Both the position numbers and the translations under genes were made by a program. A stretch of DNA of 64,000 bases from a virus: the UHGV virus genome UHGV-0036582; one strand, written 5' to 3'. Shown here in pieces: positions 1 through 64,000 of this stretch. Below the pieces are notes generated by a model, which ran no database searches, was not told where the DNA came from, and was given only the letters and a program-made list of their open reading frames with translations. The stretch's first letter is position 1. The number at the start of each line of letters is the position of its first letter.

Positions 1-3000
1 GAAAACGTTGAGTGGTATAAAAATAACACTGACGCGATTAATGCTGCTGGCGACAAAGCTCGTGAGGCGGCGGCCAGTGCTGCCGCAGCAGCAGAAAGCG
101 CCAATACCGCTGGAGAAAAAGCCTCTCAAGCGTCTCAAAGTGCATCCGCTGCGGCATCTTCACAAAGTGCTGCAAGTGCGAGCGCAACTGCTGCGAAAAA
201 ATCTGAAACGAACGCACAAGCCGCAAAAGAAGCGGCAGCAGAATCAGCATCTGTAGCGTCGGCCAAAGCATCGGAGGCAGCAACATCTGCGTCCAGTGCC
301 TCTGCATCTAAGGATGCAGCCAAAGTATCAGAGACTAACGCTTCATCGAGCGCAAACGCGGCAGCATCATCGGCAACAGAAGCTGCAAATTCGTCTAAGG
401 CAGCAAAAACGTCAGAGACAAACGCAAAAGCATCTGAAACGGCCGCCGGGCAGAGTGCAAAGTCTGCAAACAGTTCGAAATCTGCGGCAGAAGCCTCAGC
501 AAGCGCAGCCTCAGCAAGCGCGGATAGTGCTTCATCAAGTGCAACAGCGGCAGGAAAATCTGCGGAAAGTGCATCGTCATCAGCGACAACAGCTACCACA
601 AAAGCGACAGAGGCGACGAGTCAGGCTACAGCTGCTAAAAATTCAGCATCGGCAGCAAAAGCCTCTGAAACAAATGCAAAGACTTCAGAAGACAATGCTG
701 CTTCCTCTAAGGCGGCAGCTGCTGAATCTGCAAGTTCTGCGTCTGCATCAGCTACCTCGGCATCCGCTTCAAAAGATGAGGCGACTAAACAGGCGTCAGC
801 AGCGAAGGGCAGTGCCACGACGGCATCCACAAAGGCAACAGAGGCGGCAGGCAGTGCGACGGCTGCATCTCAGAGCAAAACTGCTGCCGAATCTGCTGCG
901 ACCCGTGCAGAAGCAGCCGCAGATCGTGCTGAAGAGATTGCCGGTGCAGTTGCGATGGAAGACGCAACCCTTACAACTAAAGGTGTTGTGAAACTTAGTA
1001 GTGCGACAGATAGCACCAGTGAATCGCTGGCTGCAACGCCAAAGGCAGTTAAAGCAGCCAATGACAATGCGAATAGTAGGGTGCCATCTAACCGAAAAAT
1101 TAACGGGAAAGCACTGACTGCGGATATCACATTAACGCCGAAAGATATTGGCACTTTAAATTCAGTAACGATGTCTTTCTCTGGCGGGGCTGGGTGGTTC
1201 AAACTGGCTACGGTTACCATGCCACAAGCGAGTTCCATCGTTTACATTGCATTGATTGGTGGCGCTGGTTACAACGTCGGCTCCCCACAGCAGGCAGGCA
1301 TTTCAGAACTGGTTTTACGAGCAGGCAATGGAAACCCCAAAGGGATTACCGGAGCTTTGTGGAAGCGTACAGCCGTCGGATTAACGAATTTCGCCTGGAT
1401 CAACACATCCGGCGATAAATATGATATTTACGTTGAGATTGGCAATTATGCGACGAGTGTAAATATCCATTGGGACTGTACTGCAAATGCGTCAGTTTCT
1501 GTTTATACCTCGCCAACATATTCAGCGAGTAAGCCTTCCGGCGTTACCGATGGCGTTGTTTATACGGTGTATAGCTCACACCAGAAACCTACACCATCAG
1601 ATATTGGAGCACTGCCAACAACGGGAGGGACTATTTCAGGTCCGTTGGCTGTTACTGGTGGGATCACCGGAACATTAAATGGCAATGCAAGTACCGCTAC
1701 GAAATTGCAGACTGCAAGAACTATCGGCGGCGTGGCCTTCGATGGCTCTGCGAACATAAATTTGCCTGGTGTAAACACGGCAGGTAATCAGAGCACTACT
1801 GGTAATGCCGCAACCGCTACAAAACTTCAAACGGCAAGAACGATTGGTGGCGTTTCATTTAACGGAACTGCCAACATCGACTTGCCCGGAGTTAACAAAA
1901 CTGGCAACCAAAGCACCACAGGTAATGCTGCTACAGCTACTAAATTGCAGACTGCAAGAACCATCGGTGGTGTTAGCTTTGATGGCACTGCGAATATTAA
2001 TTTGCCAGGTGTAAATACGGCAGGTAATCAGAGCACTACAGGTAACGCGGCCACAGCGACCAAGTTGCAAACTGCTAGAACTATTAACGGGGTGTCGTTT
2101 AACGGCTCTGCGAATATTTCAATACCAACAATTACGTCCAGAGGACGCGTTACTGCGCTCACCGGTACAACACAAGGTGCTGCGACTGGATTGCAGATGT
2201 ACGAGGCATATAACAATGGCTACCCTTCGACTTACGGGAATGTGCTTCATCTTAAGGGCGCAACGGCCGTTGGTGAAGGTGAGTTGTTCATAGGTTGGAG
2301 CGGTACAAGTGGCGCTCATGCACCTGTACATGTACGTTCGCGACGAGATACGGATACATCCAGTTGGTCTGAATGGGCGCAAGTTTATACGTCCAAAGAC
2401 TCAATTCCAGGTGTTAATGCCACCGGTAATCAGAACACTACTGGCAACGCGGCAACCGCCACCAAATTGCAGACAGCGAGAAGAATTAACAATGTGGCTT
2501 TTGACGGCACGAAAGATATTACTCTAACGCCTGGTAATATCGGCGCTGCTGCTTCGTCTCAGGCATGGCTGAATACTGGCGATTCAGGACAATCATTATC
2601 CACATCGTCATTTATTACGCTGCTGCAAAATAACGGCGCATTCAATCAGCGTACATGGATTGCTCGCTGTTCGTGGGCTTATGCTAATAACGCCTCAATA
2701 CCGGATAGCGAAACAAAATGCGGCACTATTCCGCTTGCTGGCGCACTGATTGAAATAACCAGCTTTGGCATGACTAACTACACAATTAGGATCACCACCG
2801 CAACGACTACCAGCGTTTCCGGTGCAAAAGTAAACGCCGAATTTATTTACGTTTACAATGGGGATGGTTATTCGCCAGGCTGGCGCAGGCAGTACAATAC
2901 TAAAAACCTGCCGACGCCACTTGAGATAGGAACTTACAGCAAATCGGAGATTGACAATTTAAATAGGAATTTTCTCACATCGTCAAGACTTGAAGCTGGC

Positions 3001-3471
3001 TCGTTAGATGCAAACTTCCAGACGTTAACTTGTTATTATTTGCAAATATTCGACATTCAGACAACAACCGATAGTCCTAACATGTTCGTAAGTCCGATTG
3101 CTGGCTACAACATGGTTTTTCGTTCGACTTCATCCCGTCGATACAAGACGGATATCGAGTCTTTAGAGAACAAGTACGCGGACGAGCTGTTGAAACTTCG
3201 TCCTGTATGGTATCGCTCGACTTGTGAAAGGGACAGAAAGGACTGGGGACATTATGGCCTTATTGCAGAAGAAGTCGGAGAGATAGCACCGCAATATGTT
3301 CACTGGCGTCCTCTTACAGACGAAGATGATCCAAGTATAGCGTCTGATAATGGGATGGTTGCTGAAGGCGTGATGTATGACCGTCTGGTTGTTCCACTCA
3401 TTCACCATATTCAAAAACTGACAAAAAGGGTTGAGGAGCTTGAAGCGAAGTTAAATTCACCTGAAGAATAA
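1..3471 (+). CDS. Tail fibre protein, 5'-truncated by the window edge; Ala/Ser-rich N-terminal repeat region, internal 40-aa tandem repeats, C-terminal intramolecular-chaperone-like domain
   Basis: Frame 1 is open from base 1 to the stop at 3469-3471; the listed ORF 955..3471 is only its Met-initiated tail. N-terminal region is Ala/Ser/Thr/Lys-rich repeats. Five copies of GN(A/Q)(S/A)TATKLQTARTIGGV.F.G.ANI.LPGVN. C-terminus (YKTDIESLENKYADELLKLRPVWY...LEAKLNSPEE) resembles the self-cleaving chaperone domain of phage tail fibres and spikes. Confidence 0.8.
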   Translation, partial: ENVEWYKNNTDAINAAGDKAREAAASAAAAAESANTAGEKASQASQSASAAASSQSAASASATAAKKSETNAQAAKEAAAESASVASAKASEAATSASSASASKDAAKVSETNASSSANAAASSATEAANSSKAAKTSETNAKASETAAGQSAKSANSSKSAAEASASAASASADSASSSATAAGKSAESASSSATTATTKATEATSQATAAKNSASAAKASETNAKTSEDNAASSKAAAAESASSASASATSASASKDEATKQASAAKGSATTASTKATEAAGSATAASQSKTAAESAATRAEAAADRAEEIAGAVAMEDATLTTKGVVKLSSATDSTSESLAATPKAVKAANDNANSRVPSNRKINGKALTADITLTPKDIGTLNSVTMSFSGGAGWFKLATVTMPQASSIVYIALIGGAGYNVGSPQQAGISELVLRAGNGNPKGITGALWKRTAVGLTNFAWINTSGDKYDIYVEIGNYATSVNIHWDCTANASVSVYTSPTYSASKPSGVTDGVVYTVYSSHQKPTPSDIGALPTTGGTISGPLAVTGGITGTLNGNASTATKLQTARTIGGVAFDGSANINLPGVNTAGNQSTTGNAATATKLQTARTIGGVSFNGTANIDLPGVNKTGNQSTTGNAATATKLQTARTIGGVSFDGTANINLPGVNTAGNQSTTGNAATATKLQTARTINGVSFNGSANISIPTITSRGRVTALTGTTQGAATGLQMYEAYNNGYPSTYGNVLHLKGATAVGEGELFIGWSGTSGAHAPVHVRSRRDTDTSSWSEWAQVYTSKDSIPGVNATGNQNTTGNAATATKLQTARRINNVAFDGTKDITLTPGNIGAAASSQAWLNTGDSGQSLSTSSFITLLQNNGAFNQRTWIARCSWAYANNASIPDSETKCGTIPLAGALIEITSFGMTNYTIRITTATTTSVSGAKVNAEFIYVYNGDGYSPGWRRQYNTKNLPTPLEIGTYSKSEIDNLNRNFLTSSRLEAGSLDANFQTLTCYYLQIFDIQTTTDSPNMFVSPIAGYNMVFRSTSSRRYKTDIESLENKYADELLKLRPVWYRSTCERDRKDWGHYGLIAEEVGEIAPQYVHWRPLTDEDDPSIASDNGMVAEGVMYDRLVVPLIHHIQKLTKRVEELEAKLNSPEE
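1681..2160 (+). repeat. Four tandem 120-bp (40-codon) repeats inside the tail fibre gene, with a fifth diverged copy near 2444
   Basis: Repeat units begin at 1681, 1801, 1921 and 2041 (ggyaaygc..accgctac.aaa.tgca.actgc.agaac.at.gg.gg.gt); protein-level repeats GNQSTTGNAATATKLQTARTIGGVSF.GTANI.LPGVN. Confidence 0.85.
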
Positions 3472-3597
3472 ACAACCTCAACGAGAATTAGTTTAGAAAC
3501 AAGTTCTCATTAGTTTTTTAATATATATAGGTAAGTACACGCCTATTAATTGAGGGGTGAAATATGATATAAATCCGCCATCCCGATTTGGCTTTTC

Positions 3598-3933
3598 ATG
3601 GAGGAAAACATGTCGAACGAGATGGCGGGCGTTACAACAGAGCAAGTTGAGCGTATTGCCGCGATCGTTGCTCGGGAGGTTGTTGGCAAATTAGGTAAAG
3701 AGCTACGTGAAGAAATTGGCCAGGAGGTCAACGATCAGCTGAAAACCTACTTTGGTGATATGACCCCGGCGCAACATAGTATTCAACACTCCAACCTGGA
3801 CAAACTCCTTAACCGGTTAGATTCCATCTCAAGTGGGTTCTTTGGCGGCATTGTTTCTAAAATAACGTCGTTCATTATTACCGCACTGCTTTTGGGGTTA
3901 GCCGCGTATGGCGTAAAAAATGGACTGCAATAA
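3598..3933 (+). CDS. Small membrane protein with C-terminal TM helix, possible holin or lysis regulator
   Basis: 111 aa; hydrophilic N-terminus and one hydrophobic helix ITSFIITALLLGLAAYGV near the C-terminus; sits directly upstream of the putative endolysin and spanins. Confidence 0.35.
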   Translation: MEENMSNEMAGVTTEQVERIAAIVAREVVGKLGKELREEIGQEVNDQLKTYFGDMTPAQHSIQHSNLDKLLNRLDSISSGFFGGIVSKITSFIITALLLGLAAYGVKNGLQ

Positions 3934-3946
3934 CAGGAGATCAAGG

Positions 3947-4639
3947 ATGAAGACTCCGAGAGGCATTCGTAATAATAACCCCGGTAATCTTGATAAAGGA
4001 TCACCGTGGCAAGGTCTGGTTGCGAATCCAGACGAACCGCGCTTTTGCACGTTTAAAGACCCTGTTTGGGGGATTCGTGCACTGGCGGTGACTCTAATTA
4101 CCTACCACGACAAGCGTCGCGCAAAAGACGGCTCAAGTATCGATACCATTCGTGAAGTTATTGAACGTTGGGCACCGCCGAATGAAAACAACACTGACGC
4201 CTACATTAATGAGGTGTCTAAAGCCGTTGGTGTAACCGCAGACATGATTATCGATCTGCATGATTACGACATTCTTCGACCTTTGGTTGAGGCAATCATT
4301 CGCCATGAGAATGGGCGAGGTCCGCTAAAAACGCTGAACACCTGGTATGCGGCAGAAGTTATTGAGGAAGGTCTGCGTCGAGCTGGCGTCGTTAAGCCGG
4401 TGAAAACCGTGAAGGCTGTTCCTGTAACTAAAGAAACGGCAGGCGCAACTGTTACAGCAGGTATTGGTCTGGCGCAGCTGGCCGATGTTATGCCGCAGGT
4501 TTCCGCTGCTATGGATAAAGCACAAGGTCATATCTCTAGCGGGGATACAGTACGCATCATCTTCGGTATTGCCACTATTGTTGTGGCTGGATTTATCGCC
4601 TGGTCGCAGGTAAGAAGACACCAGAAAGGGATGGTCTAA
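3947..4639 (+). CDS. Putative endolysin or cell-wall hydrolase with C-terminal membrane anchor
   Basis: Start moved to the ATG at 3947, which has an AGGAG RBS at 3935-3939. N-terminal RNNNPGNL motif, C-terminal hydrophobic helix IIFGIATIVVAGFIAWSQV. The call rests mainly on position between the membrane protein and the spanin pair. Confidence 0.4.
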   Translation: MKTPRGIRNNNPGNLDKGSPWQGLVANPDEPRFCTFKDPVWGIRALAVTLITYHDKRRAKDGSSIDTIREVIERWAPPNENNTDAYINEVSKAVGVTADMIIDLHDYDILRPLVEAIIRHENGRGPLKTLNTWYAAEVIEEGLRRAGVVKPVKTVKAVPVTKETAGATVTAGIGLAQLADVMPQVSAAMDKAQGHISSGDTVRIIFGIATIVVAGFIAWSQVRRHQKGMV

Positions 4640-4640
4640 T

Positions 4641-4892
4641 ATGCTAGGCAGCCTGATGACAAAGCTAAAAGTTGCTTTGATTACGCTGGCTGCCGTTCTT
4701 TTCGTTCTGGTCGGCGCTTACACGATGGGCGGAAATGCGGCGCGACGAGCAATGGAAGAGAAGGCAAAACAGGAAGACAGGAAACGACTTCAAAGCACAG
4801 TGGACGTCAAAAATGAAACACTTGATGAGTTACGGCGCAAGGATGCTTCTACTGTTCATCATGAGTTGCACAATAAGTGGTTGCGTGATTAA
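4641..4892 (+). CDS. i-spanin (Rz-like): N-terminal TM helix plus periplasmic coiled coil
   Basis: 83 aa; TM helix LKVALITLAAVLFVLVGAYTM followed by a charged helical region; the o-spanin gene is nested in its 3' end in the +1 frame. Confidence 0.7.
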   Translation: MLGSLMTKLKVALITLAAVLFVLVGAYTMGGNAARRAMEEKAKQEDRKRLQSTVDVKNETLDELRRKDASTVHHELHNKWLRD

Positions 4893-5043
4893 GCCTCAAC
4901 CCGCTGGTGTGCTTTTCTGCGATGCGGCTACACCGCTATACATCAGCCGTGATGATCTCATGACCGAAGAGACTGAAAGAGAGGTGCTTTTTCACAATAT
5001 GATTGGGGAGCGATTGTGTGGATGGGGCAGAAAAGTGCCATAA
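4813..5043 (+). CDS. o-spanin (Rz1-like) outer-membrane lipoprotein, overlapping the i-spanin gene
   Basis: ATG at 4813 inside ORF 4735..5043; signal peptide MKHLMSYGARMLLLFIMSCTISGC with a lipobox Cys; Pro-rich mature part; classic overlapped Rz/Rz1 layout. Confidence 0.65.
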   Translation: MKHLMSYGARMLLLFIMSCTISGCVIKPQPAGVLFCDAATPLYISRDDLMTEETEREVLFHNMIGERLCGWGRKVP

Positions 5044-5217
5044 CAAAAGTGGCGTTTTCTAACATAAAATTTGCATATTATTAGAGCACAAGGTAGATTT
5101 GATGCATGGATGTCAAGTAAATCATACCTTGTTTTAATAAATCGACGCATACTCGTAGCCTCTAAACCGACAAGGTCGCCGCTATGACATAAAGTTATTA
5201 CCGGCTAAGGTGGAAAC

Positions 5218-5616
5218 ATGCATACTGCACTTAACGCATCTCGTTCTATTCAGACGATAAGAGACTGTACCAAGATGATCGCATCGGTTCCGTTGCGGCA
5301 TTGGAATGACTCGCTCCAAATTCGTGAAATGAACAAACCGGGTATGCTTAAGGATCAGCGTTTCATCGTTAACCTTAAAAGTGACGTTGAAGAAGGCAAG
5401 TTTACCATCAAATTGTTTGCAGAAATGATGGTGCTCAACAATCGGTTACGTTTTCTTGTTAAGCCAGAAAAACAGTTTCCCGATGTTGTGCGTTGTGAAC
5501 AGGATGCTTTCTATGAGATTGAAAGCAAAATAGCTAAATTTATCAAAGATAAATACCGCGTAGATGTTAAAATAGCGAAACTGGATTCATCTACGGATAT
5601 GCGGCTTGCTAACTAA
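5218..5616 (+). CDS. Hypothetical protein
   Basis: 132-aa ORF, no recognisable motif; stop abuts the next ORF start (TAAATG). Confidence 0.5.
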   Translation: MHTALNASRSIQTIRDCTKMIASVPLRHWNDSLQIREMNKPGMLKDQRFIVNLKSDVEEGKFTIKLFAEMMVLNNRLRFLVKPEKQFPDVVRCEQDAFYEIESKIAKFIKDKYRVDVKIAKLDSSTDMRLAN

Positions 5617-6393
5617 ATGTCACCATCATTCATAGCAGAGTATTCAAAAGTACTGTCTGGTTTCCCTGAATGTGAAGCAAGAGAGAAAATCAGAGTTGGC
5701 TACATGGTTAACTCTGATTTTTCTGTTTTACGGCTCACAGAGTGGTCCTTGATCGGGTCTAATTATGATTACTGTTTGACAGTGTCATTTGTAGGCGACC
5801 CTGATGCAGATTGGCTTCAAGAACATGCAATGGATCTTGACGAGCAGGGGTATTCAGAAGCAGAGATAGTTCATAGTGTTCGTGAATTAGTTGGTGATGA
5901 GCAAGAAGATGATGACGGCATTCAGATCGCCAGGTTCGTCTACAAACGATTCCAGTTTCGCTCACAAAAAGGCTCTCATCTTGGGGTCCAGATTAAAGGG
6001 GCATTTGTAACCCCTTCAAAGGAACAAAAGGGACTTGCTAGAAGAGTTTACAATTTCCTTCTCAATTGGCATGACCATGTGGTATGTGATGACCATCAGA
6101 CGGTTTACGGTGCCAGAATTTGGGCGGTCGGTATGCTTCTGGTCGGGCGTGTCCAAATCTATGACAATTTAAACAAAGAATTTATAGATGTCCTTGTTGA
6201 AGGTGGTATTGGGCAGAATGGCGTCAAACCGTGGGACGCGCTGCTATTGAGCAGCGAGGCCCAGTTACGTCACTGGAACCCTATGGCCGTCAGCATAGAC
6301 CCATCTAGTCAGATTCTCGCCATCATCTCCAAAGAAGACCGTCACATTGAAGTGGGCGTTACAACTTTTGACGCCAGGTCTACCAACCATTAA
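5617..6393 (+). CDS. Hypothetical protein
   Basis: 258-aa ORF translationally coupled to the preceding ORF; followed by a terminator. Confidence 0.5.
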   Translation: MSPSFIAEYSKVLSGFPECEAREKIRVGYMVNSDFSVLRLTEWSLIGSNYDYCLTVSFVGDPDADWLQEHAMDLDEQGYSEAEIVHSVRELVGDEQEDDDGIQIARFVYKRFQFRSQKGSHLGVQIKGAFVTPSKEQKGLARRVYNFLLNWHDHVVCDDHQTVYGARIWAVGMLLVGRVQIYDNLNKEFIDVLVEGGIGQNGVKPWDALLLSSEAQLRHWNPMAVSIDPSSQILAIISKEDRHIEVGVTTFDARSTNH

Positions 6394-6397
6394 TTCC

Positions 6398-6422
6398 TAA
6401 ACCCGCTTCGGCGGGTTTTTGA
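6398..6422 (+). terminator. Rho-independent terminator
   Basis: aaacccgc-ttcg-gcgggttttt: GC stem, tetraloop and T-tract directly after the stop at 6393. Confidence 0.75.
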
Positions 6423-6548
6423 TGTTTCAGTTTCTTTATCAACCTACTAATTAACCTTTACACCGCAGCCGTAGGCATTTAGGCTATATCACATATAAGA
6501 AAACAAGTTGTTTCAGACGATAATTATATACGCAAAGGGAACTCTCCA

Positions 6549-7217
6549 ATGACCAAGATCTTTGTGGTTGGCGGCACAAAGGGCGGGCCTGGCAAATCCA
6601 CCGTTGCCCAGCAAATTGCCGTTTGCCTGAAAGTCAAAAAGAAGAAGAAGGTTTATATCACTGATATAGATATTCAGCGCACGACAACAAGCTGGTGTGA
6701 AGACCGTCGACAGAACGAAGACCTTGAGCTGATTCCTTTTGCATACGTTCAGGATGACATCATTAAGCACCTAAAATCGCTTCAGGGTAGAGCTGAGTTT
6801 GTAGTGGTAGATGCTGGTGGCTTTGACTCCGAAATTCAGCGACAAGCGATGCTGATGGCCGACGTTATCATTATCCCGCTGCGTCCTAAGCGTCGTGATT
6901 TGAAATCTTTACGTGACATCGATCCTATTATCGACAATGTTCGTAATGTAAACGATAAAGTGAAGGTCCGCGCGGTCATGAACCAGTGCCCGGCTTTGCC
7001 ATCACAAGTGTCTCGCATTTTGGCGGCTAAAGAGATTGTCGAGACGTTTGGCATCGAGTCTGCGCCAGTCAATTTATATAACCGCAACGTCTATGATGAT
7101 GCGGAAGAGTCTGGTCGTTCTATCTTTGAAATGACCGGTAGCGAGCGCGACAAAAAGGCGGAAGCCGAGTTTGAAGAATTTGTAGATTATCTGTTGAGTC
7201 TGGAGGAAGAAGAATAA
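6549..7217 (+). CDS. parA: ParA/MinD-family partition ATPase
   Basis: Deviant Walker A motif KGGPGKST in MTKIFVVGGTKGGPGKSTVAQQIA; 222 aa; followed by a small overlapping ORF as in type Ib partition operons. Confidence 0.8.
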   Translation: MTKIFVVGGTKGGPGKSTVAQQIAVCLKVKKKKKVYITDIDIQRTTTSWCEDRRQNEDLELIPFAYVQDDIIKHLKSLQGRAEFVVVDAGGFDSEIQRQAMLMADVIIIPLRPKRRDLKSLRDIDPIIDNVRNVNDKVKVRAVMNQCPALPSQVSRILAAKEIVETFGIESAPVNLYNRNVYDDAEESGRSIFEMTGSERDKKAEAEFEEFVDYLLSLEEEE

Positions 7218-7576
7218 TGTCCATGAAAATGGGTGACCTAGCAAAGCGCAAAGAGTCTGATGCACCGGCTAAGAACACAACTCCTTTGCGCCAACCAGTC
7301 AGACCACAGGGACGCCCGACTCGTGGCAAAGAGAAAATTAAAAGCCGCACAATGTCACTGGAGGACGAATACTTCGAACTGCTGGAGATGATGAAGTTCA
7401 TCCCTCGCTTCGAGAAGTTCACTCGTTCTGACGTGATTCGAGCAGCCATTTTCCATCTGGCAGAGAAGTCACCGCAGGAAATCGAGGACATCGTGAAATT
7501 GAATGAGGCGATCACCGCTGCCGATGTCACGATGCGTACCGATGAAATCAAACGAGAGTTGATGAAGAAAGGTTAA
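7217..7576 (+). CDS. Small DNA-binding partition partner, ribbon-helix-helix-like (ParG-like)
   Basis: 119 aa, start overlaps the parA stop; basic N-terminus; C-terminal segment RTMSLEDEYFELLEMMK...RSDVIRAAIFHLAEK has a strand-helix-helix pattern. Confidence 0.45.
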   Translation: MSMKMGDLAKRKESDAPAKNTTPLRQPVRPQGRPTRGKEKIKSRTMSLEDEYFELLEMMKFIPRFEKFTRSDVIRAAIFHLAEKSPQEIEDIVKLNEAITAADVTMRTDEIKRELMKKG

Positions 7577-7579
7577 AAA

Positions 7580-7614
7580 TCATGCATTGGCGTAATGTAC
7601 GCGCCAATGCATGA
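7580..7614. terminator. 13-bp inverted repeat between convergent genes, possible bidirectional terminator
   Basis: tcatgcattggcg / cgccaatgcatga arms with a 9-nt loop; no clear T-tract. Confidence 0.4.
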
Positions 7615-7628
7615 GTACAATGTCAGTT

Positions 7629-8396
7629 TTATGCCGCGCTAACACTATGTTCAGTCCTAACCACTCCAACCTTCACAAAAGGGCTACCGTAGCTTGGTGG
7701 CTTCTTGATTAATTTGCCAACATACAGTTTTCTAATATGCTCATCGGCTATTCTGCCAACAAATTCATAACGTTTTGTGTCGGGGCCAAGAGCTATATCC
7801 CTTGTAAAGTACTGCTGAGAACCGGCTTTGACCCAGCATTCAATCTGATAAACTTCCATTATCAGCCCACCATATGTAGCGTAGGCATATTTGAGATTCT
7901 CGTCTCTTGGAACCTTTGCCCATACGCCACGCGTAGCTTCATATAATGCCAGAGCGGACATTCCTGACTTGTAGGTGCTGTTTAGCAGGAAGGCAAGACC
8001 GGCGTGCTCAGGAGCAATTTCAGTTTCCTCTTGCAGCACTAAGTGATGGTAGGCGTCCAGTGATATTCTGCCCATCATGGAACCACTTCCTCGTACCTTA
8101 TTCGTAAGCTCTCCGACCCCCATAAGGTCGATGCATGTCGCCTCAACAAGTTTGGCTGTGGTTTCATCCATACCATGACGAAGTATATCTATGCCTAATT
8201 TTTTATTAGCCAAAAGTTCTTTGATCCGCATGGATTTGGGAGAGTCATCGGGATACTTGATGTGATCGAGACAACGAGTCGATTTGCCTTTTCCTATGTA
8301 AAACGGTCTTTTCATCTTGTCTTCTGTATCATAGAGACAGTAAACATAGTATTTAGCCTTATCCAATGATCTCGCGTATACCGATAAATCGTCCAT
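7629..8396 (-). CDS. GIY-YIG nuclease-domain protein with an uncharacterised C-terminal domain
   Basis: N-terminus YYVYCLYDTEDKMKRPFYIGKGKSTRCLDH matches the GIY...YIG...R...H pattern; about 150 aa of unrecognised C-terminal sequence. Confidence 0.6.
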   Translation of the reverse strand: MDDLSVYARSLDKAKYYVYCLYDTEDKMKRPFYIGKGKSTRCLDHIKYPDDSPKSMRIKELLANKKLGIDILRHGMDETTAKLVEATCIDLMGVGELTNKVRGSGSMMGRISLDAYHHLVLQEETEIAPEHAGLAFLLNSTYKSGMSALALYEATRGVWAKVPRDENLKYAYATYGGLIMEVYQIECWVKAGSQQYFTRDIALGPDTKRYEFVGRIADEHIRKLYVGKLIKKPPSYGSPFVKVGVVRTEHSVSAA

Positions 8397-8504
8397 TATT
8401 GCATCTCTTAGCTACTGACTAATGCGTTCTATTTTACACATAAGTTTTTAATCAATTTAACAGGCTCAAAGTGTAGAGCTTCTGGGCGTCTAAGACGACA
8501 AGTT

Positions 8505-8562
8505 ATGCCTGCTTCTGTATATATTTAATAAGTTACTTATTATTTATATATACAGAAGCAGG
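8505..8562. repeat. Perfect 17-bp inverted repeat (cctgcttctgtatatat) around an AT-rich loop; a near-identical copy lies at 55689-55750
   Basis: Arms cctgcttctgtatatat / atatatacagaagcagg; the loop contains ataagttacttat, related to the genome-wide palindromic motif. Confidence 0.7.
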
Positions 8563-8671
8563 TCTTTTAAAAAGACACCCACCAGAACAACTCCCTTCCG
8601 TTTCCACTTCCAAAAACTGTCACCAGTCGCTATCATCCGCTCATTGTGATAAGTAAGTAACTACCTACCAG

Positions 8672-9421
8672 GTGAGCCACATGAGCCAAATCTTTTTCGA
8701 TACCATTGACAACGACCAGTACGACTTCATGACAGAGTGGAATACCGCTGTTATGGACAAGTGGGTCGCTGAAAACATTGGTTTGTCGCGCTGCAAAGAC
8801 GAGGCTGAACTCTTCGAGACGAAGTGGTTTGATTACCGCGATATGCATCCTCTCATGGCCACCTGTCTTTTTACGGAGGCATACAAACGTCAGTACTCAA
8901 ATATCATGCTGACGCACGGTCGCGAACACTTTGAAACAGCTCCGTTCACCACCGGGTTAAAACGCCTGCCTTATCAGGAGTTGTCGACTGCCAATAAAAC
9001 GTCTCTATGGAAAGCACGCCAGTTTGCTGACCGCTATTGCTGCTCATACGACTACTTTATCTCCACCGTTCTTTCCGCAGCTGCACGACGTCTGTGGGAC
9101 AAGCTGCCGCGTCCGCAGCATTTATGGCAGCCAGAACTGATTGAGATATTTGAAGAGAAATTAGCCAGACGCGCAATAACCCGTCTGGATGACTCTCTGG
9201 TTAGCTTTAAGCATATGGGAGACATGCAGTTCAACCCGATTCAGGAAAGCTATTTTGAGTGGATTCTGGAGCGTTTGCGCACCATCCCTCGCAGCAAGCG
9301 CATACGCGCAATTTTCTCCGCTATCTGGCTAATGGAAATCGTTCCAGAGCGCCTTATTTCCGCCCACTTTCCAGAAGAACTGGAAGAAGCACGGCGGTTT
9401 ATTGATCCCCTATCTAATTAA
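8672..9421 (+). CDS. Hypothetical protein upstream of the helicase gene (possible replication accessory factor)
   Basis: 249-aa ORF, no recognisable motif; position is the only basis for the suggested role. Confidence 0.45.
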   Translation: MSHMSQIFFDTIDNDQYDFMTEWNTAVMDKWVAENIGLSRCKDEAELFETKWFDYRDMHPLMATCLFTEAYKRQYSNIMLTHGREHFETAPFTTGLKRLPYQELSTANKTSLWKARQFADRYCCSYDYFISTVLSAAARRLWDKLPRPQHLWQPELIEIFEEKLARRAITRLDDSLVSFKHMGDMQFNPIQESYFEWILERLRTIPRSKRIRAIFSAIWLMEIVPERLISAHFPEELEEARRFIDPLSN

Positions 9422-9464
9422 CTAATACTAGAAAACAATTTGTTTAAAAAACAAAGGAAAGCAC

Positions 9465-10805
9465 ATGACCGAACTTTGCCATACAGGACGCGGGCTGTCC
9501 GAAGAGTTTGATGAAGATTTTCAGAACAGATTGACGGCCTATTTTTGTCGTGATCACGAGTTTCTTACTCGTGCTGGAGATCTGGTTGTACCTAGCCAAT
9601 TTGCCAATGCGGCCAATGCCATATTGGTTAATATGGTTTCGGGCTATTACCGTATGTACAAGAGCGCGCCCTCTTCATCTGCGATTCTGGATATGCTTAA
9701 GCGTGCGAAACGCGATAAGACTATCCGTGAGGAACTATTCGCCGATGTTGTTGCTGCGTTTAAGCGCATCCTTGCAGAAAAATTGTCTGATACCTCGTAC
9801 ATGGTTGACCAGGTATCAACCTTCGCAAAAAGCGTAGCGTTTGATGATGCTCTGATTAAGGCTGCTGAACTGAAAGAGAAGGGCGACTTTCAGGGGGCGA
9901 TGGCAATCATGGCCAAGGTTCAGCAGATTGGATCGAACGAAGCGACCGGAATCTATGACTACTACACCTCCGCAAGTGAGCGATTGAAAGCGCGTGAATA
10001 TGAGGCTTCAGAGGAGTATGTGCCAAACAGCATTACAACTGGACTCCCTCTGCTCGATAGGTTGCTGTACCAAAAAGGCTGGGCGAAGCGTGAAATGGTG
10101 CTCTTCATGGGGTTCGCTAAATCCGGTAAATCGACCGCAATGGGTGAGTTTTCCATAAACGCAACGCTTGCTGGCTACAATGTTCTGTATCTCTCGCTGG
10201 AGGTTCACACCAACATTTTGTCCGACCGCTTTGATGCAAGATTGTCGGAGACGGAAATGTCCAAGCTGGTGGAACGGCGCGATGAAGTTCATCGTAAGTT
10301 GGCAGAGTTGGGAGCCACTAAGGGGATTGGTAGTTTGTGGGTTGTTGAGCGTCCGTCAGGAAGTATGTCACCGGCAGATCTGGACCGTATGCTTAACAGT
10401 ATGAAAGCCAATGGCATGGTGCCTGACATGGTTGTTGTCGACTACGCAGATTTGATGCGTGCCAGTTATGACCTTCGTGATGATCGCGCCAATATTCGTA
10501 GTATCTACACCGATTTACGTGCTCTTTATGACAAGCATAACGTTGCTGGGATCACGGCATCGCAGACAAACCGTGAAGGTGGCGCGTCAGAAGTTGCCAC
10601 AATGATGCACGCCGCCGATAACATCGAAAAAGTACGTATTGCTGACCTGGTAATAACGATCAACAAAACCGAAGAAGAAGAAGCGAAAGGAGAGGCTCGT
10701 CTCTACTTTGCTGGTTCACGTAACCAGCAGGGTGGGATCAGCATTCGCGTTAAACAAAACCTCGAACAAATGCGTTTCATTGAGCGAATCTTAGACGTTA
10801 CCTAA
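9465..10805 (+). CDS. DnaB-like replicative helicase
   Basis: 446 aa; Walker A GFAKSGKST; RecA-fold C-terminal domain with the DnaB-typical VVVDYADLM segment; conserved leader aaaggaaagcacATG. Confidence 0.75.
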   Translation: MTELCHTGRGLSEEFDEDFQNRLTAYFCRDHEFLTRAGDLVVPSQFANAANAILVNMVSGYYRMYKSAPSSSAILDMLKRAKRDKTIREELFADVVAAFKRILAEKLSDTSYMVDQVSTFAKSVAFDDALIKAAELKEKGDFQGAMAIMAKVQQIGSNEATGIYDYYTSASERLKAREYEASEEYVPNSITTGLPLLDRLLYQKGWAKREMVLFMGFAKSGKSTAMGEFSINATLAGYNVLYLSLEVHTNILSDRFDARLSETEMSKLVERRDEVHRKLAELGATKGIGSLWVVERPSGSMSPADLDRMLNSMKANGMVPDMVVVDYADLMRASYDLRDDRANIRSIYTDLRALYDKHNVAGITASQTNREGGASEVATMMHAADNIEKVRIADLVITINKTEEEEAKGEARLYFAGSRNQQGGISIRVKQNLEQMRFIERILDVT

Positions 10806-10886
10806 AAAATAAGCGTGGAGAACACCTCCACGCTTGATTCATTTGTGAAACAACTTTTCTTTTGCCAAACCACAAAAGAAAAACAC

Positions 10887-12068
10887 ATGAGCCTTTATGT
10901 TATATCAACATTTAGGTTGGTCACAATATTGCCTGTTAAAAGTGGAATTATCGTGAGCGAGCTGAAAGAGCTAATTGCCGAATTAGATTTTGAACAATGG
11001 TTGGATACTGAAGGTATCGTTTATCGACGTGGAGGCGTGAGTGCTCGCGGTCGTGAAGTGAATATCAAGGAATGTCCGGTATGCGGCAGCTCCAACTGGA
11101 AGGTATATTTCAATCTGACCAGTGGCGTCGGCAAATGCTTTGCTGGTGATCATCCCGAAGAGATTCAGTTCAATAAGCTGGTCTTCCTCAAGCACTACAG
11201 CGGCAAATCACGACGACAGTTCGAGGAATATGTGCAGAACGCTCTTCTTTCCCAGGGGTGGGCACCAAAGAAAGAAGAGATAGTGCTTGCAAGCACAGTC
11301 GAGTTAGAGGGACCAGTTGCCCTCCCTCGTCATTACGAACTTCCTATAGATGGCCGTCTTCCAGACTATCTGGTTGAACGAAACATATCGCCTGAAATGG
11401 CAAAGTATTTTGACCTACGATACTGCGTCGAAGGCAAGCACGCTTATGTAGATCCGTATACAGATCAGGTAAAAGGACAGATATTCGATATGCGAATACT
11501 CATACCGGTTTACGATCTGGATGGGGTAATGAAGACATTTCAGGGACGAGACATTACCGGTACAGCAGAACGTCGCTACCTCTTTCCTATGCAGCTTCCA
11601 GCTTCAGGTAAGTTTCTCTACAACGGCCATAATGCAGTCGGCAAACAGACGGTAGTTGTCTGTGAGGGGGCGTTCGATGTTATGGGGGTCAAACGAGCTA
11701 TTTTTGACGAAGAAACATTACGTGATTACGTGGAACCAATAGGAACGTTCGGGATGCATCTATCTGGCAACACCACTCAGGATGCAGAAGATCAGCTGGG
11801 CGCGTTCCTGACGCTCAAGGCGCGTGGATTACGTAATGTGATCATGATGTGGGATAGTGAAAAGCAAGCTATACGCAACACTATGGCCGCAGCTAGGCGA
11901 CTCACAAGTATTGGCCTTAATGTCAAAGTTGCGTGTTTGGGCGAGGAAGGACTCGACCCCGGCGATGCGACACCGGGGCAGATTATCAAAGCCTACTATT
12001 GCGCAAAACCTTATTCACGACAGCTTGAACTCTTAAGCAAGGTGAAAGGCATTGCAGCACTAGTTTGA
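10887..12068 (+). CDS. DNA primase (zinc-ribbon plus Toprim)
   Basis: Start set at the ATG at 10887, preceded by aaaagaaaaacacATG; Zn-ribbon CPVCGSSNWKVY...C..DH; Toprim-like VVVCEGAFDVMG; lies directly after the helicase. Confidence 0.7.
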   Translation: MSLYVISTFRLVTILPVKSGIIVSELKELIAELDFEQWLDTEGIVYRRGGVSARGREVNIKECPVCGSSNWKVYFNLTSGVGKCFAGDHPEEIQFNKLVFLKHYSGKSRRQFEEYVQNALLSQGWAPKKEEIVLASTVELEGPVALPRHYELPIDGRLPDYLVERNISPEMAKYFDLRYCVEGKHAYVDPYTDQVKGQIFDMRILIPVYDLDGVMKTFQGRDITGTAERRYLFPMQLPASGKFLYNGHNAVGKQTVVVCEGAFDVMGVKRAIFDEETLRDYVEPIGTFGMHLSGNTTQDAEDQLGAFLTLKARGLRNVIMMWDSEKQAIRNTMAAARRLTSIGLNVKVACLGEEGLDPGDATPGQIIKAYYCAKPYSRQLELLSKVKGIAALV

Positions 12069-13097
12069 ACCAGTATTAGTCACGTAAACATTGACCGAAA
12101 ATGATTTAACTTCTGTGTTGAAGTTGTCAGTCATTACCGCGAGGTAGGCATTCTTGGTATCTCTGAATTGCTTCAGGATGATTTGAACGTTATCGGTGCA
12201 AACAAACGAGGTAGCCAGATTGCCTCCTTTCTCTGAAAAATCCTTTAGGAAAGTGCAGTCAATTTTGCCATCATTAGCGGTGAAGGTGGCATCATCACCC
12301 TGCCAGGTAAATGTTGCGTTAACGCCTTTATCAATGGATTTAGCAATAAGTCGCTGAGTGGAGGATTTTGCTTTAGATCTTGCTGCTGATGGTTGGTATT
12401 TACCGCTTTCTTTTAGTTCTGCAATGTAATCACAGCCATTTTTATCTTCTTTATCGCAAGCTGCCTGATAAAGCTCAGCTGCTTTTTTATAATCTTTTTT
12501 AACCCCTTCACCATACTCATACATAATGCCAAGATTCGCCAATGCAGATGCACTGCCTAGTTCGATTCCTTTTTTATAATACTCTATTGCCTTTTTGTAG
12601 CTTTTTGGCACGCCTGCGCCAACATAATATAACTGTCCTAAATATGACGCAGATTCAGGGTCGCCAGCCTCTACTGCAAGTTTGTGATATTTCAGGGAAA
12701 GTTTTTGGTCTTTCTTACCCGCAAGTCCTTTATGATAAATAACACCCAGATTGTGATAAGAGTTGCCTCCAGCTGCATCACCAGCTTTCTTAAAGAGTTC
12801 CTCTGCCTTTTTGAAATTTTTATCAACCCCATACCCAAGGGCATACATTATACCTAGAGCATTAAACGCTTCTTTGTTCCCCTTAGAAGTCGCCAGTTCA
12901 AGCCATTTTCTGGCTTCATCGTAGTTTTTTTCGACACCATGAATACCTTTCATATAGTCGATACCTAAAGCACTCTGTGACTCAACGTCGCCTGCTTTTG
13001 CCGCATCGATCAGCTTTTGTATTTCATAGGCATGTGCACTCCCCGAAACAAGTAATAGCGACAACATAAAGAAAGATATTGGTTTGAAATGTTTCAT
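12060..13097 (-). CDS. Secreted Sel1-like repeat protein
   Basis: Signal peptide MKHFKPISFFMLSLLLVSGSAHA; repeated units G..(A/S).(N/Y/A)LG..Y..G.GV.K(N/D/S)Y.(K/E)A..(W/L/Y) typical of Sel1/TPR-like repeats; C-terminal about 110 aa non-repeat. Confidence 0.7.
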   Translation of the reverse strand: MKHFKPISFFMLSLLLVSGSAHAYEIQKLIDAAKAGDVESQSALGIDYMKGIHGVEKNYDEARKWLELATSKGNKEAFNALGIMYALGYGVDKNFKKAEELFKKAGDAAGGNSYHNLGVIYHKGLAGKKDQKLSLKYHKLAVEAGDPESASYLGQLYYVGAGVPKSYKKAIEYYKKGIELGSASALANLGIMYEYGEGVKKDYKKAAELYQAACDKEDKNGCDYIAELKESGKYQPSAARSKAKSSTQRLIAKSIDKGVNATFTWQGDDATFTANDGKIDCTFLKDFSEKGGNLATSFVCTDNVQIILKQFRDTKNAYLAVMTDNFNTEVKSFSVNVYVTNTGSN

Positions 13098-13278
13098 TTT
13101 TGGATTTTCACAAGATGGTTAGGTGGTTGTGGCTACTCGGTGTAAGGCTTTGTAATCACCGATTGGTAAGGTTACTTCAATTTAGCTTAACTGTCAGCAT
13201 ACCCAATCGCCGAAAAGATAAGTAGATGATTACTTATTGGTGTGTAAGAATACTGCCATCTGTTAGCTAGGAGTTGGT

Positions 13279-14061
13279 ATGAAAGAAGAAATTAAGAGAT
13301 TAGCCTGCAACATCATTGATAAAACTGGTTTAGAAATCAGCGAGAGCAATCGGCTAGACATCATTGAAAAAGCCGTCAATACGGCAATGGATCATATCGC
13401 CACTCGTTTGGTCGAGATCCCGCTACCGGGGCTACCTTATCTGAAGGTTAAGTTGCGCGTATGGGGCGAACCTGCACATGCACGACGTTCTGCATTAGTT
13501 GTTTTTGTACGCAAAGAAAACTTACGAACTCTAAAAGTGCAGGTTGGGGCGTGGTTTGATGGCAGAGTCATCTATACAGATACCATTATCTGTCCTCCAG
13601 GTGACGAACATATTGAAGCCGTCATTCGAGAATCAATTCGAGCTATGCGCAGTTTAGCTTTGCTGGAAGACAAGCAAAACTTTGAAGATTACTTGCTGTC
13701 GGTAAAAGCTGAACCAACATTGTCTCTGAAAGCCGATTTCGTCACCCCGACAAATCTGTTGGAGGTTTTGATTAATAAAGGGGCTAATGATGCTGTAAAC
13801 CTAATCAGGGAAAGCGAATATTCGACTCTTTGCGACATGTGCAAAAGCCAGTTGGATCTTGTGCATATCATTGTTGATGCGGGGAAGGCGTGTGATGGCG
13901 TAATGGCGGAATTTGCTGGGAAGATGGTCAGGATTGCTAATGAATTACCGATGATAGAGCAAGAGGCCAAATCATACGCCACCAATCATGTCACAGAGCT
14001 TCTTGCCCCCTATCGCTTAGAAAGCGATCAGCGCAAGATGATTAGCTGGGGAAGTTGGTAA
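13279..14061 (+). CDS. Hypothetical protein
   Basis: 260-aa ORF, no recognisable motif. Confidence 0.45.
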   Translation: MKEEIKRLACNIIDKTGLEISESNRLDIIEKAVNTAMDHIATRLVEIPLPGLPYLKVKLRVWGEPAHARRSALVVFVRKENLRTLKVQVGAWFDGRVIYTDTIICPPGDEHIEAVIRESIRAMRSLALLEDKQNFEDYLLSVKAEPTLSLKADFVTPTNLLEVLINKGANDAVNLIRESEYSTLCDMCKSQLDLVHIIVDAGKACDGVMAEFAGKMVRIANELPMIEQEAKSYATNHVTELLAPYRLESDQRKMISWGSW

Positions 14062-14128
14062 GCTCTCTGTGTGTCGTTTTTTACGCAAATAATGATAGGT
14101 AAGCACAAGATTATTTCTGGCGGTAATT

Positions 14129-14599
14129 GTGAAAGCTGATTTGTCAAAAATCCCTTCTATTTCAGGAAATAACGGTTATTCACTTCGTTGTGAGGAAGTA
14201 AAGATAAACGGTGAGTCGGCATATTGCAGCTATTCCGTTTGCCAGCACACCATTCTTGCCTTCAAAGAAAACCGTCTTCCTCGAACTTCTTTCCAGTCGT
14301 GCGCAACCGCTATTAAAGCAGGCAAATGTAAGGCGTTAAAAATGATGGTTGAAGAGATTCGTAAAGGAGAATCTCTGTATTTCGAAGATATGACCGCACT
14401 CATTAAGGAGGTTGAAGAACGGAATAAACAAGCCAGAACTTTAAAACGAAAACGTGACAGTGTAACTATTAATAGCATGGTTAAGAAGAGCGCCACATCA
14501 CAAACATCGATCTCTGACGTGTATGCGGCATTGCTTGAAGAAACAACAAAAGAAACACATGAGCAAATCGATCAACATATGGAGGCAAAACAACAATGA
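14129..14599 (+). CDS. Hypothetical protein (start uncertain)
   Basis: 156-aa ORF ending where the ligase gene starts. Confidence 0.4.
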   Translation: MKADLSKIPSISGNNGYSLRCEEVKINGESAYCSYSVCQHTILAFKENRLPRTSFQSCATAIKAGKCKALKMMVEEIRKGESLYFEDMTALIKEVEERNKQARTLKRKRDSVTINSMVKKSATSQTSISDVYAALLEETTKETHEQIDQHMEAKQQ

Positions 14600-15918
14600 A
14601 AAAGTTGATCGCACTTAAGCATAAGCTGGACGAAATGAAAGCTATGGGAACCAATGCAAAAAAAGAGGCATTGGCCAACATGGATGACTTCGAGCAAAGC
14701 ATGGTTTCATTGATGCTCAACCCTTTCATCCGTTTTGGGGTAAAGAAATACAAAGTGGCAGAGCCGCTTAGTGAGTCCGTCCCAAGTGACGAAAAAGCCA
14801 TTGATGTACTGAATAAGCTGGCCTCTCGCGAGCTGACGGGGAACGCAGCAATAGCTGCTGTTGAGTCTATCGTGGCGTCAATGTGCGCCGATGGGCAGGA
14901 CGTGTTCCGTCGTTTCCTCTTAAAAGACCCGAAAGCGGGTGTTGGGATTAGCCTATGCAACAAGGTTTTTGAAAATCCCATTCCGAAATTCGAGGTGCAG
15001 CTGGCGTCACCGTATAAAGAAAAAGGCGACAAATACCCCTTCAAGCCAAACCCTAAAGCAAAATGGCCGATGATTGGCAGCCTTAAGCTCGATGGTTTGC
15101 GAGTAATTTGCGAGGTTATTGTTGACGAAGAAGAGGTTAACTTCCTTTCTCGTACTGGTAATCCAATCACGTCTCTCGATCACCTAAAGCCAGCCATGCT
15201 CGAATTAGGCAAACTTTCAGGCCACAAACACATCTTCTTCGATGGTGAAGGCACAGCCGGTTCATTTAACCAGTCCGTATCTGCATTGCGCAAAAAGAAC
15301 GTGCAGGCAATTGGCGCTATTTATCATGTTTTCGACTTCTTCCTACCGGAATGGCGAGCACAGGCTAAATCCAAAGAGTATGCAAAGACAGGTATGAAGC
15401 TGAAAGAGCGCCTGGCTATGCTCGTGGCGTTGTTCAAAAACGATCGCAGTGAAGGCTACGCACAAGACATTCACCTGCATCCGTTCTACATCATCCATAG
15501 CCACGAAGACTTCATCGAACGCTTCATGAAACGCCTGGACGATAACGAAGAAGGGGAGATGGGCAAAGATCCGAACTCTGTTTACGAGTTTAAACGTACC
15601 CGCAGCTGGTGGAAGTTAAAAGACGAAGATTCAGAAGATGGTGAAATTATCGATTTTGAGCCGGGCGACCCGGACTCTGGTTTTGCCAACACGCTTGGGA
15701 AAATTGTTATTCGTCTTGAAAACGGCGTCATCGTTCGTGCGAGCGGCATTAAGCATAAATATCTGGACGAGATCTGGAACAACAAAGAGAAGTACCGTGG
15801 TCGTATTGTCGAGGTTCATTGTCACGAGAAAACACCTGATGGCAGCTTACGCCACCCACGACTGAAATGGCCGCGTTGCTTACGCGATACCGAAGATCGA
15901 ATCGGAGATAAAGAATGA
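14596..15918 (+). CDS. ATP-dependent DNA ligase
   Basis: Adenylation motif I KLDGLR (SLKLDGLRVICEV); 440 aa; motif-like segments FDGEG and EGEMGKDPNSVYEFKRT. Confidence 0.75.
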   Translation: MKKLIALKHKLDEMKAMGTNAKKEALANMDDFEQSMVSLMLNPFIRFGVKKYKVAEPLSESVPSDEKAIDVLNKLASRELTGNAAIAAVESIVASMCADGQDVFRRFLLKDPKAGVGISLCNKVFENPIPKFEVQLASPYKEKGDKYPFKPNPKAKWPMIGSLKLDGLRVICEVIVDEEEVNFLSRTGNPITSLDHLKPAMLELGKLSGHKHIFFDGEGTAGSFNQSVSALRKKNVQAIGAIYHVFDFFLPEWRAQAKSKEYAKTGMKLKERLAMLVALFKNDRSEGYAQDIHLHPFYIIHSHEDFIERFMKRLDDNEEGEMGKDPNSVYEFKRTRSWWKLKDEDSEDGEIIDFEPGDPDSGFANTLGKIVIRLENGVIVRASGIKHKYLDEIWNNKEKYRGRIVEVHCHEKTPDGSLRHPRLKWPRCLRDTEDRIGDKE

Positions 15919-16130
15919 TCGTATTAAGTAAACGGGAGAAAGAAACGCTTCATGAAATAAGTAAGTGGCCGGAGTTCCCTGAGTACTGGAAGCCTAAAAC
16001 GCGAGCTAAGTTAGAGCGTTTAGGGTTGGTTGCAAACGTTTCTGAAACGTGGTGCTCGGCCAACTACCAGTTAACTGATAAAGGGAAATTATTGCTACAG
16101 CAATTAGTAGAATCAGGAGCCTTTAAATGA
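15915..16130 (+). CDS. Hypothetical small protein
   Basis: 71-aa ORF overlapping the ligase stop. Confidence 0.35.
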   Translation: MIVLSKREKETLHEISKWPEFPEYWKPKTRAKLERLGLVANVSETWCSANYQLTDKGKLLLQQLVESGAFK

Positions 16131-16275
16131 TTCCATACATCTCATTAGCTTTTATGGCTGGCTTCCTTATCGGCTTCGGCATCTGTCGTGATTTGATTAA
16201 GCAGGAACTTAAAACCAAAACACTGTGCATCGGGAAGCGTGTGTATCGGGTAGTTCATGAAACAAAGGTGAGAAA

Positions 16276-16566
16276 ATGAGTAATTTAACTTCTTGGGAAT
16301 GGTGGTTGGCAACCTATTTTATGGCAGCCGGAGTCGCATTCGCTTTTTACGTAGGGCAGTTAGTCGTAAAACTGCTGCTGATTAAATTTGCTAGCCATAA
16401 ACGTATTGATGATGGCCTGTGGCGTCTTGGTACCCTTGTGGAAACTCGCTACGGGCAACTTAATGAGAACGAAACCATTACTATCCAAGCGAAACGATTC
16501 ACTGCCACGATCACAAGAACACCTGATCGTAGAGTGGCCTTGATCAAAAAAGTCACAACCGAATAA
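16276..16566 (+). CDS. Hypothetical small membrane protein
   Basis: 96 aa with an N-terminal hydrophobic helix WWLATYFMAAGVAFAFYVGQLVV. Confidence 0.4.
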   Translation: MSNLTSWEWWLATYFMAAGVAFAFYVGQLVVKLLLIKFASHKRIDDGLWRLGTLVETRYGQLNENETITIQAKRFTATITRTPDRRVALIKKVTTE

Positions 16567-17342
16567 AAACATCTCGATAAGTATTTACTTACTTATCTTT
16601 TATGTATAAGATGACTTTGTTTTCGTTGAGACGCGACTGTTTGAACTTAAATACAAGTGCAAACGAAGAAGTCTATCTGGCAGTAGCCTAATAAGCCAAA
16701 CACCAGCGAGGTCAGTTTCCAGCCTCGTTACCGAAATGGGACACACTGAGCGAGTGTGATTGCAGAACGCAGGAGGGAACATTCATGTTCCCTCCGATGA
16801 AGTAACAGAATGGGCGGTTGGTATATTTTCAACTCCATATGACTCCCGGATTCTTAGCCACTGACCGCCCATCCTGTTACGTCATTTTGTTCAATTATGT
16901 CGTTTATACTGGGTTAAAAAGCGGCGACGTAGCCCGGCTGGTATGGTTAGCCAGCACACAACGTTGAGGCCATTACATTTTTATCAATTCTAAGGTTCTA
17001 TTCACAGAGATACCGGCGAGCGTTGATATGTAACATGTTGGGCAAACATTCAATCGGAGTAGTGGCCTCAACGTTGTGAAGACGGGATTGTTGTGTAGGT
17101 TTAACCACTGTTGCCATTGGTGCCTGTTTTCACAACAAATGATTCCATACATCACATTGTATAAATTACAAAGTAGGTGCTGTCCTCAGAAACATCATCT
17201 ACTTAAAGATTTTGCCTTCTATTGAGCGAAGTCGAAAACGTCTGGCACTAACGGAAAGTGCAAGTAGCGGTGCGTTTCCTGGCAGAAACTAACACCGCCG
17301 CGATTGGCACTGTTGAGTAATAAATACTGGCAGTGCTGAATT

Positions 17343-17417
17343 GATGGTGTAGCTCAGCGGTAGAGCAGTTGGCTGTTAACCAACTGGTCGGTGGTTCGAA
17401 TCCACCCACCATCGCCA
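17343..17417 (+). tRNA. tRNA-Asn (anticodon GTT)
   Basis: Hand-folded cloverleaf: acceptor gatggtg/caccatc, D-arm gctcagcggtagagc, anticodon stem gttgg/ccaac with loop ctGTTaa, T-arm ggtggttcgaatccacc, encoded CCA. Confidence 0.8.
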
Positions 17418-17422
17418 ATTTA

Positions 17423-17509
17423 GGGGAGTTAGTCCGTAGGGGCAGCGGGGTAGACTGTAAATCTACTGTCATTGCGACTCGGGTGGTTCGACTCCATCAC
17501 TCCCCACCA
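17423..17509 (+). tRNA. tRNA-Tyr (anticodon GTA), long variable arm
   Basis: Acceptor ggggagt/actcccc, anticodon stem gtaga/tctac with loop ctGTAaa, long variable arm, T-loop ttcgact, encoded CCA. Confidence 0.7.
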
Positions 17510-17513
17510 AATT

Positions 17514-17589
17514 GCCGGTTTAGCTCAGTTGGTAGAGCGCCTGCCTTGTAAGCAGGATGTCAGCGGTTCGAGTCCGCTAACCGGCACCA
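17514..17589 (+). tRNA. tRNA-Thr (anticodon TGT)
   Basis: Acceptor gccggtt/aaccggc, D-arm gctcagttggtagagc, anticodon stem cctgc/gcagg with loop ctTGTaa, T-arm agcggttcgagtccgct, CCA. Confidence 0.8.
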
Positions 17590-17814
17590 ATACAACGATA
17601 AGATCATTACGGTTAATCGTCGTTCATGTGCACAATGACTGGTCGAAAGGTAGTGATCTTACCGTTGTGGTGGATTCGCAGACTGATGCGATAGCTTTCT
17701 TGGATGTTAGGGAAATGCGGCCGCAAATCTTCCCTTTCGCGAGCGGTGATCGTCCGTAGTCCTAATTGGCTGCACCGTATGCCGGAGATTCAGTACCGGC
17801 CACCACAACGGCCG

Positions 17815-17901
17815 GAGAGTAGGGAGCATGGTGCTCAAGCGGTCTTGAAAACCGTCCCATTGCGCAAGCGATGATGGTTCGATTCCATTACTCTCCGCCA
17901 G
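17815..17901 (+). tRNA. tRNA-Ser (anticodon TGA), long variable arm
   Basis: Acceptor ggagagt/actctcc, anticodon loop ctTGAaa, long variable arm, T-arm gatggttcgattccatt, CCA; some stems rely on G-U pairs, so less certain. Confidence 0.6.
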
Positions 17902-18054
17902 ACACAGCGTTGAGCGGTTTGGCCTTTTAATCAACTCGATTAAGACTCCGCTAACATAAACCAGACCGCTCAACGCTGTGATAGACAATTACGGCAGACG
18001 TTCTTAACCATAGCTTGCTAACATCCTAGCAACACTTTTTTCAGCGCAAAATTC

Positions 18055-18078
18055 AAAGGGGCTTCGGCCCCTTTTTTG
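18055..18078. terminator. Bidirectional rho-independent terminator between the tRNA cluster and the convergent minus-strand gene
   Basis: aaaggggc-ttcg-gccccttttttg: GC stem with an A-tract on one side and a T-tract on the other. Confidence 0.8.
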
Positions 18079-18092
18079 TTGAACAGTGCAAT

Positions 18093-19355
18093 TTACTTTG
18101 CATAGTCGCCCAATTTTAATATTTCGCGCTTATATTCATTAACCATGCTACTGGATTCAGTATAAATTCGATTTAAAAGATTATCGTTATCTTTATTTTC
18201 ATTTATCTTAATTAGTGCTAATTTATATTCATAGTCATCAAATGCCACAATTAAATGGTGGCCTGGGATTATATCTTCGTCACTCTTAAAGTATATATCT
18301 TCAAGTATGTAATCTAGTTGATTAGATTTTCTTTTCTCGATGTAATCTTCAGCCATAGCTATTACATCATTCCTGTCATTTAACCTGTTTTTTTCGGAAG
18401 GCACATCTTCGTAATGTTGCACGATTGAACAACCAATAAGGCGTGGGATGTAAACGTCAAAATGAGTAACTCTATCATTCGCGGTTTTAAGTAGTTCCTC
18501 AAAGTAGTTTCTTACATGTAAAGGCAACTTCTCAAAGTAATCATTAATTATAGGAGAACAAGGAGTTTTATAATTCATAAGAACCGACGGTACGAGCTTT
18601 GGGTGTCGAAACATCCAGTCCCTTTTAACGTCCGATGGAACATAATAACTTTTAATGATATTATCAAAATAATTTATCATTCGAGATTTGAATATTTTGT
18701 TGAATCTAAGGTTTATGAATGTATCCAGATAAGGCATATTTGAATAAGCATCATCAAAAAATATTTCATCATTGAAAAAATCATATTTATTCAATAAACA
18801 ACACAGTTTTTCCGAATTAATATGTTCACAATAATCGATTTTTAATCCAAAGATAGCAATGATCAACTTCATCTGAGGTGGGATTTTAAAAATTAATTGT
18901 GACACATACGCTCTTTTTTCCTTGAGACATTCCCCATCAATATAAAATGAACCATCCACATACTCAAATATATTAATAATATGCTTCACATACTGTATTA
19001 CCTCATGCTGTCTTACCAATGGATAATATAGTCTATGTAACTCATCGCTGTTTAAATTAATTTTGTGTTTATCGATAATTTGTTTTGCAAGAAGACATAA
19101 CTCATCATGTTGATTTAATAAGGAATCAAACCATTGTTTAAATGCACTCTTTCGCATTTCGAACAATGATTCAGTTGTTAATTGAAGGGCTGAAAAAGCT
19201 GCTTTTGCACTTTTTCTCGCTTCGTAGGCATTCCATGCTGTTGCTATAAAAGCAAATGCTGTAGCCAATGTTCCAACAGTTTGACCATTTAAAACAACCC
19301 AATCCCAAAAAATGACGGTGAGCAGTAGTATAATAATGAAAATTAAAAAAGGCAT
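18093..19355 (-). CDS. Low-GC membrane-anchored protein of unknown function (two N-terminal TM helices, about 350-aa cytoplasmic domain)
   Basis: 420-aa ORF, visibly far more AT-rich than its neighbours; TM helices FLIFIIILLLTVIFWDWVVL and LATAFAFIATAWNAY; Asn/Tyr/Phe/Lys/Asp-rich remainder with no recognisable catalytic motif. Confidence 0.6.
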   Translation of the reverse strand: MPFLIFIIILLLTVIFWDWVVLNGQTVGTLATAFAFIATAWNAYEARKSAKAAFSALQLTTESLFEMRKSAFKQWFDSLLNQHDELCLLAKQIIDKHKINLNSDELHRLYYPLVRQHEVIQYVKHIINIFEYVDGSFYIDGECLKEKRAYVSQLIFKIPPQMKLIIAIFGLKIDYCEHINSEKLCCLLNKYDFFNDEIFFDDAYSNMPYLDTFINLRFNKIFKSRMINYFDNIIKSYYVPSDVKRDWMFRHPKLVPSVLMNYKTPCSPIINDYFEKLPLHVRNYFEELLKTANDRVTHFDVYIPRLIGCSIVQHYEDVPSEKNRLNDRNDVIAMAEDYIEKRKSNQLDYILEDIYFKSDEDIIPGHHLIVAFDDYEYKLALIKINENKDNDNLLNRIYTESSSMVNEYKREILKLGDYAK

Positions 19356-19529
19356 GTATGTATTTCACTCTACTAACTATAAAATATTAGGCTAATGTTA
19401 ACCAAACAATGCCTTAATTAATAGATTGATCGAGGCTTTAATAGCTTTATAATGCAGACTGTAAAGATAAGTATGCACATACCTATCTTCTTTGTAAGTA
19501 AAGTTGCATATCAATTCTATGAGGTAACA

Positions 19530-19775
19530 ATGACGATCACTATCTACGGACGAGATAACTGCTCATACTGCAAACGTGCGGTCGAGCTGGCGAAGCAACT
19601 AAAGGGACATGGCTACGGTGATTATGAGTACATCGACATCACCACTGCCGGTATCGACAAGGAAAAACTAAGTGAAATTGTTGGTAAACCGGTAGAGACT
19701 ATCCCCCAAGTGCTGATCGATGGCCAACCGATTGGCGGATACACAGAACTGGCTGCATACGTCAGCACCCTCTGA
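19530..19775 (+). CDS. Glutaredoxin or NrdH-like redoxin
   Basis: Start set at the ATG at 19530; MTITIYGRDNCSYCKRAVELAK with a CxxC active site (CSYC); about 81 aa; GG pair near the C-terminus. Confidence 0.7.
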   Translation: MTITIYGRDNCSYCKRAVELAKQLKGHGYGDYEYIDITTAGIDKEKLSEIVGKPVETIPQVLIDGQPIGGYTELAAYVSTL

Positions 19776-19779
19776 TTTT

Positions 19780-19805
19780 AACGGCTCACAGGAGCCGTTT
19801 TTATT
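19780..19805 (+). terminator. Rho-independent terminator
   Basis: aacggctc-acag-gagccgtt followed by tttttatt. Confidence 0.75.
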
Positions 19806-19855
19806 CCCACCAAACTCACTCCCGTTTCCCTTAAAATTCAAAAAACAACGTCAAA

Positions 19856-19886
19856 ATGATTCCATACCTACTATGTATGGAATCAT
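19856..19886. promoter_or_regulatory. Candidate tyrosine-recombinase core site: 12-bp perfect inverted repeats around a 7-bp spacer
   Basis: atgattccatac-ctactat-gtatggaatcat, about 100 bp upstream of the recombinase gene; geometry resembles lox/dif-type sites. Confidence 0.4.
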
Positions 19887-19985
19887 TGCTGAAAATGAGT
19901 TACTTTTACTCTTGATCCTATAAGAATCTATGCCTAATATACTGTTTACTTATACAGTGCATCGGCGTAACTCGGTGATTGTCAT

Positions 19986-21089
19986 ATGAAAAATAGCTTT
20001 GACAGAGCACGCGCTGCGGAGAACACCTCAAAAGAGGCGATAGAGTATCTCGAAAGAGCATCTCAAATGCAGGCCGTTATGATCTCCCAGGTCAGCAATG
20101 ACATGAGATTCTCGGACGCATTCATGTTATTCACTCGCTTATCTCTGCTGATAACCAGACGTCGGCCAGAGATCGCTGTTCATTGTATTTTGATACATGT
20201 TTTGCCGCACCTTGCCGATGTAAAAGTAAGTGACATTAATAGGTTCATGGTGAACCAACTGGTCAACCCACTAATACTGGATGGCAAAATTGTTATGGGC
20301 CGCCGCGTTTTCTCTCTGATGAAGCAGTTCCTTAGCTGGTGCGCCTTCCAGGGGATGATAGACGTGTCACCGTTAAACGATATGTCACTTAACAATGTTG
20401 CCGGTGGCGCAAAGCCCACACCTCGCGAGCGGAAGCTGACCGACGCAGAGGTATGGGTGTTCTGGAATATATGGGACTACTTCAATGTGTGCGCTGGTAC
20501 AAAATGGGCGGCCAGGCTATGTCTTGTATCCGCAAGACGACCTGACGAAGTACTGCGGGCTAAAAAAAGTGAGTTCAACCTCCAGCGTGGGGTTTGGAAT
20601 CAAGGCAAGAGAAACAAATCAGCCCGTGAGCATTCTCTGCCTTTAAGCACATTAATGCGCACATGCATTGAAGAGTTATTCGAATATGGTAAAGGCAGCC
20701 AGTGGCTTGTGCCTTCGAATAAAAAAATCGGGAATGATCTTCCGATGTCTAAAGTGGCAATAGCCCAGGCATTACGCCGTATCCTGGAACGACCAGAACT
20801 GATGGAGCTTGAGCCATTTACACCCCGAGATTTGCGTCGTACTGCGCGTAGTTACTTCCCAGCATTAGGCATAAGCCAGGAGGTATCACGCAAAATCATG
20901 AACCACAGTCTTGAGGGGATAGATCGGGTCTACGACCGGCACGATTATATGGACGAGATGCGAGACGCCTTAGAAAGTTTCTCGACGTACATCGCATCAA
21001 TCGTAGAGCAACCGGATTTAGACGAAATTGACCACAAATTCAAGGGAGATCGTCTATCAACAGAGCTTATTCGTGTAAATTTTTCATAG
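19986..21089 (+). CDS. Tyrosine recombinase (integrase or resolvase family)
   Basis: Segments consistent with the catalytic R..K..H.R..H..Y set: VSARRPDEV, PRDLRRTARS, MNHS, RVYDRHDY. Confidence 0.75.
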   Translation: MKNSFDRARAAENTSKEAIEYLERASQMQAVMISQVSNDMRFSDAFMLFTRLSLLITRRRPEIAVHCILIHVLPHLADVKVSDINRFMVNQLVNPLILDGKIVMGRRVFSLMKQFLSWCAFQGMIDVSPLNDMSLNNVAGGAKPTPRERKLTDAEVWVFWNIWDYFNVCAGTKWAARLCLVSARRPDEVLRAKKSEFNLQRGVWNQGKRNKSAREHSLPLSTLMRTCIEELFEYGKGSQWLVPSNKKIGNDLPMSKVAIAQALRRILERPELMELEPFTPRDLRRTARSYFPALGISQEVSRKIMNHSLEGIDRVYDRHDYMDEMRDALESFSTYIASIVEQPDLDEIDHKFKGDRLSTELIRVNFS

Positions 21090-21470
21090 AGACTTTATGG
21101 CCTCAACAACCTTTTGTGATGCGCCTTTCTCTTTACCGAATCGCTCGTTATATGCAGCAAGAACCTGTTTTTCGTCCTCGTTAAGAGGCGCAGTGCCTTC
21201 TTTGTATAAAAATGCTGCGAGTTCAGGTTGGCGTTCTTCCAGCACCATCATCATAAGACGACTTGGCTCAATACCCAGCGCCAGCGCCAGCGGACGAACC
21301 TTATCGATAGGCAAAGGAATTTTGCCACTTTTAATTAAAGAAAGGTTGTTGGCATTTTTATAACCAATAAGTCTAGCTATTTGGGCCTGACTCATAGGTG
21401 AGGATTCAATCAGCCCTGCGATAAAAGCAGCATAGCGACTTTCTATAAATTCAATCTTGTTGTCAGACAT
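21084..21470 (-). CDS. Helix-turn-helix DNA-binding protein, possible transcriptional regulator
   Basis: 128 aa; HTH-like segment SQAQIARLIGYKNANNLSLIKSGK; convergent with the recombinase gene. Confidence 0.5.
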   Translation of the reverse strand: MSDNKIEFIESRYAAFIAGLIESSPMSQAQIARLIGYKNANNLSLIKSGKIPLPIDKVRPLALALGIEPSRLMMMVLEERQPELAAFLYKEGTAPLNEDEKQVLAAYNERFGKEKGASQKVVEAIKSL

Positions 21471-21721
21471 TGTTACAACCTTTGCGCGTTTAATTCTCTC
21501 TGGTAAGTGCTTACCGATATTACATCAAAGGTTAGGGTTGTAAAGCTATTATCATTTTTTTCGGCAGGCACTTGTAAGACCGAGCAAAGGCCCACGCATG
21601 GAGAAAAACTAGCCCAAAATAGGTAAGAAAATTAACTTGCATCTGATATGGATGTATTCAGTATTGATATAATTTTTAGTAGTATTCCTTACCATAGTAT
21701 AAGTTAGAATGGATTGATTGA

Positions 21722-21934
21722 ATGAACACCACTATTTCCAGCCTAATCGCTCTTGAGATCGGACACGTACAAAAATTAGCTGATGAATGTGTAGCTGACA
21801 TTCTCACCGATCTACCGAATGAGCAGATTCAGGTTGGTGTGAATGACACAACTGGCTTTATATTCGAACTTAACAACAAACGCTTCACGCTTCTCAATAC
21901 CGGCTCCGGGTCTTTAGCCGTCAGAATCTGTTAA
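21722..21934 (+). CDS. Hypothetical small protein
   Basis: 70-aa ORF after an AT-rich intergenic region. Confidence 0.3.
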   Translation: MNTTISSLIALEIGHVQKLADECVADILTDLPNEQIQVGVNDTTGFIFELNNKRFTLLNTGSGSLAVRIC

Positions 21935-22032
21935 CCCCTCTTCTCCCTGCGCGAATGGCTTAGTTCCCTGTTCGCGCAGTGCTACATTAAACATACTAGT
22001 AAATAATTTGTTTTCATAACAAAGGATTAGCC

Positions 22033-24132
22033 ATGTCTAAAAAACGTTCCATCAAAGAGGTTCAGGACTTCCGTGACAGTGTAAAACGAGTAGTCGCTCT
22101 CCTTTCAGGTAAAAACATCCCTGTTGCAGAACGAGGGGACGACGCTTATGTACGCTATAACGATGATGGAGAGCCAATTCTCGTAAACATCCCATCAATC
22201 CCGGATAACGCAACACCAGCATTGATGAATGCTGTGCGCGGATTTCTCGATCATGAGGTTGCTCACATTTTGTTTACCGATATTCATGTGTCCAACAAAA
22301 TGAGAGAAAAAGGACGCGTTCCTTCCTGGTCGCTATGGAATGCCTTAGAAGACGTGTTTATCGAGCGAAAAATGGGGCAGGTCTTTAACGGAACAAGACG
22401 TAATCTGATGGCAACTCAGCGCCTTATAATCGAAAAAGTCTTTAAACCAAAGGCTTCAGAGGCTATTACTTATTGTGGCAAAGATCAGCGCGCGCTTTTT
22501 CTAAACTTCTTTCTCTGTCCGGTTGTAAGAGCCTGGGATGGCCAAGCACCGTTCGTAGATTTCATGGATGAATACTGGCCTGTCATTGAGAAACCAATTT
22601 CATTATTAAAAGAACATGGTATCGATGTGGCCGTGCGTAACATGTCTTGCACCGGGGATTGTTTAAAGGTGGCTGCGACCATCGCTAAGATCCTCAAAGA
22701 CACAGAAAGTGAAAGCAAAGGTAAGGAGTCAGCTCCGGGAAAAACTTCCGATCCTTCAGACGCTGATCACGCGGATTCCTCTGGAGAAGGCGATGAAGAT
22801 CACAAGACACCCGAATCGTTAGATAATCACATATCTATTAAAGAAAATTCAAAAGGTAAGCACAAATACGATAATAACAACAGTGATAATTCAGATAACT
22901 CTGAATCATCAGAAACAATATTCGATGATACAGAAAATGATAAAGAGGTATCAGATTCTGGTGCTTCTGATAACGCGGCGTCAGAAGCATTGACCACTGA
23001 CCACGAAAAAAGAAAATCGACAGAAGACGGCTCTTCAGACATTCCAACTCCGTCAAAAATGAGTCTGGAAGAGGCTTTAGAGGAGTTGGATAGCATGGAA
23101 GATGAAGTCGGAGGCATGACAGAAGATGCGCTATCCGAAACGATTAAAAGCGAGTTAACAGAAAGCTCGAAAAGCGAATACAGGCCATACAATCGCTCAT
23201 ACGACTTCATCGGCTCGATTGATCAGGCAGAAGCCCATATCAAACGGCTTATTAAAACATTCTCCGATATTGATTTAGGTGGATATCCAATCAGCCGTTA
23301 TCGCATCGTTCCTGAAGGCAACCAACTCTTCGACAAATATATTGAAAAGCACCTTTCGTCAGGTGTTTCGTCGACGCTGGCAAAAGACCTGGAACGTGCA
23401 ATAGCAAGCAGAAACAGAGTTCAGTTTATACCTGGCCAGCGTCGGGGGCGCATTCATGGTTCAAGTATCTACAGATTAACAATGAATGATGATCGCGTGT
23501 TTCGTAAAAAAGAAGAATCTAAAGCCGTTAACGCCTGTGTTCAACAAGTGATTGATTTATCAGGTTCAATGAGTGGTATAACGATACAATTGGCTCTTGC
23601 AAGTGCATATACCATCGCCGATGCCCTTGATCGAATAAATGTTCCCAACATTATCACCGGCTTCACTACATTTGGTAGTCATATGGCGGCAGGAGAACTT
23701 AAGGCTGTCAAGTATGAGTTCTCTCGCTTTGAATCTTTAATGCTACCTATCATCAAAAATTGGAATGAAAAGGTAAATTCTCGCGAAGTTCGCTCACGTA
23801 TGGGGTGCGTAGGCTACACATTCCCACTTCTTAATAACGTGGATGGTGAAAGCATAGCCAGCCTTGCATCGTTATTTTCCGGTCGCATGGAGGACAGGAA
23901 GATCATGCTTGTTCTGAGTGATGGCGCGCCGTGGGCTGTTGGGAGAGGTTTTGACGCTCATTTGCGTTCGGTTGCGAAGCAAATTGAAACGCAGACTGAT
24001 ATTGATTTGATGGCAATTGGCATCATGACTGACGCACCGGAGAGATTTTACTCAAATCATGCCCTGGTAACGAGCGTTGATAGTCTTGGTTCATCTGTAG
24101 TTACTGAACTATCTCGTATCATTTTAAAGTGA
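22033..24132 (+). CDS. vWA-domain protein (CobT-like) with acidic low-complexity linker
   Basis: 699 aa; MIDAS-like motif DLSGSMSG; central Asp/Glu/Ser-rich tract; followed by an AAA+ ATPase gene, the usual CobS/CobT-like pairing seen in large phages. Confidence 0.65.
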   Translation: MSKKRSIKEVQDFRDSVKRVVALLSGKNIPVAERGDDAYVRYNDDGEPILVNIPSIPDNATPALMNAVRGFLDHEVAHILFTDIHVSNKMREKGRVPSWSLWNALEDVFIERKMGQVFNGTRRNLMATQRLIIEKVFKPKASEAITYCGKDQRALFLNFFLCPVVRAWDGQAPFVDFMDEYWPVIEKPISLLKEHGIDVAVRNMSCTGDCLKVAATIAKILKDTESESKGKESAPGKTSDPSDADHADSSGEGDEDHKTPESLDNHISIKENSKGKHKYDNNNSDNSDNSESSETIFDDTENDKEVSDSGASDNAASEALTTDHEKRKSTEDGSSDIPTPSKMSLEEALEELDSMEDEVGGMTEDALSETIKSELTESSKSEYRPYNRSYDFIGSIDQAEAHIKRLIKTFSDIDLGGYPISRYRIVPEGNQLFDKYIEKHLSSGVSSTLAKDLERAIASRNRVQFIPGQRRGRIHGSSIYRLTMNDDRVFRKKEESKAVNACVQQVIDLSGSMSGITIQLALASAYTIADALDRINVPNIITGFTTFGSHMAAGELKAVKYEFSRFESLMLPIIKNWNEKVNSREVRSRMGCVGYTFPLLNNVDGESIASLASLFSGRMEDRKIMLVLSDGAPWAVGRGFDAHLRSVAKQIETQTDIDLMAIGIMTDAPERFYSNHALVTSVDSLGSSVVTELSRIILK

Positions 24133-24227
24133 ACAAAACAGCCTTAATGATAAGTAACCACTTACGATAGATAATGATATATTTATATAAGAAGTTGAAC
24201 GCTCATTAGAGAACAAAGGAAAAACGC

Positions 24228-25463
24228 ATGACGACTACTGCACTGCAAAATGAAAAAAATCCTTCTGATTACCTTGTTTGCAAGTGGTGCGGCAAATCAT
24301 TTCACTATTTTAAGTCCCATGTAGCCAATGGTAATTGCGAGGGCATTCCTGAGTCAGTAAAAGATGCCGATCCTGACACCGTACTGAAAATGTACACAAC
24401 GCAGTTTCCAGATGAACCAACGCTATCGAAAAAGGCACTTGATGCAATTCAAGCTAAACGTGCCGAGCAAAAAAGCGAAATGGCCAAATCTTCTGGCTTG
24501 ACCAGTAGCCCTGGCTACACAGGCACAGTTGAGTACAAGACAGATCTGGTCGCAGCTCACGAACTGCTAAACGTAACGGTGGAAGAACTCGGAACAAAAC
24601 GTGGGACGCCGCTCATGGTTAGCGTCAACGTCAATACGCCGTATCCAGAGTTCGTTCCCGAAGTGAAGAAAGGCTACGTATATGGCGACTTCGAACTGAT
24701 CAAAGATATTTTCATGATGCTTGAACTTGGCATACCTGGCTATTTGTGGGGTCATGCAGGAACAGGCAAATCGTCATTGCCTACACAGCTATGTGCTTTG
24801 CTCAATCGTCCGTTGATCCGTGCCCAACATACAGCATCAATGGAAGAGGCACATGTTACGGGGCAAATTCTGGCGCGTGATGGCTCTACGTATTTCGAAC
24901 CTGGCTTGCTTGCGCTCGCAATGAAGCATGGCTGGGTTTACCTCGCAGATGAATACGACTTTGCGTTTCCACAAATTCTTGGCGTGTATCAGCCAGTGCT
25001 GGAAGGTGAAGCGTTGGTCATCAAAGAGGCAACTCCAGAATGGCGTCGCATTACTCCGCATGAACGGTTTGCTTTCATTGGCACTGGCAACACGAACGGA
25101 TCTGGTGATGAAACCGGCTTGTACCAGGGTACAAACATCCAGAACGCCGCGAACTTTTCGCGTTTTGGCATCGTTTCGAATGTGAAATACATGAGCAAAG
25201 ACGCAGAGATCAACATGTTGACAAATGCAGGCATCGTGGATGAATACGCTGAAAAGATGGTTAAGTTTGCCGGTATCGTTCGCGATGGATACGAAGAACA
25301 CCTTATTAGTCAGCCAATTGGCCCTCGTGAACTTTTGTTGTCGGCCAAGATTGGAATGATGCGAGGCGACTTTGTGACAGGTATTGAGCGTTCTTTCATT
25401 AACAAACTCCCTTCAGCTTCTGCACAAGCGGCTCGTGAAGTTGTTCAAAAAATATTTGGTTAA
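24228..25463 (+). CDS. MoxR/CobS-like AAA+ ATPase with N-terminal zinc-ribbon
   Basis: Walker A GHAGTGKSS, Walker B-like WVYLADEYD; N-terminal CKWCG...GNCEG cysteine cluster. Confidence 0.7.
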   Translation: MTTTALQNEKNPSDYLVCKWCGKSFHYFKSHVANGNCEGIPESVKDADPDTVLKMYTTQFPDEPTLSKKALDAIQAKRAEQKSEMAKSSGLTSSPGYTGTVEYKTDLVAAHELLNVTVEELGTKRGTPLMVSVNVNTPYPEFVPEVKKGYVYGDFELIKDIFMMLELGIPGYLWGHAGTGKSSLPTQLCALLNRPLIRAQHTASMEEAHVTGQILARDGSTYFEPGLLALAMKHGWVYLADEYDFAFPQILGVYQPVLEGEALVIKEATPEWRRITPHERFAFIGTGNTNGSGDETGLYQGTNIQNAANFSRFGIVSNVKYMSKDAEINMLTNAGIVDEYAEKMVKFAGIVRDGYEEHLISQPIGPRELLLSAKIGMMRGDFVTGIERSFINKLPSASAQAAREVVQKIFG

Positions 25464-25465
25464 TC

Positions 25466-25669
25466 GTGCGTAAAGGATGTTTCGGCTCTCTTATCGCTGC
25501 TTCTGAAACTGGTAAGGCTTGTCTGGTGTGTCCAGACAAGCCCGATTGTCACCAATCAGCAAAAGAAGTTGCGATTTCGATGCATGGGAAGTTCGTAGGC
25601 TTCCCCAATGACAAAATCAAAAAAACCAGAAAGGTAAAAACACATGAAGGCACTGATGGTTCGAACTGA
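25466..25669 (+). CDS. Hypothetical small Cys-rich protein
   Basis: 67-aa ORF with C..C...C.C..C pattern; overlaps the dnaE start. Confidence 0.3.
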   Translation: MRKGCFGSLIAASETGKACLVCPDKPDCHQSAKEVAISMHGKFVGFPNDKIKKTRKVKTHEGTDGSN

Positions 25670-28600
25670 CTTCTCACTTGGGGAGTCGGCTCTAAAAGCA
25701 GAAAACGCGGTGAAGATTGCCAGAGAAGCTGGCTACACCGCTGTAATTTCAGCAGATAGCATGAATATTGCGAGCGTTATTCCACTACAACGTGCCGCTG
25801 GTGACGACATGGCGGTTATTTGTGGTGTGAAACTAAACATTGTTGATGATCCCACATACGAGCACCGGGCTAAACTTGCTAAAGAATCTATGAGATGTAT
25901 GGAATCATTAGAGCGGGGACGTAACTACTCGTTTACCGCTCTAATTAAAAATGAGCAAGGATATCGCGACATCTGCGAACTAATGACGGTGGCCAACACA
26001 CGAGAACAGTTCTACTTTGTACCGCGTCTCTCGCTCGAACAGTTGGTTTCTACATATGCCAAAGGCAACATCATCCTGCTCACTTCCGACATCGGTAGCG
26101 TGTTCCAACGCAACGATTTTGCAAAAATCATAAGCTCACTGATTACAGCGGGCGGGAAAGACAACTTCTATAGCGTGGTTTATCCGCACCCTACCCCATT
26201 CTACGACCAGATTAACGTCCGAGCGATGAAAGTAGCCAGCGCACTGAAAATAGAGCCAGTAGCGTTCTATCCCGCTTATTACGAATCGATCGACGATGCA
26301 GACATTAAAGACATTGCGCACATGGTTACGAACAACATAAAAATCGACCAGCCGCATCGTCTGCGTATCCCCCACCAGCGAGATAACGCCATCAATGGTC
26401 GTCGCCATCTCCTTGAGGCGCTTAAAGCCTTCTCCGTTCGCATGGATGTGCCGGTAACAGCTGCAATGGCCTCAACAACGCAGGACTCCATTATCGATGC
26501 CTGCACATGGCGCTGGCATGAATTGCCACCAGCACTGCCCAAGATGGCAGACGACGAACCTGCAACGCTGATGAAACTGGCTGTTGCAGGGCTGCGTAAA
26601 CGTCTTACCACAAAAGAGTTTGGATACACACCACCTGCTTCTGAGAACAGGGTTTATGTTGAGCGGCTAAAGTACGAAATGGACACGCTGACTCGCCTGG
26701 GATTCTGTGGTTACTTCCTGATGGTACGCGATCTGATGAATCACAGCCGTGAAACTGGCATTCCTGTCGGGCCTGGTCGTGGTTCCTCTGCCGGTTCTCT
26801 GGTGGCGTGGTGCATAGGCATAACCAACGTCGACCCAATCCGTCACGGTCTTCTGTTTGAGCGTTTCATCAACCCTGAGCGTCTCGACTTGCCGGATGCG
26901 GACTTGGACTTCAGCCAGGCACGTCGCCATGAGGTGATCGAGTATCTGAATGAACGCTACGGCGAAGATTACGTTGCAGGCATTCCGAACTTCACCTACC
27001 TGGGCGCAGCCTCTGCACTACGTGACACCGCTCGTATTTATGGTGTGGAGTCCGCAGATATGGCGGTATCAAAAGAACTGAAGAACGTCGAGGATGATAG
27101 CCTTCCATTGGAAGAGCTGCGCGAACAACTGGCAAGTCTCGACAAATACGCAACAAAATATCCTGATGCATTCAATGCAGCCTGCAAGTTACAAAGCCTT
27201 ATGCGTGGCTTTGGTAGACATGCGGCAGGGATGATCGTAGCAGGTGTTCCTCTGACAGAACGTACACCGGTTGAACGCCGTGGTGACGCGCGTTGTATCG
27301 CATTTGACAAGCGTTACTGCGAGGCTATGGGCCTAATTAAGCTGGACGTACTTGGTCTGGCAACTCTCGATTTGCTCGATAGTGCAAAACGCTACATAAA
27401 AGAGAACACAGGTGAAGATATCAATCTTGATGCCATTTCTCTTGAAGATCGCAAGGTGCTGGATGGTTTTGCTGCTGGGTACACTCAAGGTGTTTTCCAG
27501 CTTGAATCAGGCCCAATGCGCAAGCTGCTTAAAGATTTAGGTGGTGGAATTGAGCCAATGAGCTTTAAAACGGTTGTTGCTACGACTGCGCTCTTCCGGC
27601 CGGGTCCAATTCAGTCAGGCATGTTGGATGACTATGTTTCTGTAGCCAAAGGCTTTATGACGCCGGAATCATTACACCCCGTTCTTGATGAACTTACCGC
27701 AGAAACAAATGGCGTGATTCTCTATCAGGAACAGACGATGAACGCGACTCGATTGCTTGCTGGCTTCACAATGGCTGAAGCTGACGGCGTTCGTAAAGCG
27801 ATCGGCAAAAAAGACATGGAAAAAATGAAGAGCATGGGCGAGAAGTTCATCGTTCAGGCTCAAGCTGGCTGGATAGACGTTGAGCTGGAAGATGGCACTA
27901 CACAGCGCATTCACCGTGCGGAACATTTTAAATGCGAAGACGGAACTCTGAAAACTGTCGAAGAGGCACTTGAGTACGGCGCAAAACTACCTATAAACGC
28001 AGTACGCGTTACAGCGTCACATCCAGGGCTATCAGAGATGAAAGCGAAGGAGATCTGGACCGCATTCGAAAAGAATGGTGCCTACCAGTTCAACAAATCA
28101 CACTCTGTTGCTTACTCCTTAATCAGTTATCAATCTATGTGGTTGAAAACTCATTATCCCGCGGAGTTCTTCGCTGCTGCTCTCACTATTCTTGGCGAAG
28201 ATAAACACCAGGGGCTGGTTAAAGATGCGCTGACCTATGGTATTCGCGTATTGCCACCAGACGTTAACGTGTCATCTAACCGAATCGAGATCCGCACGCT
28301 TGAAGATGGCAGCCAGGTGCTGTATGCGCCCTTCTCTGCTGTGAAAGGGTGTTCTGAGAATGGCTGCCAAGCCATCATGAGAGCGCGAGAAAAAGTTGGC
28401 GGCAAATTCGAGTCACTGGCGCAATTCGAAGAAGCTGTCGAGAAACGTGCCTGTAATAGTCGAGTGCGCGAATCACTGCAAAAAGTAGGTGCGTTTGCAT
28501 CCATCGAGCCAGGTAGTCTGCCAGCAACTGATCCAGAGCGTCTCCGCGACCAGGCTGAATTGATGGGAAACCTTGTCATAGACGCAGTTAAAGCCTCACG

Positions 28601-29162
28601 TCCGTTTGAGATGAACCCCAAACGTTCGGCTGAGATTAACGTGCTCATGACACGGATGGCGGCTGAAATGGGATTAGGTGATGAACTAATCCGCCCTAGC
28701 ATTGGCATTAAGCCGAAAATCATGATCATTCTGGACAATGCGAACGGCAATGATGCTCGAACCGGTTACTTTATGGAGAACGGATACGACGACTTTAAGG
28801 CCAAGCTATTGACGGCTGGAGATTTACGCATGGGCGATCTCTATGTCACAGGCGTTTGCAAGAAGGTTAAAGACAAAGAAAAAGACTACACCAAAGACGA
28901 GATCGGCCAGTTCACCGACTTTATACGTGAAGAGATCAATCTGGTGCGTCCGACCTATGTGCTGACGTGTGGCAGCCGGGCAACGGCATTGTTTAACAAC
29001 AAAAACAAGCCATCCGATTTGGTCGGCAGGAAGGAGTACCTTCCAGACCTTGACGTTACTGTCTTTTACGGGTTTAACCCCAACATTCTTTACTTCAGAC
29101 CTGAAGAGGGAGAACGACTAGAAGCGATATTAGCCGACGTAGCAGAAACCATTAAGACGTGA
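25644..29162 (+). CDS. dnaE: DNA polymerase III alpha subunit (DnaE-type C-family polymerase)
   Basis: 1172 aa; palm region [38 protein letters not shown]...LPDADLDF closely matches bacterial DnaE; PHP-like N-terminus. Confidence 0.9.
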   Translation: [1172 protein letters not shown]

Positions 29163-29170
29163 TCCCATAA

Positions 29171-29196
29171 ACATGGCCTCTATGGCCATGTTTTCC
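29171..29196 (+). terminator. Hairpin after dnaE, probable terminator
   Basis: aacatggcc / ggccatgtt stem then ttttcc; weak T-tract. Confidence 0.5.
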
Positions 29197-29287
29197 CTTA
29201 TCCCCTCATATCCCCTATCCTCGAACTCCTTGCCTTATCATCACAATGATATAATCAATATAAAATGATAAGTAAAAAGGAAAGCAC

Positions 29288-29719
29288 ATGATCACCGATA
29301 TTTACGAGAAAATAATGTCTGATCTCGAGTTTGACCGAGACAATCTGGAGGAAGTCTGGCGTAGACAACCCCGCCTTTTAATGGAGTATGGCTCAAAACT
29401 CGCTCATGCAGAAAGAAGTGTCGCAGAGGCAAAACTTAACCTTGAAGCTGTTGAAGCAAAGCTATACGACACAGAGCGTAAGAACTTGAGTATGAACGGC
29501 ATTAAGTTCAACGAGTCTGTACTGGACGCTAAGGTTAAAACAAACCCACAGTATCTGTCTAAACGGCAGAAGTTGGATGAAGCACGGCACATCGCAGACA
29601 TATACAAACATGCTGTCGCCGCCTTTTCGCATCGCCGAGACATGATCGTTCAGGCGTCAAAGATGGCCATCGTTGAATTAGAGCGATTAGGCTCTGAACG
29701 CTTTATTACTCCCCGTTGA
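29288..29719 (+). CDS. Hypothetical protein (predicted coiled coil)
   Basis: 143 aa; conserved leader aaaaggaaagcacATG. Confidence 0.45.
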   Translation: MITDIYEKIMSDLEFDRDNLEEVWRRQPRLLMEYGSKLAHAERSVAEAKLNLEAVEAKLYDTERKNLSMNGIKFNESVLDAKVKTNPQYLSKRQKLDEARHIADIYKHAVAAFSHRRDMIVQASKMAIVELERLGSERFITPR

Positions 29720-29836
29720 TTTTTGATAGATAATAAGTAAGTACTGATCTATCATTTAACAGCTCGAAAGAGCCACGAATGAACGAAAGCCCAACGCGCA
29801 TAGCGCCATCGGCCAAATCACAACAAGGAGAAACAC

Positions 29837-30865
29837 ATGTCTAAGACATTACTTGATTTGCTTAACAAAACTCGTGAAGACATTGCCGCCAAACGTGGTA
29901 ACAACGTTGATCTGACTCGCTTAAAAGACGGCGTCAACTATATCCGCATCTTCCCGAATAAAGACGACCCAAACGGTAAGTTCTTCCAGACTTTCGGTAT
30001 GCACTACGTTAAGTATCAGAACGAGGAAGGTAAAGAAGCAACCAACGCTTATATTTGTGAGCAACATACTCACGGTCGCGCTTGTCAGCTATGCGAAATG
30101 GTGATGGAAGGTCGCGCTCGTCACAAGGGTAACAAAGCAATGGAAGAACGCATCGGTCAAATGCGTGCCACTCCTCGCTACCTGGTCAACGGCATTCTTT
30201 CTGCTCGTGAGGATTTCGCAGATGCTGAGAAATGCCAGTTAATCGAGCTGCCGTCTACTGTATTCGATGATATCTGCAAAGCAATCACCGAAGACATCGC
30301 TGATGATATCGGCAATCCACTGAGCAAAGAGGAAGGCTACGCATTCCTGATTAAACGTACTGGCTCTGGTCGCGATACCAAATATGACGTCTCGCCTAAG
30401 CGTAAAGTCTACAAAGGCGATATCGAAGATAAATTCTGGAATACCCAGCATGATCTGATCGCATACGCAAATCAGGCTGATGAAACTCGTCTTCTGTCGA
30501 CAGTTCGCACTATGGGTCGTCTGATTGGCATCGCTGCACCAACTGCCGCAGCATCTGCACCAGCAATTTCCTCAACCGCGAAAACATCGGCTGCGGCACT
30601 ACCTGGATTTGGCTCTGTCACTGGTCATACAGAAGGAGCGACGGCTGTAGCAACCGCGCACACACCGGCTTCTGAACCAACCAGTCTGGTTGATGAAGAA
30701 ATCCTCCGTGCCGTTGAAACTGAATTTAAACCAGAGGCAAGTTCCGCTGCCGTTGCTGTATCAGTCAAAGAGTCTGAAGCAGTCGCAGCGACATCTGTAG
30801 CAACCGCATCTGCGACGGAAGATGAAGGTCTGGATGACCTACTGAGAGAGCTGGACTCTCTGTAA
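29837..30865 (+). CDS. Putative single-stranded DNA-binding protein (gp32-like) with acidic C-terminal tail
   Basis: 342 aa; Cys/His cluster CEQHTHGRACQLCE suggests a Zn site; Ala/Ser/Thr-rich linker; acidic terminus EDEGLDDLLRELDSL as in SSB interaction tails; sits inside the replication block. Confidence 0.5.
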   Translation: MSKTLLDLLNKTREDIAAKRGNNVDLTRLKDGVNYIRIFPNKDDPNGKFFQTFGMHYVKYQNEEGKEATNAYICEQHTHGRACQLCEMVMEGRARHKGNKAMEERIGQMRATPRYLVNGILSAREDFADAEKCQLIELPSTVFDDICKAITEDIADDIGNPLSKEEGYAFLIKRTGSGRDTKYDVSPKRKVYKGDIEDKFWNTQHDLIAYANQADETRLLSTVRTMGRLIGIAAPTAAASAPAISSTAKTSAAALPGFGSVTGHTEGATAVATAHTPASEPTSLVDEEILRAVETEFKPEASSAAVAVSVKESEAVAATSVATASATEDEGLDDLLRELDSL

Positions 30866-30881
30866 TCCCATTACGTGACCA

Positions 30882-30910
30882 GTAAGGCGTCTACGGACGC
30901 CTTACTTTTT
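30882..30910 (+). terminator. Rho-independent terminator
   Basis: gtaaggcgtc-tacg-gacgccttac then ttttt. Confidence 0.75.
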
Positions 30911-30925
30911 GGAAGGAATGTACCG

Positions 30926-31870
30926 GTGAATTATCTCTTCGTAGATGGCAATAGCCTGGGTTATTACCACCAACAATCTGACAAATTGCACAACGGCGAA
31001 ATGGAAGTACAGGCTGCTTTCGGCTTTGTTAAGAACGTCCGTCGTTATGCCTCCATCCTCCATGCCCGACCTATGATTCTTTGGGATGGATTTAGTGACA
31101 AGCGTCGCGACTTTTACCCGGACTACAAAGCAAATCGCGACGACGATCCTGATATGAAAAAGATGAAGGAAGGCTTTGCTATCCAGAAGCCATACATCCT
31201 CAAAATGATGACCGCGCTTGGTGTTAACCAAATCATTGCAAAAGATGCAGAAGCGGATGATCTGGCCGGGCTGCTGGTATCCCGCATGGCACCGCAGCCA
31301 ACCGTTGAACACATCTATCTGTTAACAGGCGATAGCGACTGGCTTCAGTTAGTTCGCGAAAACGTAAGCTGGGTAAGCCTGCGTGAAGACGCCAAAAACA
31401 AGCAGGTTAATTTTGAGCAATTTGCGGAGCTGACAGGATTCGCCACGCCTCGCGCATTTTTGGAAGCAAAAGCATTACAAGGCGATAACTCGGACAACAT
31501 TAGCGGTGTTGGTGGCATTGGTGCTGGCGGTGCGAAAGAGCTGCTGCATGAATGGGGAAGTGTCGCAACGATGGTACGCGGCATCAACGACGGCTCAATC
31601 GTGGTTAATAAAGGGCGTCATAAGACCGCCTTCAACAAACTAGCGAAGAATGCCTTCAACGAGAAAACAGGCTGTCGAATGCTCGAAGCGTTCAAGAGAA
31701 ACATCACCCTAATGAACCTGATTGAGACGAAGTTTCCGCCTACCGAAATCGAAACAATCAAAGGCAATCGTGACGTGAAAGCATTCGAGCAACTGTGCTA
31801 CGAGCTGAATTTCCGTTCGTTCCTTGAAGACCTTGAAGTGTTTGTTCTTCCATTCGAAAGGTATTGCTAA
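30926..31870 (+). CDS. 5'-3' exonuclease / flap endonuclease (RNase H-like, FEN family)
   Basis: Start set at the GTG at 30926 (GGAAGG RBS at 30911-30916) because the ATG at 30875 lies inside the upstream terminator hairpin. Motifs LFVDGNSLGYY and helix-hairpin-helix GDNSDNISGVGGIGAGGAKELL. Confidence 0.8.
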   Translation: MNYLFVDGNSLGYYHQQSDKLHNGEMEVQAAFGFVKNVRRYASILHARPMILWDGFSDKRRDFYPDYKANRDDDPDMKKMKEGFAIQKPYILKMMTALGVNQIIAKDAEADDLAGLLVSRMAPQPTVEHIYLLTGDSDWLQLVRENVSWVSLREDAKNKQVNFEQFAELTGFATPRAFLEAKALQGDNSDNISGVGGIGAGGAKELLHEWGSVATMVRGINDGSIVVNKGRHKTAFNKLAKNAFNEKTGCRMLEAFKRNITLMNLIETKFPPTEIETIKGNRDVKAFEQLCYELNFRSFLEDLEVFVLPFERYC

Positions 31871-32136
31871 TGCTTAAATCGATTATCAATGGCGCTACAA
31901 CCACCCCTGCCCAACTGGCAAAAGAGATTGTCTTTTATCACGGTGAGTACGCTGTCATCGCACTGCCGTCAATTCTAGGCGCTGCCGGAATGAAAGCGAC
32001 AGATCGCGAGTTTGGATTAGTCAGCGAGCAGGTCGTAAAAATCCTCGCTCGTGTATCCAGACTCCTTAACCACGATGCGATTGTATTCGACGAATCCGCC
32101 GCTTTAAAACGAATCAACGAAACAAAAGGAGCCTGA
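31864..32136 (+). CDS. Hypothetical protein
   Basis: 90-aa ORF between the exonuclease and recombinase genes. Confidence 0.4.
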   Translation: MLMLKSIINGATTTPAQLAKEIVFYHGEYAVIALPSILGAAGMKATDREFGLVSEQVVKILARVSRLLNHDAIVFDESAALKRINETKGA

Positions 32137-32138
32137 TC

Positions 32139-33212
32139 ATGGCAAAAGGAAAATCCGCACTGGCACTTGCTCTGAAAAAGAAAATCGGTAGCAACGACGA
32201 AATTCAGAAAGTAACTCATTGGATTGATACAGGCTTTCCACCGTTAAACAAAGCTATTTCTGGTCGTTACGATGGCGGCTTCCCATGTGGTCGTATCGTC
32301 GAAGTATTCGGTCCTCCAAGTGCAGGGAAAACGTTCCTTGCAACAGCAGCGATGATCTCCGCTCAAAAACAAGATGGTCTGGCGGTATTCCTCGATCATG
32401 AAAACAGTTTTGACGTTGGCCTGGCTGTAGCCAATGGCCTGAACGCAGATGAGGATGACGGTCAGTGGGTATACAAGCAGCCTGATACCTTCGAAGACTC
32501 TGTAGAGTTGATCGGCACAATTCTTAAATTGGTACGTGATGAAGAGCTTATTCCTGAATCAGCACCTATCTGTATCGTGGCTGACTCACTTGCGTCTATG
32601 GTTCCGAACTCCAAAGCCGAGAAGTTCGAAAAGATGGCTGAAGGCACTGCCAAAGACAAAGATCAGCTAAACATGAACGACAATACGGCACTGGCTCGTG
32701 CGACAAGTGCGAACTTCCCTACTCTGGCTTTGTGGGCACGCAAATACAACGCCTGCATCATCTTCTTGAATCAGGTTCGCACAAAAATCGGTGTAATGTT
32801 TGGCGACCCTACTACGTCGCCAGGTGGAGATTCACCGAAGTTCTACGCTTCTGTACGTATCCGTCTTGGTGCATCGGTGATGAAGGATGGTAAAGAGAAG
32901 ATCGGCCAGGACGTAGGCGCAGAATGCATCAAAAACAAAGTTGCACCACCGTATGGTAAATGCACCTGGAAATTCTACTTCGATCCTACTCGTGGCCTCG
33001 ACGTTATCGAATCGCTCGTCGAGTACATGCTGGAAGAAGGATACCTGCCAAAGAACGCCAGCGGGCGAGTTGAAATTGGTGACAAGAAATACACCAAATC
33101 GCAGATCGTCGAGATGTATCGGGAGAAGCCACTGGCTGAAATCATTGCGGCTTTGCAGGCAATCGACGACCGAAGAGCAAAAGACAACCCCACCGAGTCA
33201 GTAGAAGAGTAA
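32139..33212 (+). CDS. RecA/UvsX-like recombinase
   Basis: RecA-type P-loop GRIVEVFGPPSAGKTFLA; 357 aa. Confidence 0.8.
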   Translation: MAKGKSALALALKKKIGSNDEIQKVTHWIDTGFPPLNKAISGRYDGGFPCGRIVEVFGPPSAGKTFLATAAMISAQKQDGLAVFLDHENSFDVGLAVANGLNADEDDGQWVYKQPDTFEDSVELIGTILKLVRDEELIPESAPICIVADSLASMVPNSKAEKFEKMAEGTAKDKDQLNMNDNTALARATSANFPTLALWARKYNACIIFLNQVRTKIGVMFGDPTTSPGGDSPKFYASVRIRLGASVMKDGKEKIGQDVGAECIKNKVAPPYGKCTWKFYFDPTRGLDVIESLVEYMLEEGYLPKNASGRVEIGDKKYTKSQIVEMYREKPLAEIIAALQAIDDRRAKDNPTESVEE

Positions 33213-33216
33213 ACAC

Positions 33217-33242
33217 AAGGCGTCCACAGGACGCCTTTTTTA
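33217..33242 (+). terminator. Rho-independent terminator
   Basis: aaggcgtcc-aca-ggacgcctt then tttttt. Confidence 0.8.
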
Positions 33243-33304
33243 TCTCTTGAAAATATATAAGTACTTACTTATTATTTTCGCATAACAACCACATAGGAAA
33301 ACAC

Positions 33305-33505
33305 ATGATCAAAATCTATCTATTGGCAGTAGCCACAGGCCTTTCAGTGGCTCTCATCTACGGTTTACTGGTTCCGTCGCTGATTTCTACCAAGAGTGAT
33401 TTAGCCGTCATGTTTGGAGTTATCGTTGGTTTTGGTGCTCCTGTAATCGGTCTTATTGCTGGTCGTAAGTTTATCAACTCATTAATCAAAGCAAAGGGGA
33501 AATAA
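33305..33505 (+). CDS. Small two-TM membrane protein
   Basis: 66 aa; helices IYLLAVATGLSVALIYGLLV and VMFGVIVGFGAPVIGLIAG; immediately upstream of the SPFH lipoprotein gene. Confidence 0.5.
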   Translation: MIKIYLLAVATGLSVALIYGLLVPSLISTKSDLAVMFGVIVGFGAPVIGLIAGRKFINSLIKAKGK

Positions 33506-33508
33506 GTA

Positions 33509-34339
33509 ATGAAGAAAGGTTTACTTGCAGTTGCTCTGGCGGCTATTTGCACAATGGGTCTTACTGGCTGTGATCGCGTGGAGCCTGGATACGTTGGCAT
33601 CAAAGTAAACAAATTAGGTGAAGACAAAGGGATCGGTGAAGTGGTTGGCGTTGGTCGCCAATGGACAGGTCTTAACACCGAACTTTACGTATTCCCGACC
33701 TTCAAACAAATGAAGACCTACGACGAGCCGTTCACATTCCAGATGAGTGACGGTACTGCTATTGGTCACAAAATTGGCGTTGCGTATCTGGTTAATCGTG
33801 ACAAGGTAACGACGGTGTTCCAGACCTATCGCAAAGGCGTAGACGATATCACCGAATCAGATCTGCGTCAGAAAATTGCCGACTCTCTAAACCGTTTGGC
33901 CAGCCGTATGACCACTGACTCATTTATCGACGGTGGTAAGGCGCAATTGCTGGACAACGCACTGAAAGATATTCAGAAAGAGATGTCTCCGGTTGGTATT
34001 GAGGTACTGAGCCTGTCATGGGTTGGAAAGCCTGATTACCCAAAAACCGTCATTGAATCTATCAACGCCAAAGTAACGGCTAACCAGCGTACTCTGCAAC
34101 GTCAGCAGGAAGTTGAACAGCGTAAAGCTGAGGCGAATATGCTACGTGAACAGGCTAATGGTGAAGCTGATGCTATCCGTGCTCGTGCGCAAGCAGAAGC
34201 CGACGCCATTCGTCTGCGCGGTGAAGCTCTGCGTCAAAACCCGAACGTTATGGAGCTGGAAGCCATCAATAAATGGAATGGCCAGTTACCGCAGTACATG
34301 ACTCAAGGGGCTAACACTCCTTTCATTACAGTGAAATAA
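33509..34339 (+). CDS. SPFH/band-7-like lipoprotein
   Basis: Lipoprotein signal MKKGLLAVALAAICTMGLTGC; central domain followed by a coiled-coil Ala/Glu/Arg/Gln-rich region typical of SPFH proteins. Confidence 0.55.
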   Translation: MKKGLLAVALAAICTMGLTGCDRVEPGYVGIKVNKLGEDKGIGEVVGVGRQWTGLNTELYVFPTFKQMKTYDEPFTFQMSDGTAIGHKIGVAYLVNRDKVTTVFQTYRKGVDDITESDLRQKIADSLNRLASRMTTDSFIDGGKAQLLDNALKDIQKEMSPVGIEVLSLSWVGKPDYPKTVIESINAKVTANQRTLQRQQEVEQRKAEANMLREQANGEADAIRARAQAEADAIRLRGEALRQNPNVMELEAINKWNGQLPQYMTQGANTPFITVK

Positions 34340-34357
34340 CTCTCATTAAGAAGATCA

Positions 34358-34383
34358 GGCGTCCAGTTGGACGCCGTTTTATT
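34358..34383 (+). terminator. Rho-independent terminator
   Basis: ggcgtcc-agtt-ggacgcc then gttttatt. Confidence 0.75.
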
Positions 34384-34434
34384 CTCGTTATTATCACACA
34401 CAAGAAAACAATTTGTTAAAAGGTTAAGTTAATT

Positions 34435-35259
34435 ATGCCCAACCACATTACAAACGAAATCCGAGTCATAGGTGGTACAAATAAACAACGCTTAGATTTC
34501 ATACGTGCCATAACTAACAAAAAAGGTCTAATTGACTTTAATACCATTTGCAGACGTCCGAAAAGTATAGAAATGGAAGAAAACAATCATATCAGGCGCA
34601 TGGCCTCTGCAATGGCGGGCGAAACAGTTTACGACCACATGTTCGGTGAATTAAAGACTCCAGAACAGGTCGAATTAGCTATGCGTGAATCAGGAATGAC
34701 ACGCAAGGAAATTCGCAAAATCAAAGAGCAGGCTCTTATGCGGCTTGAGAATTATCGTCGCTATGGCTATTACTCATGGTTTGACTGGTCGCGAGCTAAT
34801 TGGGGAACAAAATGGAATGCCTACAACATCGAAATGCCCGTAAAACGTATCCCTACACGTATTAAGTACGGCCATAATTTCCGCCATACACACGTTCGAG
34901 CATATGCAAAACGAATCTATAAAAAACGTCTTGCAAGACATGCCGCAACTGGTGGTGAGTTGGTGATTCGCTTTGAAACAGCCTGGTCTATGCCAAAACC
35001 AATTTATCAAGCGATGGCTAGAAAGTTCCCGCACCTTGAGTTTGTAATACGTTATGCAGACGAAGACTTCGGCAATAACTGCGGATTCATTTTACTTCGC
35101 AACGGCAAATGGGAATATGACTACATTGCACCGGCGAATAACAAACAATCGTCAGAAGAAAAAATCAAATGGCGCAAGTTCGCCTTTGAGTTATGTTGTC
35201 CTGGTATCACTCCACAAGAATACGGTCTAAATGAAGAATACGAATACGCCGGATATTAA
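34435..35259 (+). CDS. Hypothetical protein (Trp-rich motif SWFDWSRANWGTKWNA)
   Basis: 274-aa ORF in a slightly AT-richer accessory block; no recognisable motif. Confidence 0.45.
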   Translation: MPNHITNEIRVIGGTNKQRLDFIRAITNKKGLIDFNTICRRPKSIEMEENNHIRRMASAMAGETVYDHMFGELKTPEQVELAMRESGMTRKEIRKIKEQALMRLENYRRYGYYSWFDWSRANWGTKWNAYNIEMPVKRIPTRIKYGHNFRHTHVRAYAKRIYKKRLARHAATGGELVIRFETAWSMPKPIYQAMARKFPHLEFVIRYADEDFGNNCGFILLRNGKWEYDYIAPANNKQSSEEKIKWRKFAFELCCPGITPQEYGLNEEYEYAGY

Positions 35260-35306
35260 AAAAAATTGTCATTTAGCTTTACGCATGAAGCATAGAGGTT
35301 AATAAG

Positions 35307-36047
35307 ATGAAAAGAAAAATTGAAGAACCAAAAACGACTCTTAATAAACATGGGGAAAAAATTCAAACACATCCAGCGTTCGGTCTTGTGAAAACAAGCC
35401 GTGTTAGCACAACTGGCATTCGCCTATTTGATTCAGAACTGGAACATAGAGACTATATTGAAATAGGCGTTTACGAGGCGGAACTGTCCTTAGACAATGA
35501 ACGAACCCGCCCACAAAGAAGTTGCAATAGACGGCCTTTAGTTGAAATTAGACTTAGCCAGGCACAATGGGCTGCTATGGTTAGCAGTTTTGGAGTGGGC
35601 GAAGGTGTGCCATGCACTATTTCATATAAAACCATTGGAGACTCAATTAGAGTTCATGATATTGCCGAGCAAAAAAGTATTCGGCAAAAATTCAACGATC
35701 AAATAAAGGCCGCTACGAATAGTGAGATTGATCGACTTAATCAGCAAGTTTCAGAGCTAGGTGAACTTGTGAAAAAAGGAAGAGCTGGAAAACGTGACCT
35801 TGAAGAACTATATAGAAAACTAGCATCTGCTGTAGCTAACCTTCCTGAAAATCTGTGCTTTGCTACCGAATTAATGCAGGAACAAATGGATGAAATTGTC
35901 TCTTCTGGAAAGGCGGAGATTGAGGCGTATGTTGCGGGCACGGTTATGCGTAAAGGGTTAGCAGCATTAGGCACAGAATCATGCATTAACGATGATCCTA
36001 CTGTCTCTATCACCAAAATGGAAAGCGGTAAAGAATTACTGCCATAA
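35307..36047 (+). CDS. Hypothetical protein
   Basis: 246-aa ORF. Confidence 0.45.
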   Translation: MKRKIEEPKTTLNKHGEKIQTHPAFGLVKTSRVSTTGIRLFDSELEHRDYIEIGVYEAELSLDNERTRPQRSCNRRPLVEIRLSQAQWAAMVSSFGVGEGVPCTISYKTIGDSIRVHDIAEQKSIRQKFNDQIKAATNSEIDRLNQQVSELGELVKKGRAGKRDLEELYRKLASAVANLPENLCFATELMQEQMDEIVSSGKAEIEAYVAGTVMRKGLAALGTESCINDDPTVSITKMESGKELLP

Positions 36048-36114
36048 ATGCATCTGAGGTACTGACAATGCTTTTAATTCAACCTGGGTTCGGTTTAAAG
36101 ATAAAAAAGGGCAT

Positions 36115-36456
36115 ATGTTTGGTGAGCGAGATTCCAAACGAAAAATTCTGTCTATTCGATTACCATTTATCACCATTCATTGGTTAAACAGAGAGTCAAC
36201 CGATTATTGGTATAAATGCGCAAGAGCAGCATTTAACGACCCTGACTGGTTTGTAGAAAATCACCACGCGGTTCGTCAGGCAAAAAGAAAGGCTAATACG
36301 ACATATATGAAGGCATATCAGGATGCCTGGGAAGAACATCGTGGCCGATACCAAAAAAACATTGAAAAACTTGAATCAGAAAATATGGACCTAAGAAGAA
36401 AACTCGGTGAAGCACGTCGAGACATCGAAGCATATAAACGTCTTGTATCGGAGTGA
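36115..36456 (+). CDS. Hypothetical protein with C-terminal coiled coil
   Basis: 113-aa ORF. Confidence 0.4.
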   Translation: MFGERDSKRKILSIRLPFITIHWLNRESTDYWYKCARAAFNDPDWFVENHHAVRQAKRKANTTYMKAYQDAWEEHRGRYQKNIEKLESENMDLRRKLGEARRDIEAYKRLVSE

Positions 36457-36517
36457 ATATATCTTTGCTTTATTTTTTCAAAGGTGATTATTTTCCTATT
36501 TATAAGGAGAAGTAAAC

Positions 36518-36943
36518 ATGGCAGCAATTAAGAAACTCTACGATGCCGCAAACGCGGCTCTGGATGTTATTGATGATGAAGTATCAAAAGGCTTTCCTGA
36601 ACCTGATTGGGCGCATCAGCTACGAAACGCTATCGCAGAAATGACCCCATCAGATCCACCCCCCGACGAGACAAACTGGCAGCGATTCATCCGTATGTAC
36701 GCTCAGGAAATAGGTCCAACGCCAACGGCAGAGCAGGCAATGCTGCTGAAATACTTCAAAGAGGCGGGAGAGGATTTACCAATTGATGACTCAGCATATT
36801 GGTTCCACTGCGCATGGCGTAAGTATGACGTGATATTCACACAAGGCATGGGAAGCAAAGATATGGTTGTGTGGCATCTACTCCATATAGACACAGCCGT
36901 TGACAGAGTTATTGAACAGTTTTTCCCTAACCAAGAAGATTGA
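36518..36943 (+). CDS. Hypothetical protein
   Basis: 141-aa ORF with an RBS-like AAGGAGAAG leader. Confidence 0.45.
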   Translation: MAAIKKLYDAANAALDVIDDEVSKGFPEPDWAHQLRNAIAEMTPSDPPPDETNWQRFIRMYAQEIGPTPTAEQAMLLKYFKEAGEDLPIDDSAYWFHCAWRKYDVIFTQGMGSKDMVVWHLLHIDTAVDRVIEQFFPNQED

Positions 36944-36998
36944 TCGCCTATTCATAACTAACAAAATAAGTAAACACTAACCACAAAAGGAAAAACAC

Positions 36999-37274
36999 AT
37001 GAGAGTTTTAGTTCGAATCGTTACCAGCACTGTCTATGACGTGTTTCCGCTTTTTATGGTCAAAGTCGATGGCCTTAACGATGAAGAAACTGACGCGCTG
37101 ATCCAGCGTATTCTCGTTGAATATACAGGTCATGACGCTGATTCAGTGATGGTTGATGATGATGGTGTTTGTTGGCATAACGGCAACTGTTGGTACGTAG
37201 AAGAGACTCAACAAATCAGTGATGAAGATGCCGCACATCTTGAGCGTATTTTAAGCATCAGCACTTTTGAGTGA
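36999..37274 (+). CDS. Hypothetical protein
   Basis: 91-aa ORF with conserved leader aaaggaaaaacacATG. Confidence 0.45.
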   Translation: MRVLVRIVTSTVYDVFPLFMVKVDGLNDEETDALIQRILVEYTGHDADSVMVDDDGVCWHNGNCWYVEETQQISDEDAAHLERILSISTFE

Positions 37275-37313
37275 GTTTACAGTAAAATTTATATAAGTTA
37301 GTATCTACCTATC

Positions 37314-37493
37314 ATGAAGATTTTTATTGAATACTTGTTACTCATCGTTTCAATAGCTTTTGTCATCGACTGCATTTTCACCGGTGTCATTCGTAAAGTC
37401 TTTTCCCCGGTGAACGACGTAGTCATAAACGCTTTGGCTATCGTGCTCGTATTTAATTCAGCATTTGATGTAATCAAAGAGGTGGCAGCATGA
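37314..37493 (+). CDS. Small hydrophobic (two-TM) protein
   Basis: 59-aa ORF MKIFIEYLLLIVSIAFVIDCIFTGV...; its stop overlaps the next start (ATGA). Confidence 0.3.
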   Translation: MKIFIEYLLLIVSIAFVIDCIFTGVIRKVFSPVNDVVINALAIVLVFNSAFDVIKEVAA

Positions 37494-37825
37494 AGGCCAT
37501 CCCATTCGCGCTGTTGTTCCTTTCTTCGATTGTTGTGGCCGACACCACTGTTTATCAGTGTGAAATGTCTGTAGCCGACGTTAAGAATGGCGCTCTTACC
37601 GACGTCATAAAAGCACCATATGGAGCGATGGTCGTAGACAGCGGCGACCAGTTCTATGTTGTGCGTGACGATCGAGTGTTGTCATCCCCATATCTCACAA
37701 ATCGTAATGGCAAATTAACCGGCGTCGGAGAAGACCACTTCGTATACAACAAATACAAGGGCTTCTATGGCGTTCACGCTTCTCAGCAAAGCTACCTTTT
37801 CGATGACTGCAAGGAGGTTGGGTAA
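37490..37825 (+). CDS. Secreted protein of unknown function
   Basis: Signal peptide MKAIPFALLFLSSIVVA; 111 aa; two Cys in the mature part. Confidence 0.45.
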   Translation: MKAIPFALLFLSSIVVADTTVYQCEMSVADVKNGALTDVIKAPYGAMVVDSGDQFYVVRDDRVLSSPYLTNRNGKLTGVGEDHFVYNKYKGFYGVHASQQSYLFDDCKEVG

Positions 37826-38037
37826 TGGCATTAACACTGGCAGGTCTGGAAATCGAGAAAACAAGCGGCTACTGGCGTGCTAAGGGTTTCAAGCAGCCTG
37901 GCATTCTTGAGCGTCTGGAACGTGAAGATGGGTATATCGTCCACCAGCGGCGTGAATGGCGTATGTACGATCCAGAAACAGGAAAACTGACTACAAAAGC
38001 CGGAACACTTTGGGGTCTGTTGAAGAAAATACACTAA
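37825..38037 (+). CDS. Hypothetical small protein
   Basis: 70-aa ORF overlapping the previous stop. Confidence 0.4.
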   Translation: MALTLAGLEIEKTSGYWRAKGFKQPGILERLEREDGYIVHQRREWRMYDPETGKLTTKAGTLWGLLKKIH

Positions 38038-38083
38038 ATGCAAACTGACTGCGGCTCGTTCCGCAGTCATATTTCATAGTCGT

Positions 38084-38618
38084 CACCGCTGACAGCATAC
38101 ACAATCAACTACCGCTGATAGCATATCGAGAGTCTATCTCACCGCTCACAGCATACTTTACTCGATTTTTTACCGCTGACAGCATACTTAAGAAATTGCA
38201 TGAATAATGTGTCCCGGTATGGGTATAACCAGAACAAAATTACCGCTGGCAGCATACGAATGTCTGACATATACCATTAATTACCGCTGATAGCATATCC
38301 AAACAAAAATTCCTCAATAAAACACCGCTGACAGCATACGTTCTATCAGGGAGTAGCAGGCAATAAATGCCTTTCACTACAAGCAATCAGCGCAATAGCA
38401 ATAGAATGTTAGTGAGCGCAAACCTATATGGAATGCACTCTTCGAGGTTAGTAACCACTGGGGAGGTATGACAGAGCATTGAGTGGTGATAGATGATTTA
38501 CCGCTCACAGCATACGTTCATCTCACTATACCGCTGGTAGCATATCTTTAACCGTTCACAGCATACTTTTCAGAAAAATAGCCGCTGATAGCATACATTT
38601 CACCGCTGACAGCATATC
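38084..38618 (+). repeat. Iteron array: about 12 direct copies of a 16-bp repeat (consensus ACCGCTGACAGCATAC) downstream of rep
   Basis: Copies at about 38085, 38111, 38141, 38172, 38242, 38283, 38324, 38490, 38530, 38551, 38581 and 38602, all in one orientation with irregular spacing, plus an approximately 150-bp repeat-free spacer at 38340-38489. Confidence 0.85.
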
Positions 38619-39711
38619 AAAGCAGTTTGAGACTATTGGAAAGGATCTCAATCATCTTGATATTTTCAGGCGTCAAATTCTGCGAAAGTTCGGTTATCTT
38701 GTTGATAATGTTCTGTTTGGCATCAATTTCCCCAGCTTTCTCATCTGGTTTTTTGGGTTCGATGTCTTCAGGTTTTGGCGGTGCGACTTTGAGTTTTGGA
38801 TTGCGGCTGTGAATCTGGATATAGATCGACCGCCCACGCTTAATCTCGCTGTATTCGAGATAGCCCAAATCTTGGAGAGCTTTTAAGCCGTTACGTATAG
38901 TCTGATTCTGCGAGCTGACATTCCTGCTACTCAAATTGAGTCGCGCACGCAATCGAGCAAGCGATACCGGCGCAGGCTTGGTTGGAAGACTTTCGATGAA
39001 GGTGTACAGAGCCTGTGCTGTTTCTTTGCGTGGTAGCTTATTGATAACCTTTAACTGCAAAAGAACCTTATGGTCAAAGCGATATAGTTCGGCCAGCTTC
39101 GGTTCTGCATAGAACACCACCGTATCTTTCTGCTCGTTGTAGTCCACGCTATTGATGAGGTGCACCATCAGAAGCGAGATCTTGTTAGAGCCGTCGACGT
39201 TCTTTTCTTCATACGTTCTCTGGAAAGACAGAGTTGTACGCATGATCTTCAAAAGACTGTTTGTAAGCCGGTCGCGGAGTGTTTTGCGGATCTGTGACGA
39301 TGGATAGCCACAAAACTTAGCAAATTTCGTGATGCTTAACTCGACACGACCGTTAGGTTCGCCGTATTCTGCCAGCGAACGCACAACGCCCACCCACGTT
39401 TTGAAATCATGATCCATGTCGAGACGAGGACCGGTTATCTTGATATCGGAATAGCCTTCAGAACGGGCTACTTCGAGCTGGACAAGCTCCTTTGAAGCAT
39501 CGATCTCATTTGGCTTGTTACGTTTACTGTATTTTGTTCCCTTAAGCGTGGGGACGAACAACCCCAGTCGCATCAACGCAATTGGTTGGACTGTATTGTT
39601 GCTATTAGGGACAAGTTCCCCTGTGTACAATTCAAGGGAACCTTCTTCAAAGTTGTCGATGTTATCTTCTACTTCTTTGTTATTTTTACCTTTTTTATTT
39701 TTTGTGGACAT
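38617..39711 (-). CDS. repA: Plasmid-type replication initiator (Rep) flanked by iterons
   Basis: Start set at the ATG at 39711 (MSTKNKKGKNNK...) because longer starts would run through the upstream iterons; 364 aa; iteron clusters on both sides. Function inferred from this architecture, not from recognised motifs. Confidence 0.6.
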   Translation of the reverse strand: MSTKNKKGKNNKEVEDNIDNFEEGSLELYTGELVPNSNNTVQPIALMRLGLFVPTLKGTKYSKRNKPNEIDASKELVQLEVARSEGYSDIKITGPRLDMDHDFKTWVGVVRSLAEYGEPNGRVELSITKFAKFCGYPSSQIRKTLRDRLTNSLLKIMRTTLSFQRTYEEKNVDGSNKISLLMVHLINSVDYNEQKDTVVFYAEPKLAELYRFDHKVLLQLKVINKLPRKETAQALYTFIESLPTKPAPVSLARLRARLNLSSRNVSSQNQTIRNGLKALQDLGYLEYSEIKRGRSIYIQIHSRNPKLKVAPPKPEDIEPKKPDEKAGEIDAKQNIINKITELSQNLTPENIKMIEILSNSLKLL

Positions 39712-39731
39712 GTGGACACCTTTGTCATTCA

Positions 39732-39833
39732 ACCGCTGACAGCATACTTGATTTGCCGCTGACAGAATACCAAAAACAGTTGGCAGCATACGGTGAACCG
39801 CTGACAGACTATCAATTACCGCTGACAGCATAC
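39732..39833 (+). repeat. Second iteron cluster (4-5 copies) immediately upstream of rep, probable promoter/operator and origin
   Basis: accgctgacagcatac at 39732 and 39818; variants gccgctgacagaatac at 39755, accgctgacagactat at 39797; a partial copy tggcagcatac at 39781. Confidence 0.8.
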
Positions 39834-40032
39834 ATGAACATGACTTCAGACCAGTCGTGGCGCGGCTTACAGCGATCGGGGATCTTATTTGATCTATATA
39901 AGGATCTATCTATGGATCTCTTTATTAGGATCTATCCTGTGGATATGTGAATAATTAAAACAGGCATTTACTACCTTCGGCGCACCTGGTGGGTTATCGT
40001 TGCCTCGGCTAACAATCACAGAAAAATGACAT

Positions 40033-40677
40033 ATGGATCTAAAACGCACGCGCTGGGTTCGTCGTCTTGAAGACGGCTCCTACACTATCGAATCAAATTC
40101 CAACCTGAATAAGCAGAAGTTGCTTTGTGACATCTGCGGTATAGCGGCGAAGTGCCCGATCTACGAAACCAGAATTAAACTTGATAAGGCTGGTGTGAAT
40201 TTTCATTTAAACAGTTGCATCAGGTACGTTCCATTACTCGCATTTCGTAAACCGATCATCGGATTGGATGCTCCCTACTTCAACACACTCCGTTCAGGTG
40301 TGACGTGGCGAGATCGTTTATCACCAGACAAGCTGATTTGCCTCGTATCCGCAGACACAGGGAAAATCATCCGTTTTGGGAAAGTAGACAAGGTTTACTC
40401 AGGCCCAGTAGACGAAATGTTGCGGAAACACAGCCGGTTTAATCATCTCTGTATGGGTGGTGAGAAAATCGAGAAGGTAGAAGAAGTGATCCGCAAATCC
40501 TACGGACACTTTCTGACCAAAGATAGCCTGCTCACCGCAATCTACATCAGACATGTAAAACGTGAGTTCGACCTCGAATACCACAGCGAAGAAGAGCTTA
40601 ACCTTGTTGACCCACGTCCAAAAGCTGGCGTCATAAGCATAAACGCAGCGCGTAAAAAGCCCACTGACGCGCTGTAA
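40033..40677 (+). CDS. Hypothetical protein
   Basis: 214-aa ORF between rep and sbcD. Confidence 0.45.
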   Translation: MDLKRTRWVRRLEDGSYTIESNSNLNKQKLLCDICGIAAKCPIYETRIKLDKAGVNFHLNSCIRYVPLLAFRKPIIGLDAPYFNTLRSGVTWRDRLSPDKLICLVSADTGKIIRFGKVDKVYSGPVDEMLRKHSRFNHLCMGGEKIEKVEEVIRKSYGHFLTKDSLLTAIYIRHVKREFDLEYHSEEELNLVDPRPKAGVISINAARKKPTDAL

Positions 40678-40931
40678 CCCTCCAGATCGTATATTGGCGT
40701 AGATAGAATCTACGCCTCCTCAAAATAGCTCTCATAGCGTTCTACAGTGATCCTGTCTTATTTTTAGTCATACAGACAAGCAAAGTTGCGCCACAATAAA
40801 TAGGTATATACTTACTTATAAATTTTGTATATTAAGATGCTCGTTTCATTCCTAACATACCGTTATGCATAGTTGTTTACCTTCTCATTGCTCTTAAAAT
40901 TTGTATCAAAATAACCACAAAGGAAAAACAC

Positions 40932-42017
40932 ATGACTTTGCCATACGGCGTCATTTCTGACTGCCACTACCACAAATGGGATGCGTTCTCCACGACGAAC
41001 GCAGAGGGGCTTAACTCCAGACTTGAAATACAGTTGGAAGCAACGAAAGAAGCAGCCATCGCCATGAAGAAGGCCGGTTGTAAGTACATGTTGGTTGCCG
41101 GTGATACATTTCACGTCCGAGGAACTGTGTCCCCTTCTGTTTTGCATTACGTAACTGAAACGTACAAGTGGATTATCAACGAGCTTGATCTGACAGTAGT
41201 AATGCTGGCCGGTAATCACGATCTTGAAACCAACGATTCAGTATATAGCGCCAACGCAGCAGCATCGCTGAGTTCTATCGGCGTGGTAATCGTATGTGGC
41301 AAACGCCCACACTCAATAAAAATTGGTGATGTGACTGTCCACCTGATTAGCTGGCGTAACAATCATGCGGAGCTTATCAGCGATCTGAAAGCATTACGTA
41401 AGAGCGTAGAAGGTGATAATCATGACGTTGTTATCCATACATCCATTAACAAAGCCATTCCAACAATGCCTGACGTCGGTATCGATGCGCAGGAGTTAAA
41501 GGATATCGGCTTTCGTCTCGTGCTTAGTGGGCATTACCACAACCACAAAGAGGTCATTCCTGGAGTTATCAGTGTCGGTGCGCTGACCCATCAAAATTGG
41601 GGAGATGTTGGATCTCTGGCTGGTTACATGATCGTAAACCCGGACGGCAGTTTCAGTCACTACGAAACCAGTGCGCCTAAATTCATTAACCTGGAAGATT
41701 ATGTTGCCGATGACCAAATTCGCGGCAACTACGTGCGTTTCCGCGCCGTAATTGAGAACGATGAAGAAGGCATTAAGTACCAGAACATCCTCAAAACAAT
41801 GGGTGCAAAAGGTGTCGTGTGCAACTTCATCCGTAAGTCATCAATGATGGAAGGGACAGCAAGCGCAACGGAAACCAGCAAAATCGATAGCCTGGGAGAG
41901 TCGGTATCTGCTTATTGCAAGATTGTCCACGATACTGACGGCGGATTTGATCTGAGCAAGTTGGATATTTTGTGTCAGGAAATCCTCACCGAAGCGGAGA
42001 GTTCGGAGGCTGTGTGA
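40932..42017 (+). CDS. sbcD: SbcD/Mre11-like nuclease (calcineurin-like metallophosphatase)
   Basis: Metallophosphatase motifs GDTFHVRG, LAGNHD and GHYH; directly precedes the SbcC-like ATPase gene. Confidence 0.75.
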   Translation: MTLPYGVISDCHYHKWDAFSTTNAEGLNSRLEIQLEATKEAAIAMKKAGCKYMLVAGDTFHVRGTVSPSVLHYVTETYKWIINELDLTVVMLAGNHDLETNDSVYSANAAASLSSIGVVIVCGKRPHSIKIGDVTVHLISWRNNHAELISDLKALRKSVEGDNHDVVIHTSINKAIPTMPDVGIDAQELKDIGFRLVLSGHYHNHKEVIPGVISVGALTHQNWGDVGSLAGYMIVNPDGSFSHYETSAPKFINLEDYVADDQIRGNYVRFRAVIENDEEGIKYQNILKTMGAKGVVCNFIRKSSMMEGTASATETSKIDSLGESVSAYCKIVHDTDGGFDLSKLDILCQEILTEAESSEAV

Positions 42018-42246
42018 GGCAAAGTCGTTATGGGAGCTTTCGAGACTTTGCCATCACGATGAAAAGACTTGAACGAGGCCAGACGGTGATGTTTCACAAG
42101 CCCTACCCGCCACAAGGAAATCCCGTAGCGTTTTATCTTGGAAGGTTAACCAGAAAAGGCGTATTGAGGCGCAGATCCTTCCCGGCGCATACGGAGTTCA
42201 GATTGAAAGAAGGTCAAAAGCTAACACACGGTATCAAAGGTGTTAT

Positions 42247-44163
42247 ATGAAGTTTTTAAAGCTCCAGGTTGAGAATTTTATGGCTATCGCCAGCGCGGAG
42301 GTCGAGTTAGATCAGCGTGGTTTAGTGCTCATTCAGGGTGTTAATAGTGATGATAGTTCCGCATCAAGTAATGGCTCTGGAAAGTCAACGCTAATGAATA
42401 GCCTGATGTGGTGTCTTTATGGCGAAACAGCTCATGGTGTGAAGGGTGACGATGTGTTGTCTACCGACCATGAAAAGAACTGTCGTGTTGCAGTAACCAT
42501 CGAGGATGAAGGCAAGAGATATGCGATCATTCGTCACCGTAAACACAAAGAGTTCAAAAATCGGCTTATCGTTCGTGGTGAAGACGGCGATATGACGAAA
42601 GGCAAAGATGCGCTGACGCAAGAGTTCGTCGAGCGTCTGATCGGTGCATCTAAAGAGGTTTTCATGGCTTCCATCTATGCGAGCCAAGAAGCTATGCCAG
42701 ATTTACCTGGAATGTCCGACAAAAACCTCAAAACCATCGTAGAAGAAGCCGCTGGCGTTGACAGACTGACACGCGCCTACGCTATTGCTCGTGAGCGAGC
42801 TAATGCAGCTGCCGCACGTATGGATGTGGTTAAAACCAAATTGGAGTCGACAATCTCGACCATTGAGGCAACACAGTCAGAAATTGAGTCAGCGAAAGCC
42901 TCCTCTGAATCATGGGAGCAAGAGCGTTCTAAACGTTATGACGATGCCCTGGCTGGGCTGGCCAGTGCCGAAGTTGAGTTAACGGAAGTTGAACTTGAGA
43001 TCCGCACTCTTCCCGAACAGATCCGTGATACCGAGAAGGCAATCGAAAGTGAGCGCAAAAAGTTAGCCTCAAAAGAAGAACATGACGCCAAGTTGCTCAA
43101 AGTTCGTGGTGCGATAACTGATATTCGGGCAAGCATCAAAGCTACAGAAAATAGTCAGGCTGATGCAATGAACCGCGCGCGTAATTTTAAGACCAAAGCA
43201 GAAGAGGTTGGTACTAAAGTGGGATCACCATGCCCTACTTGTGGCAAAGCCTACTGCGAAGAAGATCTATCAACGGTGAAGGAGAATTTCATTGAACAAG
43301 CACGTCAGGAAATTGGTCAGGCGAAGACACTTGCAGAGGCAATGGCTAAACACAAAACGAATCTTGAGAAAGCGTTAAGCATTGAGTCTGCCCTTGTTAA
43401 AACGACACCTGATGTAACGGCTATCATTGCCCGGATTGAAGAGCTTACGAAACAACTCTCATCTTTGCGTCATCGTGAGAAGGAGGTTGTTGCTATTGAG
43501 TCTCTTGTGACTCGTGCTCGTACTGAGGTCGATCGTATATCAAAAGAGATTAATCCGTTTATTGCTCTTATCGCCAGACACGAAGATAACCTGGTATCCA
43601 GTAAGTCTACCTTCAAGTCCTTAAAAGATGAGTTGAAGGCTATTCAGGAACAAACGTTGCTATTGGAAAAAGCTCGTCAGGTCTACTCTCCTGCCGGGGT
43701 GCGTTCTCATATTTTGACGTCTGTTACGCCTTTCCTGAATACACGCACTGCCGAGTATCTCAATACGTTGTCTGACGGGAATATTACTGCTGAGTGGTCG
43801 ACGATGGATGTCACTAAAAAAGGTGAGTATCGCGACAAATTCAACATTAGTGTGCAGAAGAAAGGTTCAAGTAAGTCGTTCCAGACCCTCTCTGGTGGTG
43901 AGAAGCGGAAGGTTCGCATTGCGTGTTCTTTGGCATTGCAGGATCTGGTTAGTAACCGGGCGAGTAAAAACATCGATTTGTTTATCGGCGACGAAATTGA
44001 CGATGCACTCGATACAGCCGGTCTTGAACGCCTCATGGGTATTTTGGAGTCCAAAGCTCGCGAGCGAGGTACTGTGCTGATTATCTCCCATAAAGAGATG
44101 AAGTCATGGTTCCGGGAAACTATTACGCTGGAAGTTAAAGAGGGGCGCAGCTATGTCGTTTAA
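42247..44163 (+). CDS. sbcC: SbcC/Rad50-like SMC ATPase
   Basis: N-terminal Walker A GSGKST (NGSGKSTLMNSL); long coiled-coil middle; C-terminal signature LSGGEKRKVRIACSLAL and Walker B-like DLFIGDEIDDALD. Confidence 0.8.
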   Translation: MKFLKLQVENFMAIASAEVELDQRGLVLIQGVNSDDSSASSNGSGKSTLMNSLMWCLYGETAHGVKGDDVLSTDHEKNCRVAVTIEDEGKRYAIIRHRKHKEFKNRLIVRGEDGDMTKGKDALTQEFVERLIGASKEVFMASIYASQEAMPDLPGMSDKNLKTIVEEAAGVDRLTRAYAIARERANAAAARMDVVKTKLESTISTIEATQSEIESAKASSESWEQERSKRYDDALAGLASAEVELTEVELEIRTLPEQIRDTEKAIESERKKLASKEEHDAKLLKVRGAITDIRASIKATENSQADAMNRARNFKTKAEEVGTKVGSPCPTCGKAYCEEDLSTVKENFIEQARQEIGQAKTLAEAMAKHKTNLEKALSIESALVKTTPDVTAIIARIEELTKQLSSLRHREKEVVAIESLVTRARTEVDRISKEINPFIALIARHEDNLVSSKSTFKSLKDELKAIQEQTLLLEKARQVYSPAGVRSHILTSVTPFLNTRTAEYLNTLSDGNITAEWSTMDVTKKGEYRDKFNISVQKKGSSKSFQTLSGGEKRKVRIACSLALQDLVSNRASKNIDLFIGDEIDDALDTAGLERLMGILESKARERGTVLIISHKEMKSWFRETITLEVKEGRSYVV

Positions 44164-44911
44164 ATTAAGCCGCTCGCAGTTTTTGCAGGTATTTGCAGTG
44201 ATGCAGTCGATAAAACTGATCAATGGGCATACTTCCAATGGTGCGGCTCCACGTATTCTGTGGGGCAGCAACAATATTGACGGAGTACAATTCGCCGCGT
44301 TGCTTGGTCTAATATCCGAGACGCCATTGATGCAAAGTTTGAAATCACTACCACCTGGATGTATTGCGCCGATCCTGATTAATCCTTTTGTTGAGGGGGG
44401 ATATCTTCCCAACGTCGGGCCTGGGTTTATTGCATCCCATGAAACTGAAGATCTTAACATTAATAGCGAAGGGTTCTTTGGGGGAATGGGTGCGCATCAC
44501 TGTATGGCTTTCACGAACCTTATTCGACTTGCCAATAAGCGGGTGGATAGTTTGGCATCGCCAGGTGATGCTTTTACTGGTTTCCTTATCCAAAGGAGGG
44601 ATAAAAAGTACAGTGCGGACAAACTACAGTTTGTTGGTAAGTATGGAGAAATGGTAGAAATCGAACTTCAGCTCCCTCATGTTTTAGCAAACGATAGTGC
44701 AGACAGTCGGAGGCTGTTGGGCATCATGCGTCATTTCATAGCAAGTGGTGTTAAACATGCCGCAGATAAACATGCCGTAGATAAACGTGTCACGCAGGAA
44801 AATGAGTATTCAGACTTTGCAAACTCTCCCCAACCAACGTTGCAAACGGCAATAGTAACCAATTCGTTGGAGGCGAGATTATTGGAAAACCCTATATGGG
44901 GAACATGGTAA
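44153..44911 (+). CDS. Hypothetical protein
   Basis: 252-aa ORF overlapping the sbcC stop. Confidence 0.45.
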   Translation: MSFKLSRSQFLQVFAVMQSIKLINGHTSNGAAPRILWGSNNIDGVQFAALLGLISETPLMQSLKSLPPGCIAPILINPFVEGGYLPNVGPGFIASHETEDLNINSEGFFGGMGAHHCMAFTNLIRLANKRVDSLASPGDAFTGFLIQRRDKKYSADKLQFVGKYGEMVEIELQLPHVLANDSADSRRLLGIMRHFIASGVKHAADKHAVDKRVTQENEYSDFANSPQPTLQTAIVTNSLEARLLENPIWGTW

Positions 44912-44920
44912 GGAGACTAT

Positions 44921-45490
44921 ATGAGTAAAAAAATCAGCGTAGTTGGTGTTGATCCCTCAATGAGCAACTTTGGGCTTGCTGTGGGCACTTTAGACCTTGA
45001 GACGGACGAACTTGAGATTCACGGCCTTACTCTTGTTGAGACTAAAGCGGGGAGTAACAAAAAGACCGTTCGTGTGAACAGTGACGATCTGCGCCGAGCC
45101 AGTGAAATATGGCGTGTTGCGAAGCCAATCATTGATAAGGCAAATATGGTTTTTTGTGAGCTACCGGTTGGGAGCCAAAACTCTCGTTCGCAGACGTCTT
45201 ACGGTATTTGTATCGGTGTACTTGCGTGTGTGGATAAGCCATTGATCCAGGTTACTCCAAACGAAATCAAGCATTTTGTCGGCAATAAACTTACTACATC
45301 GAAAGAAGAGATTATCCAGTGGGCTACGAAAAAACACCCTAAAGCACCGTGGCTGCGTCGTAAGCAATCTGGACAGGATGTTCTCGTGAACAAAAACGAA
45401 CATTTGGCTGATGCGGTGGCTGCCATCCATACCGGTATGCAAACAGATCAGTTCCGCCAGGTGCGCGATGTTCTTAAGTCTCTCATTTGA
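44921..45490 (+). CDS. RuvC-like Holliday-junction resolvase
   Basis: N-terminal VVGVDPSMSNFGLAV and C-terminal HLADAVAAIHTG match the RuvC-fold pattern. Confidence 0.55.
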   Translation: MSKKISVVGVDPSMSNFGLAVGTLDLETDELEIHGLTLVETKAGSNKKTVRVNSDDLRRASEIWRVAKPIIDKANMVFCELPVGSQNSRSQTSYGICIGVLACVDKPLIQVTPNEIKHFVGNKLTTSKEEIIQWATKKHPKAPWLRRKQSGQDVLVNKNEHLADAVAAIHTGMQTDQFRQVRDVLKSLI

Positions 45491-45524
45491 TTTCATTGAT
45501 AGGTAAGTGCTTATCTATTAACAT

Positions 45525-45556
45525 GGGCCACTATATTTAGTGGCCCTCTTTATTTG
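45525..45556 (+). terminator. Rho-independent terminator
   Basis: gggccact-atattt-agtggccc then tctttattt. Confidence 0.7.
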
Positions 45557-45563
45557 GTGATAC

Positions 45564-47879
45564 ATGATAAGCATCGTAAAACGTAACGGCCAAACAGAGC
45601 CGTTATCCGAAGAAAAATACAACCGCGTCGTAATGTATGGCGTAGAAGGCATTCGTGGTGTAAGCGCATCCGCTGTAGCAATGGGAGCTGCGGCCAGCAT
45701 TTTTGATGGGATGACCACCAGCCAGTTGCATGAGGCTTTGGTTAAATCTGCCGCTGATTTGATCTCACCAGAAGCACCAAATTACTCACAGGTGGCTGCC
45801 CGCCTGAACATTTTTAAAATCCGCAAAGATGCCTTCGGTCGTTACGACTATCCGAACTTCTACCAACACATTGTCAAGAACGTTAACAAGGGCGTTTATG
45901 ACAAGGATTTGCTGACACATTATTCGTTTGAAGAGATCGAAGAACTCGGCAATTACATTAAGCCGAAACGTGACGATCTTTTTGGCTATGCAGCTACGGT
46001 GCAGTTGCAAAGCAAATACCTCGTTCAAAACCGTGTTACTGGTGAGATTCATGAGGGGCCGCAACATATCTATATGCTGGTAGGCATGTGTCTGTTCCAG
46101 AATTGGGAAGACGACTGCGCTGGCAAAACACGTATGGAGATGGTCAAAGGTTTCTATGACGTTACAAGTACGTTCAAACTGTCTCTGCCCACACCAATCA
46201 TGGCCGGCGTCCGTACTCCAACCCGTCAGTTCTCCAGTTGTGTGCTGATTGAGTCTGGCGATAGTCTGAAAGGGATTAGTGCAGCTTCAGCCGCAATTAT
46301 CGACTACGTTTCACGTCGTGCTGGAATTGGTATTGGTTTTGGCCGTATCCGTGCGCTGGGCAGCGAGATCCGCAATGGTGAAGCCACCCATACTGGAGTT
46401 ATTCCATTCCTGAAGCATTTCCAGACGGCTGTTAAATCTTGTTCGCAAGGTGGTGTTCGTGGTGGCGCAGCAACAGCGTTTTACCCGATCTGGCATCTTG
46501 AAGTTGAAAGTCTGCTGGTGGTGAAAAATAACCGTGGTATTGATGAAAACCGCGTTCGCCATCTTGATTACGGCGTCATGAGTAACCGTCTAATGTACCG
46601 TCGACTCGTCAGAAGCGAGAACATCACTCTGTTCAGCCCGCATGATGTGCCTGATATGTACGAAGCCTTCTTCACAGACCAGGAGCTGTTTGAAAAGCTG
46701 TACCATAAATACGAAGCCGATGATTCAATTCGCAAGAAGTCAGTACCTGCCATTGAGCTGTTCTCATCTCTGATGCAGGAACGAGCGTCCACGGGCCGAA
46801 TTTATATTGCGAACGTCGATCATATTAATGAGCATGGCGCTTTCATTCCTGCTCTTGCACCTGTTCGCCAGTCAAACCTGTGTATGGAGATCACCCTACC
46901 CACCCGTCCACTGGCATTTACCGACGACCCGAACGGTGAGATCGCGCTATGCACTTTATCCGCTTTTAACCTCGGAGCCATCCGTTCACTGGAGTCTCTT
47001 AAAGAGGTGGCGTTCTATGCCGTTGCTGCACTGGATTCGTTACTGGATTATCAAGACTATCCGATGGAGGCAGCCGAAGTGCCTGCCAAAGCTCGTCGTA
47101 GCTTGGGAATTGGTGTAACCAACTTTGCTTATTACCTGGCAAAGAATGGCGTTCGTTATTCTGATACCGCTGGCAATAAACTGGTGCATGAAACGTTCGA
47201 AGCTATCCAGTATTACCTTCTTGATGCCAGCTGCCGACTTGCTGAAGCAAAAGGTGAGTGTGACTGGTTTGAGCAGACCAAATACGCAATTGGTCAGTTG
47301 CCGATCGACCATTACCGTTCTTCATTAGACGAAAGTGGCGAAACCAACTTTGAGTTAAAGATGCCGTGGGAAGAACTGCGTGAACGTATTGCAAAATACG
47401 GCCTTCGCAACTCCACACTGACGGCACAAATGCCATGCGAGACTTCCAGCCAGATCACTAATTCCACCAACGGCATCGAACCGCCTCGTGGCCCGGTGTC
47501 AGTGAAATCTTCTAAGGACGGCATCGTCAAGATGGTCGTGCCTGAGTTTGAAAAACTGAAGGAACAGTATGAATACCTGTGGGATATGCCGGACAACCGC
47601 GGCTATCTGACAAAGGTGGCGATCATCCAGAAGTTCTTTGACCAGGCTATTTCAGCCAATACCAACTATGACCCTTCTCGCTTTGAAGGCGATAAAGTCC
47701 CAATGATGACGCTACTGTCAGATTTGCTTCTCGCCTACAAGATGGGAGTTAAAACGCTTTACTACCACAACACCAGAGATGGGGCAGGAAAGCGTGATGA
47801 CGACGAACCGCAGAATCCACTGACGCAAGCTGTAGCCGTCGAGCCAGAAGATGAGTGCGACGGAGCCTGCAAAATCTGA
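45564..47879 (+). CDS. nrdA: Ribonucleoside-diphosphate reductase large subunit (class Ia)
   Basis: 771 aa; N-terminal ATP-cone (IVKRNGQTEPL); catalytic region FSSCVLIESGDSL and NLCMEITLP; C-terminal Cys pair. Confidence 0.9.
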   Translation: MISIVKRNGQTEPLSEEKYNRVVMYGVEGIRGVSASAVAMGAAASIFDGMTTSQLHEALVKSAADLISPEAPNYSQVAARLNIFKIRKDAFGRYDYPNFYQHIVKNVNKGVYDKDLLTHYSFEEIEELGNYIKPKRDDLFGYAATVQLQSKYLVQNRVTGEIHEGPQHIYMLVGMCLFQNWEDDCAGKTRMEMVKGFYDVTSTFKLSLPTPIMAGVRTPTRQFSSCVLIESGDSLKGISAASAAIIDYVSRRAGIGIGFGRIRALGSEIRNGEATHTGVIPFLKHFQTAVKSCSQGGVRGGAATAFYPIWHLEVESLLVVKNNRGIDENRVRHLDYGVMSNRLMYRRLVRSENITLFSPHDVPDMYEAFFTDQELFEKLYHKYEADDSIRKKSVPAIELFSSLMQERASTGRIYIANVDHINEHGAFIPALAPVRQSNLCMEITLPTRPLAFTDDPNGEIALCTLSAFNLGAIRSLESLKEVAFYAVAALDSLLDYQDYPMEAAEVPAKARRSLGIGVTNFAYYLAKNGVRYSDTAGNKLVHETFEAIQYYLLDASCRLAEAKGECDWFEQTKYAIGQLPIDHYRSSLDESGETNFELKMPWEELRERIAKYGLRNSTLTAQMPCETSSQITNSTNGIEPPRGPVSVKSSKDGIVKMVVPEFEKLKEQYEYLWDMPDNRGYLTKVAIIQKFFDQAISANTNYDPSRFEGDKVPMMTLLSDLLLAYKMGVKTLYYHNTRDGAGKRDDDEPQNPLTQAVAVEPEDECDGACKI

Positions 47880-47986
47880 CATATGGTGGGGGATATCCCC
47901 ACCTTCTCTTTGATTTGTAAGCCTTGTTTAAACACATAAGATAACAACTTGTTTAAACGCACCAAAAAAAGAAAAAGGAAAAACAC

Positions 47987-49129
47987 ATGTCATATTCAAC
48001 GTTCCGTTTGGGTGCTAATGATGCAACCAAAGAGCCTATGTTCCTCGGACAATCTGTCAACGTGGCACGTTACGATCAGCAAAAATACCGTGATTTTGAA
48101 AAGTTGATTGAACGTCAATTGTCTTTCTTCTGGCGGCCGGAAGAAGTTGATATTTCGAGCGATCGTATCGACTTCAACACGAAGCTGCGGGACCACGAAC
48201 GTCACATTTTTCTGAGCAATCTCCGTTATCAAACGTTACTCGATTCAGTTCAGGGACGTAGCCCAAATGCAACGCTGCTGCCGCTTATCTCTATTCCTGA
48301 ACTGGAAACGTGGGTTGAAACGTGGTCTTTCTCTGAGACTATCCATAGCCGTAGCTACACCCACATTATTCGTGGCATGGTGGACGATCCGAGTATTGTT
48401 TTTGACGGTATTGTTACGGATGAAGAAATCATCAACCGAGCGATCAGTATCTCTGCTGAATATGACAGGCTTTATGGGATGACATGCGAGCGCCAGTCGT
48501 TAGGTGAGAAGGAGTTTGAACGTCTGTACGTAAATGAATATGGCTGGGAGCCATACCCTTTGCATCGTCAGCTTTTCCGCACGTTGGTGTCCATTAATGC
48601 GCTTGAGGCGATCCGTTTCTATGTAAGTTTTGCATGTACGTTTGCCTTTGGCGAACGGAAGTTGCTTGAGGGTAACACCAAAATTATGCGCTTTATTGCC
48701 CGTGATGAAGCTCTGCATTGCGAAGGAACTGAACGCATGATCCGCTTCATGCGTACCGGTCGCGAAGGTTTATTGTGGAAAGAGATTGCTGCTGATGAAG
48801 AAAACGTCATTTACGACACCATGAAATCAGTCGCCGAACAAGAAATGAACTGGGCAGACTATCTCTTCAAAGACGGTTCGATGATTGGTTTAAACGCGGA
48901 TATTCTGAAGACCTATGTAAAATACCGCACCAATCTGGCTATGAATCGTCTTGGCCTGAAGGCTTTATTTCCAGAAGTTACCACAGATCCGCTGGTCTGG
49001 ATGAACAAGTGGTTGTTAACCGACACACTGCAAATTGCACCACAAGAGGCAGAGCAAAGCACATATCTGGTAGGTCAGATCGATTCTACCGTGGATAAGG
49101 CTTCTCTAAGCCAGTTTGCAGACCTGTAA
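47987..49129 (+). CDS. nrdB: Ribonucleoside-diphosphate reductase small subunit (class Ia)
   Basis: 380 aa; di-iron/radical-site region [19 protein letters not shown] and IARDEALH. Confidence 0.9.
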
Positions 49130-49206
49130 ACCGATACAAAGCATTATGTGGCCTGGCAACGCTGGGCCACAATGGATCACAAGAATTAAGAAGGAACAAA
49201 ACTAGC

Positions 49207-50076
49207 ATGAACTTTACCAAACTGACTGACCACCTGAAACTTGCCACCGATCGTCTCATTGGATTTAAGCCAGAACCATATGAGTTGCATGAAGGTCATG
49301 GTGTAGCTACTGAAAGTATTTACAAGATGGTCGATCAGTTTCATGAACTCTTCCAGCATCCGAGACGCGTTATGCCGACACCAGAGCTGCTTCGTCTCCG
49401 TGCAAGCCTGATTCATGAAGAAGCTGTAGTGGAAGGTATTCCAGCCGCAATGAATGGGGATATTGAGCAACTGCTGGATGCAATGGCCGACTTTTTATAC
49501 GTTGGTGTTGGTACGATGGTCGCCATCAAAGGTGGTATTTCTACCGGCATGACCTATTACACGCAGGAACAGAGCATTGATCGCTTTATGCAGACAATTT
49601 TTGTGCCCGGTAACACTGTTTTCGATGATATGGCAATGCCATTTCAGGAAGCTCGTGAGGCGTCATATATGCTCGAAGAGCTGGCAGATAAACTTGAGAA
49701 CAAGACTGTTAAGGATTCTGAGCTGATTCAGGAACTGCGCCGTGTCATGAACAAAATCTATGTGGCGTGCATGATGACCTATCGACTGGCTGATTTCCTC
49801 GGTATCAATGTAGTCGAGCTGGTTGGCGAAATTCATCGGTCTAACATGACAAAATTATGGCCTGCTGATGTCGAGGAACGTCGCCAGGCTGTGGCCAACT
49901 GCAAATACGACTCTTCAGACCTGGGATTTCGCCATGCTGATGGTACCGATAAGATGATCGGTTTTCGAATTTCCGATGGAAAGATTCTGAAGTCTCCAAC
50001 CTATAGTGATGTCGATTTATCCTCCTTTGTTGAGCAAGCTAAAGCCTCAGCAATGTACGGAATGATCAAAAAATAA
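49207..50076 (+). CDS. Possible MazG-like all-alpha nucleotide pyrophosphohydrolase
   Basis: 289 aa; acidic helical segments EEAVVEG...DIEQLLDAMADFLYV loosely resemble the MazG/HisE EExxE...D motif; tentative. Confidence 0.3.
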   Translation: MNFTKLTDHLKLATDRLIGFKPEPYELHEGHGVATESIYKMVDQFHELFQHPRRVMPTPELLRLRASLIHEEAVVEGIPAAMNGDIEQLLDAMADFLYVGVGTMVAIKGGISTGMTYYTQEQSIDRFMQTIFVPGNTVFDDMAMPFQEAREASYMLEELADKLENKTVKDSELIQELRRVMNKIYVACMMTYRLADFLGINVVELVGEIHRSNMTKLWPADVEERRQAVANCKYDSSDLGFRHADGTDKMIGFRISDGKILKSPTYSDVDLSSFVEQAKASAMYGMIKK

Positions 50077-50144
50077 TTGTAGGTAGTTATCTATCTATGT
50101 ATATTGTGTTAGCGCGTTAAATTCCTGAAACAACTATTCGTTTT

Positions 50145-50169
50145 GGTGGCCTATGGCCACCATTTTTTT
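50145..50169 (+). terminator. Rho-independent terminator
   Basis: ggtggcc-tat-ggccacc then attttttt. Confidence 0.8.
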
Positions 50170-50219
50170 ATCTATCTGGCCTTGTTCCCTCAATAAATGT
50201 AAACTCACGCAATGAATAA

Positions 50220-51350
50220 GTGATTACTTATCTTTGTGAGGTTTTTGTGTCACTCCTTTTGAATCGTGAGCATACGAACGGTCAGGTAACAAACGCATCG
50301 TATGCAAAAGTTATTGAGACGGTGCTTAAAAGCGGCGTGCAGGCTGATGATCGCACAGGCACTGGTACTTTAAGCACCTGCTACGTTCCCTCTTACTACA
50401 TGCTTACTGGTGGGACTGTGCCGCTTATTTCTGGAAAGGCGGTAAATCTTAAGCCACTGCTTGTCGAACTTGAGTGGTATCTGAAAGGCACGGGCAACAT
50501 CCAATTTCTCAAGGATAACGGCGTTAAGATTTGGGATGCATGGGCCGATGAGAATGGCGATTTGGGGCCGGTTTACGGTAAGCAGTGGCGTCGATGGGAA
50601 GATACCCGCATCGTGAGCCATAGTGAATATCTGAGCAAGATCGCTACTTTCCGTGAACGCGGGTACAAAGTCGAGGGATACCTGGGTATCAGTGAAGATC
50701 GCGTAGTGCTGTCCCGTGAAATCGATCAGCTACAGCGTATTGTCGATACACTGCGCACGAACCCTACCGATCGTCGCATCATGCTTAACGCATGGAACGT
50801 AGGCGAGCTTGAGGATATGAAACTGCCACCTTGCCACTTTGTCTTCTCTTTGTGGAGTCGTGAACTGGATTTTGAAACCCGTTTAACGATGGCAACTGAC
50901 ATTGGTCTACAACACAGTCGCCTCGGTTATGAGTCTATCTACACCAAGATGCTATACGATCTGGAGATGGACGGCAGTGTTACTGAAACTGAACTGGATG
51001 AACTTGGAATCCCCAAACGCATCCTCAACTCCTGCCTCGTACAGCGTAGCGTAGACACTTTTGTTGGTATGCCATTCAATATTGCTGGCTATGGCATTCT
51101 CACTCATTTTCTCGCGAAGATTACGGGTCACATGGCCGGTGCATTTGTGCATTTTGGCTTTGACGTGCATTTGTACAACAACCACATGGAAGGTGTGTGT
51201 GAGCTAATGCAACGACAGGCTCCAGAGCATTCAGATCCGGTCGTTATATTCCCTAATGAATGGTCTGAGCTGGATGATTTCAAATGGGACGAGATTCTTA
51301 TTCTTGGCTATGCCCCTCTACCGTGGATCAAGGTTCCAGTGGCGGTGTGA
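50220..51350 (+). CDS. thyA: Thymidylate synthase homologue with insertions (start codon uncertain)
   Basis: DRTGTGTLS, WADENGDLGPVYGKQWRRWE, NAWNVGELEDMKLPPCH and MPFNIAGYG match ThyA blocks; two insertions of about 30 and 45 aa relative to E. coli ThyA as recalled. Confidence 0.8.
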   Translation: MITYLCEVFVSLLLNREHTNGQVTNASYAKVIETVLKSGVQADDRTGTGTLSTCYVPSYYMLTGGTVPLISGKAVNLKPLLVELEWYLKGTGNIQFLKDNGVKIWDAWADENGDLGPVYGKQWRRWEDTRIVSHSEYLSKIATFRERGYKVEGYLGISEDRVVLSREIDQLQRIVDTLRTNPTDRRIMLNAWNVGELEDMKLPPCHFVFSLWSRELDFETRLTMATDIGLQHSRLGYESIYTKMLYDLEMDGSVTETELDELGIPKRILNSCLVQRSVDTFVGMPFNIAGYGILTHFLAKITGHMAGAFVHFGFDVHLYNNHMEGVCELMQRQAPEHSDPVVIFPNEWSELDDFKWDEILILGYAPLPWIKVPVAV

Positions 51351-51351
51351 T

Positions 51352-51765
51352 ATGGCAAGAGGTATGTATGTCTTATGCGAAATTGAAGGTGTGCTGGCAA
51401 ATACCAGCCATCGTAAATCTGTATCTGACTCGGATGCAGGCCAATTCATTGCCGGTGATGAACTCATTTTCCCCACCAGCCGTATGTTGCGTGGTTTTGC
51501 TCGCTCAGGGGCTGAAGTGGTGCTTATCAGTAGCCGCTCTGAAACTCTTGAAGCGCCCACTAAACGATGGCTGAAAGATTTTGGTGTTGATTACGACTGG
51601 CTTCACCTCGTACCGAATAGCACTAGTTATGAGAAGCATATTAAGCGCACATTAGCGGAGCATAAAGGCGATCTGCTTATCGCTGCGCTGGTGCACGATC
51701 CTCGACTCCGTGCCGCTTTAGCTGACTCACATCATAGACCGGTCATCTATGAGGTGAGCAAATGA
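51352..51765 (+). CDS. Hypothetical protein between thyA and the DHFR gene
   Basis: Start set at the ATG at 51352, just after the thyA stop; the listed start at 51256 would overlap thyA by about 95 nt; 137 aa. Confidence 0.45.
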   Translation: MARGMYVLCEIEGVLANTSHRKSVSDSDAGQFIAGDELIFPTSRMLRGFARSGAEVVLISSRSETLEAPTKRWLKDFGVDYDWLHLVPNSTSYEKHIKRTLAEHKGDLLIAALVHDPRLRAALADSHHRPVIYEVSK

Positions 51766-52238
51766 AGATGATAGCTGCTGTTGGCCGTAACTATGAGATC
51801 GGCATAGCGAACGAACTGCCCTGGCGTTGTTCTACCGATCTGAAGCTATTTAAGAGACTCACCAAAAACGCCACTGTCGTTATGGGGCGTAAAACGATGG
51901 AAAGTCTCAAACGCCCTCTTCCAGAGCGTCATAACCTCGTTTTGACGCGCTCTCATGGCTTTGTACCAAATGGATTCTACCCTGCTGGTGTGGATGATGT
52001 GTTGCGATTACCAGAGCCTGTGTGGGTGATTGGCGGGGAACAAATTTACTCGCTATTCATGCCGCATGTTGAAGAGATTTGGCTCTCCCACATCGGCGTT
52101 GATGTGCCAAACGCCGATGCATTCTTCCCGGCAAGCATGATGCGTAATTTAGGCTTTGTGCCTGTTGAAACAGCTTATACCCAACGAGCCAGCGAGGAAG
52201 AGCCTGGCTTTTCGCAGATCGTATACAGAAGGTCGTAA
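51762..52238 (+). CDS. folA: Dihydrofolate reductase
   Basis: N-terminus MKMIAAVGRNYEIGIANELPWR..DLKLFKRLT and VVMGRKT match the DHFR signature; 158 aa; adjacent to thyA. Confidence 0.85.
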   Translation: MKMIAAVGRNYEIGIANELPWRCSTDLKLFKRLTKNATVVMGRKTMESLKRPLPERHNLVLTRSHGFVPNGFYPAGVDDVLRLPEPVWVIGGEQIYSLFMPHVEEIWLSHIGVDVPNADAFFPASMMRNLGFVPVETAYTQRASEEEPGFSQIVYRRS

Positions 52239-52882
52239 TGGATTACCGGATTGGGATCACTGGTGCTCAGGGCAGTGGGAAAACAACCCTGGCTAAATAT
52301 ATCGACAAACATTACGGAATCCCTTACGTGGATGCTGGTGTCGGAAGTTTGATGAGCCGCCTCGGTGTTCGAGTAGGTGATTCTATGCCTCTATATGAGC
52401 GGCTTCAGATTCAAATGGAAATAGCAAAGCATATAGAGCTACTTACGCGTGGTGCTGAAGGCTTTGTTATCGATCGCACACCTGCTGATGTTATGGCCTA
52501 CACGTTGGATTTGGTCGGCCATACAAATGAAGATCGGTGTATTGAGTTAGCCCTCGATATCGAAAAGTTTTGCCACAAAACTGCTATTTCAAACTTTAAC
52601 GCCATTGCTGGCCTACGCCCGGGGGTCGCTCTCTCAGAGCGAGATTACTTGCGGTCACAACGAGCATCATTAGACCGTCTGTATGTCGCTCGTATTGATG
52701 CGTTGATGTGCGGGGAACTGACAAAAATTCACCTGCATCCGCAAAGGGGAGATCTGCAAACCTTCGTCGTTTCCAACCGGTATCGCACAGTTGAAGCAAG
52801 AGCCAGATCAGTGATGAGAATGCTAGATAACGCGGTAGAAAAGATAGAAAACCGGTTCTGTGGCCGAGTGACCGTTCATTAG
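52238..52882 (+). CDS. P-loop nucleotide kinase (deoxynucleoside monophosphate kinase-like)
   Basis: Walker A GITGAQGSGKTT at the N-terminus; 214 aa; lies in the nucleotide-metabolism block. Confidence 0.5.
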   Translation: MDYRIGITGAQGSGKTTLAKYIDKHYGIPYVDAGVGSLMSRLGVRVGDSMPLYERLQIQMEIAKHIELLTRGAEGFVIDRTPADVMAYTLDLVGHTNEDRCIELALDIEKFCHKTAISNFNAIAGLRPGVALSERDYLRSQRASLDRLYVARIDALMCGELTKIHLHPQRGDLQTFVVSNRYRTVEARARSVMRMLDNAVEKIENRFCGRVTVH

Positions 52883-52943
52883 AAATTGTTCGCCTCTTCG
52901 ACATTGCGACAATAAAACTCTCAAAATGGGTTAAGGATAAAAA

Positions 52944-53363
52944 ATGTTTAGTGAAATGTTGCTTGAAGATGAACTGGATCGGAAAACAACAGAGGCTTTG
53001 ATTCGTGTAGCGGACGAACATTCCCGGTCGCTTATGAGCGATCGAGAGGCTCGTCTGGCTATTCGTGCCATATTCGAAACTGCGCAGGGGCTTGTTGGTA
53101 CACAAGTGGGTGAAGCCATTAACATCGCCATGTCTCAGTTCAGTGAAGGCAGTAAAAAGTCTCTGTTTCCTATGCATTTGATGCTGGCTGGTGGCACGGT
53201 GCTTTATATCTCTGTTTGTCTGGATAGCAACCAAATCAATATTCTCAACACTGTGTCAGGTAAGTGGAAAGATCCGATTGTCTGTGAAACCAGTGAAGAA
53301 ACTTTGAAAAAAGCGGCTCAATTTGTACGTAGCGCACTACTTAAGGGCGCTAAGAAGTTGTAA
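52944..53363 (+). CDS. Hypothetical protein
   Basis: 139-aa ORF. Confidence 0.45.
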   Translation: MFSEMLLEDELDRKTTEALIRVADEHSRSLMSDREARLAIRAIFETAQGLVGTQVGEAINIAMSQFSEGSKKSLFPMHLMLAGGTVLYISVCLDSNQINILNTVSGKWKDPIVCETSEETLKKAAQFVRSALLKGAKKL

Positions 53364-53372
53364 GGAGTTCTG

Positions 53373-53930
53373 ATGACAACGATTGTTGCAGGCATCGATA
53401 TCGAGTCTACGGGACTGGATTTCCTTGCTGGTCATAAAATTATTGAAATCGCAATTACCCGCTATGAACTGGAGACACAGAGACATATTGATAGTCTGGA
53501 GATGCGTTTTAACCCTCGCAGAAACATAGATCCGAAAGCTCAAGCCGTTCATGGCATTTCATTGGAACAGCTCGCAGCTGAACCTTTGTTGTCAAATCAT
53601 GCCAGCGAAATTGGCGCTTATATGGGGGCATGTAGTGTGTGGGTTGCTCATAACGGCGAAGCATTTGATATACCATTTATTCGACACGAGTTTTCAGGGT
53701 ATGGAGTAAGACTGCCAGAAGTTCCTGTTATAGATACTATGTTATCGGGATTGTGGGCCACAGAAGACGGTAAACGTCCCCGCCTTGAAGAGTTGGCCTT
53801 CTCTCTTGGCTATATATACGATCATGCCAAAGCACATAGTGCCTTATATGACACAAACTTAATGATGCAATGCTTCTTTAAGGCACGTAATAAGTACGGA
53901 TTTTTTAAATTACCCTCTGAAATTGTGTAA
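53373..53930 (+). CDS. DnaQ-like 3'-5' exonuclease (DEDDh family), candidate proofreading subunit
   Basis: Exo I GIDIESTGL, Exo II WVAHNGEAFDIPF, Exo III HSALYD. Confidence 0.75.
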   Translation: MTTIVAGIDIESTGLDFLAGHKIIEIAITRYELETQRHIDSLEMRFNPRRNIDPKAQAVHGISLEQLAAEPLLSNHASEIGAYMGACSVWVAHNGEAFDIPFIRHEFSGYGVRLPEVPVIDTMLSGLWATEDGKRPRLEELAFSLGYIYDHAKAHSALYDTNLMMQCFFKARNKYGFFKLPSEIV

Positions 53931-53934
53931 AACA

Positions 53935-53972
53935 AAAGCCTACTTTAAAAAGTTTAAAGTAGGCTTTCTTTT
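53935..53972 (+). terminator. Rho-independent terminator
   Basis: aaagcctactttaaa-aag-tttaaagtaggcttt then ctttt. Confidence 0.7.
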
Positions 53973-54088
53973 AAAGAACAGTCGCCTTTCAATCATTTCC
54001 TGCCTGTATTTAATACTTTTCCGCCTGATAGGTTTAGTCAAAATGCAGCCATCGAAACGCAAATGTAACCAAACAGAAGGAGACTTAC

Positions 54089-54898
54089 ATGAGTTCGGTT
54101 GAAAATGTAATGACAAATGATGATCTGGACGAGCTGACAGCCATGTTGCAATCACTTGATGAACCAGTAAAAAAAGCTGCACAGGTTGAAAATACTGATG
54201 ATATTGACGATCTGCTGCTCGGCCTAGATGCTGGCGTAGCCATGAGTTCTGATGATGTTGCCGAAGAACTGTTCAATGAAGAAAAAGCAGGTGATTTCAG
54301 CTCTGCTTTAAATGAGTTGGAGTTAGCGCATGAGCCTATAAACGTAATTAACGCTGAAAGTGTTGAAGCTGCCGAAAACGAGCCAGAACAATTGGGATTT
54401 ATTGAGGTTGAAGAGTGTGTTGAGGTTAATGATGAATTAAAAGTTCAACAGTCAAATGATAGCAATACAAATAAAAAAGCTCGTACTGCAAGAGGTCCTC
54501 GTTTTACTTTAAGTGATAAAGATGATTCGTTTTTCAATAAAGCGGGCTTAGAAAAAGATATTTTCTTAGACGCTTACGATAACGCGCCTGTCAAAGCAAA
54601 GGATAAGATATTAAACCTTCTTAATTGGTTTAGCGGAGGTCCAGATATTAGTGTTTACACGGTAATTTCCATGAGACACCTTCTCACAGAAAAGAAGGCT
54701 ACAAGTAATAGTATTAAGATTGCTTTAATGAGCAATCCAGAAAAACCGTATCCGCTTAATACTGCGTCAACTCAGGCTGGGCAAATGATGGCTGTATTTC
54801 CAGCGACAGGAATTGCCGTTAGAGACGGTGGAAATCTAACATTGAACGAAGAATCACCGATCGTTAAGAAGTTTGTCGCGGAGTACACTATTGGATGA
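54089..54898 (+). CDS. Highly acidic protein of unknown function
   Basis: 269 aa; N-terminal half dominated by Asp/Glu (DDLDELTAMLQSLDE...DDIDDLLLGLD...); lies upstream of the Dam-like methyltransferase. Confidence 0.5.
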   Translation: MSSVENVMTNDDLDELTAMLQSLDEPVKKAAQVENTDDIDDLLLGLDAGVAMSSDDVAEELFNEEKAGDFSSALNELELAHEPINVINAESVEAAENEPEQLGFIEVEECVEVNDELKVQQSNDSNTNKKARTARGPRFTLSDKDDSFFNKAGLEKDIFLDAYDNAPVKAKDKILNLLNWFSGGPDISVYTVISMRHLLTEKKATSNSIKIALMSNPEKPYPLNTASTQAGQMMAVFPATGIAVRDGGNLTLNEESPIVKKFVAEYTIG

Positions 54899-55081
54899 CG
54901 TTCCCCTACTTAAAATAAAGCCCATAGAGAGCTTTATAGTACTGGGTAAGCCAATCACATACCCAGCACTACAAAAACGCGCCAGAGAGCTTCTCGTTTG
55001 CATTTCTGGCGCGTTTTATTTGATTGCCAGACATAAAATCAAATGCAAAAATAGGTATATACTTACCTATCGAGAAAGAAG

Positions 55082-55675
55082 ATGATTGCAGCCGAAAAAA
55101 TCAAACAGCGAAAGCGCGACAACTCTCTTCGTGACCTCTGGAGAACACCTGACTGGCTGTTTTCTGCCATTCAACGTTATCTTGGAGTGACATTTGATGT
55201 TGACGTTGCCTGCAACAAGGACAATGCAAAGCTGCCTAATTTCATAGGCGTTGAGCGTGATGCTTTGAAATCTGAATGGGGACAGCCAGGTACAATTGCC
55301 TTCCTAAATCCACCCTACTCCAAAATCTCCCCCTGGATTGATGCGGCTATACGTGAGCAGGCTCGCGGAGTTACAACAGTGATGCTAATTCCTCAATCCC
55401 TAGATACAAAGTGGTATGAGCGTGCAACAGAGTGTGCGAATGAGACGATTATTCTGTCTGGTGGCCGCGTAGCGTTTGTCGAGCCTGACGTAAATCTGGG
55501 TCAGGTAGAAGTAAACATCAACCCAGGTGGCAGTATGCTCGTTGTTTTTCGAGGATTCTGTCAGGACGCTGGGCACTCTATAAGCAAGATCCCTTTGGAC
55601 GTCATGAAAAGTCTGGGAGGGTATGATCCTGCGAATGTGATCAGGAAAAAAAGACCATCAAAGAAGGCTGCTTAG
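55082..55675 (+). CDS. Phage Dam-type DNA N6-adenine methyltransferase
   Basis: Catalytic motif NPPY in IAFLNPPYSKISPWIDAAIRE; 197 aa. Confidence 0.7.
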   Translation: MIAAEKIKQRKRDNSLRDLWRTPDWLFSAIQRYLGVTFDVDVACNKDNAKLPNFIGVERDALKSEWGQPGTIAFLNPPYSKISPWIDAAIREQARGVTTVMLIPQSLDTKWYERATECANETIILSGGRVAFVEPDVNLGQVEVNINPGGSMLVVFRGFCQDAGHSISKIPLDVMKSLGGYDPANVIRKKRPSKKAA

Positions 55676-55688
55676 TTTGTTCTGGCGT

Positions 55689-55750
55689 CTGTAATTAGCC
55701 TGCTTCTGTATATATAAATAACTACATATTAATTATTAATATACGGAAGC
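55689..55750. repeat. Second copy of the 17-bp-arm inverted repeat (agcctgcttctgtatat / atatacggaagcaggct)
   Basis: Arms share the core cctgcttctgtatat with the element at 8505-8562; one arm mismatch; AT-rich loop. Confidence 0.65.
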
Positions 55751-55836
55751 AGGCTGTTTTGTATCAGAGACTCCAGACCTGAACATCACTACAGAATCCA
55801 CTAGAACCCCTTCCCAGACGCTTTAAAATCGATTTT

Positions 55837-56091
55837 ATGAACCACTTTAAGGAAACCAACATGTCATACCCGACTAATGTCGTTGCGCTCGTAGAGAGCG
55901 ATTTTCTGGCCCAGGCTCGTGAAATGATGAAAGATCGTGAGCAGGCTTTCAACTTGTACGAATGGGCAATTAAGTGCTTGCATCTTGGCGAGCATCGCGA
56001 ACTTGTTGAACAGCTTTTAGGTGAGTTGATCAATGAGGTGTTTGCCTTGAATGTTCAACTACATGGTAGAGAAAATAATCAATCACAATGA
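55837..56091 (+). CDS. Hypothetical small protein
   Basis: 84-aa ORF. Confidence 0.4.
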   Translation: MNHFKETNMSYPTNVVALVESDFLAQAREMMKDREQAFNLYEWAIKCLHLGEHRELVEQLLGELINEVFALNVQLHGRENNQSQ

Positions 56092-56675
56092 TAGATAAGT
56101 ACAAACTATTCATAAAGTGAATTGTAAGTGCTAAGATCTGATAGTTTCCAGTCGTAGACTGGAGACTCGACCTGATGGGTGGGGGTAAGCGTCACTGGCG
56201 TCAGGTTTAAAAAAGCTCACTACCAGCGTAGAACTGGTGCCGTTTAGGTGTCGGGGAAGGGGGGAACCAAAGTGAGCAGAGACAAGGGTCACTTTATGAT
56301 TGTCGAGTCTGGGGTGTTTCGAGAGGTTGAATCCAGTACTCCCCTTCATAAAGTGTGGGAAGATCTCGGTTCTGGGGTGCTGTCATCCATAACTTCCCAA
56401 GTCTAAGCTGGCAGTAGACTTAGACCATAACTTTTCAGGTTATGAAACGACCAGGTTGGTGAGAGATTTTTATACTCACCTCCCTGGGAGAGTATTACCT
56501 GAAAAGACAACCTCTCACTTCGTTCGAGGTGAACTTCACTCACTTCGTTCGTTCAGTTCAGGTTTATAAAAACCTGTTCTGGGAAGTAATTTGTTTATTT
56601 TAATAATTATTAACACGCACGCGTGTGCGCACGCGCGAGGAAAAATCGGCGCGGCGCTTGATTCAGGAGTTTATA

Positions 56676-57265
56676 TGACGACGAAGACACCAGCCCGATC
56701 GCAAGCAAAAACTCGCAAAAAAGCCAAAAACAAAAATTCCCCCCGCACCAATCCCACAACGCCTGTCGTAGAGTTCAATCCCCAGCTTAAAACCGTGAAA
56801 ATCTTTAGTGATGGCTCTTGCCTTAAAAATCCGGGTGGCCCGGGCGGTTACGGTATCGTTCTCCAGTATCGTGGTGAGGAACGCGAGTTCTCAGATGGTT
56901 TTCATAGCACCACCAATAACCGCATGGAGATGATGGGGGCACTTATCGGGCTGGAGCGTTTGAAATATCCATGCAACGTTATTTTGCACTCTGATAGCCA
57001 GTATCTGAAAAACGGCATGACACAGTGGATGAAATGGTGGAAACGCAATGGATGGATGACTTCTGACAAAAAACCGGTAAAGAATGTTGATCTGTGGAAG
57101 CGTCTGGATGAGGCCGCAAGTCGACATAATGTTCGCTGGAAGTGGGTTAAAGGCCACGCCGGGCATCGTGAAAATGAAATATGCGATCGACTCGCGAAGA
57201 TCGCAGCTTTTTCAGCAGCAGATATGCCTCACAAGAAAGATATTGGTTTTGTTTATAATAAGTAG
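56676..57265 (+). CDS. rnhA: Ribonuclease HI
   Basis: Start set at the ATG at 56676; [26 protein letters not shown] and [20 protein letters not shown] match RNase H catalytic blocks. Confidence 0.85.
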
Positions 57266-57413
57266 TAAGTAAGTGTTTACCTATCATTTTAAATCATGTA
57301 TCTTATCGGCGTCAGGATGACAATGTGTCGGTAAGACACAGTTCCAGGATGGAACGAGAAAGGCGGCTGGCAATCGCCAGCCGCAACTCTTTCTGACACT
57401 GGATGGGGTCCAC

Positions 57414-57908
57414 ATGGCACGTCAAACCTATTTCACTTCTGCAACTAAACGTCCTCGTTCTTTACGTCAAATTTTGGCCGAATTATTTAGCGGTCGTGTT
57501 ATGTCACGTCTTGATGAACTAGAGACTACCGTTCGGTTGCTGAATGAACGTTTAGATAATCAAGCGTCAGTTGTTGCGAACGTGGGGGCGATTGTTGCCT
57601 CTGGTTCTTCACGCGAAGCGAAAAGTACACGGCCTTTAGTGAAGGAGAAAAACAACAAGGACAGTTCGAATGGAAAATTTTCAAAGAAAGAGGCTGAAAC
57701 CAATGGCCTACGTTCTCATTATAGTTTCACTGGCGACGGTAGCCGTTCCAGCCGGCCAGAGCCTTTTGATGCCGGATTCATCCATCACCACACCTTCGTC
57801 GACGACAATTACCACCACTCCAGTGGAGCGTCCTGTCACTCTGGATGGGATGGCGGTGGATGCGATACCTCAAGTTCATCCAGTTACTCAGGATCATGCT
57901 GTGACTAA
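57414..57908 (+). CDS. Hypothetical protein; C-terminal half may be a non-coding read-through
   Basis: 164-aa ORF; N-terminal 80 aa look protein-like, C-terminus is a Ser/Gly/Cys/His low-complexity tail; an overlapping ORF in another frame (57670..57921) encodes a signal-peptide-like protein. Confidence 0.3.
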   Translation: MARQTYFTSATKRPRSLRQILAELFSGRVMSRLDELETTVRLLNERLDNQASVVANVGAIVASGSSREAKSTRPLVKEKNNKDSSNGKFSKKEAETNGLRSHYSFTGDGSRSSRPEPFDAGFIHHHTFVDDNYHHSSGASCHSGWDGGGCDTSSSSSYSGSCCD

Positions 57909-57917
57909 GGCGGTTGT

Positions 57918-58106
57918 ATGAACTGGTTTTCAAATCACTTTGGAAAAATTTGGCTGGCAATTCTTGCCCTTATGGTCGCCGGTTGGGTATCGAACATTAT
58001 AAAACTTGTTTGCTCTGGCGATCTCCAGTTTCAGGCTGGCATGACCTTGGCTCGTGTAGTTGGGATTTTTATTTTTCCAGTCGGTTCGGTACTTGGTTAT
58101 TTCTGA
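57918..58106 (+). CDS. Small membrane protein
   Basis: 62 aa; two hydrophobic helices (IWLAILALMVAGWV and VVGIFIFPVGSVLGYF); ATGA overlap with the upstream frame. Confidence 0.4.
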   Translation: MNWFSNHFGKIWLAILALMVAGWVSNIIKLVCSGDLQFQAGMTLARVVGIFIFPVGSVLGYF

Positions 58107-58199
58107 CGGTTGTTAGTGCATATGCATTGACCGTCTCTGCGTAAGCAATTTATGTAACCAGAAAACAATTTGTTTTGACAAATAGCAAAAGGAAAACAC

Positions 58200-58625
58200 A
58201 TGTTAGGTTTCTTCAAAAAGAAAACTCGTAAAGCTGTTATCGAAGTCAAAAAAATGGAGAACCGTGATGCGGTTGAGGCCACCGTGTGGGGCGCGTACAT
58301 GATCTCCTATGCCGACGGCACATGTGACGCAAAAGAAATTGCCATTCTTGAGAAGACAATTGCAGCTCTGCCTGCGTTTTCTCCGTTTGCTGGTGAAATT
58401 GCCCAAATGAGCGCCAATATCCGTGCTCGTTACGAAGCGTCCCCTCGTTCTGCTAATGCACAGGCTATTCGTGAGCTGTCTGATATTGCGGGTACTCCAG
58501 AGGCGGTCGATGTTCTGTGTCTGTGCCTTGATATTGCCGATCAGGACGGCATTGGTGAACAAGAAGAGCAGGCACTGAAAAAGATCGCCCAGGCGCTTCA
58601 GTTGTCACTGGATGCTTATCTCTAA
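58200..58625 (+). CDS. TerB-like domain protein
   Basis: 141 aa; helical protein with paired acidic motifs (SYADGTCDAKE and DIADQDGIGEQEE) resembling the TerB fold; conserved leader aaaaggaaaacacATG. Confidence 0.4.
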   Translation: MLGFFKKKTRKAVIEVKKMENRDAVEATVWGAYMISYADGTCDAKEIAILEKTIAALPAFSPFAGEIAQMSANIRARYEASPRSANAQAIRELSDIAGTPEAVDVLCLCLDIADQDGIGEQEEQALKKIAQALQLSLDAYL

Positions 58626-58783
58626 TGCTTGAGAGATTCCGGCTTGTGATCGTCATTGCTCTTCTGGTGATGGCGGTGTTGGTGGATTTTACGGGAAAGA
58701 TGATGTCTGTCATTTCTGATGGCGTCCTCATTGGTTTGGCGATCTACTTCGCTTATCCGTTAGTTCGTAAAGCAAAGTGTTAA
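58625..58783 (+). CDS. Small two-TM membrane protein translationally coupled to the TerB-like gene
   Basis: 52-aa ORF below the ORF-track cutoff; start overlaps the upstream stop (TAATG); MLERFRLVIVIALLVMAVLVDF...VLIGLAIYFAYPLV. Confidence 0.35.
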   Translation: MLERFRLVIVIALLVMAVLVDFTGKMMSVISDGVLIGLAIYFAYPLVRKAKC

Positions 58784-58785
58784 TG

Positions 58786-58812
58786 ACAAGGGCCAAATGG
58801 CCCTTGTGTTTC
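58786..58812 (+). terminator. Rho-independent terminator
   Basis: acaagggcc-aaat-ggcccttgt then gtttcg. Confidence 0.65.
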
Positions 58813-58922
58813 GTTGACCGAAATAGAGAGTTTGCACCTTTACGTTTAGCTTGCTCCCCTTTTATGCCACATCACAATAAAGCCAATAAGAAAACAACTT
58901 GTTTAAGCATTAGGAAAAACAC

Positions 58923-59492
58923 ATGTGCAAGAAATGCAAAGCGATAGCTGATGAACAAAACGCCTTATTCGAAGAAATGGATGCTAATGAACTGGTCAAA
59001 ATGTTAGCCATTCTTCGAGGAATAGAAGACGTTTCCATATTTGAGAGAGTGGTTACAGCACTTAATTTTGAGTCCACCTTTGAAGAGCCAACTCAGGTTG
59101 TAGCTTTAGCACATCATTTCGGTGTTCATTATCTTGCTGAAAAAGAGCGCGCTGATAAGTTGCAGGCGACTTTGGATATGGTGAGCGAGACTCAACGAAC
59201 TGATGACACTAACAAGAGTGAGGCGATTATTGCCAGCAAAGATCGTGAAATTGCTGGGCTTAAATCCTCTCTAACGATGTTGATGTCTGCGTTCAATCTT
59301 ATGTCTTCTCAGGCGGGTTATAAAATGCCATCACTAAACAGCGATGATCCGATGGCCGTTCGTCAGCTTTTGGGAGCAATGGCCGACCAACTCGACGACA
59401 CAAAGAGTCGGCTTGAAGACATGATGCGTGAGTTAAGCCATCGACATAACCTCGCAACACAGCCACACAAAGCCTTTCAAAGCTCTAATTGA
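58923..59492 (+). CDS. Hypothetical protein
   Basis: 189-aa ORF with leader ggaaaaacacATG. Confidence 0.45.
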   Translation: MCKKCKAIADEQNALFEEMDANELVKMLAILRGIEDVSIFERVVTALNFESTFEEPTQVVALAHHFGVHYLAEKERADKLQATLDMVSETQRTDDTNKSEAIIASKDREIAGLKSSLTMLMSAFNLMSSQAGYKMPSLNSDDPMAVRQLLGAMADQLDDTKSRLEDMMRELSHRHNLATQPHKAFQSSN

Positions 59493-59547
59493 TCTGATAT
59501 GGCCGCATGATCGGCCATATTGTGTTGATAAAAAACAAGGATGAAAA

Positions 59548-59829
59548 ATGGCATACGGTACAGGGATTTACAACAATAAAGGAATTAACGTTACTGGCTT
59601 CCTTACTCCTATTTTTTTTCTTGATCGATTTACGGCGTCATCAGGCTCTAAGACGTACTCCAATCCGCCACCGGGTAAATCGCTACATGCCGTGTGGTCA
59701 TTGATGCCTCTTAACAACGACAACTACATTAATTTACCTGTTCCAACAGTTACTATTAATGGAAATACGGTTAGTTGGTCAAATTTATATACGGGGCTTG
59801 GTTCTTACATATACACATACTGGGGATAA
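59548..59829 (+). CDS. Hypothetical Asn/Tyr/Gly-rich protein (AT-rich gene)
   Basis: 93-aa ORF; lower GC than the surrounding genes. Confidence 0.4.
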   Translation: MAYGTGIYNNKGINVTGFLTPIFFLDRFTASSGSKTYSNPPPGKSLHAVWSLMPLNNDNYINLPVPTVTINGNTVSWSNLYTGLGSYIYTYWG

Positions 59830-59831
59830 TT

Positions 59832-60446
59832 ATGTTCGGGATGTCAATTACTCAATCAGATGGAAGTTTGTGGATGAGTCCAGAATTTACTCCGCAAAAT
59901 CTGATTAATAAAGGGACAATGTCTACATCTAAAGGTTCTGTTTTTCAAACATCAATCCCATCAAACAAATCATGCTTTTTCTTCATAAAAAGCAGTAATA
60001 AGGCGAACATGATGTTTATTCATGAGCATAGTAACGGATACAATGCTCTCAGATTGCATCAGGTAAATGGTAGCCCCGGAACAATAACAGTTTATGCTTT
60101 TTCTGATATGGTGTTACCACATTCTGGCTATGGCATTGCCATGTATAACAGCGCAGGCGCAATGGTGTATCACGGTGAGATGATGCCCCTTGATGCGAAA
60201 CTTATCACTATTTCGGACCCTCAATTTACCATAGATGTGGGGTATCCGTGTGCGGTAATGCCTGCTATGGTTGGGGTTTATAACTATAGACGAACCGATT
60301 ACGACAGACCTGTCTATGTAACTATGACCGGTGCAACTGGAAACCAAGTATATAACGGTCAATGGTATTCCGGTAATGTCACATGGGATATTAAGAAGAT
60401 TTATACAAACAAAATCCTGGTTATAAATACCTCAAAGTATGATTAG
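59832..60446 (+). CDS. Hypothetical protein (AT-rich gene)
   Basis: Start set at the ATG at 59832, directly after the previous stop; 204 aa. Confidence 0.4.
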   Translation: MFGMSITQSDGSLWMSPEFTPQNLINKGTMSTSKGSVFQTSIPSNKSCFFFIKSSNKANMMFIHEHSNGYNALRLHQVNGSPGTITVYAFSDMVLPHSGYGIAMYNSAGAMVYHGEMMPLDAKLITISDPQFTIDVGYPCAVMPAMVGVYNYRRTDYDRPVYVTMTGATGNQVYNGQWYSGNVTWDIKKIYTNKILVINTSKYD

Positions 60447-60508
60447 CAAATACCTTTATTTAAAGGATTGCCTGTTAATTTCTATTTAGCACCTTTTCAT
60501 TTTTGAAA

Positions 60509-60550
60509 TAATTGCACCATTAAACAAATCTTTTCTTAATGGTGCAATTA
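60509..60550 (+). promoter_or_regulatory. Perfect 15-bp-stem hairpin covering the translation-initiation region of the methyltransferase gene
   Basis: taattgcaccattaa ... ttaatggtgcaatta; the right arm ends at the A of the ATG at 60550. Confidence 0.5.
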
Positions 60551-62235
60551 TGAATACAGCTCTTTCCATCATCGACGATGCCAACTCAAACACTGCTATC
60601 GATTATCGTCAGGAAATGAACGTCATCCACGAAATTGTGGCCGAGTGCGAGAAGGAGATCGCCTTCATGTATCAGGTTCACGACTTCGTTTATGGAGACG
60701 AACGCCACAACATGATTAATCGCCTGCTGCAACTGAACCACCGACCAGATGAAGAACGCTCACGTTTGAATCGAGCTTGGCTGGATAAAGTCGATCTGGA
60801 ATGGGTGAAACAGAATATTTGGGCCGAGTACTGGAGGAAGGTCACGGATATGACTAACGTTCTGCTGATCATGCCAGCTTCCCGTCGCGACGAGTGGCGT
60901 GAGCAGTTTATCGAGGGTAAGCAGGAAGTCATCAAAACTGACAGAACCGGCTATCAGATGAAGGTAAAAGAGTTCGTTGGTGTACCGGAGTTCAAAGCAG
61001 AAACGGTCATACCCACGATGCTTAATTTGCTGAATGACAGGCACAAATATCTCTCTGAGCGCGTGTATGGCTTGTTTAAGGCGCTGAGTCCTGCGCACAA
61101 GACAAATAAGACAAACGGTTTCAGCGAACGTCTGATAATCGCTGACTGCATTTCTGATTTCTGGCGGGACAGCGTTAGTGTGAACTATCGCAAAGAGGAC
61201 TATATCGACGATCTGCGTGTCTTGCTTCATTTCTTCGCGCACAAAGAATTTATTACCATCAACCGCACTGCTGAGGTGCTATCAGCTGCGTATCGGGCAA
61301 ACGACTGCCAGACCGGTGACTGGATGAACGTCGATGGAAATCTGATGCGCGTGAAGATGTTCAAGAACGGCAACGTTCACTTTGAAATACATCCTGACGT
61401 GGCCTGGAAGTTGAATGAGGTGCTGGCTTACAGTATGCCTGCTGCAATCCCCGCGCCATGTCGCACCGCGCCAAAAACACGGGCACCAAAGCAGTTCGGG
61501 TTAATCCAGAAGACGATCTCCGTGCCGGTTCGCACTGCGCTTCGTGACGGGCGATTGAGCAAAGACAAAGGCGTATGGTACTTCTCTGATTCAGCTCTCC
61601 AGAAGTCGCAGGTGGAAGAGCTTGAGCGCACACTGAGCTTCATTGGCGGCGTGCAGGAGAAAAAGCACTGGCAGTTCCCGTATGACATCGTCCATACGCT
61701 AAATACGATTGTGGCTACCGGTTTAATACCGGATACAAAATCACACCAGTTCTACCCTACCCCACGCTTGATTGCTGAGTACGTTGCCAGAGCCACTGAA
61801 TTGAAGTCTGGTGAGAAGCTGCTGGAGCCTCAAGCCGGACGTGGGGATCTTCTGGCCTATATTAACGCCGATCTGGAAGATGTTACCTGCATAGAAATCG
61901 CACCTCTCTTCGCTGATATCCTGCGTGGAAAAGGGTATACGAACACGATTTGCTGCGACTTCATAAAGTGGTCTGAGGACAACGTAGGTTATCAGTTCGA
62001 CAAAATCGTTATGAACCCGCCGTATTCGCTTGGTCGTCATAGAGAGCACACGCTGGCTGCGCTGGGGCATCTGAAAGTCGGCGGGCGTCTTGTAGCAGTA
62101 TTGCCGGGCACTGCGCCAATACTGGACTGGATGACGATGGATAATTACGTTTATGCCAGAGGGAAGTCGTTTACCAACGAGTTTGAAGACACAGGGATCA
62201 CAGTCAGCGTATACGTTTTCAAACGCGTTAAATGA
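60550..62235 (+). CDS. Orphan DNA methyltransferase (N6-adenine type) fused to a large N-terminal domain of unknown function
   Basis: C-terminal 150 aa carry QFYPTPRLIAEYV, SAM-binding LLEPQAGRGDLL and catalytic IVMNPPY; the N-terminal 400 aa or so have no recognisable motif. Confidence 0.7.
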   Translation: MNTALSIIDDANSNTAIDYRQEMNVIHEIVAECEKEIAFMYQVHDFVYGDERHNMINRLLQLNHRPDEERSRLNRAWLDKVDLEWVKQNIWAEYWRKVTDMTNVLLIMPASRRDEWREQFIEGKQEVIKTDRTGYQMKVKEFVGVPEFKAETVIPTMLNLLNDRHKYLSERVYGLFKALSPAHKTNKTNGFSERLIIADCISDFWRDSVSVNYRKEDYIDDLRVLLHFFAHKEFITINRTAEVLSAAYRANDCQTGDWMNVDGNLMRVKMFKNGNVHFEIHPDVAWKLNEVLAYSMPAAIPAPCRTAPKTRAPKQFGLIQKTISVPVRTALRDGRLSKDKGVWYFSDSALQKSQVEELERTLSFIGGVQEKKHWQFPYDIVHTLNTIVATGLIPDTKSHQFYPTPRLIAEYVARATELKSGEKLLEPQAGRGDLLAYINADLEDVTCIEIAPLFADILRGKGYTNTICCDFIKWSEDNVGYQFDKIVMNPPYSLGRHREHTLAALGHLKVGGRLVAVLPGTAPILDWMTMDNYVYARGKSFTNEFEDTGITVSVYVFKRVK

Positions 62236-62296
62236 TAGGTAAATACTTACCTAATTTGTGTAAGAATGTAGTTACTAAACGATAAGAGAAAAACAC

Positions 62297-63001
62297 ATGA
62301 ACAACCTCCAGTTAGAGCATTTTAACGTCACAGGCCATTCTGATTTTCCTTTCAAGTTTACATTGAAAGGTTATGCAGAGGATGCGGTAGGCCAGATCAT
62401 TATTGATAAAGGCATCGTTAAGTTTGAGGGGGATTTTGATGAATCCGCGAAAACATTCATAGACTTCGTTGCCAAACGTTGGAGCGAGCAATGGAAAAAC
62501 CTGGAAAAGCGCGCCAATGAGTTTGATCGGTTCATGGATGCAATGGATACAGCAAAAGAGGCTCTTGATGCCGGGACTCCGTTAGATCTGGAGTCACTTT
62601 TCAACGGCGAAGTGGCCTCTGCGATGTTTGCCACCATGTTCGCGGGTGAGTTCGTCCGCAGCGGTGCCAAAAACTACCTTGAGCTGGATTACAACGTCCC
62701 TGCAATTGGCGATTTCGTCGTTACCATCCAACGCAAAGAAGGTAAGACGCCAGGTGAACGCGTCGCAGAGCTTGAGGCCGTTGTGGATCAGCGTAACGGA
62801 GAGTGTGACCGTTTGATCAACGAGCTTCATGCACTTCGGGAAGAAAGAATATGTGCGGGTAGCAATACACGTAATGCAGCGGATATCTACTTCCAGTTAG
62901 TTGAGGAATGCCAGATTCCACCAGGTGGCTCTCTTGTCGATTACGTCAGACATTTAATGGCGGAAGTTAACTCCAGCCATAAAGATGGTGAGGTGCGCTG
63001 A
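62297..63001 (+). CDS. Hypothetical protein
   Basis: 234-aa ORF with leader gagaaaaacacATG. Confidence 0.45.
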   Translation: MNNLQLEHFNVTGHSDFPFKFTLKGYAEDAVGQIIIDKGIVKFEGDFDESAKTFIDFVAKRWSEQWKNLEKRANEFDRFMDAMDTAKEALDAGTPLDLESLFNGEVASAMFATMFAGEFVRSGAKNYLELDYNVPAIGDFVVTIQRKEGKTPGERVAELEAVVDQRNGECDRLINELHALREERICAGSNTRNAADIYFQLVEECQIPPGGSLVDYVRHLMAEVNSSHKDGEVR

Positions 63002-63381
63002 TGTTTGGCATTGACGCACAGCGTATAGCCGCTTTTGCAAAAAGCCCTCTTGATAATCCCTTGTCTCGTAGTGAGCAAATGGAGCTGGCAAGGCTTTTTC
63101 TTCACATTCAAAAACAGGCAGACATTTTCAATAACATGCCTAATCAACCTATTCTGGATGGTCACATCCAGATGGTCATTAACAGTCATGAGAAAGGCTG
63201 GGCTGCAATCGTCCCCTGCACAATTACATACAAGTTGGCGAAAGAGGTTCAAGAGTTTCGAAAAGCCAGTGTCGAATCGGAGTCTACCAAAGCCGCAATA
63301 AACACTCTTATTCGCATGGGGTTCACATGGACCGGTGGAGCCTACTGGCAAGCACCTCACCCCATTTTATCCGGCAATTAG
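63001..63381 (+). CDS. Hypothetical protein
   Basis: 126-aa ORF overlapping the previous stop. Confidence 0.45.
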   Translation: MFGIDAQRIAAFAKSPLDNPLSRSEQMELARLFLHIQKQADIFNNMPNQPILDGHIQMVINSHEKGWAAIVPCTITYKLAKEVQEFRKASVESESTKAAINTLIRMGFTWTGGAYWQAPHPILSGN

Positions 63382-63500
63382 ACGCTACAAATCCTTCGGC
63401 ATGAATAAATAAAGGCCATAAGTTGTGGCCTTAAATAAATTGTTTTCTACCTTTTCTTATTTGTGAAAATAACCACAACTAGAAAACAACGGAGTTAAGA

Positions 63501-64000
63501 ATGTCTAGTATTTCCGAAGCTCATATGTTCGCCGCTGGCGCTCATGGTGGCGTTGGTCAGAAAAGAAAATATACCGGCGAAGACTACATCAACCACCCGG
63601 TTGCTGTCCGAGAGATTGTTGCATTGCATGACGGAACCGTGGAGATGCAAATCGCGGCGCTTCTGCATGATGTGGTCGAAGACACCCATGTAACCATAGA
63701 GATGGTTCGTGATCACTTCGGTGAGCGCGTAGCTGAAATGGTTCAGGCTCTGACCAACATTGCAAGGCCAGAAGACGGCAATCGAATACAGCGTTTCATC
63801 ATCAATGTCCGGGAGCTGGAGCAAAATCTCGACATGCAGACGCGCATGATCAAGCTGGCTGACCTGCTCGACAATACCTCTTCTATCGTGAGTCGCGATC
63901 CCGAGTTTTCAGCTGTCTACCTCGCAGAGAAAGAACTGATGCTGGACGTACTCTTTCACGGCAAAGAGATTGGTGCCAATGCTGATGTTGTCGAGTACAT
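63501..64000 (+). CDS. HD-domain hydrolase of the RelA/SpoT type (small alarmone hydrolase-like), 3'-truncated by the window edge
   Basis: Not in the ORF track because it runs off the window. ATG at 63501; translation MSSISEAHMFAAGAHGGVGQKRKYTGEDYINHPVAVREIVALHDGTVEMQIAALLHDVVEDT...KLADLLDN matches the HD pyrophosphohydrolase signature. Confidence 0.6.
   Translation, partial: MSSISEAHMFAAGAHGGVGQKRKYTGEDYINHPVAVREIVALHDGTVEMQIAALLHDVVEDTHVTIEMVRDHFGERVAEMVQALTNIARPEDGNRIQRFIINVRELEQNLDMQTRMIKLADLLDNTSSIVSRDPEFSAVYLAEKELMLDVLFHGKEIGANADVVEY

Follow-up and report, generated by a model that had tools for sequence, protein, structure and literature searches.

The window analysed here is a 64,000-nucleotide stretch of the virus genome UHGV-0036582, and its first 3,471 nucleotides belong to a side (lateral) tail fibre gene on the plus strand. 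The element that carries the gene is an SSU5-like Escherichia coli phage-plasmid (plasmid-prophage). Frame 1 is open from the first base of the window to a stop codon at 3469-3471, with the first 136 codons falling outside, and the gene therefore begins 408 nt before the window rather than at 1681, the first position that an earlier note on this DNA gives for the fibre. The product is 100% identical to a database entry of 1292 aa annotated as a tail fibre protein (P0001), and many PHROG tail fibre families match it, with scores of up to 1476 bits; an NCBIfam search with the whole protein returned zero matches. In L008-L011, the gene directly upstream encodes a gpJ-like tail tip protein of 1430-1542 aa (the 1430-aa copy is shortened by a contig end) with GpJ, Phage-tail_3 and Phage_Tail_Tip domains. 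The position after a gpJ-like gene and the matches to PF03406 and to PHROG fibre families identify the product as a siphovirus side tail fibre. Downstream lie a gene of phrog_5093 (unknown function), an endolysin and a spanin, and no tfa or U-type fibre-assembly gene stands between the fibre gene and the lysis genes. The element also encodes a UvsX-like recombinase, whose gene lies at 32139-33212, and a single-strand binding protein and an exonuclease of its own. Residue numbers such as Ser726 count from the Met at nt 955; Ser726 is Ser1180 of the full protein. The features are as follows.

1..3471, + strand: side (lateral) tail fibre gene, 5' end outside the window; codes residues 137-1292 of 1292 aa
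1..954, + strand: Ala/Ser-rich proximal shaft with low-complexity, heptad-like repeats, seen in the translation; weak internal repeats (family D3)
967..1089, + strand: Phage_fiber_2 motif (PF03406, Pfam E = 7e-19), also in Mu S
1099..1632, + strand: unnamed globular domain, no Pfam match
1681..2118, + strand: shaft repeats of 120 nt / 40 aa in tandem; three full units at 1681, 1801 and 1921, then part of a fourth (2041-2118)
2119..2406, + strand: knob domain with the motif ...YNNGYPSTYGN...; with repeats 3-5, common to fibre gene S of P1-like phages
2407..2526, + strand: isolated fifth repeat unit (family D2 copy 2407-2508), holding the left junction of the exchanged cassette
2443..3443, + strand: exchanged distal cassette; 97.5% identity to the fibre gene that a lambdoid prophage carries in the E. 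coli SE11 chromosome
2527..2934, + strand: homologue of Mu S' (gp52) residues 195-329 (phmmer against PDB 8JU3, domain E = 1.9e-30)
2935..3129, + strand: linker and distal tip of about 65 aa; the mature fibre would end here if cleavage takes place; candidate receptor contact
3130..3468, + strand: Peptidase_S74 intramolecular chaperone domain, 113 aa; predicted nucleophile Ser726 (3130-3132), predicted general base Lys731 (3145-3147)

The proximal shaft is 91-95% conserved in sister plasmids. The proximal part of the same fibre is found in 249 plasmid records, which indicates that SSU5-like phage-plasmids are common in E. coli. The Phage_fiber_2 motif aligns to Mu S residues 111-156 (PDB 5YVQ, 8JU3). 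Plasmid pMRY16-002_2 (L001) aligns to window positions 1-1076 and 1585-2487, and a Mu S'-like domain replaces the intervening 1077-1584. Two small ORFs downstream of the fibre of this plasmid, which lacks an S74 domain, were considered as separate assembly chaperones and rejected as membrane or moron-type proteins. The stretch 1919-2482 has 82% DNA identity to the P1 tail fibre gene S, and knob conservation stands at about 94% for sister plasmids and 82% for P1-like fibre genes. Fibre residues 520-660 form the stretch that matches Mu S'. No Pfam family matches the globular domain, the knob or the Mu-like domain, and a PDB sequence search with 1633-2520 (repeats and knob) found nothing at E up to 10.

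Only one tandem array in the 64 kb scores at least 80 by Tandem Repeats Finder, that at 1692-2081 (period 120, 3.2 copies, 72% matches, 0% indels, score 409). A separate repeat search places copies at 1681, 1801 and 1921, with an additional copy at 2407-2508; in register, units start at 1681, 1801, 1921 and 2041, the last retaining only its first 26 or so residues, and the isolated unit at 2443. The repeats had been described as perfectly phased, and so they are, the 120-nt period keeping exactly to the reading frame without indels, but to take the units for perfect copies is wrong. The three full units share 69-84% identity in DNA and 82-92% in protein, the longest exact in-register match between units is 23 nt, and their differences lie mostly at third codon positions or synonymous sites. 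Divergence of this extent and kind suggests that the copies are old, and the 40-aa repeats would be maintained by protein-level selection as spacer units of the shaft. Repeat number does vary: a set of 120 relatives shows 2-4 units in the first array and 1-3 in the second, which is a single copy in the window fibre. The genes L012 and L013, otherwise 100% identical, differ by exactly one 120-nt unit in the second array, and the junction lies inside a 38-nt exact match between units that are 91% identical. The same distal module stands behind one unit in E. coli SE11, two units in P0051, and four units, the knob and one further unit in the window. Variation among relatives is mostly module exchange rather than pure copy-number change. 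The few contigs with the exact protein, six of which were read, necessarily have the same array and are uninformative on copy-number variation, because the look-up returns exact protein matches only.

The distal cassette, from 2443 to about 3440, has no counterpart in other SSU5-like plasmids. Its left junction lies in a repeat unit, where sister plasmid matches end at 2482-2487 and the match to SE11-type prophages begins at 2443; in the SE11 fibre, unit 1 is joined directly to unit 5, followed by the same distal module. The right junction, at about 3434-3445, falls inside the last helix of the S74 domain, and the sequence beyond it matches the SSU5-like plasmid pPSUO78_2. Within the cassette, the tip and the S74 domain travel as a single module (BLAST boundaries at query residues 175-182). 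Match ends were surveyed in a spread sample of 60 of the 249 plasmid records. All matches that run from window base 1 past 1100 end at 1775-2080 or 2487, those to P1-like plasmids stop at 2482, and on the left side matches begin at 1681, 1692, 1798 and 1918-1921. Because the repeats are conserved parts, BLAST matches tend to end in them, and these ends mark module borders without proving crossovers. Exchange driven by an invertase is rejected, there being no Hin/Gin/Cin consensus site in the window, allowing up to three mismatches, and no inverted repeats in 1-3600.

At the C-terminus, the earlier note had seen a resemblance to self-cleaving intramolecular chaperones, which is borne out by a profile match and a conserved Ser/Lys pair. 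PF13884 matches residues 726-782 (E = 1.1e-8; 35.7 bits against a Pfam cut-off of 22) over model positions 1-57 of 58, with model position 1 falling on Ser726. The domain starts at this residue (nt 3130), four codons ahead of the 'YKTDIESLENKY' quoted in that note, and makes up the final 113 aa. Across 17 homologues drawn from several phage groups, the motif RSTSSxRYK hardly varies, and its Ser, Arg and Lys are conserved together with a GLIAEEV core. The motif lines up with SDRRNK, the canonical form, in P0200 and, judged by eye, with S911-NGER-K916 of K1F; in the K1F record the annotated chaperone domain starts at Ser911. The Ser726/Lys731 spacing equals that of S911/K916 in endoNF and of S587/K592 in MyRF, and a Ser/Lys catalytic dyad with its spacing has been described for this domain family (PMC8326128). 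By motif alignment, Ser726 and Lys731 occupy the positions of the endosialidase catalytic dyad.

The region is probably the distal part of a modular side tail fibre gene of an SSU5-like phage-plasmid, in which shaft repeats serve both as spacers and as homology for exchange, the distal cassette has been exchanged with a lambdoid prophage fibre, and the S74 domain is a self-cleaving chaperone. The fibre would consist, in order, of the Ala/Ser shaft, Phage_fiber_2 motif, globular domain, four 40-aa repeats, P1-S-like knob, one repeat, Mu-S'-like domain, tip of about 65 aa and 113-aa S74 domain. By analogy with its family, the S74 domain would trimerise first and template the folding of the distal fibre; it would then cut in front of Ser726 using Lys731, releasing itself and exposing the tip. 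Since the domain would itself chaperone folding, the lack of a separate fibre-assembly gene downstream would be accounted for. Fibres from several phage groups contain the same repeat unit, which thereby supplies homology where modules swap, are gained or drop out. The cassette crossovers would have taken place in such a unit on the left and in the last S74 helix on the right; the direction of the exchange we infer.

Three departures from this reading need to be weighed. One holds that the 120-nt array is an active, contingency-type hotspot whose frequent expansion and contraction tune fibre length, much as the earlier note had proposed of the repeats. For the fibre family, the proposal that recombination in the repeats varies fibre length is supported by the differing unit numbers and the L012/L013 pair. 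For the array in the window, the same findings count in favour of a hotspot, as do the element's recombinase, single-strand binding protein and exonuclease and the acceptance of diverged substrates by phage recombinases (PMC3945230), but an active hotspot there is unlikely. Units of a contingency locus would be expected to be nearly identical in DNA, and the divergence of the window units and the shortness of their exact matches make them a poor substrate for simple slippage; the one documented single-unit change joined more similar units and occurred in the second array, and no such difference with the same flanks was seen for the array of the window. A second departure, in which the S74-like domain has degenerated to a remnant and remains attached, uncleaved, is harder still to credit. 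Its motif has Ser at position 2, in place of the canonical Asp, and attempts to confirm the S74 fold from structure failed. AlphaFold2 monomer models of residues 480-838 and 666-838 have mean pLDDT of 47.2 and 47.6, Foldseek with the second, low-pLDDT model against the PDB returned only noise and no meaningful match, and hhalign of the C-terminal alignment against the K1F chaperone domain aligned the last helix only. Low pLDDT is expected of monomer models of an intertwined trimer, and a long C-terminal helix, of a kind that could form a trimeric coiled coil, is predicted at model residues 329-355 (block pLDDT 68-88 over residues 311-359 of the first model) and recurs in the second. Against a remnant stand the profile score above the Pfam cut-off, the conservation of the motif Ser, Arg and Lys and of the GLIAEEV core in homologues from several phage groups, and the 88-90% identity of the domain among cassettes, which makes it their most conserved part and suggests selection on function.

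The third departure concerns which segment touches the receptor. The earlier note had assigned host range to about 2200-3100, an interval that overlaps the truly exchanged segment (2443 to about 3440) but that also takes in the conserved knob at 2119-2406. Within the cassette, we regard the tip of about 65 aa (2935-3129) as the best candidate for the receptor contact. No other segment varies as much among wider relatives: identity in the tip falls to 16-40%, where the Mu-S'-like domain keeps 66-72%. Host specificity in DT57C, a T5-like phage, resides in a segment immediately upstream of the S74 cleavage site (PMC4728585). There is an appreciable, if lesser, chance that the Mu-S'-like domain (2527-2934) is instead the receptor-binding domain, with the tip and the S74 domain only a folding device: in Mu S' its homologous stretch belongs to the variable, host-specific half, and cassettes that are otherwise related diverge by about 30% in this domain. 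Yet this domain sits in mid-fibre in most SSU5-like relatives and in L001, and in P0003 and P0005 the last repeat leads straight to the tip and S74 domain without it. Because other fibres have it at internal positions, the residues just before the putative cleavage site have at least as strong a claim to receptor contact as the Mu-S'-like domain.

Several known systems resemble the fibre in part. The T5-like lateral fibres (T5 pb1; DT57C LtfA, PDB 8HQZ chain d) are likewise long siphovirus side fibres that end in Peptidase_S74, and the C-terminal 120 aa of the window fibre align, weakly (E = 0.003-0.01), to DT57C LtfA residues 947-1074; their shaft modules are unrelated, however, and the element here is a temperate phage-plasmid. 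The endosialidase chaperone of K1F gp17 (PDB 3GW6) belongs to the same Pfam family, has the Ser...Lys +5 spacing at the first residue of its released domain, and shares a G(L/V)IA(E/Q)(E/Q) core and the final long helix with the window domain, but its passenger is a sialidase tailspike rather than a fibre, and the sequences are too distant for hhalign. Likeness to Mu S' (gp52, PDB 8JU3) and the P1 S fibre extends over the Mu S' domain match, the 82% DNA identity to P1 S and the common Phage_fiber_2 motif. Unlike Mu and P1, the locus has no U/U'-type assembly gene, invertible segment or Gin/Cin site, and unlike in Mu, the Mu-like domain is followed by an S74 module. The lambda-type Stf of E. 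coli prophages such as that of SE11 is likewise encoded after a J-like gene and has a distal 1 kb that is 97.5% identical, whereas the N-terminal attachment domain here is SSU5-type and not PF08400, and four extra repeat units and the knob are present. Conserved motifs common to unrelated phages have been reported to border exchanged fibre segments (Haggard-Ljungquist 1992; Sandmeier 1992, 1994, as cited in PMC3945230). The present case is the same in principle and adds one further example, in a phage-plasmid.

The gene is thus an ordinary but well-preserved example of known phage biology, its protein already in the databases: a textbook illustration of mosaic fibres and of self-cleaving chaperones that answers no open question and reveals nothing new. 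A wider reading, which we put forward tentatively and as rather doubtful, is that of a portable receptor-binding cassette flanked by universal homology arms, its left arm being the 40-aa repeat and its right arm the conserved S74 domain. The cassette would move among phage-plasmids, P1-like plasmids, integrated lambdoid prophages and virulent E. coli phages of the T1- and T5-like groups, with exchange at these diverged arms driven by the element's UvsX-like recombination genes. Were this reading true, the host range of the whole group would be predictable, and could be re-engineered, from one cassette. Phage-plasmids can reportedly carry antibiotic resistance genes (PMC9600943), and knowing which segment sets host range and is traded with chromosomal prophages would aid in predicting their spread. 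The repeat unit and the S74 helix offer natural junctions for fibre engineering.

The interval 1681-3471 is contained in a single long plus-strand reading frame. In the ORF listing this frame starts at a Met at 955 and encodes 838 aa; translation shows frame 1 open already from window base 1, across an Ala/Ser-rich stretch. A protein search found a 1292-aa E. coli sequence (P0001, "tail fiber domain-containing protein") 100% identical across all 838 aa, and comparison with a sister plasmid places gene nucleotide 409 at window base 1. The first 136 codons are therefore missing from the window, and the interval represents the outer two-thirds of the gene. Residues are numbered here from the Met at 955; adding 454 gives full-length numbering. 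Long ORFs at 38-1238 (minus strand) and 296-991 (plus strand, frame 2) were rejected as genes, being by-products of biased GCN/TCN codons in the Ala/Ser-rich part. The gene product is 12.6% Ser, 11.8% Thr and 6.7% Asn, with ACA making up 30% of Thr codons and TCA 23% of Ser codons. Four plus-strand tRNA genes lie at 17343-17900, Asn(GTT), Tyr(GTA), Thr(TGT) and Ser(TGA), three of them confirmed by Rfam, and the last two read these codons.

DNA matches fall on non-mobilizable E. coli plasmids of about 110 kb that belong to the SSU5-like phage-plasmids, among them pECOH89 and pLF82 (phage Cyrano). In contigs with the identical protein, the fibre gene is preceded by a tail tip gene of gpJ type. 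Complete copies of the latter encode 1541-1542 aa; the copy in contig L010, cut by the contig end, encodes 1430 aa. Downstream come a small protein of unknown function, an endolysin and an Rz-like spanin. Gene order and plasmid matches together identify the product as the side (lateral) fibre of a siphovirus-type plasmid-prophage. Among the genes just after it there is no fibre-assembly gene, consistent with a fibre that carries its own chaperone. The lysis cassette (3598-5043, plus strand) opens with the 111-aa protein (phrog_5093), followed by the endolysin (3920-4639), which has a hydrophobic C-terminal tail, and the spanin (4641-4892); an out-of-frame overlapping ORF at 4735-5043 may be its Rz1-type partner. 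Beyond it lie a ParA-like partition ATPase (6549-7217, plus strand), a replication module within 9465-29162 (DnaB-like helicase, primase, ligase, DNA polymerase), an integrase-like gene (19986-21089), then ribonucleotide reductase, thymidylate synthase-like and CobT/porphyrin-like genes, and a large DNA methyltransferase (60550-62235). Partition, replication and nucleotide genes with a methyltransferase are the set typical of SSU5-like phage-plasmids.

Modules of the fibre gene in the window, with the evidence for each.
1-954, plus strand: Ala/Ser-rich shaft (translation)
967-1089, plus strand: Phage_fiber_2 motif, also matching Mu S (Pfam, Mu S alignment)
1099-1632, plus strand: unnamed globular domain (no Pfam match)
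1681-2118, plus strand: repeat array (Tandem Repeats Finder, in-register comparison)
2119-2406, plus strand: knob; with repeats 3-5, 82% DNA identity to gene S in P1-like phages and plasmids
2407-2526, plus strand: fifth repeat (separated copy in repeat search)
2527-2934, plus strand: domain matching Mu S' (8JU3) residues 195-329 (E = 1.9e-30)
2935-3129, plus strand: linker and tip (BLAST borders, variability)
3130-3468, plus strand: S74 domain (Pfam)

Tandem Repeats Finder reports 1692-2081 (period 120, 3.2 copies, 72% matches, 0 indels, score 409) as the sole array scoring at least 80 in the 64 kb window, and the repeat search adds a separated copy at 2407-2508. In register, units start at 1681, 1801, 1921 and 2041, with an isolated unit at 2443. 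Each unit encodes 40 aa of the form GNAATATKLQTARTIGGVSFDGTANINLPGVNTAGNQSTT; of the fourth, just the first ~26 aa remain. For repeat and knob alike, the searches gave no Pfam family and no relative of solved structure. The earlier note's observation of phased 120-bp repeats ahead of an S74-like C-terminal domain is confirmed, but its "perfectly phased" copies are perfect in phase only. The three full units share 82-92% protein identity against 69-84% DNA identity, with 14-28 third-position differences per pair and a longest in-register exact match of 23 nt; the copies are therefore old and kept alike by selection on the protein.

Repeat number does vary among relatives. Among 120 compared, 104 proteins have a 3+1+1 arrangement, seven 4+3, two 4+2, and others differ again; 4+1 occurs only in the fibre under study. 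Two relatives' genes, L012 and L013, are identical in DNA apart from one 120-nt unit, and the prefix and suffix that they share overlap over 38 nt, exactly the longest exact match of two neighbouring 91%-identical units, a pattern characteristic of unequal homologous exchange or slippage. That change is located in the second array, where the window has a single unit. The window's first array offers 23 nt of exact identity, close to the shortest length commonly cited as sufficient for RecA-dependent exchange in E. coli. Phage recombinases accept diverged partners (PMC3945230). The element in the window encodes a UvsX/RecA-like recombinase, with single-strand binding protein, exonuclease and SbcCD-like nuclease genes (29837-33212 and 40932-44163, plus strand), which might help diverged fibre repeats to recombine. 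The proposal that the repeats are recombination hotspots is thus right for the family, but weak for the window's own array, whose exact matches reach only 23 nt.

The DNA comparisons point to exchange on a larger scale. The sister plasmid pMRY16-002_2 is 94-95% identical over 1-1076 and 1585-2487, with a different domain between these segments and a different fibre end; that end lacks S74, and two ORFs of membrane or moron type come after it (region 9211-10073). No match to an SSU5-like plasmid runs past 2487. Among 60 plasmid records, sampled at intervals from 249, all matches running from base 1 past 1100 end at 1775-2080 or at 2487; P1-like plasmid matches stop at 2482. These ends lie inside repeat units, and left match ends (1681, 1692, 1798, 1918-1921) lie near unit starts. 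Between 2443 and 3443 the window shares 97.5% identity with chromosomal lambdoid prophage fibre genes of E. coli SE11, A30 and two others. In SE11, unit 1 runs straight into unit 5 and then the same distal module; the related protein P0051 has two units ahead of this module, where the window has four, the knob and one more. Similarity to SE11 ends at about 3434-3445, within the final helix of S74; past this point the window again matches SSU5-like plasmids through the 3' flank. Protein-level borders agree, with one block of repeat and Mu-like domain (query residues 5-180) and another of tip and S74 (175/182-359), the latter also a separate protein of ~231 aa in T1-like phages. Most of the cassette occurs in four complete E. 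coli genomes, in none of them on a plasmid. The simplest reading is cassette exchange by homologous recombination, in which a repeat unit would have served as left arm and the S74 domain as right arm. Because a match necessarily ends in conserved sequence, its ends mark module borders more surely than crossover points. Elsewhere in the group, CP059946 p2 has a T4 gp38-like adhesin gene after its fibre (7027-7809). In pEC7518-111k an IS1203 transposase gene (992-2205) lies within or beside the gpJ-like gene region, ~1.7 kb ahead of the fibre CDS as annotated (3955-6621), which starts late; this tail module may be disrupted.

The proposed chaperone-like domain was borne out by the profile search, in which Peptidase_S74 (PF13884) matched residues 726-782 and scored 35.7 bits, above its cut-off of 22. 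Ser726 (3130-3132) is model position 1 and Lys731 follows five residues on, the spacing of the catalytic dyads S911/K916 of endosialidase and S587/K592 of MyRF (PMC8326128). The K1F record annotates the released chaperone from Ser911, and its S-NGER-K ... HFGVIAQQI parallels S-SRRY-K ... HYGLIAEEV here. The RSTSSxRYK motif hardly varies among 17 homologues, drawn from prophages and T1-like phages, and in that column the distant relative P0200 shows the canonical SDRRNK. The one solved structure reached by sequence was LtfA, a fibre from a T5-like phage (8HQZ chain d, E = 0.003-0.01). Structural confirmation failed: two monomer models had mean pLDDT near 47, and a fold search with the second returned noise. 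From profile match, dyad spacing and conserved motif we infer, on good grounds, that the fibre would cleave itself before Ser726.

The earlier note, whose interpretation is partly supported, had assigned host range to about 2200-3100. The knob is conserved in sister plasmids and P1-like genes, and is therefore not the variable determinant; the Mu-like domain and the tip stand as candidates. Across relatives the former keeps 66-72% identity and the tip 16-40%, and S74 is the most conserved segment among near relatives (88-90%). The Mu-S'-like domain is mid-fibre in most relatives and in pMRY16-002_2, and is missing from some fibres that still end in tip and S74. The T5-like phage DT57C carries its specificity segment immediately ahead of the cleavage site (PMC4728585). 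With the knob conserved, the Mu-like domain often internal and sometimes absent and the tip variable, we favour, with slightly better than even confidence, the ~65 residues that immediately precede Ser726 as the receptor contact, ahead of the Mu-like domain, which may nevertheless contribute.

S74-terminated lateral fibres are known from T5, DT57C and K1F, and Mu- and P1-type modules and lambda-type side fibres are likewise familiar. Descriptions of motif-mediated fibre mosaicism go back to 1992. Public databases already contain the exact protein, which was examined in six contigs. Every element of this fibre is thus of a known kind, and it is the particular combination that is rare.

Follow-up and report, generated by a model that had tools for sequence, protein, structure and literature searches.

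The closest analogues of the sites described here are the C1 operators of phage P1 and the operator/stoperator network of mycobacteriophage L5. In P1, a plasmid prophage of ca. 100 kb, one repressor, C1, controls many separate operons through over a dozen dispersed operators. Among the IncP plasmids, KorA and KorB act on identical palindromic operators found plasmid-wide before many operons, and KorB, which binds 12 dispersed palindromes, represses at a distance. In L5 and the other cluster A phages a single repressor site is repeated over 20 times along the whole genome, at promoters as well as in the short gaps between genes, and in the prophage these sites silence transcription at both the initiation and the elongation step (PMC9283540). 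D29 is a lytic deletion derivative that has lost the repressor (PMC5712189).

The 64,000 nucleotides analysed here (the window) are, by sequence comparison, those of an SSU5-like E. coli phage-plasmid, sharing 99% identity with plasmid-phages of E. coli and 98.8% with phage Cyrano. Between its genes we found ca. 22 copies of a palindrome of 20–22 bp; a search of the literature gave no published description of it. We are inclined to read it as the operator of a homodimeric repressor encoded by the element itself, most likely a small helix-turn-helix (HTH) protein, that would silence the lytic genes in the plasmid state.

As in P1, a plasmid prophage would carry dispersed operators for one (here candidate) repressor. 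However, the P1 operators are asymmetric 17-mers and C1 is not of the Xre type, whereas here we have a palindrome and an Xre-type candidate; besides, the P1 late genes are under separate Lpa control, while here the same site is also found within the virion and lysis blocks. The resemblance to L5 lies in the many copies of one site spread over a phage genome, both at promoters and in narrow gaps between genes, and SSU5, which retains the sites without the HTH gene, recalls D29. On the other hand, the L5 sites are 13-mers that lack symmetry and are oriented with transcription, and their binder is a monomer with an HTH and a “stoperator” domain, unrelated to the small and presumably dimeric Xre-type protein considered here. 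The hosts are also different (Proteobacteria), the prophage is a plasmid and a block to elongation is only proposed. The 434 and P22 repressors, the controller C-proteins of restriction-modification systems and HigA are dimers acting on inverted repeats, and the modelled fold of the candidate is of this type. Its sequence similarity to classical Xre/Cro-C1 regulators is marginal and it has no S24 autocleavage domain; these proteins, moreover, use 2–6 operators in one control region, versus 25–50 across the genome here. The plasmid-wide set of palindromes before many operons is shared with KorA/KorB.

Number and placement of the palindrome

The consensus of the palindrome (class A) is aatGATAGGTAAGTACTTACCTATCatt, with the core GGTAAG-TA-CTTACC. 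A first-pass annotation of the window had listed at least 16 copies; all 16 are present, 0–7 nt from the positions given there, and all reach 12 bits or more with a symmetrised position weight matrix (PWM). We detected between five and seven more (Table 1). The matrix also picks up the loops of two long GC-clamped hairpins (8527 and 55713), which are probably a different element. The number of copies is well above chance, with three matches in the window at up to 3 mismatches against none in 100 dinucleotide shuffles, and 12 (up to 5 mismatches) and 13 (up to 6) against 0.0 and 0.07 in Markov shuffles. At 14 bits or more the PWM gives 22 matches versus 0.03 expected, a figure that is partly circular because the matrix was trained on the same sites, and a de novo palindromic EM motif search on the windows following stop codons returned the same motif. 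The intergenic placement claimed by the annotation also holds, for 22 of the 23 PWM matches in the window (the exception lies in cobT) and for 25 of the 27 copies in Cyrano, a genome that is 86.9% coding (p = 2e-20). A usual position within 30 bp after a stop codon applies to ca. 60% of the copies, which begin 30–40 nt or less past the stop, but not to the others, located in divergent or long intergenic regions.

Table 1. Palindrome copies and associated features in the window. Starts are those of the best-register 22-mers for the copies listed in the first-pass annotation.
Feature	Start	End	Strand	PWM (bits)	First-pass annotation	Context
Class A copy	3526	3547	.	24.8	listed	54 nt past tail-fibre stop, upstream of holin/lysis genes; orthologue in Cyrano, SSU5 and pJN2-26
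Class A copy	8648	8669	.		listed	Shine-Dalgarno AGGTGA and ATG (8681) directly after; predicted promoter TTCCAA-17-TATCAT upstream
Class A copy	13217	13238	.		extra	divergent intergenic region; TGTAAGAAT (extended -10-like) 5 nt downstream
Class A copy, weaker right half	14094	14115	.	18.7	listed	32 nt past stop codon
Class A copy	16576	16597	.	30.0	listed	9 nt past stop codon; overlapped by predicted promoter TTTACT-17-TAAGAT pointing at tRNA cluster
Class A copy	19466	19487	.		extra	divergent intergenic region, just downstream of near-consensus promoter TTGATC-16-TATAAT
Gene, 128-aa Xre-type HTH protein	21084	21470	-			beside integrase gene; candidate repressor for the palindrome
Variant copy	21498	21519	.		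extra	copy conserved in Klebsiella pJN2-26, on HTH gene promoter; inner 14 bp GGTAAGTGCTTACC (21502-21515) a perfect palindrome; overlaps predicted leftward promoter TTTACA-16-TAATAT
Isolated strong half-site AATAGGTAAGA	21618	21628	+	10.3		between HTH gene and divergent 70-aa gene; top 0.1% of half-site scores in the window
Class A-like copy	22818	22839	.		extra	within cobT-like gene; SSU5 and pJN2-26 have a similarly placed copy in cobT
Two overlapping degenerate copies	24149	24187	.	13.6, 17.1	listed	starts 24149/24166; between cobT-like and cobS-like genes
Class A copy	29732	29753	.	27.8	listed	12 nt past stop codon, upstream of gp32-like SSB gene
Class A copy	33252	33273	.	28.1	listed	directly past intrinsic terminator 33217-33237
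Weak class A copy	36479	36500	.	16.1	extra	intergenic, in 61-nt gap
Class A copy	37292	37313	.		listed	abuts ATG of 59-aa gene; predicted promoter TTTACA-17-TAGTAT within; conserved in three genomes
Class A copy	40799	40820	.	30.2	listed	upstream of sbcD-like gene
Class A copy	45498	45519	.	30.4	listed	7 nt past ruvC-like stop; fills spacer of predicted promoter TTGATA-17-TAACAT; then terminator 45525-45546 and nrdA ATG 45564
Class A copy	50074	50095	.		listed	overlaps mazG-like stop codon; then terminator 50144-50162
Class A copy	50211	50232	.	20.6	listed	14 nt before thyX start
Class A copy	55050	55071	.	29.1	listed	10 nt before dam-like start; predicted extended -10 promoter TTGCCA-17-AAAAAT ends within; conserved in three genomes
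Degenerate class A copy	56090	56111	.		listed	upstream of predicted promoter TTCATA-17-TAAGAT (with TG) of 420-nt non-coding region
Class A copy	57264	57285	.	26.7	listed	overlaps RNase H stop codon; right half is -35 of predicted promoter TTTACC-17-TATCTT
Class A copy	62234	62255	.	28.9	listed	overlaps DUF4942 gene stop codon; TGTAAGAAT 4 nt downstream

Conservation among relatives

The motif is conserved and co-varies across four lineages. Cyrano, SSU5 and Klebsiella pJN2-26 have 27, 26 and 27 copies, respectively, at orthologous gaps, and the motif is kept in a second Klebsiella clade as well. A syntenic Acinetobacter plasmid has its own version of it, AGTAAG-CG-CTTACT; ATATTAGTAAGCGCTTACTAATAT occurs there 34 times, and 30 of these copies lie between genes (p = 3e-22). 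In a syntenic Methylobacterium plasmid AGTCAG-NN-CTGACT is found 48 times versus 2.8 expected. No copy of the motif was detected in ZY21, a virulent Pseudomonas relative.

Promoters and transcription

Predicted sigma-70-type promoters are found at the sites, as are the boundaries of transcription units. The best rightward sigma-70-like promoter over each site scores on average 8.24 bits versus 6.75 in the mirror-image control (Wilcoxon p = 4e-5), and nine rightward overlapping promoters reach 11 bits or more versus none in the control, with the caveat that such predictions are noisy in AT-rich intergenic DNA (in the window alone, at 6 bits or more, 19 point rightward versus 17 leftward). The register of promoter and palindrome varies among sites, the -10 starting anywhere from -16 to +43, and is identical at orthologous sites of three genomes, behaving therefore like that of an operator. 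In the GC-rich Methylobacterium plasmid nine sites have a strong -10 hexamer upstream, in seven of them exactly 1 nt before the core (one in the mirror image); the palindrome would therefore cover the transcription start, which is the geometry of a repressor site. In the lysogen, the genes that class A sites precede stay at background level.

If the palindrome is a repressor operator, the ca. 22 copies of the window (25–27 per genome) would lie over or beside the promoters of lytic transcription units, comprising replication, recombination, nucleotide metabolism, lysis and virion genes, and in the plasmid prophage bound dimers would block the initiation of transcription. Copies within operons or right past stop codons may act as roadblocks to read-through, and the variant copy on the promoter of the repressor gene would provide negative autoregulation. 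Early-type and late-type genes are preceded alike by this one type of operator, with no temporal order, and therefore another layer of control must exist, perhaps a second class of palindrome. The operator reading is not favoured by several copies that follow a stop codon and precede an intrinsic terminator, an unexpected place for a promoter operator, and these terminators can account for the fall in RNA level from one side of a site to the other.

The annotation had also suggested a phage-specific promoter class. The coincidence with predicted promoters stands, but the class finds no support in that form, the sites being symmetric and placed at no constant distance from -10/-35 elements or from start codons. 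Such a class could be defined by a lytic-phase activator, as in the late promoters of P1 (Lpa) or the middle promoters of T4 (MotA), and the lytic genes that follow the sites are indeed silent in the lysogen. The ends of the motif look like -10 hexamers with no convincing -35 element accompanying them, which also fits activator-dependent promoters. Under some conditions expression rises directly past some sites (log2 changes of +2.5 from Tc1 to tail, +3.6 from recA to the next gene and +3.65 from hyp59 to hyp60), and the site on the HTH promoter would equally suit a Cro-like shut-off of the repressor gene. Nevertheless, we consider an activator unlikely. Both ends are equally -10-like, yet nearly all genes point the same way; the distance to predicted -10 hexamers or start codons goes from 0, 10 or 11 nt to more than 100 nt; and in Methylobacterium the palindrome lies over the start site, a position from which activators do not act. 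Moreover, ZY21 has the same lytic gene set without a detectable motif, and no Lpa-like or MotA-like protein was seen among the Pfam and PHROG matches. We thus infer repression rather than activation.

The candidate repressor

On comparative grounds, the HTH protein, which the annotation had already named as a candidate regulator, is the best-supported and most likely binder. It has weak Pfam matches (HTH_19 and HTH_37, below gathering scores) and a weak match to a PHROG family annotated as transcriptional regulator, and a sequence search of the PDB gave no match. Its model has an Xre/Cro-C1 fold like that of the dimeric C-proteins, HigA and 434 repressor, the N-terminal domain superimposing on C.BclI, C.AhdI, C.Esp1396I, HigA and the DNA-binding domain of 434 repressor (TM-scores normalised to target length of 0.6–0.8). 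In the LF82 lysogen the gene is expressed at ca. 10 times the background (PMC9928086 S1 Table), and the variant palindrome sits on its promoter in E. coli and Klebsiella alike. Homologues with a conserved recognition-helix region are found at the same map position in Klebsiella (57 and 46% identity), Acinetobacter (38%) and Methylobacterium (36%), that is, the family is present in all four plasmid-borne lineages bearing the motif. In PLSDB, 961 plasmids are positive for the HTH protein and 982 for TerL, with almost equal counts per genus, and ZY21, where the motif was not found, likewise has no HTH gene. SSU5, isolated as a free phage, counts against this candidate, having kept 26 good sites and no HTH gene; we assume that this free-living isolate has recently lost the repressor module by deletion.

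Other proteins common to all motif-bearing genomes, i.e., two with ParB_N domains, CYRAN_123 and a 246-aa protein encoded before the helicase, might also bind the sites in the lytic phase. The two ParB_N proteins could alternatively load on the palindromes as on centromere-like or KorB-like sites and silence or organise the genome. KorB offers a precedent, and one class A copy of Cyrano (105106) is in the 82-bp gap before the ParB-like operon. This we regard as very unlikely, since in the LF82 lysogen both ParB-like genes, like CYRAN_123, are at background (5.0 and 9.5 versus a median of 9.8; PMC9928086 S1 Table), the proteins are equally conserved in ZY21, where no palindrome was detected, and, in both respects, the system is unlike KorB. 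In addition, these genes head the packaging/late operon beside the terminase genes and are not with parA. The palindrome bears no resemblance to any parS sequence known to us.

A probable DNA site for a symmetric dimer

The proposal of the annotation that a dimeric regulator binds here is supported by the structure of the motif. Position counts are mirror-symmetric, the two halves are conserved equally and there is no bias in orientation relative to transcription. At every mirrored pair, pairing is as expected under independence, with no compensatory changes (for positions 5/18, A-T 20, G-C 16, A.C 16 and G.T 14). This points to a DNA site to which a symmetric dimer would bind. A hairpin of RNA or single-stranded DNA at gene 3' ends (a weak terminator, processing site, stabiliser or protein-binding stem-loop) would also be palindromic and would suit the many copies shortly past stop codons, the few that directly adjoin terminators and a conserved FljA-like regulator, of a family whose Salmonella member binds mRNA. 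We find it highly improbable, as conservation is of sequence and not of structure: over the mirrored positions A.C mismatches (68) are as frequent as G.T (77), the mean minimum free energy is -3.8 kcal/mol, with 5 of 19 copies weaker than -1.2 kcal/mol and several near 0, and many copies are unable to fold. An Rfam search gave no match, and the FljA-like gene is missing in the Acinetobacter relative, where the motif is present. The copies have no GC stem plus T-tract, as the annotation had correctly stated, the intrinsic terminators being separate elements.

Finally, the shift of the motif with the host group (enterics, Acinetobacter and Methylobacterium) might suggest a host factor such as a global regulator or nucleoid protein, but this is scarcely credible, as the motif resembles no E. 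coli regulator consensus that we know of, the exact consensus is only at chance level in 185,579 species genomes, and all 640 BLAST-level matches in 5426 complete E. coli genomes are on SSU5-like plasmids of ca. 100–120 kb and none on a chromosome, which argues that the binder is encoded by the element.

Detection and placement of the palindrome

The window shares 99.2-99.5% identity with 'Escherichia phage CMS-2020a', 98.8% with Cyrano (pLF82, the plasmid prophage of E. coli LF82) and ca. 77% with Salmonella phage SSU5. It is thus part of an SSU5-type phage-plasmid of ca. 108 kb, its position 1 corresponding to ca. 22.4 kb of Cyrano. Its genes are almost all on the + strand and comprise tail-fibre, lysis, replication, recombination and nucleotide-metabolism genes as well as parA. 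SSU5-like phage-plasmids are common in clinical hosts, i.e., E. coli, Klebsiella, Salmonella, Yersinia pestis (pMT1) and Acinetobacter; resistance genes are carried within the group, and the family TerL is encoded by 982 PLSDB plasmids. We consider with moderate confidence that the intergenic palindrome described here (class A) is the operator of a dimeric repressor, encoded by the element itself, that silences the lytic transcription units.

All 16 copies reported in the first-pass annotation were present, with starts agreeing to within 7 nt. Searching with the exact consensus gave 3 copies in the window at up to 3 mismatches (0 in 100 shuffles), 12 at up to 5 (0.0 expected) and 13 at up to 6 (0.07 expected), and an iterated, symmetrised position weight matrix (PWM) gave 23 matches of at least 12 bits where 0.4 were expected. 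PWM totals were 22-23 copies in the window and, in the scan of relatives that the annotation had proposed, 25-27 per genome at orthologous gaps. Simple palindrome and k-mer enumeration were too insensitive, but dyad analysis recovered TAAGT-N4-ACTTA, and a palindromic expectation-maximisation (EM) search returned ATAAGTAAGTACTTACTTAT de novo, its only input being the 82-nt windows after stop codons in Cyrano. Placement was intergenic for 22 of the 23 window matches and for 25 of 27 in Cyrano, although 86.9% of that genome is coding (p = 2e-20), so that neither equal frequency inside genes nor chance occurrence, either of which would have spoken against the motif, was found. Many copies of one conserved site, confined to the intergenic or regulatory DNA of the element, are what an operator network would present. 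The motif also serves as a precise marker of this element family and of its transcription-unit boundaries. No description of it, or of immunity control in SSU5-type elements, was found in the literature searched, the coverage of which was incomplete, so a prior description may exist. Coordinates of the features are collected in the table.

Features of the window with their positions (strand in brackets), and examples of predicted promoters at orthologous sites
Feature	Position	Remarks
Class A copy, additional	13217	found with the PWM
Class A copy, additional	19466	found with the PWM
Class A copy, additional	36479	found with the PWM
Class A copy, additional	22818	found with the PWM; in cobT
Class A variant	21498	on predicted promoter of the HTH gene
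HTH gene (candidate repressor)	21084-21470 (-)	128 aa
Divergent 70-aa gene	21722-21934 (+)	orthologue of CYRAN_46; PHROG 2627
nrdA promoter, predicted		TTGATA-17-TAACAT; motif forms the spacer
dam promoter, predicted		TTGCCA-17-AAAAAT; ends within the motif
Major tail gene promoter, predicted		TTGAAT-18-TATACT
59-aa gene promoter, predicted		TTTACA-17-TAGTAT
tRNA cluster	17343-17900	Asn, Tyr, Thr, Ser
GC-clamped hairpins	8507-8563, 55699-55755	PWM matches at 8527 and 55713 in the loops
Class B 13-mers	6501, 9433, 22001, 34406, 47942, 58163, 58892, 63433
Candidate structured RNA	56140-56560 (+)	420 nt, flanked by a small gene and the RNase H gene
Equivalent of the sigma-factor gap	25464-25643	only ca. 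180 nt

Relation to promoters

Promoter predictions were made on 74 class A sites pooled from Cyrano, SSU5 and the Klebsiella element pJN2-26. The best overlapping rightward sigma-70-type promoter scored on average 8.24 bits against 6.75 in the mirror control (Wilcoxon p = 4e-5), and predictions of at least 11 bits numbered nine rightward and none in the mirror; in the window alone, predictions of at least 6 bits were not separated from the control (19 vs. 17). We infer that the sites overlap promoters or follow closely after them. The register of the predicted -10 relative to the motif ranges from -16 to +43 between sites, and is identical at orthologous sites in the three genomes, for example at the four gene promoters given in the table. 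The signal is clearer in the syntenic, GC-rich Methylobacterium plasmid: a strong upstream -10 hexamer (GCTATAGT or TATAAT) is found at nine sites, vs. one in the mirror image, and seven of the nine hexamers end exactly 1 nt before the core, with the start codon 12-40 nt later, so that the palindrome is predicted to cover the transcription start.

A register that varies, together with a position at or after the start site, is how repressor operators would behave, whereas activator sites need a fixed upstream geometry. The alternative put forward in the first-pass annotation, a phage-specific promoter class, read here as activator sites of the P1 Lpa or T4 MotA type, appears for this reason improbable: its spacing to the -10 element or start site should be fixed, and its orientation should follow transcription, but the motif is symmetric. 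Both ends of the motif do resemble -10 hexamers (TATCAT, TATTAT), a resemblance inherent in the dyad; a directional promoter with its -10 there was rejected, the right and left ends being equally -10-like (3.3 vs. 3.1 bits, p = 0.46). A downstream TGTAAGAAT/TAAGAT element was likewise discarded as a fixed component, being present at only ca. 7 sites and at variable distance.

Transcription in the lysogen

If a repressor dimer does occupy the class A sites, it would silence the lytic transcription units during the plasmid-prophage state. In the published LF82 transcriptome (PMC9928086 S1 Table), which represents a Cyrano lysogen with a prophage background of 9.8, most genes that immediately follow a class A site do not rise above background (nrdA 7.6, sbcD 7.5, gp32 9.1, holin 8.6). 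RNA levels change more across class A junctions (n = 22) than across motif-free ones (n = 53), the absolute log2 difference being 1.9-2.0 vs. 1.1 (p = 0.003 and 0.014 in the two conditions with a significant difference). Class A junctions in one condition show on average a drop (-1.03 vs. +0.40, p = 0.002), while at some sites expression rises instead; these larger changes, in either direction, indicate that the sites coincide with boundaries of transcription units. Most gaps with a strong drop also contain an intrinsic terminator, which confounds the boundary analysis. Some copies located within operons may possibly stop elongating RNA polymerase, acting as roadblocks.

Conservation among relatives

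Class A copies occupy orthologous gaps in Cyrano (27), SSU5 (26) and pJN2-26 (27), and the motif is kept in a second, more distant Klebsiella clade. Within the virion module, sites follow terL and the capsid, tail-completion and tail M and J genes, and one lies inside the portal gene at its 3' end. In a syntenic Acinetobacter baumannii plasmid of 111 kb, ATATTAGTAAGCGCTTACTAATAT occurs 34 times; 30 of these copies are intergenic (p = 3e-22), and about half start 7-24 nt after a stop codon. In the Methylobacterium oryzae plasmid (117 kb), AGTCAG-NN-CTGACT occurs 48 times, where 2.8 would be expected. Relatives from Alpha- to Gammaproteobacteria thus share the core aGTmAG-NN-CTkACt, with different centres and flanks. 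Dyad analysis and EM found no comparable palindrome in the syntenic, virulent Pseudomonas phage ZY21 (Nickievirus). A few ZY21 gaps (record positions 50656, 55981, 70211, 85998) have instead GC-rich inverted repeats, GCGCTC...GAGCGC, preceded by 'aaccccag' and enclosing an AT-rich, -10-like loop such as TTACAAT or ATTATT; these may form a distinct system of regulator sites in corresponding places.

A candidate repressor

The most likely binder of the class A sites, proposed with a little less confidence than the operator function itself, is the HTH protein encoded at 21084-21470. It has weak HTH_19/HTH_37 matches and matches a PHROG family annotated as 'transcriptional regulator', and the N-terminal domain of its model (pLDDT 73.5) superimposes on dimeric Xre/Cro-C1 proteins (C.BclI, C.AhdI, C.Esp1396I, HigA and the 434 repressor domain). 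The gene adjoins that of the integrase and runs opposite to the lytic genes. A variant palindrome, GGTAAGTGCTTACC, overlaps its predicted promoter (TTTACA-16-TAATAT) and is conserved in Klebsiella, and a strong isolated half-site is found 100 bp away from this variant. The Cyrano orthologue reaches 95.8 in the LF82 lysogen, against the background of 9.8 (PMC9928086 S1 Table); the element therefore encodes a putative cognate DNA-binding repressor whose gene is expressed in the lysogen, as would be expected of an operator network.

Homologues occupy the corresponding map position in four relatives, with 57% identity in pJN2-26, 46% in the second Klebsiella clade, 38% in the Acinetobacter plasmid and 36% (over the HTH; pairwise E = 3e-8) in the Methylobacterium plasmid. 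Their recognition-helix regions read NPNILSLIKKGR, NANNISLIKSGR, NQNMVSFIVRGK and KPNILSMFKRGE, respectively, and NANNLSLIKSGK in E. coli. In PLSDB 961 plasmids have the HTH protein vs. 982 with the family TerL, with nearly identical counts per genus, and ZY21 lacks an HTH homologue as well as, in the searches made, the motif. Only SSU5 departs from this pattern, with 26 sites but without the whole integrase-HTH segment: at SSU5 42525-42761, compared with window ca. 17900-22030, the glutaredoxin, integrase, HTH and divergent 70-aa genes are missing and the 26 palindromes are intact. Since SSU5 is catalogued as a free phage genome, it can be read as a repressor-deletion derivative. In this it resembles the lytic mycobacteriophage D29, which has been described as a deletion derivative that lost its repressor (PMC5712189).

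The 70-aa gene divergent from the HTH gene is a candidate for a Cro-like or anti-repressor function in the switch region. Its orthologue CYRAN_46 goes from ca. 4.3 to 10.8 log2 units in the macrophage 6-h condition of the LF82 data.

Other proteins as binders

Dispersed sites of this kind could also be ParB/KorB-like, in effect centromere-like, which we regard as very unlikely: ParB_N proteins are also present in ZY21, where the motif was not found, and the two ParB_N genes are at background in the lysogen (5.0 and 9.5). Among other proteins, the 88-aa CYRAN_123, encoded outside the window and annotated as 'DNA-binding', is present in all motif-bearing genomes but was rejected, being silent in the lysogen (7.8) and having no fold recognisable by sequence. 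The FljA-like regulator (PF03614) was set aside because it is restricted to the enteric lineage and low in the lysogen (18). A phage sigma factor as the reader of the motif was also rejected: the Acinetobacter and Methylobacterium plasmids encode one, but in the enteric genomes, where the motif persists, tblastn gave no homologue. This sigma-70-family gene is located between a cobS/MoxR-like gene and dnaE, at 32337-33002 of the Acinetobacter record (L045) and 8054-8680 of the Methylobacterium one (L063).

A probable DNA site rather than an RNA structure

Position counts over the 74 pooled sites are mirror-symmetric (T7 in 74 and A16 in 73; T3 in 72 and A20 in 71), and pairing combinations equal the independence expectation at all 11 mirrored pairs, without covariation. 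At the polymorphic pair 5/18, A-T is found 20 times, G-C 16, A.C 16 and G.T 14, and mismatches over all pairs total 77 of the G.T type and 68 of the A.C type. The folding of 28-mers as RNA is weak, with a mean of only -3.8 kcal/mol and several values near zero. Symmetry with independent halves and weak folding points to a constraint on the half-site sequence and not on base pairing, as would be expected for a homodimeric DNA-binding protein, in agreement with the dimeric regulator site suggested in the first-pass annotation. That the palindromes are RNA hairpins is hardly credible, with compensatory changes missing at all 11 mirrored positions and no Rfam match for the motif. Nor are they intrinsic terminators, as already recognised at first reading, since the motif is AT-rich, without a GC-rich stem or T-tract, and true terminators are separate neighbouring features. 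Strict terminators adjoin only 3-4 class A sites per genome, on either side, so terminator association was also rejected as an explanation. The LexA SOS box (CTGT-N8-ACAG) was ruled out on its sequence, the class A consensus being GATAGGTAAGTACTTACCTATC. Binding by a host factor has the lowest probability of all, and a host regulon was rejected, since in 5426 complete E. coli genomes all 640 matches were on plasmids of ca. 100-120 kb and none on chromosomes, and across 185,579 species genomes matches were only at chance level.

Comparison with known repressor networks

Among phage-plasmids the closest analogue is P1 C1, with its many dispersed operators. The closest working analogue for a class A repressor is that of L5 and other cluster A mycobacteriophages, which has more than 20 operator or 'stoperator' sites in promoters and short intergenic spaces (PMC9283540). 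However, the L5 sites are asymmetric with an orientation that follows transcription, whereas class A is mirror-symmetric and without orientation bias; the L5 repressor is a monomer with an HTH and a stoperator domain, whereas the candidate here is a 128-aa Xre-type protein with one HTH. The class A system is therefore not a member of the L5 family.

A wider proposal, which we offer tentatively and would not expect to hold in all its parts, is that SSU5-type phage-plasmids from Alpha- to Gammaproteobacteria might share an ancient genome-wide silencing by a small Xre-type dimer on 25-50 symmetric sites with the common core, serving at promoters as operators and, within operons, as roadblocks in either orientation. 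It would amount to an independent Gram-negative counterpart of the mycobacteriophage 'stoperator' network, and free lytic isolates like SSU5, as derivatives with a deleted repressor, would correspond to D29 in its relation to L5. Silencing of the 'stoperator' type on a genome-wide scale would not be peculiar to cluster A mycobacteriophages if elongation is also stopped at the in-operon copies. With an operator sequence defined, a candidate repressor named and ca. 25 controlled units mapped, the lysis-lysogeny decision can be put as a testable model, which would extend to immunity, induction and the reason why SSU5 behaves as a lytic phage.

Other features of the element

The two long GC-clamped hairpins, CCTGCTTCTGTATATA...TATATACAGAAGCAGG, fold at ca. 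-30 kcal/mol with an AT-rich loop and a T-rich tail, and are present twice per genome, conserved in Cyrano, SSU5 and pJN2-26. Across the first hairpin (CYRAN_30 to 31) lysogen RNA drops by 3-7 log2 units, and both hairpins are probably strong terminators or insulators; the PWM matches in their loops were rejected as class A copies and probably belong to a different element.

The tRNA cluster of four genes lies downstream of the class A copy at 16576 and of a predicted promoter (TTTACT-17-TAAGAT); the equivalent region has three tRNAs in Cyrano and one in SSU5.

A second class of intergenic palindrome (class B, AAACAANTTGTTT) has eight copies in the window, where 0.49 would be expected; Cyrano, SSU5 and pJN2-26 have 12-13 each. 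The geometry around it is fixed, with a -10-like hexamer ca. 14 nt upstream, 'AAGA' just before it, and a Shine-Dalgarno and ATG 15-35 nt after; a terminator often precedes it. Class B fronts parA, the dnaB-like helicase gene, cobT, nrdB, tciA and terS, and the genes after it are slightly above the lysogen background (parA 50, helicase 21). The Cyrano gaps include 21 with class A only, nine with class B only and none with both. Class B is absent from the Acinetobacter relative. We speculate that it may be the site of the FljA-like regulator, a conserved gene outside the window at Cyrano 100780-101301 (minus strand; 28781-29302 of record L002), which matches PF03614, 'repressor of phase-1 flagellin' (E = 1e-80), and has a sub-threshold Hfq-like match at residues 122-164. 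Salmonella FljA acts on mRNA.

Finally, the 420-nt non-coding stretch before the RNase H gene is a candidate structured non-coding RNA without an Rfam match. Its folding energy of -153.5 kcal/mol is far better than that of shuffles (z = -4.25), and it is preceded by a strong predicted promoter beside the class A copy at 56090. The 44-codon 'CYRAN_81', with which it overlaps, is at 12 times background in the LF82 lysogen and is 91-98% conserved in SSU5 and pJN2-26.

What the first reader, a model, noticed from the sequence alone, without database searches (positions are those of the whole stretch)
6499..63503. Conserved upstream elements: GAAAACAA-n-TTGTTT dyad and AAAGGAAAAACACATG leader
Many genes begin with an almost identical leader ending in ...aaaggaaaaacacATG (for example starts at 9465, 10887, 29288, 36999, 40932, 47987, 58200, 58923, 62297). 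Several are also preceded by the dyad GAAAACAAnTTGTTT (near 6499, 9431, 22002, 34404, 47941, 58161, 58890, 63434). This points to a shared promoter or operator and a standardised translation-initiation region for one temporal class of genes.
Basis: seen in the sequence. Interest (0 to 1): 0.5.

Follow-up and report, generated by a model that had tools for sequence, protein, structure and literature searches.

The report
Repeated operator and ribosome-site cassettes, phage-plasmid
This SSU5-like phage-plasmid of E. coli reuses two short control sequences in front of its replication and early genes, a 13-base palindrome over the transcription start and a near-identical A-rich ribosome-landing site; both are real and conserved in relatives but uncharacterised, and they probably keep these genes off while the phage lives as a plasmid.

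Summary
Both motifs are real, far above chance, and confined to non-coding DNA upstream of + strand genes. The window is an SSU5-like phage-plasmid, 95-99% identical to Escherichia phage Cyrano.

The dyad AAACAAnTTGTTT is the most over-represented palindrome in five related phage-plasmid genomes. It is the core of an oriented element, AGAAAACAAnTTGTTTAA, inside a repeated sigma-70-type promoter cassette. It lies at about +5 to +14 from the inferred start. Some cassettes carry a second, inverted copy over the -35 region, 51 bp upstream. Downstream genes are near background in published lysogen RNA-seq. Best reading: a dispersed operator for a repressor made in the plasmid state. The binder is not identified. 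The leading candidate is the small conserved protein after parA (7217-7576).

The leader (A/C)AAAGGAAAA(A)CAC-ATG is a separate module: a Shine-Dalgarno sequence plus a fixed, A-rich, unstructured spacer. It occurs on 11-19 unrelated early or middle genes per genome and never on late genes. It may be the target of a conserved FljA-family protein, modelled here as tandem Hfq-like domains.

A distant Moellerella relative lacks the dyad, the leader and the FljA homologue. I found no published description. This is a new variant of a known kind.

The parts
6498..6515 (+). Operator copy AGAAAACAAGTTGTTTCA (perfect dyad 6501-6513) in front of parA (ATG 6549). Putative promoter: TAGGCA 6472-6477, 16 nt spacer, TATAAG 6494-6499, abutting the dyad.
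   Evidence: The roughly 65 nt upstream region is identical in SSU5 and nearly so in Klebsiella pJN2-26. The promoter hexamers are my reading of the sequence, not a tool prediction.
9430..9447 (+). Operator copy AGAAAACAATTTGTTTAA (perfect dyad 9433-9445) in front of the DnaB-like helicase (ATG 9465). Putative promoter: TTGATC 9402-9407, 16 nt spacer, AATACT 9424-9429.
   Evidence: In the five-genome alignment A4 the TTGA of the -35 is conserved. The -10 varies in sequence but always fits nAnnnT, and it always abuts an invariant AGAAAACAAnTTGTTTAA.
21998..22015 (+). Operator copy AGTAAATAATTTGTTTTC (1 mismatch in the dyad, 22001-22013) in front of the CobT-like gene (ATG 22033).
   Evidence: SSU5 and pJN2-26 have perfect dyads at the orthologous place.
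34403..34420 (+). Operator copy AGAAAACAATTTGTTAAA (1 mismatch, 34406-34418) in front of the gene at 34435. It is preceded by a terminator hairpin (GGCGTCCAGTTGGACGCC + T-run) and a -10-like TATTAT at 34389-34394.
47939..47956 (+). Operator copy AGATAACAACTTGTTTAA (1 mismatch, 47942-47954) in front of nrdB (ATG 47987). An extra half-site TTGTTTAAAC lies about 26 bp upstream.
   Evidence: The same variant TAACAA is kept in SSU5.
58160..58177 (+). Operator copy AGAAAACAATTTGTTTTG (perfect dyad 58163-58175) in front of the TciA/TerB-like gene (ATG 58200). Putative promoter: TTGACC 58127-58132, 17 nt spacer, TTATGT 58150-58155.
58889..58906 (+). Operator copy AGAAAACAACTTGTTTAA (perfect dyad 58892-58904) in front of the gene at 58923.
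   Evidence: The protein is only 32-36% identical to its SSU5 and Klebsiella counterparts over its first 50 residues, yet both the dyad and the leader are kept.
63430..63500 (+). One complete canonical cassette. It consists of: the upstream inverted copy CTTAAATAAATTGTTTTCT (63430-63448); CCTTTT; an extended -10 TGtGAAAAT (63462-63470); AACCACAACT; the half-site AGAAAACAA (63481-63489); GGAG; and the ATG at 63501 (HD-domain gene running off the window).
   Evidence: The same architecture, with 51 bp between the two copies, is seen at Cyrano 93114/93165, SSU5 88319/88370 and hvKP859 72498/72549.
40873..40934 (+). Decayed cassette in front of sbcD. It keeps the half-site TTGTTTACCTTCT, the -10-like ATCAAAAT and AACCACA. 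The downstream operator is replaced directly by the leader AAAGGAAAAACACATG.
   Evidence: Conserved in SSU5 and pJN2-26.
60480..60552 (+). Decayed cassette in front of the DUF4942 gene (ATG 60550). It has CCTTTT, GAAATAAT, and a degenerate dyad AAACAAATCTTTT at 60522-60534. SSU5 and pJN2-26 have the intact cassette here.
9452..9467 (+). Leader AAAGGAAAGCACATG-type translation initiation region: helicase.
10874..10889 (+). Leader AAAAGAAAAACACATG. Its ATG is in frame with the primase and lies 22 codons upstream of the GTG annotated in the relatives.
24215..24230 (+). Leader AAAGGAAAAACGCATG: CobS/AAA-like gene.
25631..25646 (+). Leader AAGGTAAAAACACATG: DNA polymerase III alpha.
29275..29290 (+). 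Leader AAAGGAAAGCACATG: UvsY-like gene.
29824..29839 (+). Leader CAAGGAGAAACACATG: gp32-like SSB.
33292..33307 (+). Leader ATAGGAAAACACATG: small membrane protein.
36986..37001 (+). Leader AAAGGAAAAACACATG (exact).
40919..40934 (+). Leader AAAGGAAAAACACATG (exact): sbcD.
47974..47989 (+). Leader AAAGGAAAAACACATG (exact): nrdB.
58187..58202 (+). Leader AAAAGGAAAACACATG: TciA/TerB-like gene.
58910..58925 (+). Leader TTAGGAAAAACACATG.
62284..62299 (+). Leader AAGAGAAAAACACATG: Ead/Ea22-like gene.
7217..7576 (+). Candidate dyad-binding protein (119 aa), encoded directly after the small ParA (6549-7217).
- It has a disordered basic N-terminus.
- Its core, RPQGRPTRGK..IKSRTMS.EDE...FTRSDVIRAAI, is invariant among homologues that are only 49% identical overall.
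   Evidence: - Alignment A2.
- Expressed in the lysogen at 89, against a median of 9.8.
- Its own promoter carries the dyad.
- Present in all complete dyad-bearing genomes.
- No Pfam or PDB match, and a poor model. The DNA-binding role is therefore an inference.

Best explanation
The two motifs are separate regulatory modules of SSU5-like phage-plasmids.

**1. The dyad is the core of a DNA operator.**
- The full element is AGAAAACAAnTTGTTTAA. It is built into a repeated sigma-70-type promoter cassette.
- In canonical copies it starts 10 nt after an extended -10 (TGnGATAAT), so its centre is near +14.
- In the replication-gene promoters of this window the -10 abuts it, so its centre is near +5.
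- Some cassettes carry a second, inverted copy over the -35 region, 51 bp upstream.
- A dimeric DNA-binding protein encoded by the element and present in the plasmid (lysogenic) state binds these sites. It blocks RNA polymerase at a dispersed set of early, replication, nucleotide-metabolism and late-operon promoters. It also autoregulates the par operon.
- The most likely binder is the small conserved protein encoded after parA (7217-7576). That would make the system work like the omega or KorB type of partition protein that doubles as a global repressor.

**2. The leader is a stereotyped translation-initiation region.**
- It has a Shine-Dalgarno AAGGA, a fixed A-rich spacer and CAC before the AUG. 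It is almost free of secondary structure.
- It gives efficient initiation on early and middle genes.
- It probably doubles as a translational operator for the conserved FljA-family, Hfq-fold protein of these elements.

**Shown versus inferred.** Shown: the motif statistics, architecture, conservation, silence in the lysogen, and the fold of the FljA homologue. Inferred: the transcription start positions, repression, and the identity of both binders.
For: **Statistics and position**
- Enrichment of both motifs.
- All eight dyads are non-coding and lie upstream of + strand genes.

**Dyad**
- It is the top-ranked perfect 6+6 palindrome in the window, Cyrano, SSU5, pJN2-26 and hvKP859, with 4, 9, 11, 11 and 15 perfect copies.
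- The cassette consensus has a -10 at a fixed distance from the dyad.
- The upstream copy is the exact reverse complement of the downstream copy, flanks included. The spacings of 51 bp and 25 bp recur in four genomes. This points to recognition of duplex DNA.
- As RNA the dyad folds at only -0.2 to -0.7 kcal/mol.
- In the helicase promoter the -35 TTGA and the operator are invariant in five genomes. The -10 changes sequence but stays nAnnnT.
- In LF82 lysogen RNA-seq, 12 of 15 dyad-preceded Cyrano genes read 5.7-12.9, against a median of 9.8. This holds despite near-consensus extended -10 elements. The par operon reads 50-89 (PMC9928086 supplementary table).

**Candidate dyad binder (7217-7576)**
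- Expressed in the lysogen, sits under a dyad-bearing promoter, and has an invariant basic arm and core across 49%-identical homologues.

**Leader**
- The 9-mer AAACACATG occurs 9-13 times per genome on the + strand only.
- A looser pattern (purine-rich stretch, A-rich spacer, CACATG) finds 12 sites in the window, 11 in SSU5, 11 in pJN2-26 and 19 in hvKP859.
- No Cyrano gene at 135-28157, the structural and lysis block, has it.
- Leader regions are 62% A and less folded: -2.8 against -5.6 kcal/mol, p=0.002.

**FljA homologue**
- Pfam PF03614, E=1e-80.
- Present in all SSU5-like phages, including those of non-flagellate Klebsiella, and in 835 plasmids.
- The model has two helix-plus-five-strand domains, pLDDT 83. 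The best PDB matches are Hfq: target-normalised TM-score 0.65-0.83, rmsd about 1.0-1.4 A for the best of them.
- The Salmonella/Citrobacter fliC leader ends AAGGAAAA-N4-ATG, the same core and spacing as the phage leader.

**Contrast genome**
- The Moellerella phage-plasmid lacks the dyad, the leader and the FljA homologue together.
Against: **Promoters and repression**
- No transcription starts are known.
- The simple sigma-70 scan did not call promoters at the three window dyads it covered, and it found fewer promoter-like sites than shuffles did. Promoter assignments in the window rest on weak hexamers that I read by eye.
- Silence in the lysogen would also follow from a missing activator.

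**Candidate dyad binder (7217-7576)**
- It has no detectable DNA-binding domain and only a low-confidence model.
- pMT1 lacks it yet keeps six dyads, though pMT1 is a decayed element.
- Moellerella keeps a homologue with the same putative strand but has no dyads.

**FljA-leader link**
- The hvKP859 group keeps an identical leader although its FljA homologue is only 36% identical.
- The E. coli K-12 fliC leader does not resemble the phage leader.
- Between orthologues the leader is only slightly better conserved than the rest of the intergenic DNA: 0.83 against 0.76.
- The co-absence in Moellerella is a single phylogenetic contrast.
Confidence: 0.55

Rival explanations
1. The dyad is a positive promoter element. 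An activator made early after induction binds it, or a phage-modified RNA polymerase recognises it, and it defines a middle temporal class.
For: - Window copies have only weak -10 and -35 hexamers, and the consensus scan did not call them.
- The genes are silent in the lysogen, which fits a missing activator equally well.
- Several small conserved candidate DNA-binding proteins are not expressed in the lysogen: the 71-aa protein at 15915-16130, and the 88-aa protein at Cyrano 108051 just upstream of the late operon.
Against: - The site lies downstream of or abutting the -10, at about +5 to +14. That is an unusual position for activation.
- Canonical copies already have TGnGATAAT extended -10 elements, which normally work unaided, yet they are silent in the lysogen.
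- The second copy overlaps the -35 region.
- parA, which needs expression in the plasmid state, carries a perfect copy and is expressed.
- No RNA polymerase or sigma gene is annotated in these genomes.
Confidence: 0.15
2. The dyad acts in the mRNA, as part of the 5' untranslated region. It would form a bipartite RNA target with the leader, bound by the FljA-family Hfq-fold protein.
For: - Downstream copies lie inside the predicted 5' leader of the mRNA.
- The Salmonella/Citrobacter fliC leader, the known target region of FljA, contains CAAGTTGT about 15 nt upstream of AAGGAAAA-N4-AUG. This is almost the arrangement seen at 58892-58925.
- The dyad, the leader and the FljA homologue are lost together in Moellerella.
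Against: - Upstream copies sit ahead of the -35 and are the reverse complement of the downstream copies, flanks included. As RNA the two would differ.
- Both halves are equally conserved, but the RNA hairpin is negligible.
- Eight genes have the leader without a dyad and three have the dyad without the leader.
- The E. coli fliC leader lacks both motifs.
Confidence: 0.1
3. The leader is nothing more than a strong ribosome-binding site. It was spread among genes by duplication or recombination of intergenic cassettes and kept because unstructured A-rich leaders translate well. No dedicated regulator reads it.
For: - It contains a good Shine-Dalgarno sequence at normal spacing.
- It is 62% A and weakly folded.
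- Between orthologues it is barely more conserved than neighbouring DNA.
- It is unchanged in a lineage whose FljA homologue is only 36% identical.
- A-rich and CA-rich sequences are known translational enhancers (established knowledge, not tested here).
Against: - The spacer ACAC directly before the AUG is fixed in 11-19 unrelated genes per genome, and a Shine-Dalgarno sequence alone does not require a fixed spacer.
- It is absent from the late genes, which also need high expression.
- It vanished completely, together with the FljA homologue, in the Moellerella relative.
Confidence: 0.4
4. The dyads are primarily partition (centromere-like) sites for the ParA system, or binding sites for a host protein. 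Effects on transcription would be incidental.
For: - A perfect copy lies in an extremely conserved region just upstream of parA.
- The candidate binder is the gene after parA.
- Dispersed sites are known for KorB-type systems (established knowledge).
Against: - Small-ParA centromeres normally consist of repeat arrays. No cluster of half-sites exists in any genome examined.
- Every copy has a fixed register relative to a -10 element and a start codon.
- I could not recall any enterobacterial regulator whose consensus site matches the dyad. This is from memory only.
- The motif is lost in Moellerella, which still has ParA.
Confidence: 0.1

Closest known systems
Phage P1 C1 repressor regulon (dispersed operators controlling ban, ref, dam, ssb, lpa and other genes)
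   Same: A phage-plasmid whose lytic and replication functions are each fronted by a copy of one short operator scattered over about 100 kb. The operators overlap sigma-70 promoters, so a single protein can hold many operons off in the plasmid state (established knowledge of P1).
   Different: P1 operators are asymmetric 17-mers (ATTGCTCTAATAAATTT) read by C1. Here the site is a 13-bp palindrome with a free centre, has no sequence similarity to the P1 operator, and no C1 homologue is annotated. P1 late genes use a separate activator (Lpa), whereas here the late-operon leader also carries dyads.
Global plasmid repressors that double as partition proteins: KorB/KorA of RK2 and omega of pSM19035
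   Same: - KorB OB is a 13-bp palindrome, TTTAGCSGCTAAA, repeated at many promoters. Omega controls copy number, partition and toxin-antitoxin promoters and is also the centromere-binding partner of a small ParA.
- Here a perfect operator precedes parA, and the best candidate binder is the small protein encoded after parA.
   Different: - Neither the binder nor any partition role of the dyads is demonstrated.
- The candidate protein has no detectable ParB, KorB or ribbon-helix-helix signature.
- Omega sites are heptad arrays, not single palindromes.
- The targets here are phage lytic genes.
FljA-fliC translational repression in Salmonella flagellar phase variation; Hfq-Crc repression at A-rich ribosome-binding sites
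   Same: - The element encodes a clear FljA-family protein (PF03614, E=1e-80). Its modelled domains superpose on Hfq.
- FljA blocks translation through the fliC 5' leader (PMC2652032).
- The Salmonella fliC initiation region and the phage leader share AAGGAAAA-N4-AUG.
- Hfq with Crc represses translation by binding A-rich motifs at ribosome-binding sites (established knowledge; PDB 8bvj is among the hits).
   Different: - No binding data exist for the phage protein.
- Its gene lies outside this window.
- The targets would be a dozen or more phage genes rather than one host gene.
- The E. coli fliC leader does not match.
Phage T4 translational repressors (RegA, gp32, gp43) acting on early replication-gene mRNAs
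   Same: The leader-bearing genes are the T4-like replication and recombination set: gp32-like SSB, UvsY, primase, helicase, nrdB and sbcD. They have A-rich, unstructured initiation regions, which is the kind of target RegA and gp32 recognise (established knowledge).
   Different: No RegA homologue is annotated. The leader sequence differs from RegA sites. The comparison is by analogy only.

Membership tests
Sigma-70 promoter with extended -10 | A TGn + TATAAT-like hexamer at a fixed distance from the regulated element, with a -35 TTGACA-like hexamer 16-18 bp upstream | tested here: inconclusive
   - Canonical cassettes meet it: TGnGATAAT, GAAAAT or TATTAT lies exactly 10 nt before AGAAAACAA. 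This holds in the cassettes outside the window and at 63462-63470.
- In the helicase promoter TTGAnn-16-nAnnnT is maintained in five genomes.
- The generic scan called none of the three dyad sites in the stretch it covered, and several hexamers are weak.
Sigma-70 promoter with extended -10 | A mapped transcription start about 7 nt downstream of the -10 | not testable with these tools
   No 5'-end data are available. The published LF82 RNA-seq table gives only per-gene counts.
Repressor operator (DNA) | Two-fold symmetric site with both halves equally conserved and a free centre | tested here: met
   AAACAA-n-TTGTTT. Information content is equal on both halves and the central base varies.
Repressor operator (DNA) | Overlaps the core promoter or the early transcribed region; auxiliary copies are phased with it | tested here: met
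   Centre at about +5 or +14 from the inferred start. A second copy lies over the -35, 51 bp away, in four genomes. The positions depend on inferred start sites.
Repressor operator (DNA) | Regulated genes are off when the repressor is present | tested here: met
   Twelve of 15 dyad-preceded genes are at background in the LF82 lysogen. The par operon is partially on, as expected for autoregulation. This is correlative only.
Repressor operator (DNA) | An identified protein that binds the site | not testable with these tools
   Candidates were ranked by phylogenetic profile, expression and conservation. None was shown to bind.
P1 C1 operator family | Match to the asymmetric 17-bp consensus ATTGCTCTAATAAATTT, and presence of a C1 homologue | tested here: not met
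   The dyad has a different sequence and different symmetry. No C1-like protein is annotated in Cyrano, SSU5 or pJN2-26. It works like this family but is not a member.
Shine-Dalgarno translation initiation region | A purine-rich stretch complementary to the 16S 3' end, 5-9 nt before the start codon of a real gene | tested here: met
   AAGGA or AGGA lies 7-9 nt before the ATG in 13 window genes. Complementarity to the 16S 3' end is judged from established knowledge.
Known RNA families (Rfam) | A covariance-model match at gathering score over the leader or dyad regions | tested here: not met
   Only three tRNAs, at 17343-17586, reach threshold in the whole window.
FljA (Pfam PF03614, repressor of phase-1 flagellin): applies to the proposed leader-binding protein, which is encoded outside the window | Full-length match to the family profile above the curated cut-off | tested here: met
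   Cyrano 100780-101301: E=1e-80, 269.9 bits against a cut-off of 24. It is 39-48% identical to relatives that include one encoded on an E. coli chromosome and one named phase-1 flagellin repressor.
Ribbon-helix-helix / ParG-type centromere-binding protein: applies to the candidate at 7217-7576 | A detectable RHH domain by sequence or fold | tested here: inconclusive
   - No Pfam, PDB-sequence or Foldseek match.
- The monomer model is poor, pLDDT 65. It shows a coil followed by helices at 48-60 and 70-84. That is compatible with strand-helix-helix in a dimer but is not proof.
- Its position after a small ParA fits.

The most novel reading that the evidence does not exclude
SSU5-like phage-plasmids would silence their lytic programme in two layers, using proteins borrowed from plasmid and host-surface biology.

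1. A small partition-operon protein acts as a genome-wide DNA repressor through the dispersed palindrome.
2. An FljA-family, tandem-Hfq-fold protein acts as a regulon-wide translational repressor through the common A-rich leader.

If so, FljA, known only as the single-target repressor of flagellin phase variation, would belong to a family whose main role is phage-plasmid gene control. The Salmonella fljA-hin module could then be a domesticated phage-plasmid part.
Probability: 0.15. Interest if true: 0.75.

Novelty: new variant of a known kind. Interest (0 to 1): 0.5.

Why it matters
SSU5/pHCM2/pMT1-type phage-plasmids are common in clinical Enterobacteriaceae. The two marker proteins used here each hit about 800 plasmid records. 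These elements also carry resistance genes (PMC9600943). I found no description of their lysis-lysogeny circuitry.

- **A concrete cis-regulatory map.** The operator and leader consensus, their positions and a short list of candidate binders turn the question of how these elements stay quiet as plasmids into a handful of gel-shift, reporter and deletion experiments.
- **Annotation.** The motifs improve start-codon calls, for example for the primase.
- **Classification.** They mark membership of a sub-lineage: the motifs are present in the SSU5, pKpn-like and pMT1 groups and absent in Moellerella.
- **FljA.** The Hfq-like fold predicted for the FljA family is, as far as I could find, not described. 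It offers a structural rationale for its action on mRNA.

Tried and rejected
- **Chance or base composition.** Rejected by shuffles and by strand and position bias.
- **RNA hairpin for the dyad.** Rejected: folding energy is about zero.
- **Known RNA families.** None found.
- **The XRE-type repressor next to the integrase (21084-21470) as dyad binder.** Judged unlikely.
  - Its own divergent control region has no dyad. It carries the second palindrome, GGTAAGTnCTTACC, which is conserved in Klebsiella.
  - The gene is missing from SSU5, which keeps more than 18 dyads.
  - It is only 48-57% identical where the dyad is invariant.
- **The 92-aa protein at Cyrano 103221 as binder.** Rejected: it is absent from hvKP859, which has the most dyads.
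- **The FljA homologue as the duplex-DNA binder.** Made unlikely by its Hfq-like fold.
- **Half-site arrays (centromere or iterons).** None found.
- **IMG/VR pattern scan.** Not informative.
- **Structure route for the 7217-7576 protein.** Failed: poor model and no fold hits.
- **The truncated copy in a 188-kb Klebsiella plasmid.** It is an IS-disrupted fragment and uninformative.
- **The original FljA papers (PMC1347349 and the PNAS 2006 paper).** Not held by the library. The FljA binding site in fliC mRNA could not be checked against the motif.
- **Orthologue conservation of the leader against its flanks.** Gave only a small difference.
- **Condition-dependent RNA-seq changes (macrophage against LB).** I eyeballed these for both palindrome classes. 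They looked heterogeneous, so I did not use them.

Full report
**What the window is.** The 64-kb window is 95-99% identical to Escherichia phage Cyrano (the phage-plasmid pLF82 of E. coli LF82), to CMS-2020a and to PhiR41_1. It is about 77-81% identical to Salmonella phage SSU5 and to Klebsiella relatives. It corresponds to Cyrano coordinates of roughly 22.9-86.4 kb. The gene order is: tail fibre, lysis, parA, helicase, primase, ligase, three tRNAs, integrase with an XRE-type repressor, cobT/cobS-like genes, Pol III alpha, UvsY, gp32-like SSB, RecA, RepA, SbcCD, NrdAB, ThyX and a run of small genes. For comparison I fetched six further genomes: Cyrano, SSU5, Klebsiella pJN2-26, a more distant Klebsiella plasmid (hvKP859, NZ_CP101792), Yersinia pestis pMT1 and a Moellerella plasmid.

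- The leader, with up to 2 mismatches, occurs 10 times against 0.1 expected. Every copy is on the + strand and ends in a start codon.
- Its last nine bases, AAACACATG, occur 11 times on the + strand and never on the - strand.
- The dyad occurs at 8 places, against about 0.5-1.4 expected.
- All eight dyads are in non-coding DNA in a window that is 89% coding, P of about 2e-8.
Four further leader genes exist: 24228, 25644, 29837 and 33305.

**The dyad is part of a larger repeated cassette.**
- An unbiased count of perfect 6+6 palindromes puts AAACAA-n-TTGTTT first in the window and in four related genomes.
- Aligning all copies shows an oriented element, AGAAAACAAnTTGTTTAA.
- In the canonical copies it is preceded, exactly 10 nt upstream, by an extended -10 (TGnGATAAT, GAAAAT or TATTAT), and further upstream by CCTTTT.
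- Several cassettes have a second copy 51 bp upstream. That copy is the precise reverse complement of the first, flanks included: CTTAAACAAnTTGTTTTCT.
- The window holds one such complete cassette, at 63430-63500, and two decayed ones, at 40873-40934 and 60480-60552.
- The canonical cassettes are densest outside the window, in front of small early genes at Cyrano 93-98.5 kb. Two dyads 25 bp apart also precede the terminase operon.

**In the window's replication genes the -10 abuts the dyad.** The five-genome alignment of the helicase upstream region shows four features in order:
1. a conserved TTGA at -35;
2. a 16-nt spacer;
3. a -10 whose sequence differs in every lineage (AATACT, TAGTAT, TACGAT, CATAAT) but always keeps A at position 2 and T at position 6;
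4. an invariant AGAAAACAAnTTGTTTAA.

This turnover with preserved function is what a real sigma-70 promoter looks like. It places the dyad centre near +5. In canonical cassettes the centre is near +14, and the upstream copy lies near -38. These are repressor positions, not activator positions. They rest on inferred start sites. The simple consensus scan did not call these promoters.

**The dyad is recognised as DNA, not RNA.**
- Both halves are equally conserved and the centre is free.
- The upstream and downstream copies are reverse complements. That is the same object on duplex DNA but two different RNAs.
- As RNA the site folds at only -0.2 to -0.7 kcal/mol.
- No Rfam family matches anything here except three tRNAs.

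**Functional correlate from published data.** The LF82 study (PMC9928086) gives per-gene RNA-seq counts for Cyrano in the lysogen.
- The median is 9.8.
- Of the 15 dyad-preceded genes, 12 read 5.7-12.9. These include the genes behind near-consensus extended -10 cassettes.
- The helicase reads 21 and one early gene reads 25.5.
- The par operon reads 50-89.

Strong-looking promoters that are silent in the lysogen argue for repression. One dyad-bearing operon that is moderately on is what an autoregulated repressor operon looks like. This is correlation, not proof.

**Who binds the dyad?** I profiled every Cyrano protein against the other genomes and combined the result with lysogen expression.
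- **XRE-type repressor beside the integrase (21084-21470).** Expressed in the lysogen, but an unlikely binder.
  - Its own control region carries a different palindrome, GGTAAGTnCTTACC, which is conserved in Klebsiella, and no dyad.
  - The gene is absent from SSU5.
  - It is only 48-57% identical where the dyad is invariant.
- **92-aa protein at Cyrano 103221.** Missing from hvKP859, which has the most dyads.
- **119-aa protein after parA (7217-7576).** The best fit.
  - It is expressed in the lysogen (89).
  - It sits behind a perfect dyad.
  - It occurs in every complete dyad-bearing genome.
  - Its basic arm and core (RPQGRPTRGK..IKSRTMS.EDE...FTRSDVIRAAI) are invariant among homologues only 49% identical overall.
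  - Its position and its coil-helix-helix pattern suggest a ParG/omega-like ribbon-helix-helix protein. No sequence or fold search supports that, and the model is poor.
  - Counter-evidence: pMT1 lacks it and keeps six dyads. The Moellerella homologue keeps the putative strand although the dyads are gone, apart from an AGAAAACAA half-site at its parA.

I therefore rank it first but give it well under even odds.

**The leader.** Its consensus across genomes is (A/C)AAAGGAAAA(A)CAC-AUG.
- The upstream 20 nt of leader genes are 62% A and 5% T.
- The -30..+18 region folds at -2.8 kcal/mol, against -5.6 for other genes (p=0.002).
- It serves replication, recombination and nucleotide-metabolism genes and some small early genes.
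- It never serves the structural or lysis genes.
- It is kept at orthologous genes whose proteins have diverged to about 35% identity.
- Averaged over orthologues, however, it is only slightly better conserved than flanking DNA: 0.83 against 0.76.

The telling feature is the identity of the spacer among unrelated genes. A Shine-Dalgarno sequence alone does not require a fixed spacer.

**A candidate reader of the leader.** All SSU5-like elements encode a clear FljA-family protein (PF03614, E=1e-80). This includes elements in non-flagellate Klebsiella and in pMT1.
- I modelled a 98%-identical homologue of the phage-plasmid protein from an 18-sequence alignment. The result is two tandem helix-plus-five-strand domains, pLDDT 83.
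- Each domain superposes on Hfq, with target-normalised TM-score 0.65-0.83 and rmsd about 1.0-1.4 A for the best matches.
- An Hfq-like protein fits an A-rich single-stranded target and does not fit a DNA palindrome.
- The Salmonella/Citrobacter fliC leader ends ...CAAGTTGTAATTGATAAGGAAAAGATCATG. It shares AAGGAAAA-N4-AUG with the phage leader, and also an 8-mer of the dyad.
- The Moellerella relative has lost the FljA homologue, the leader (0 copies of AAACACATG) and the dyad together.
- Against the link: the E. coli fliC leader does not match. hvKP859 keeps the leader with a 36%-identical FljA homologue. The Moellerella case is a single contrast.

I put the FljA-leader link at about one in four.

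**Comparison with known systems.** Functionally this resembles three known systems:
- the dispersed C1 operators of P1;
- the global KorA/KorB or omega regulons of plasmids;
- for the leader, FljA-fliC, Hfq-Crc and the T4 RegA/gp32 translational repressors.

It is not a sequence member of any of these operator families. I found no paper describing regulatory sites of SSU5/pHCM2/pMT1-type elements.

**Verdict.** The features are real. This is a new variant of a known kind of regulation, and of moderate interest.

Noticed in passing
window 8650, 13219, 16578, 19468, 37294, 40797-40818, 45500, 50080, 53326, 55052, 57266, 62236; also 21501-21514, 24150 and 33258: A second dispersed palindrome family with consensus ATAGGTAAGTACTTACCTAT.
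- The pattern TARGTA-N6-TACYTA has 13 matches against 0.3 expected.
- It often starts TGATAAGTAAGTAA, which gives stop codons in all three frames.
- It sits just after one gene and 10-60 nt before the next.
- Its core, GGTAAGTnCTTACC, lies at the start of the transcript of the XRE-type repressor (21084-21470) and is conserved in Klebsiella.
- It could be the operator set of that repressor, or an RNA hairpin.
- It is present in all genomes examined, including Moellerella.
   Followed up: partly
Cyrano 100780-101301 (L003:780-1301, minus strand); outside the window: The FljA-family protein is predicted to be two tandem Hfq/Sm-like domains (pLDDT 83; the best PDB matches are Hfq). No solved structure of the family was found by sequence search. 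Most family members sit on contigs of about 105-112 kb, that is, on phage-plasmids. Relatives that include one on an E. coli chromosome and one named phase-1 flagellin repressor are 39-48% identical.
   Followed up: partly
window 10887 versus about 10953: The primase probably starts at the leader-preceded ATG at 10887. That is 22 codons upstream of the GTG annotated in Cyrano and SSU5. The leader is conserved at this place in the window, SSU5 and pJN2-26 and in one more distant Klebsiella plasmid.
   Followed up: partly
Cyrano 57-134, SSU5 56-133, pJN2-26 38628-38682; outside the window: The late (terminase) operon is preceded by dyads. Cyrano and SSU5 have two copies 25 bp apart; only one copy was seen in pJN2-26. 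A terminator-like hairpin (GAGCGCATGGACGCGCTC + T-run) follows, directly before the terS start codon. This suggests anti-termination control of the late genes.
   Followed up: no
window 19986-21934; absent from SSU5: The module of integrase, XRE repressor and a 70-aa divergent gene is present in the window, Cyrano, pJN2-26, hvKP859, pMT1 and Moellerella. It is missing from phage SSU5. SSU5 may be a derivative that has lost an immunity function.
   Followed up: partly
window 60505-60549: In front of the DUF4942 gene the operator has decayed. An inverted repeat, TTGCACCATT...AATGGTGCAA, now brackets it and ends at the start codon, with no obvious Shine-Dalgarno sequence.
   Followed up: no
window 17343-17586: Three tRNA genes in tandem. 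This stretch matches the tRNA-Thr/Asn region of phage P7 at 94% identity.
   Followed up: no
window 32139-33212 versus Cyrano 55065-57404: The RecA/UvsX-like gene is 357 aa here, similar in size to the SSU5 gene. It is annotated as 779 aa in Cyrano. Cyrano may carry an insertion, possibly an intein or a fused ORF.
   Followed up: no
Cyrano 89270-89310; outside the window: A LexA box (TACTGTATGTGTATACAGTA) lies directly upstream of the UmuD-like gene. That gene is well expressed in the lysogen, at 148.
   Followed up: no
window 14553-14561: A leader-like sequence, AAAGAAACACATG, lies inside the end of the gene preceding the ligase, 37 nt before the ligase start. It is conserved in SSU5 but not in pJN2-26. 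Its meaning is unclear.
   Followed up: no
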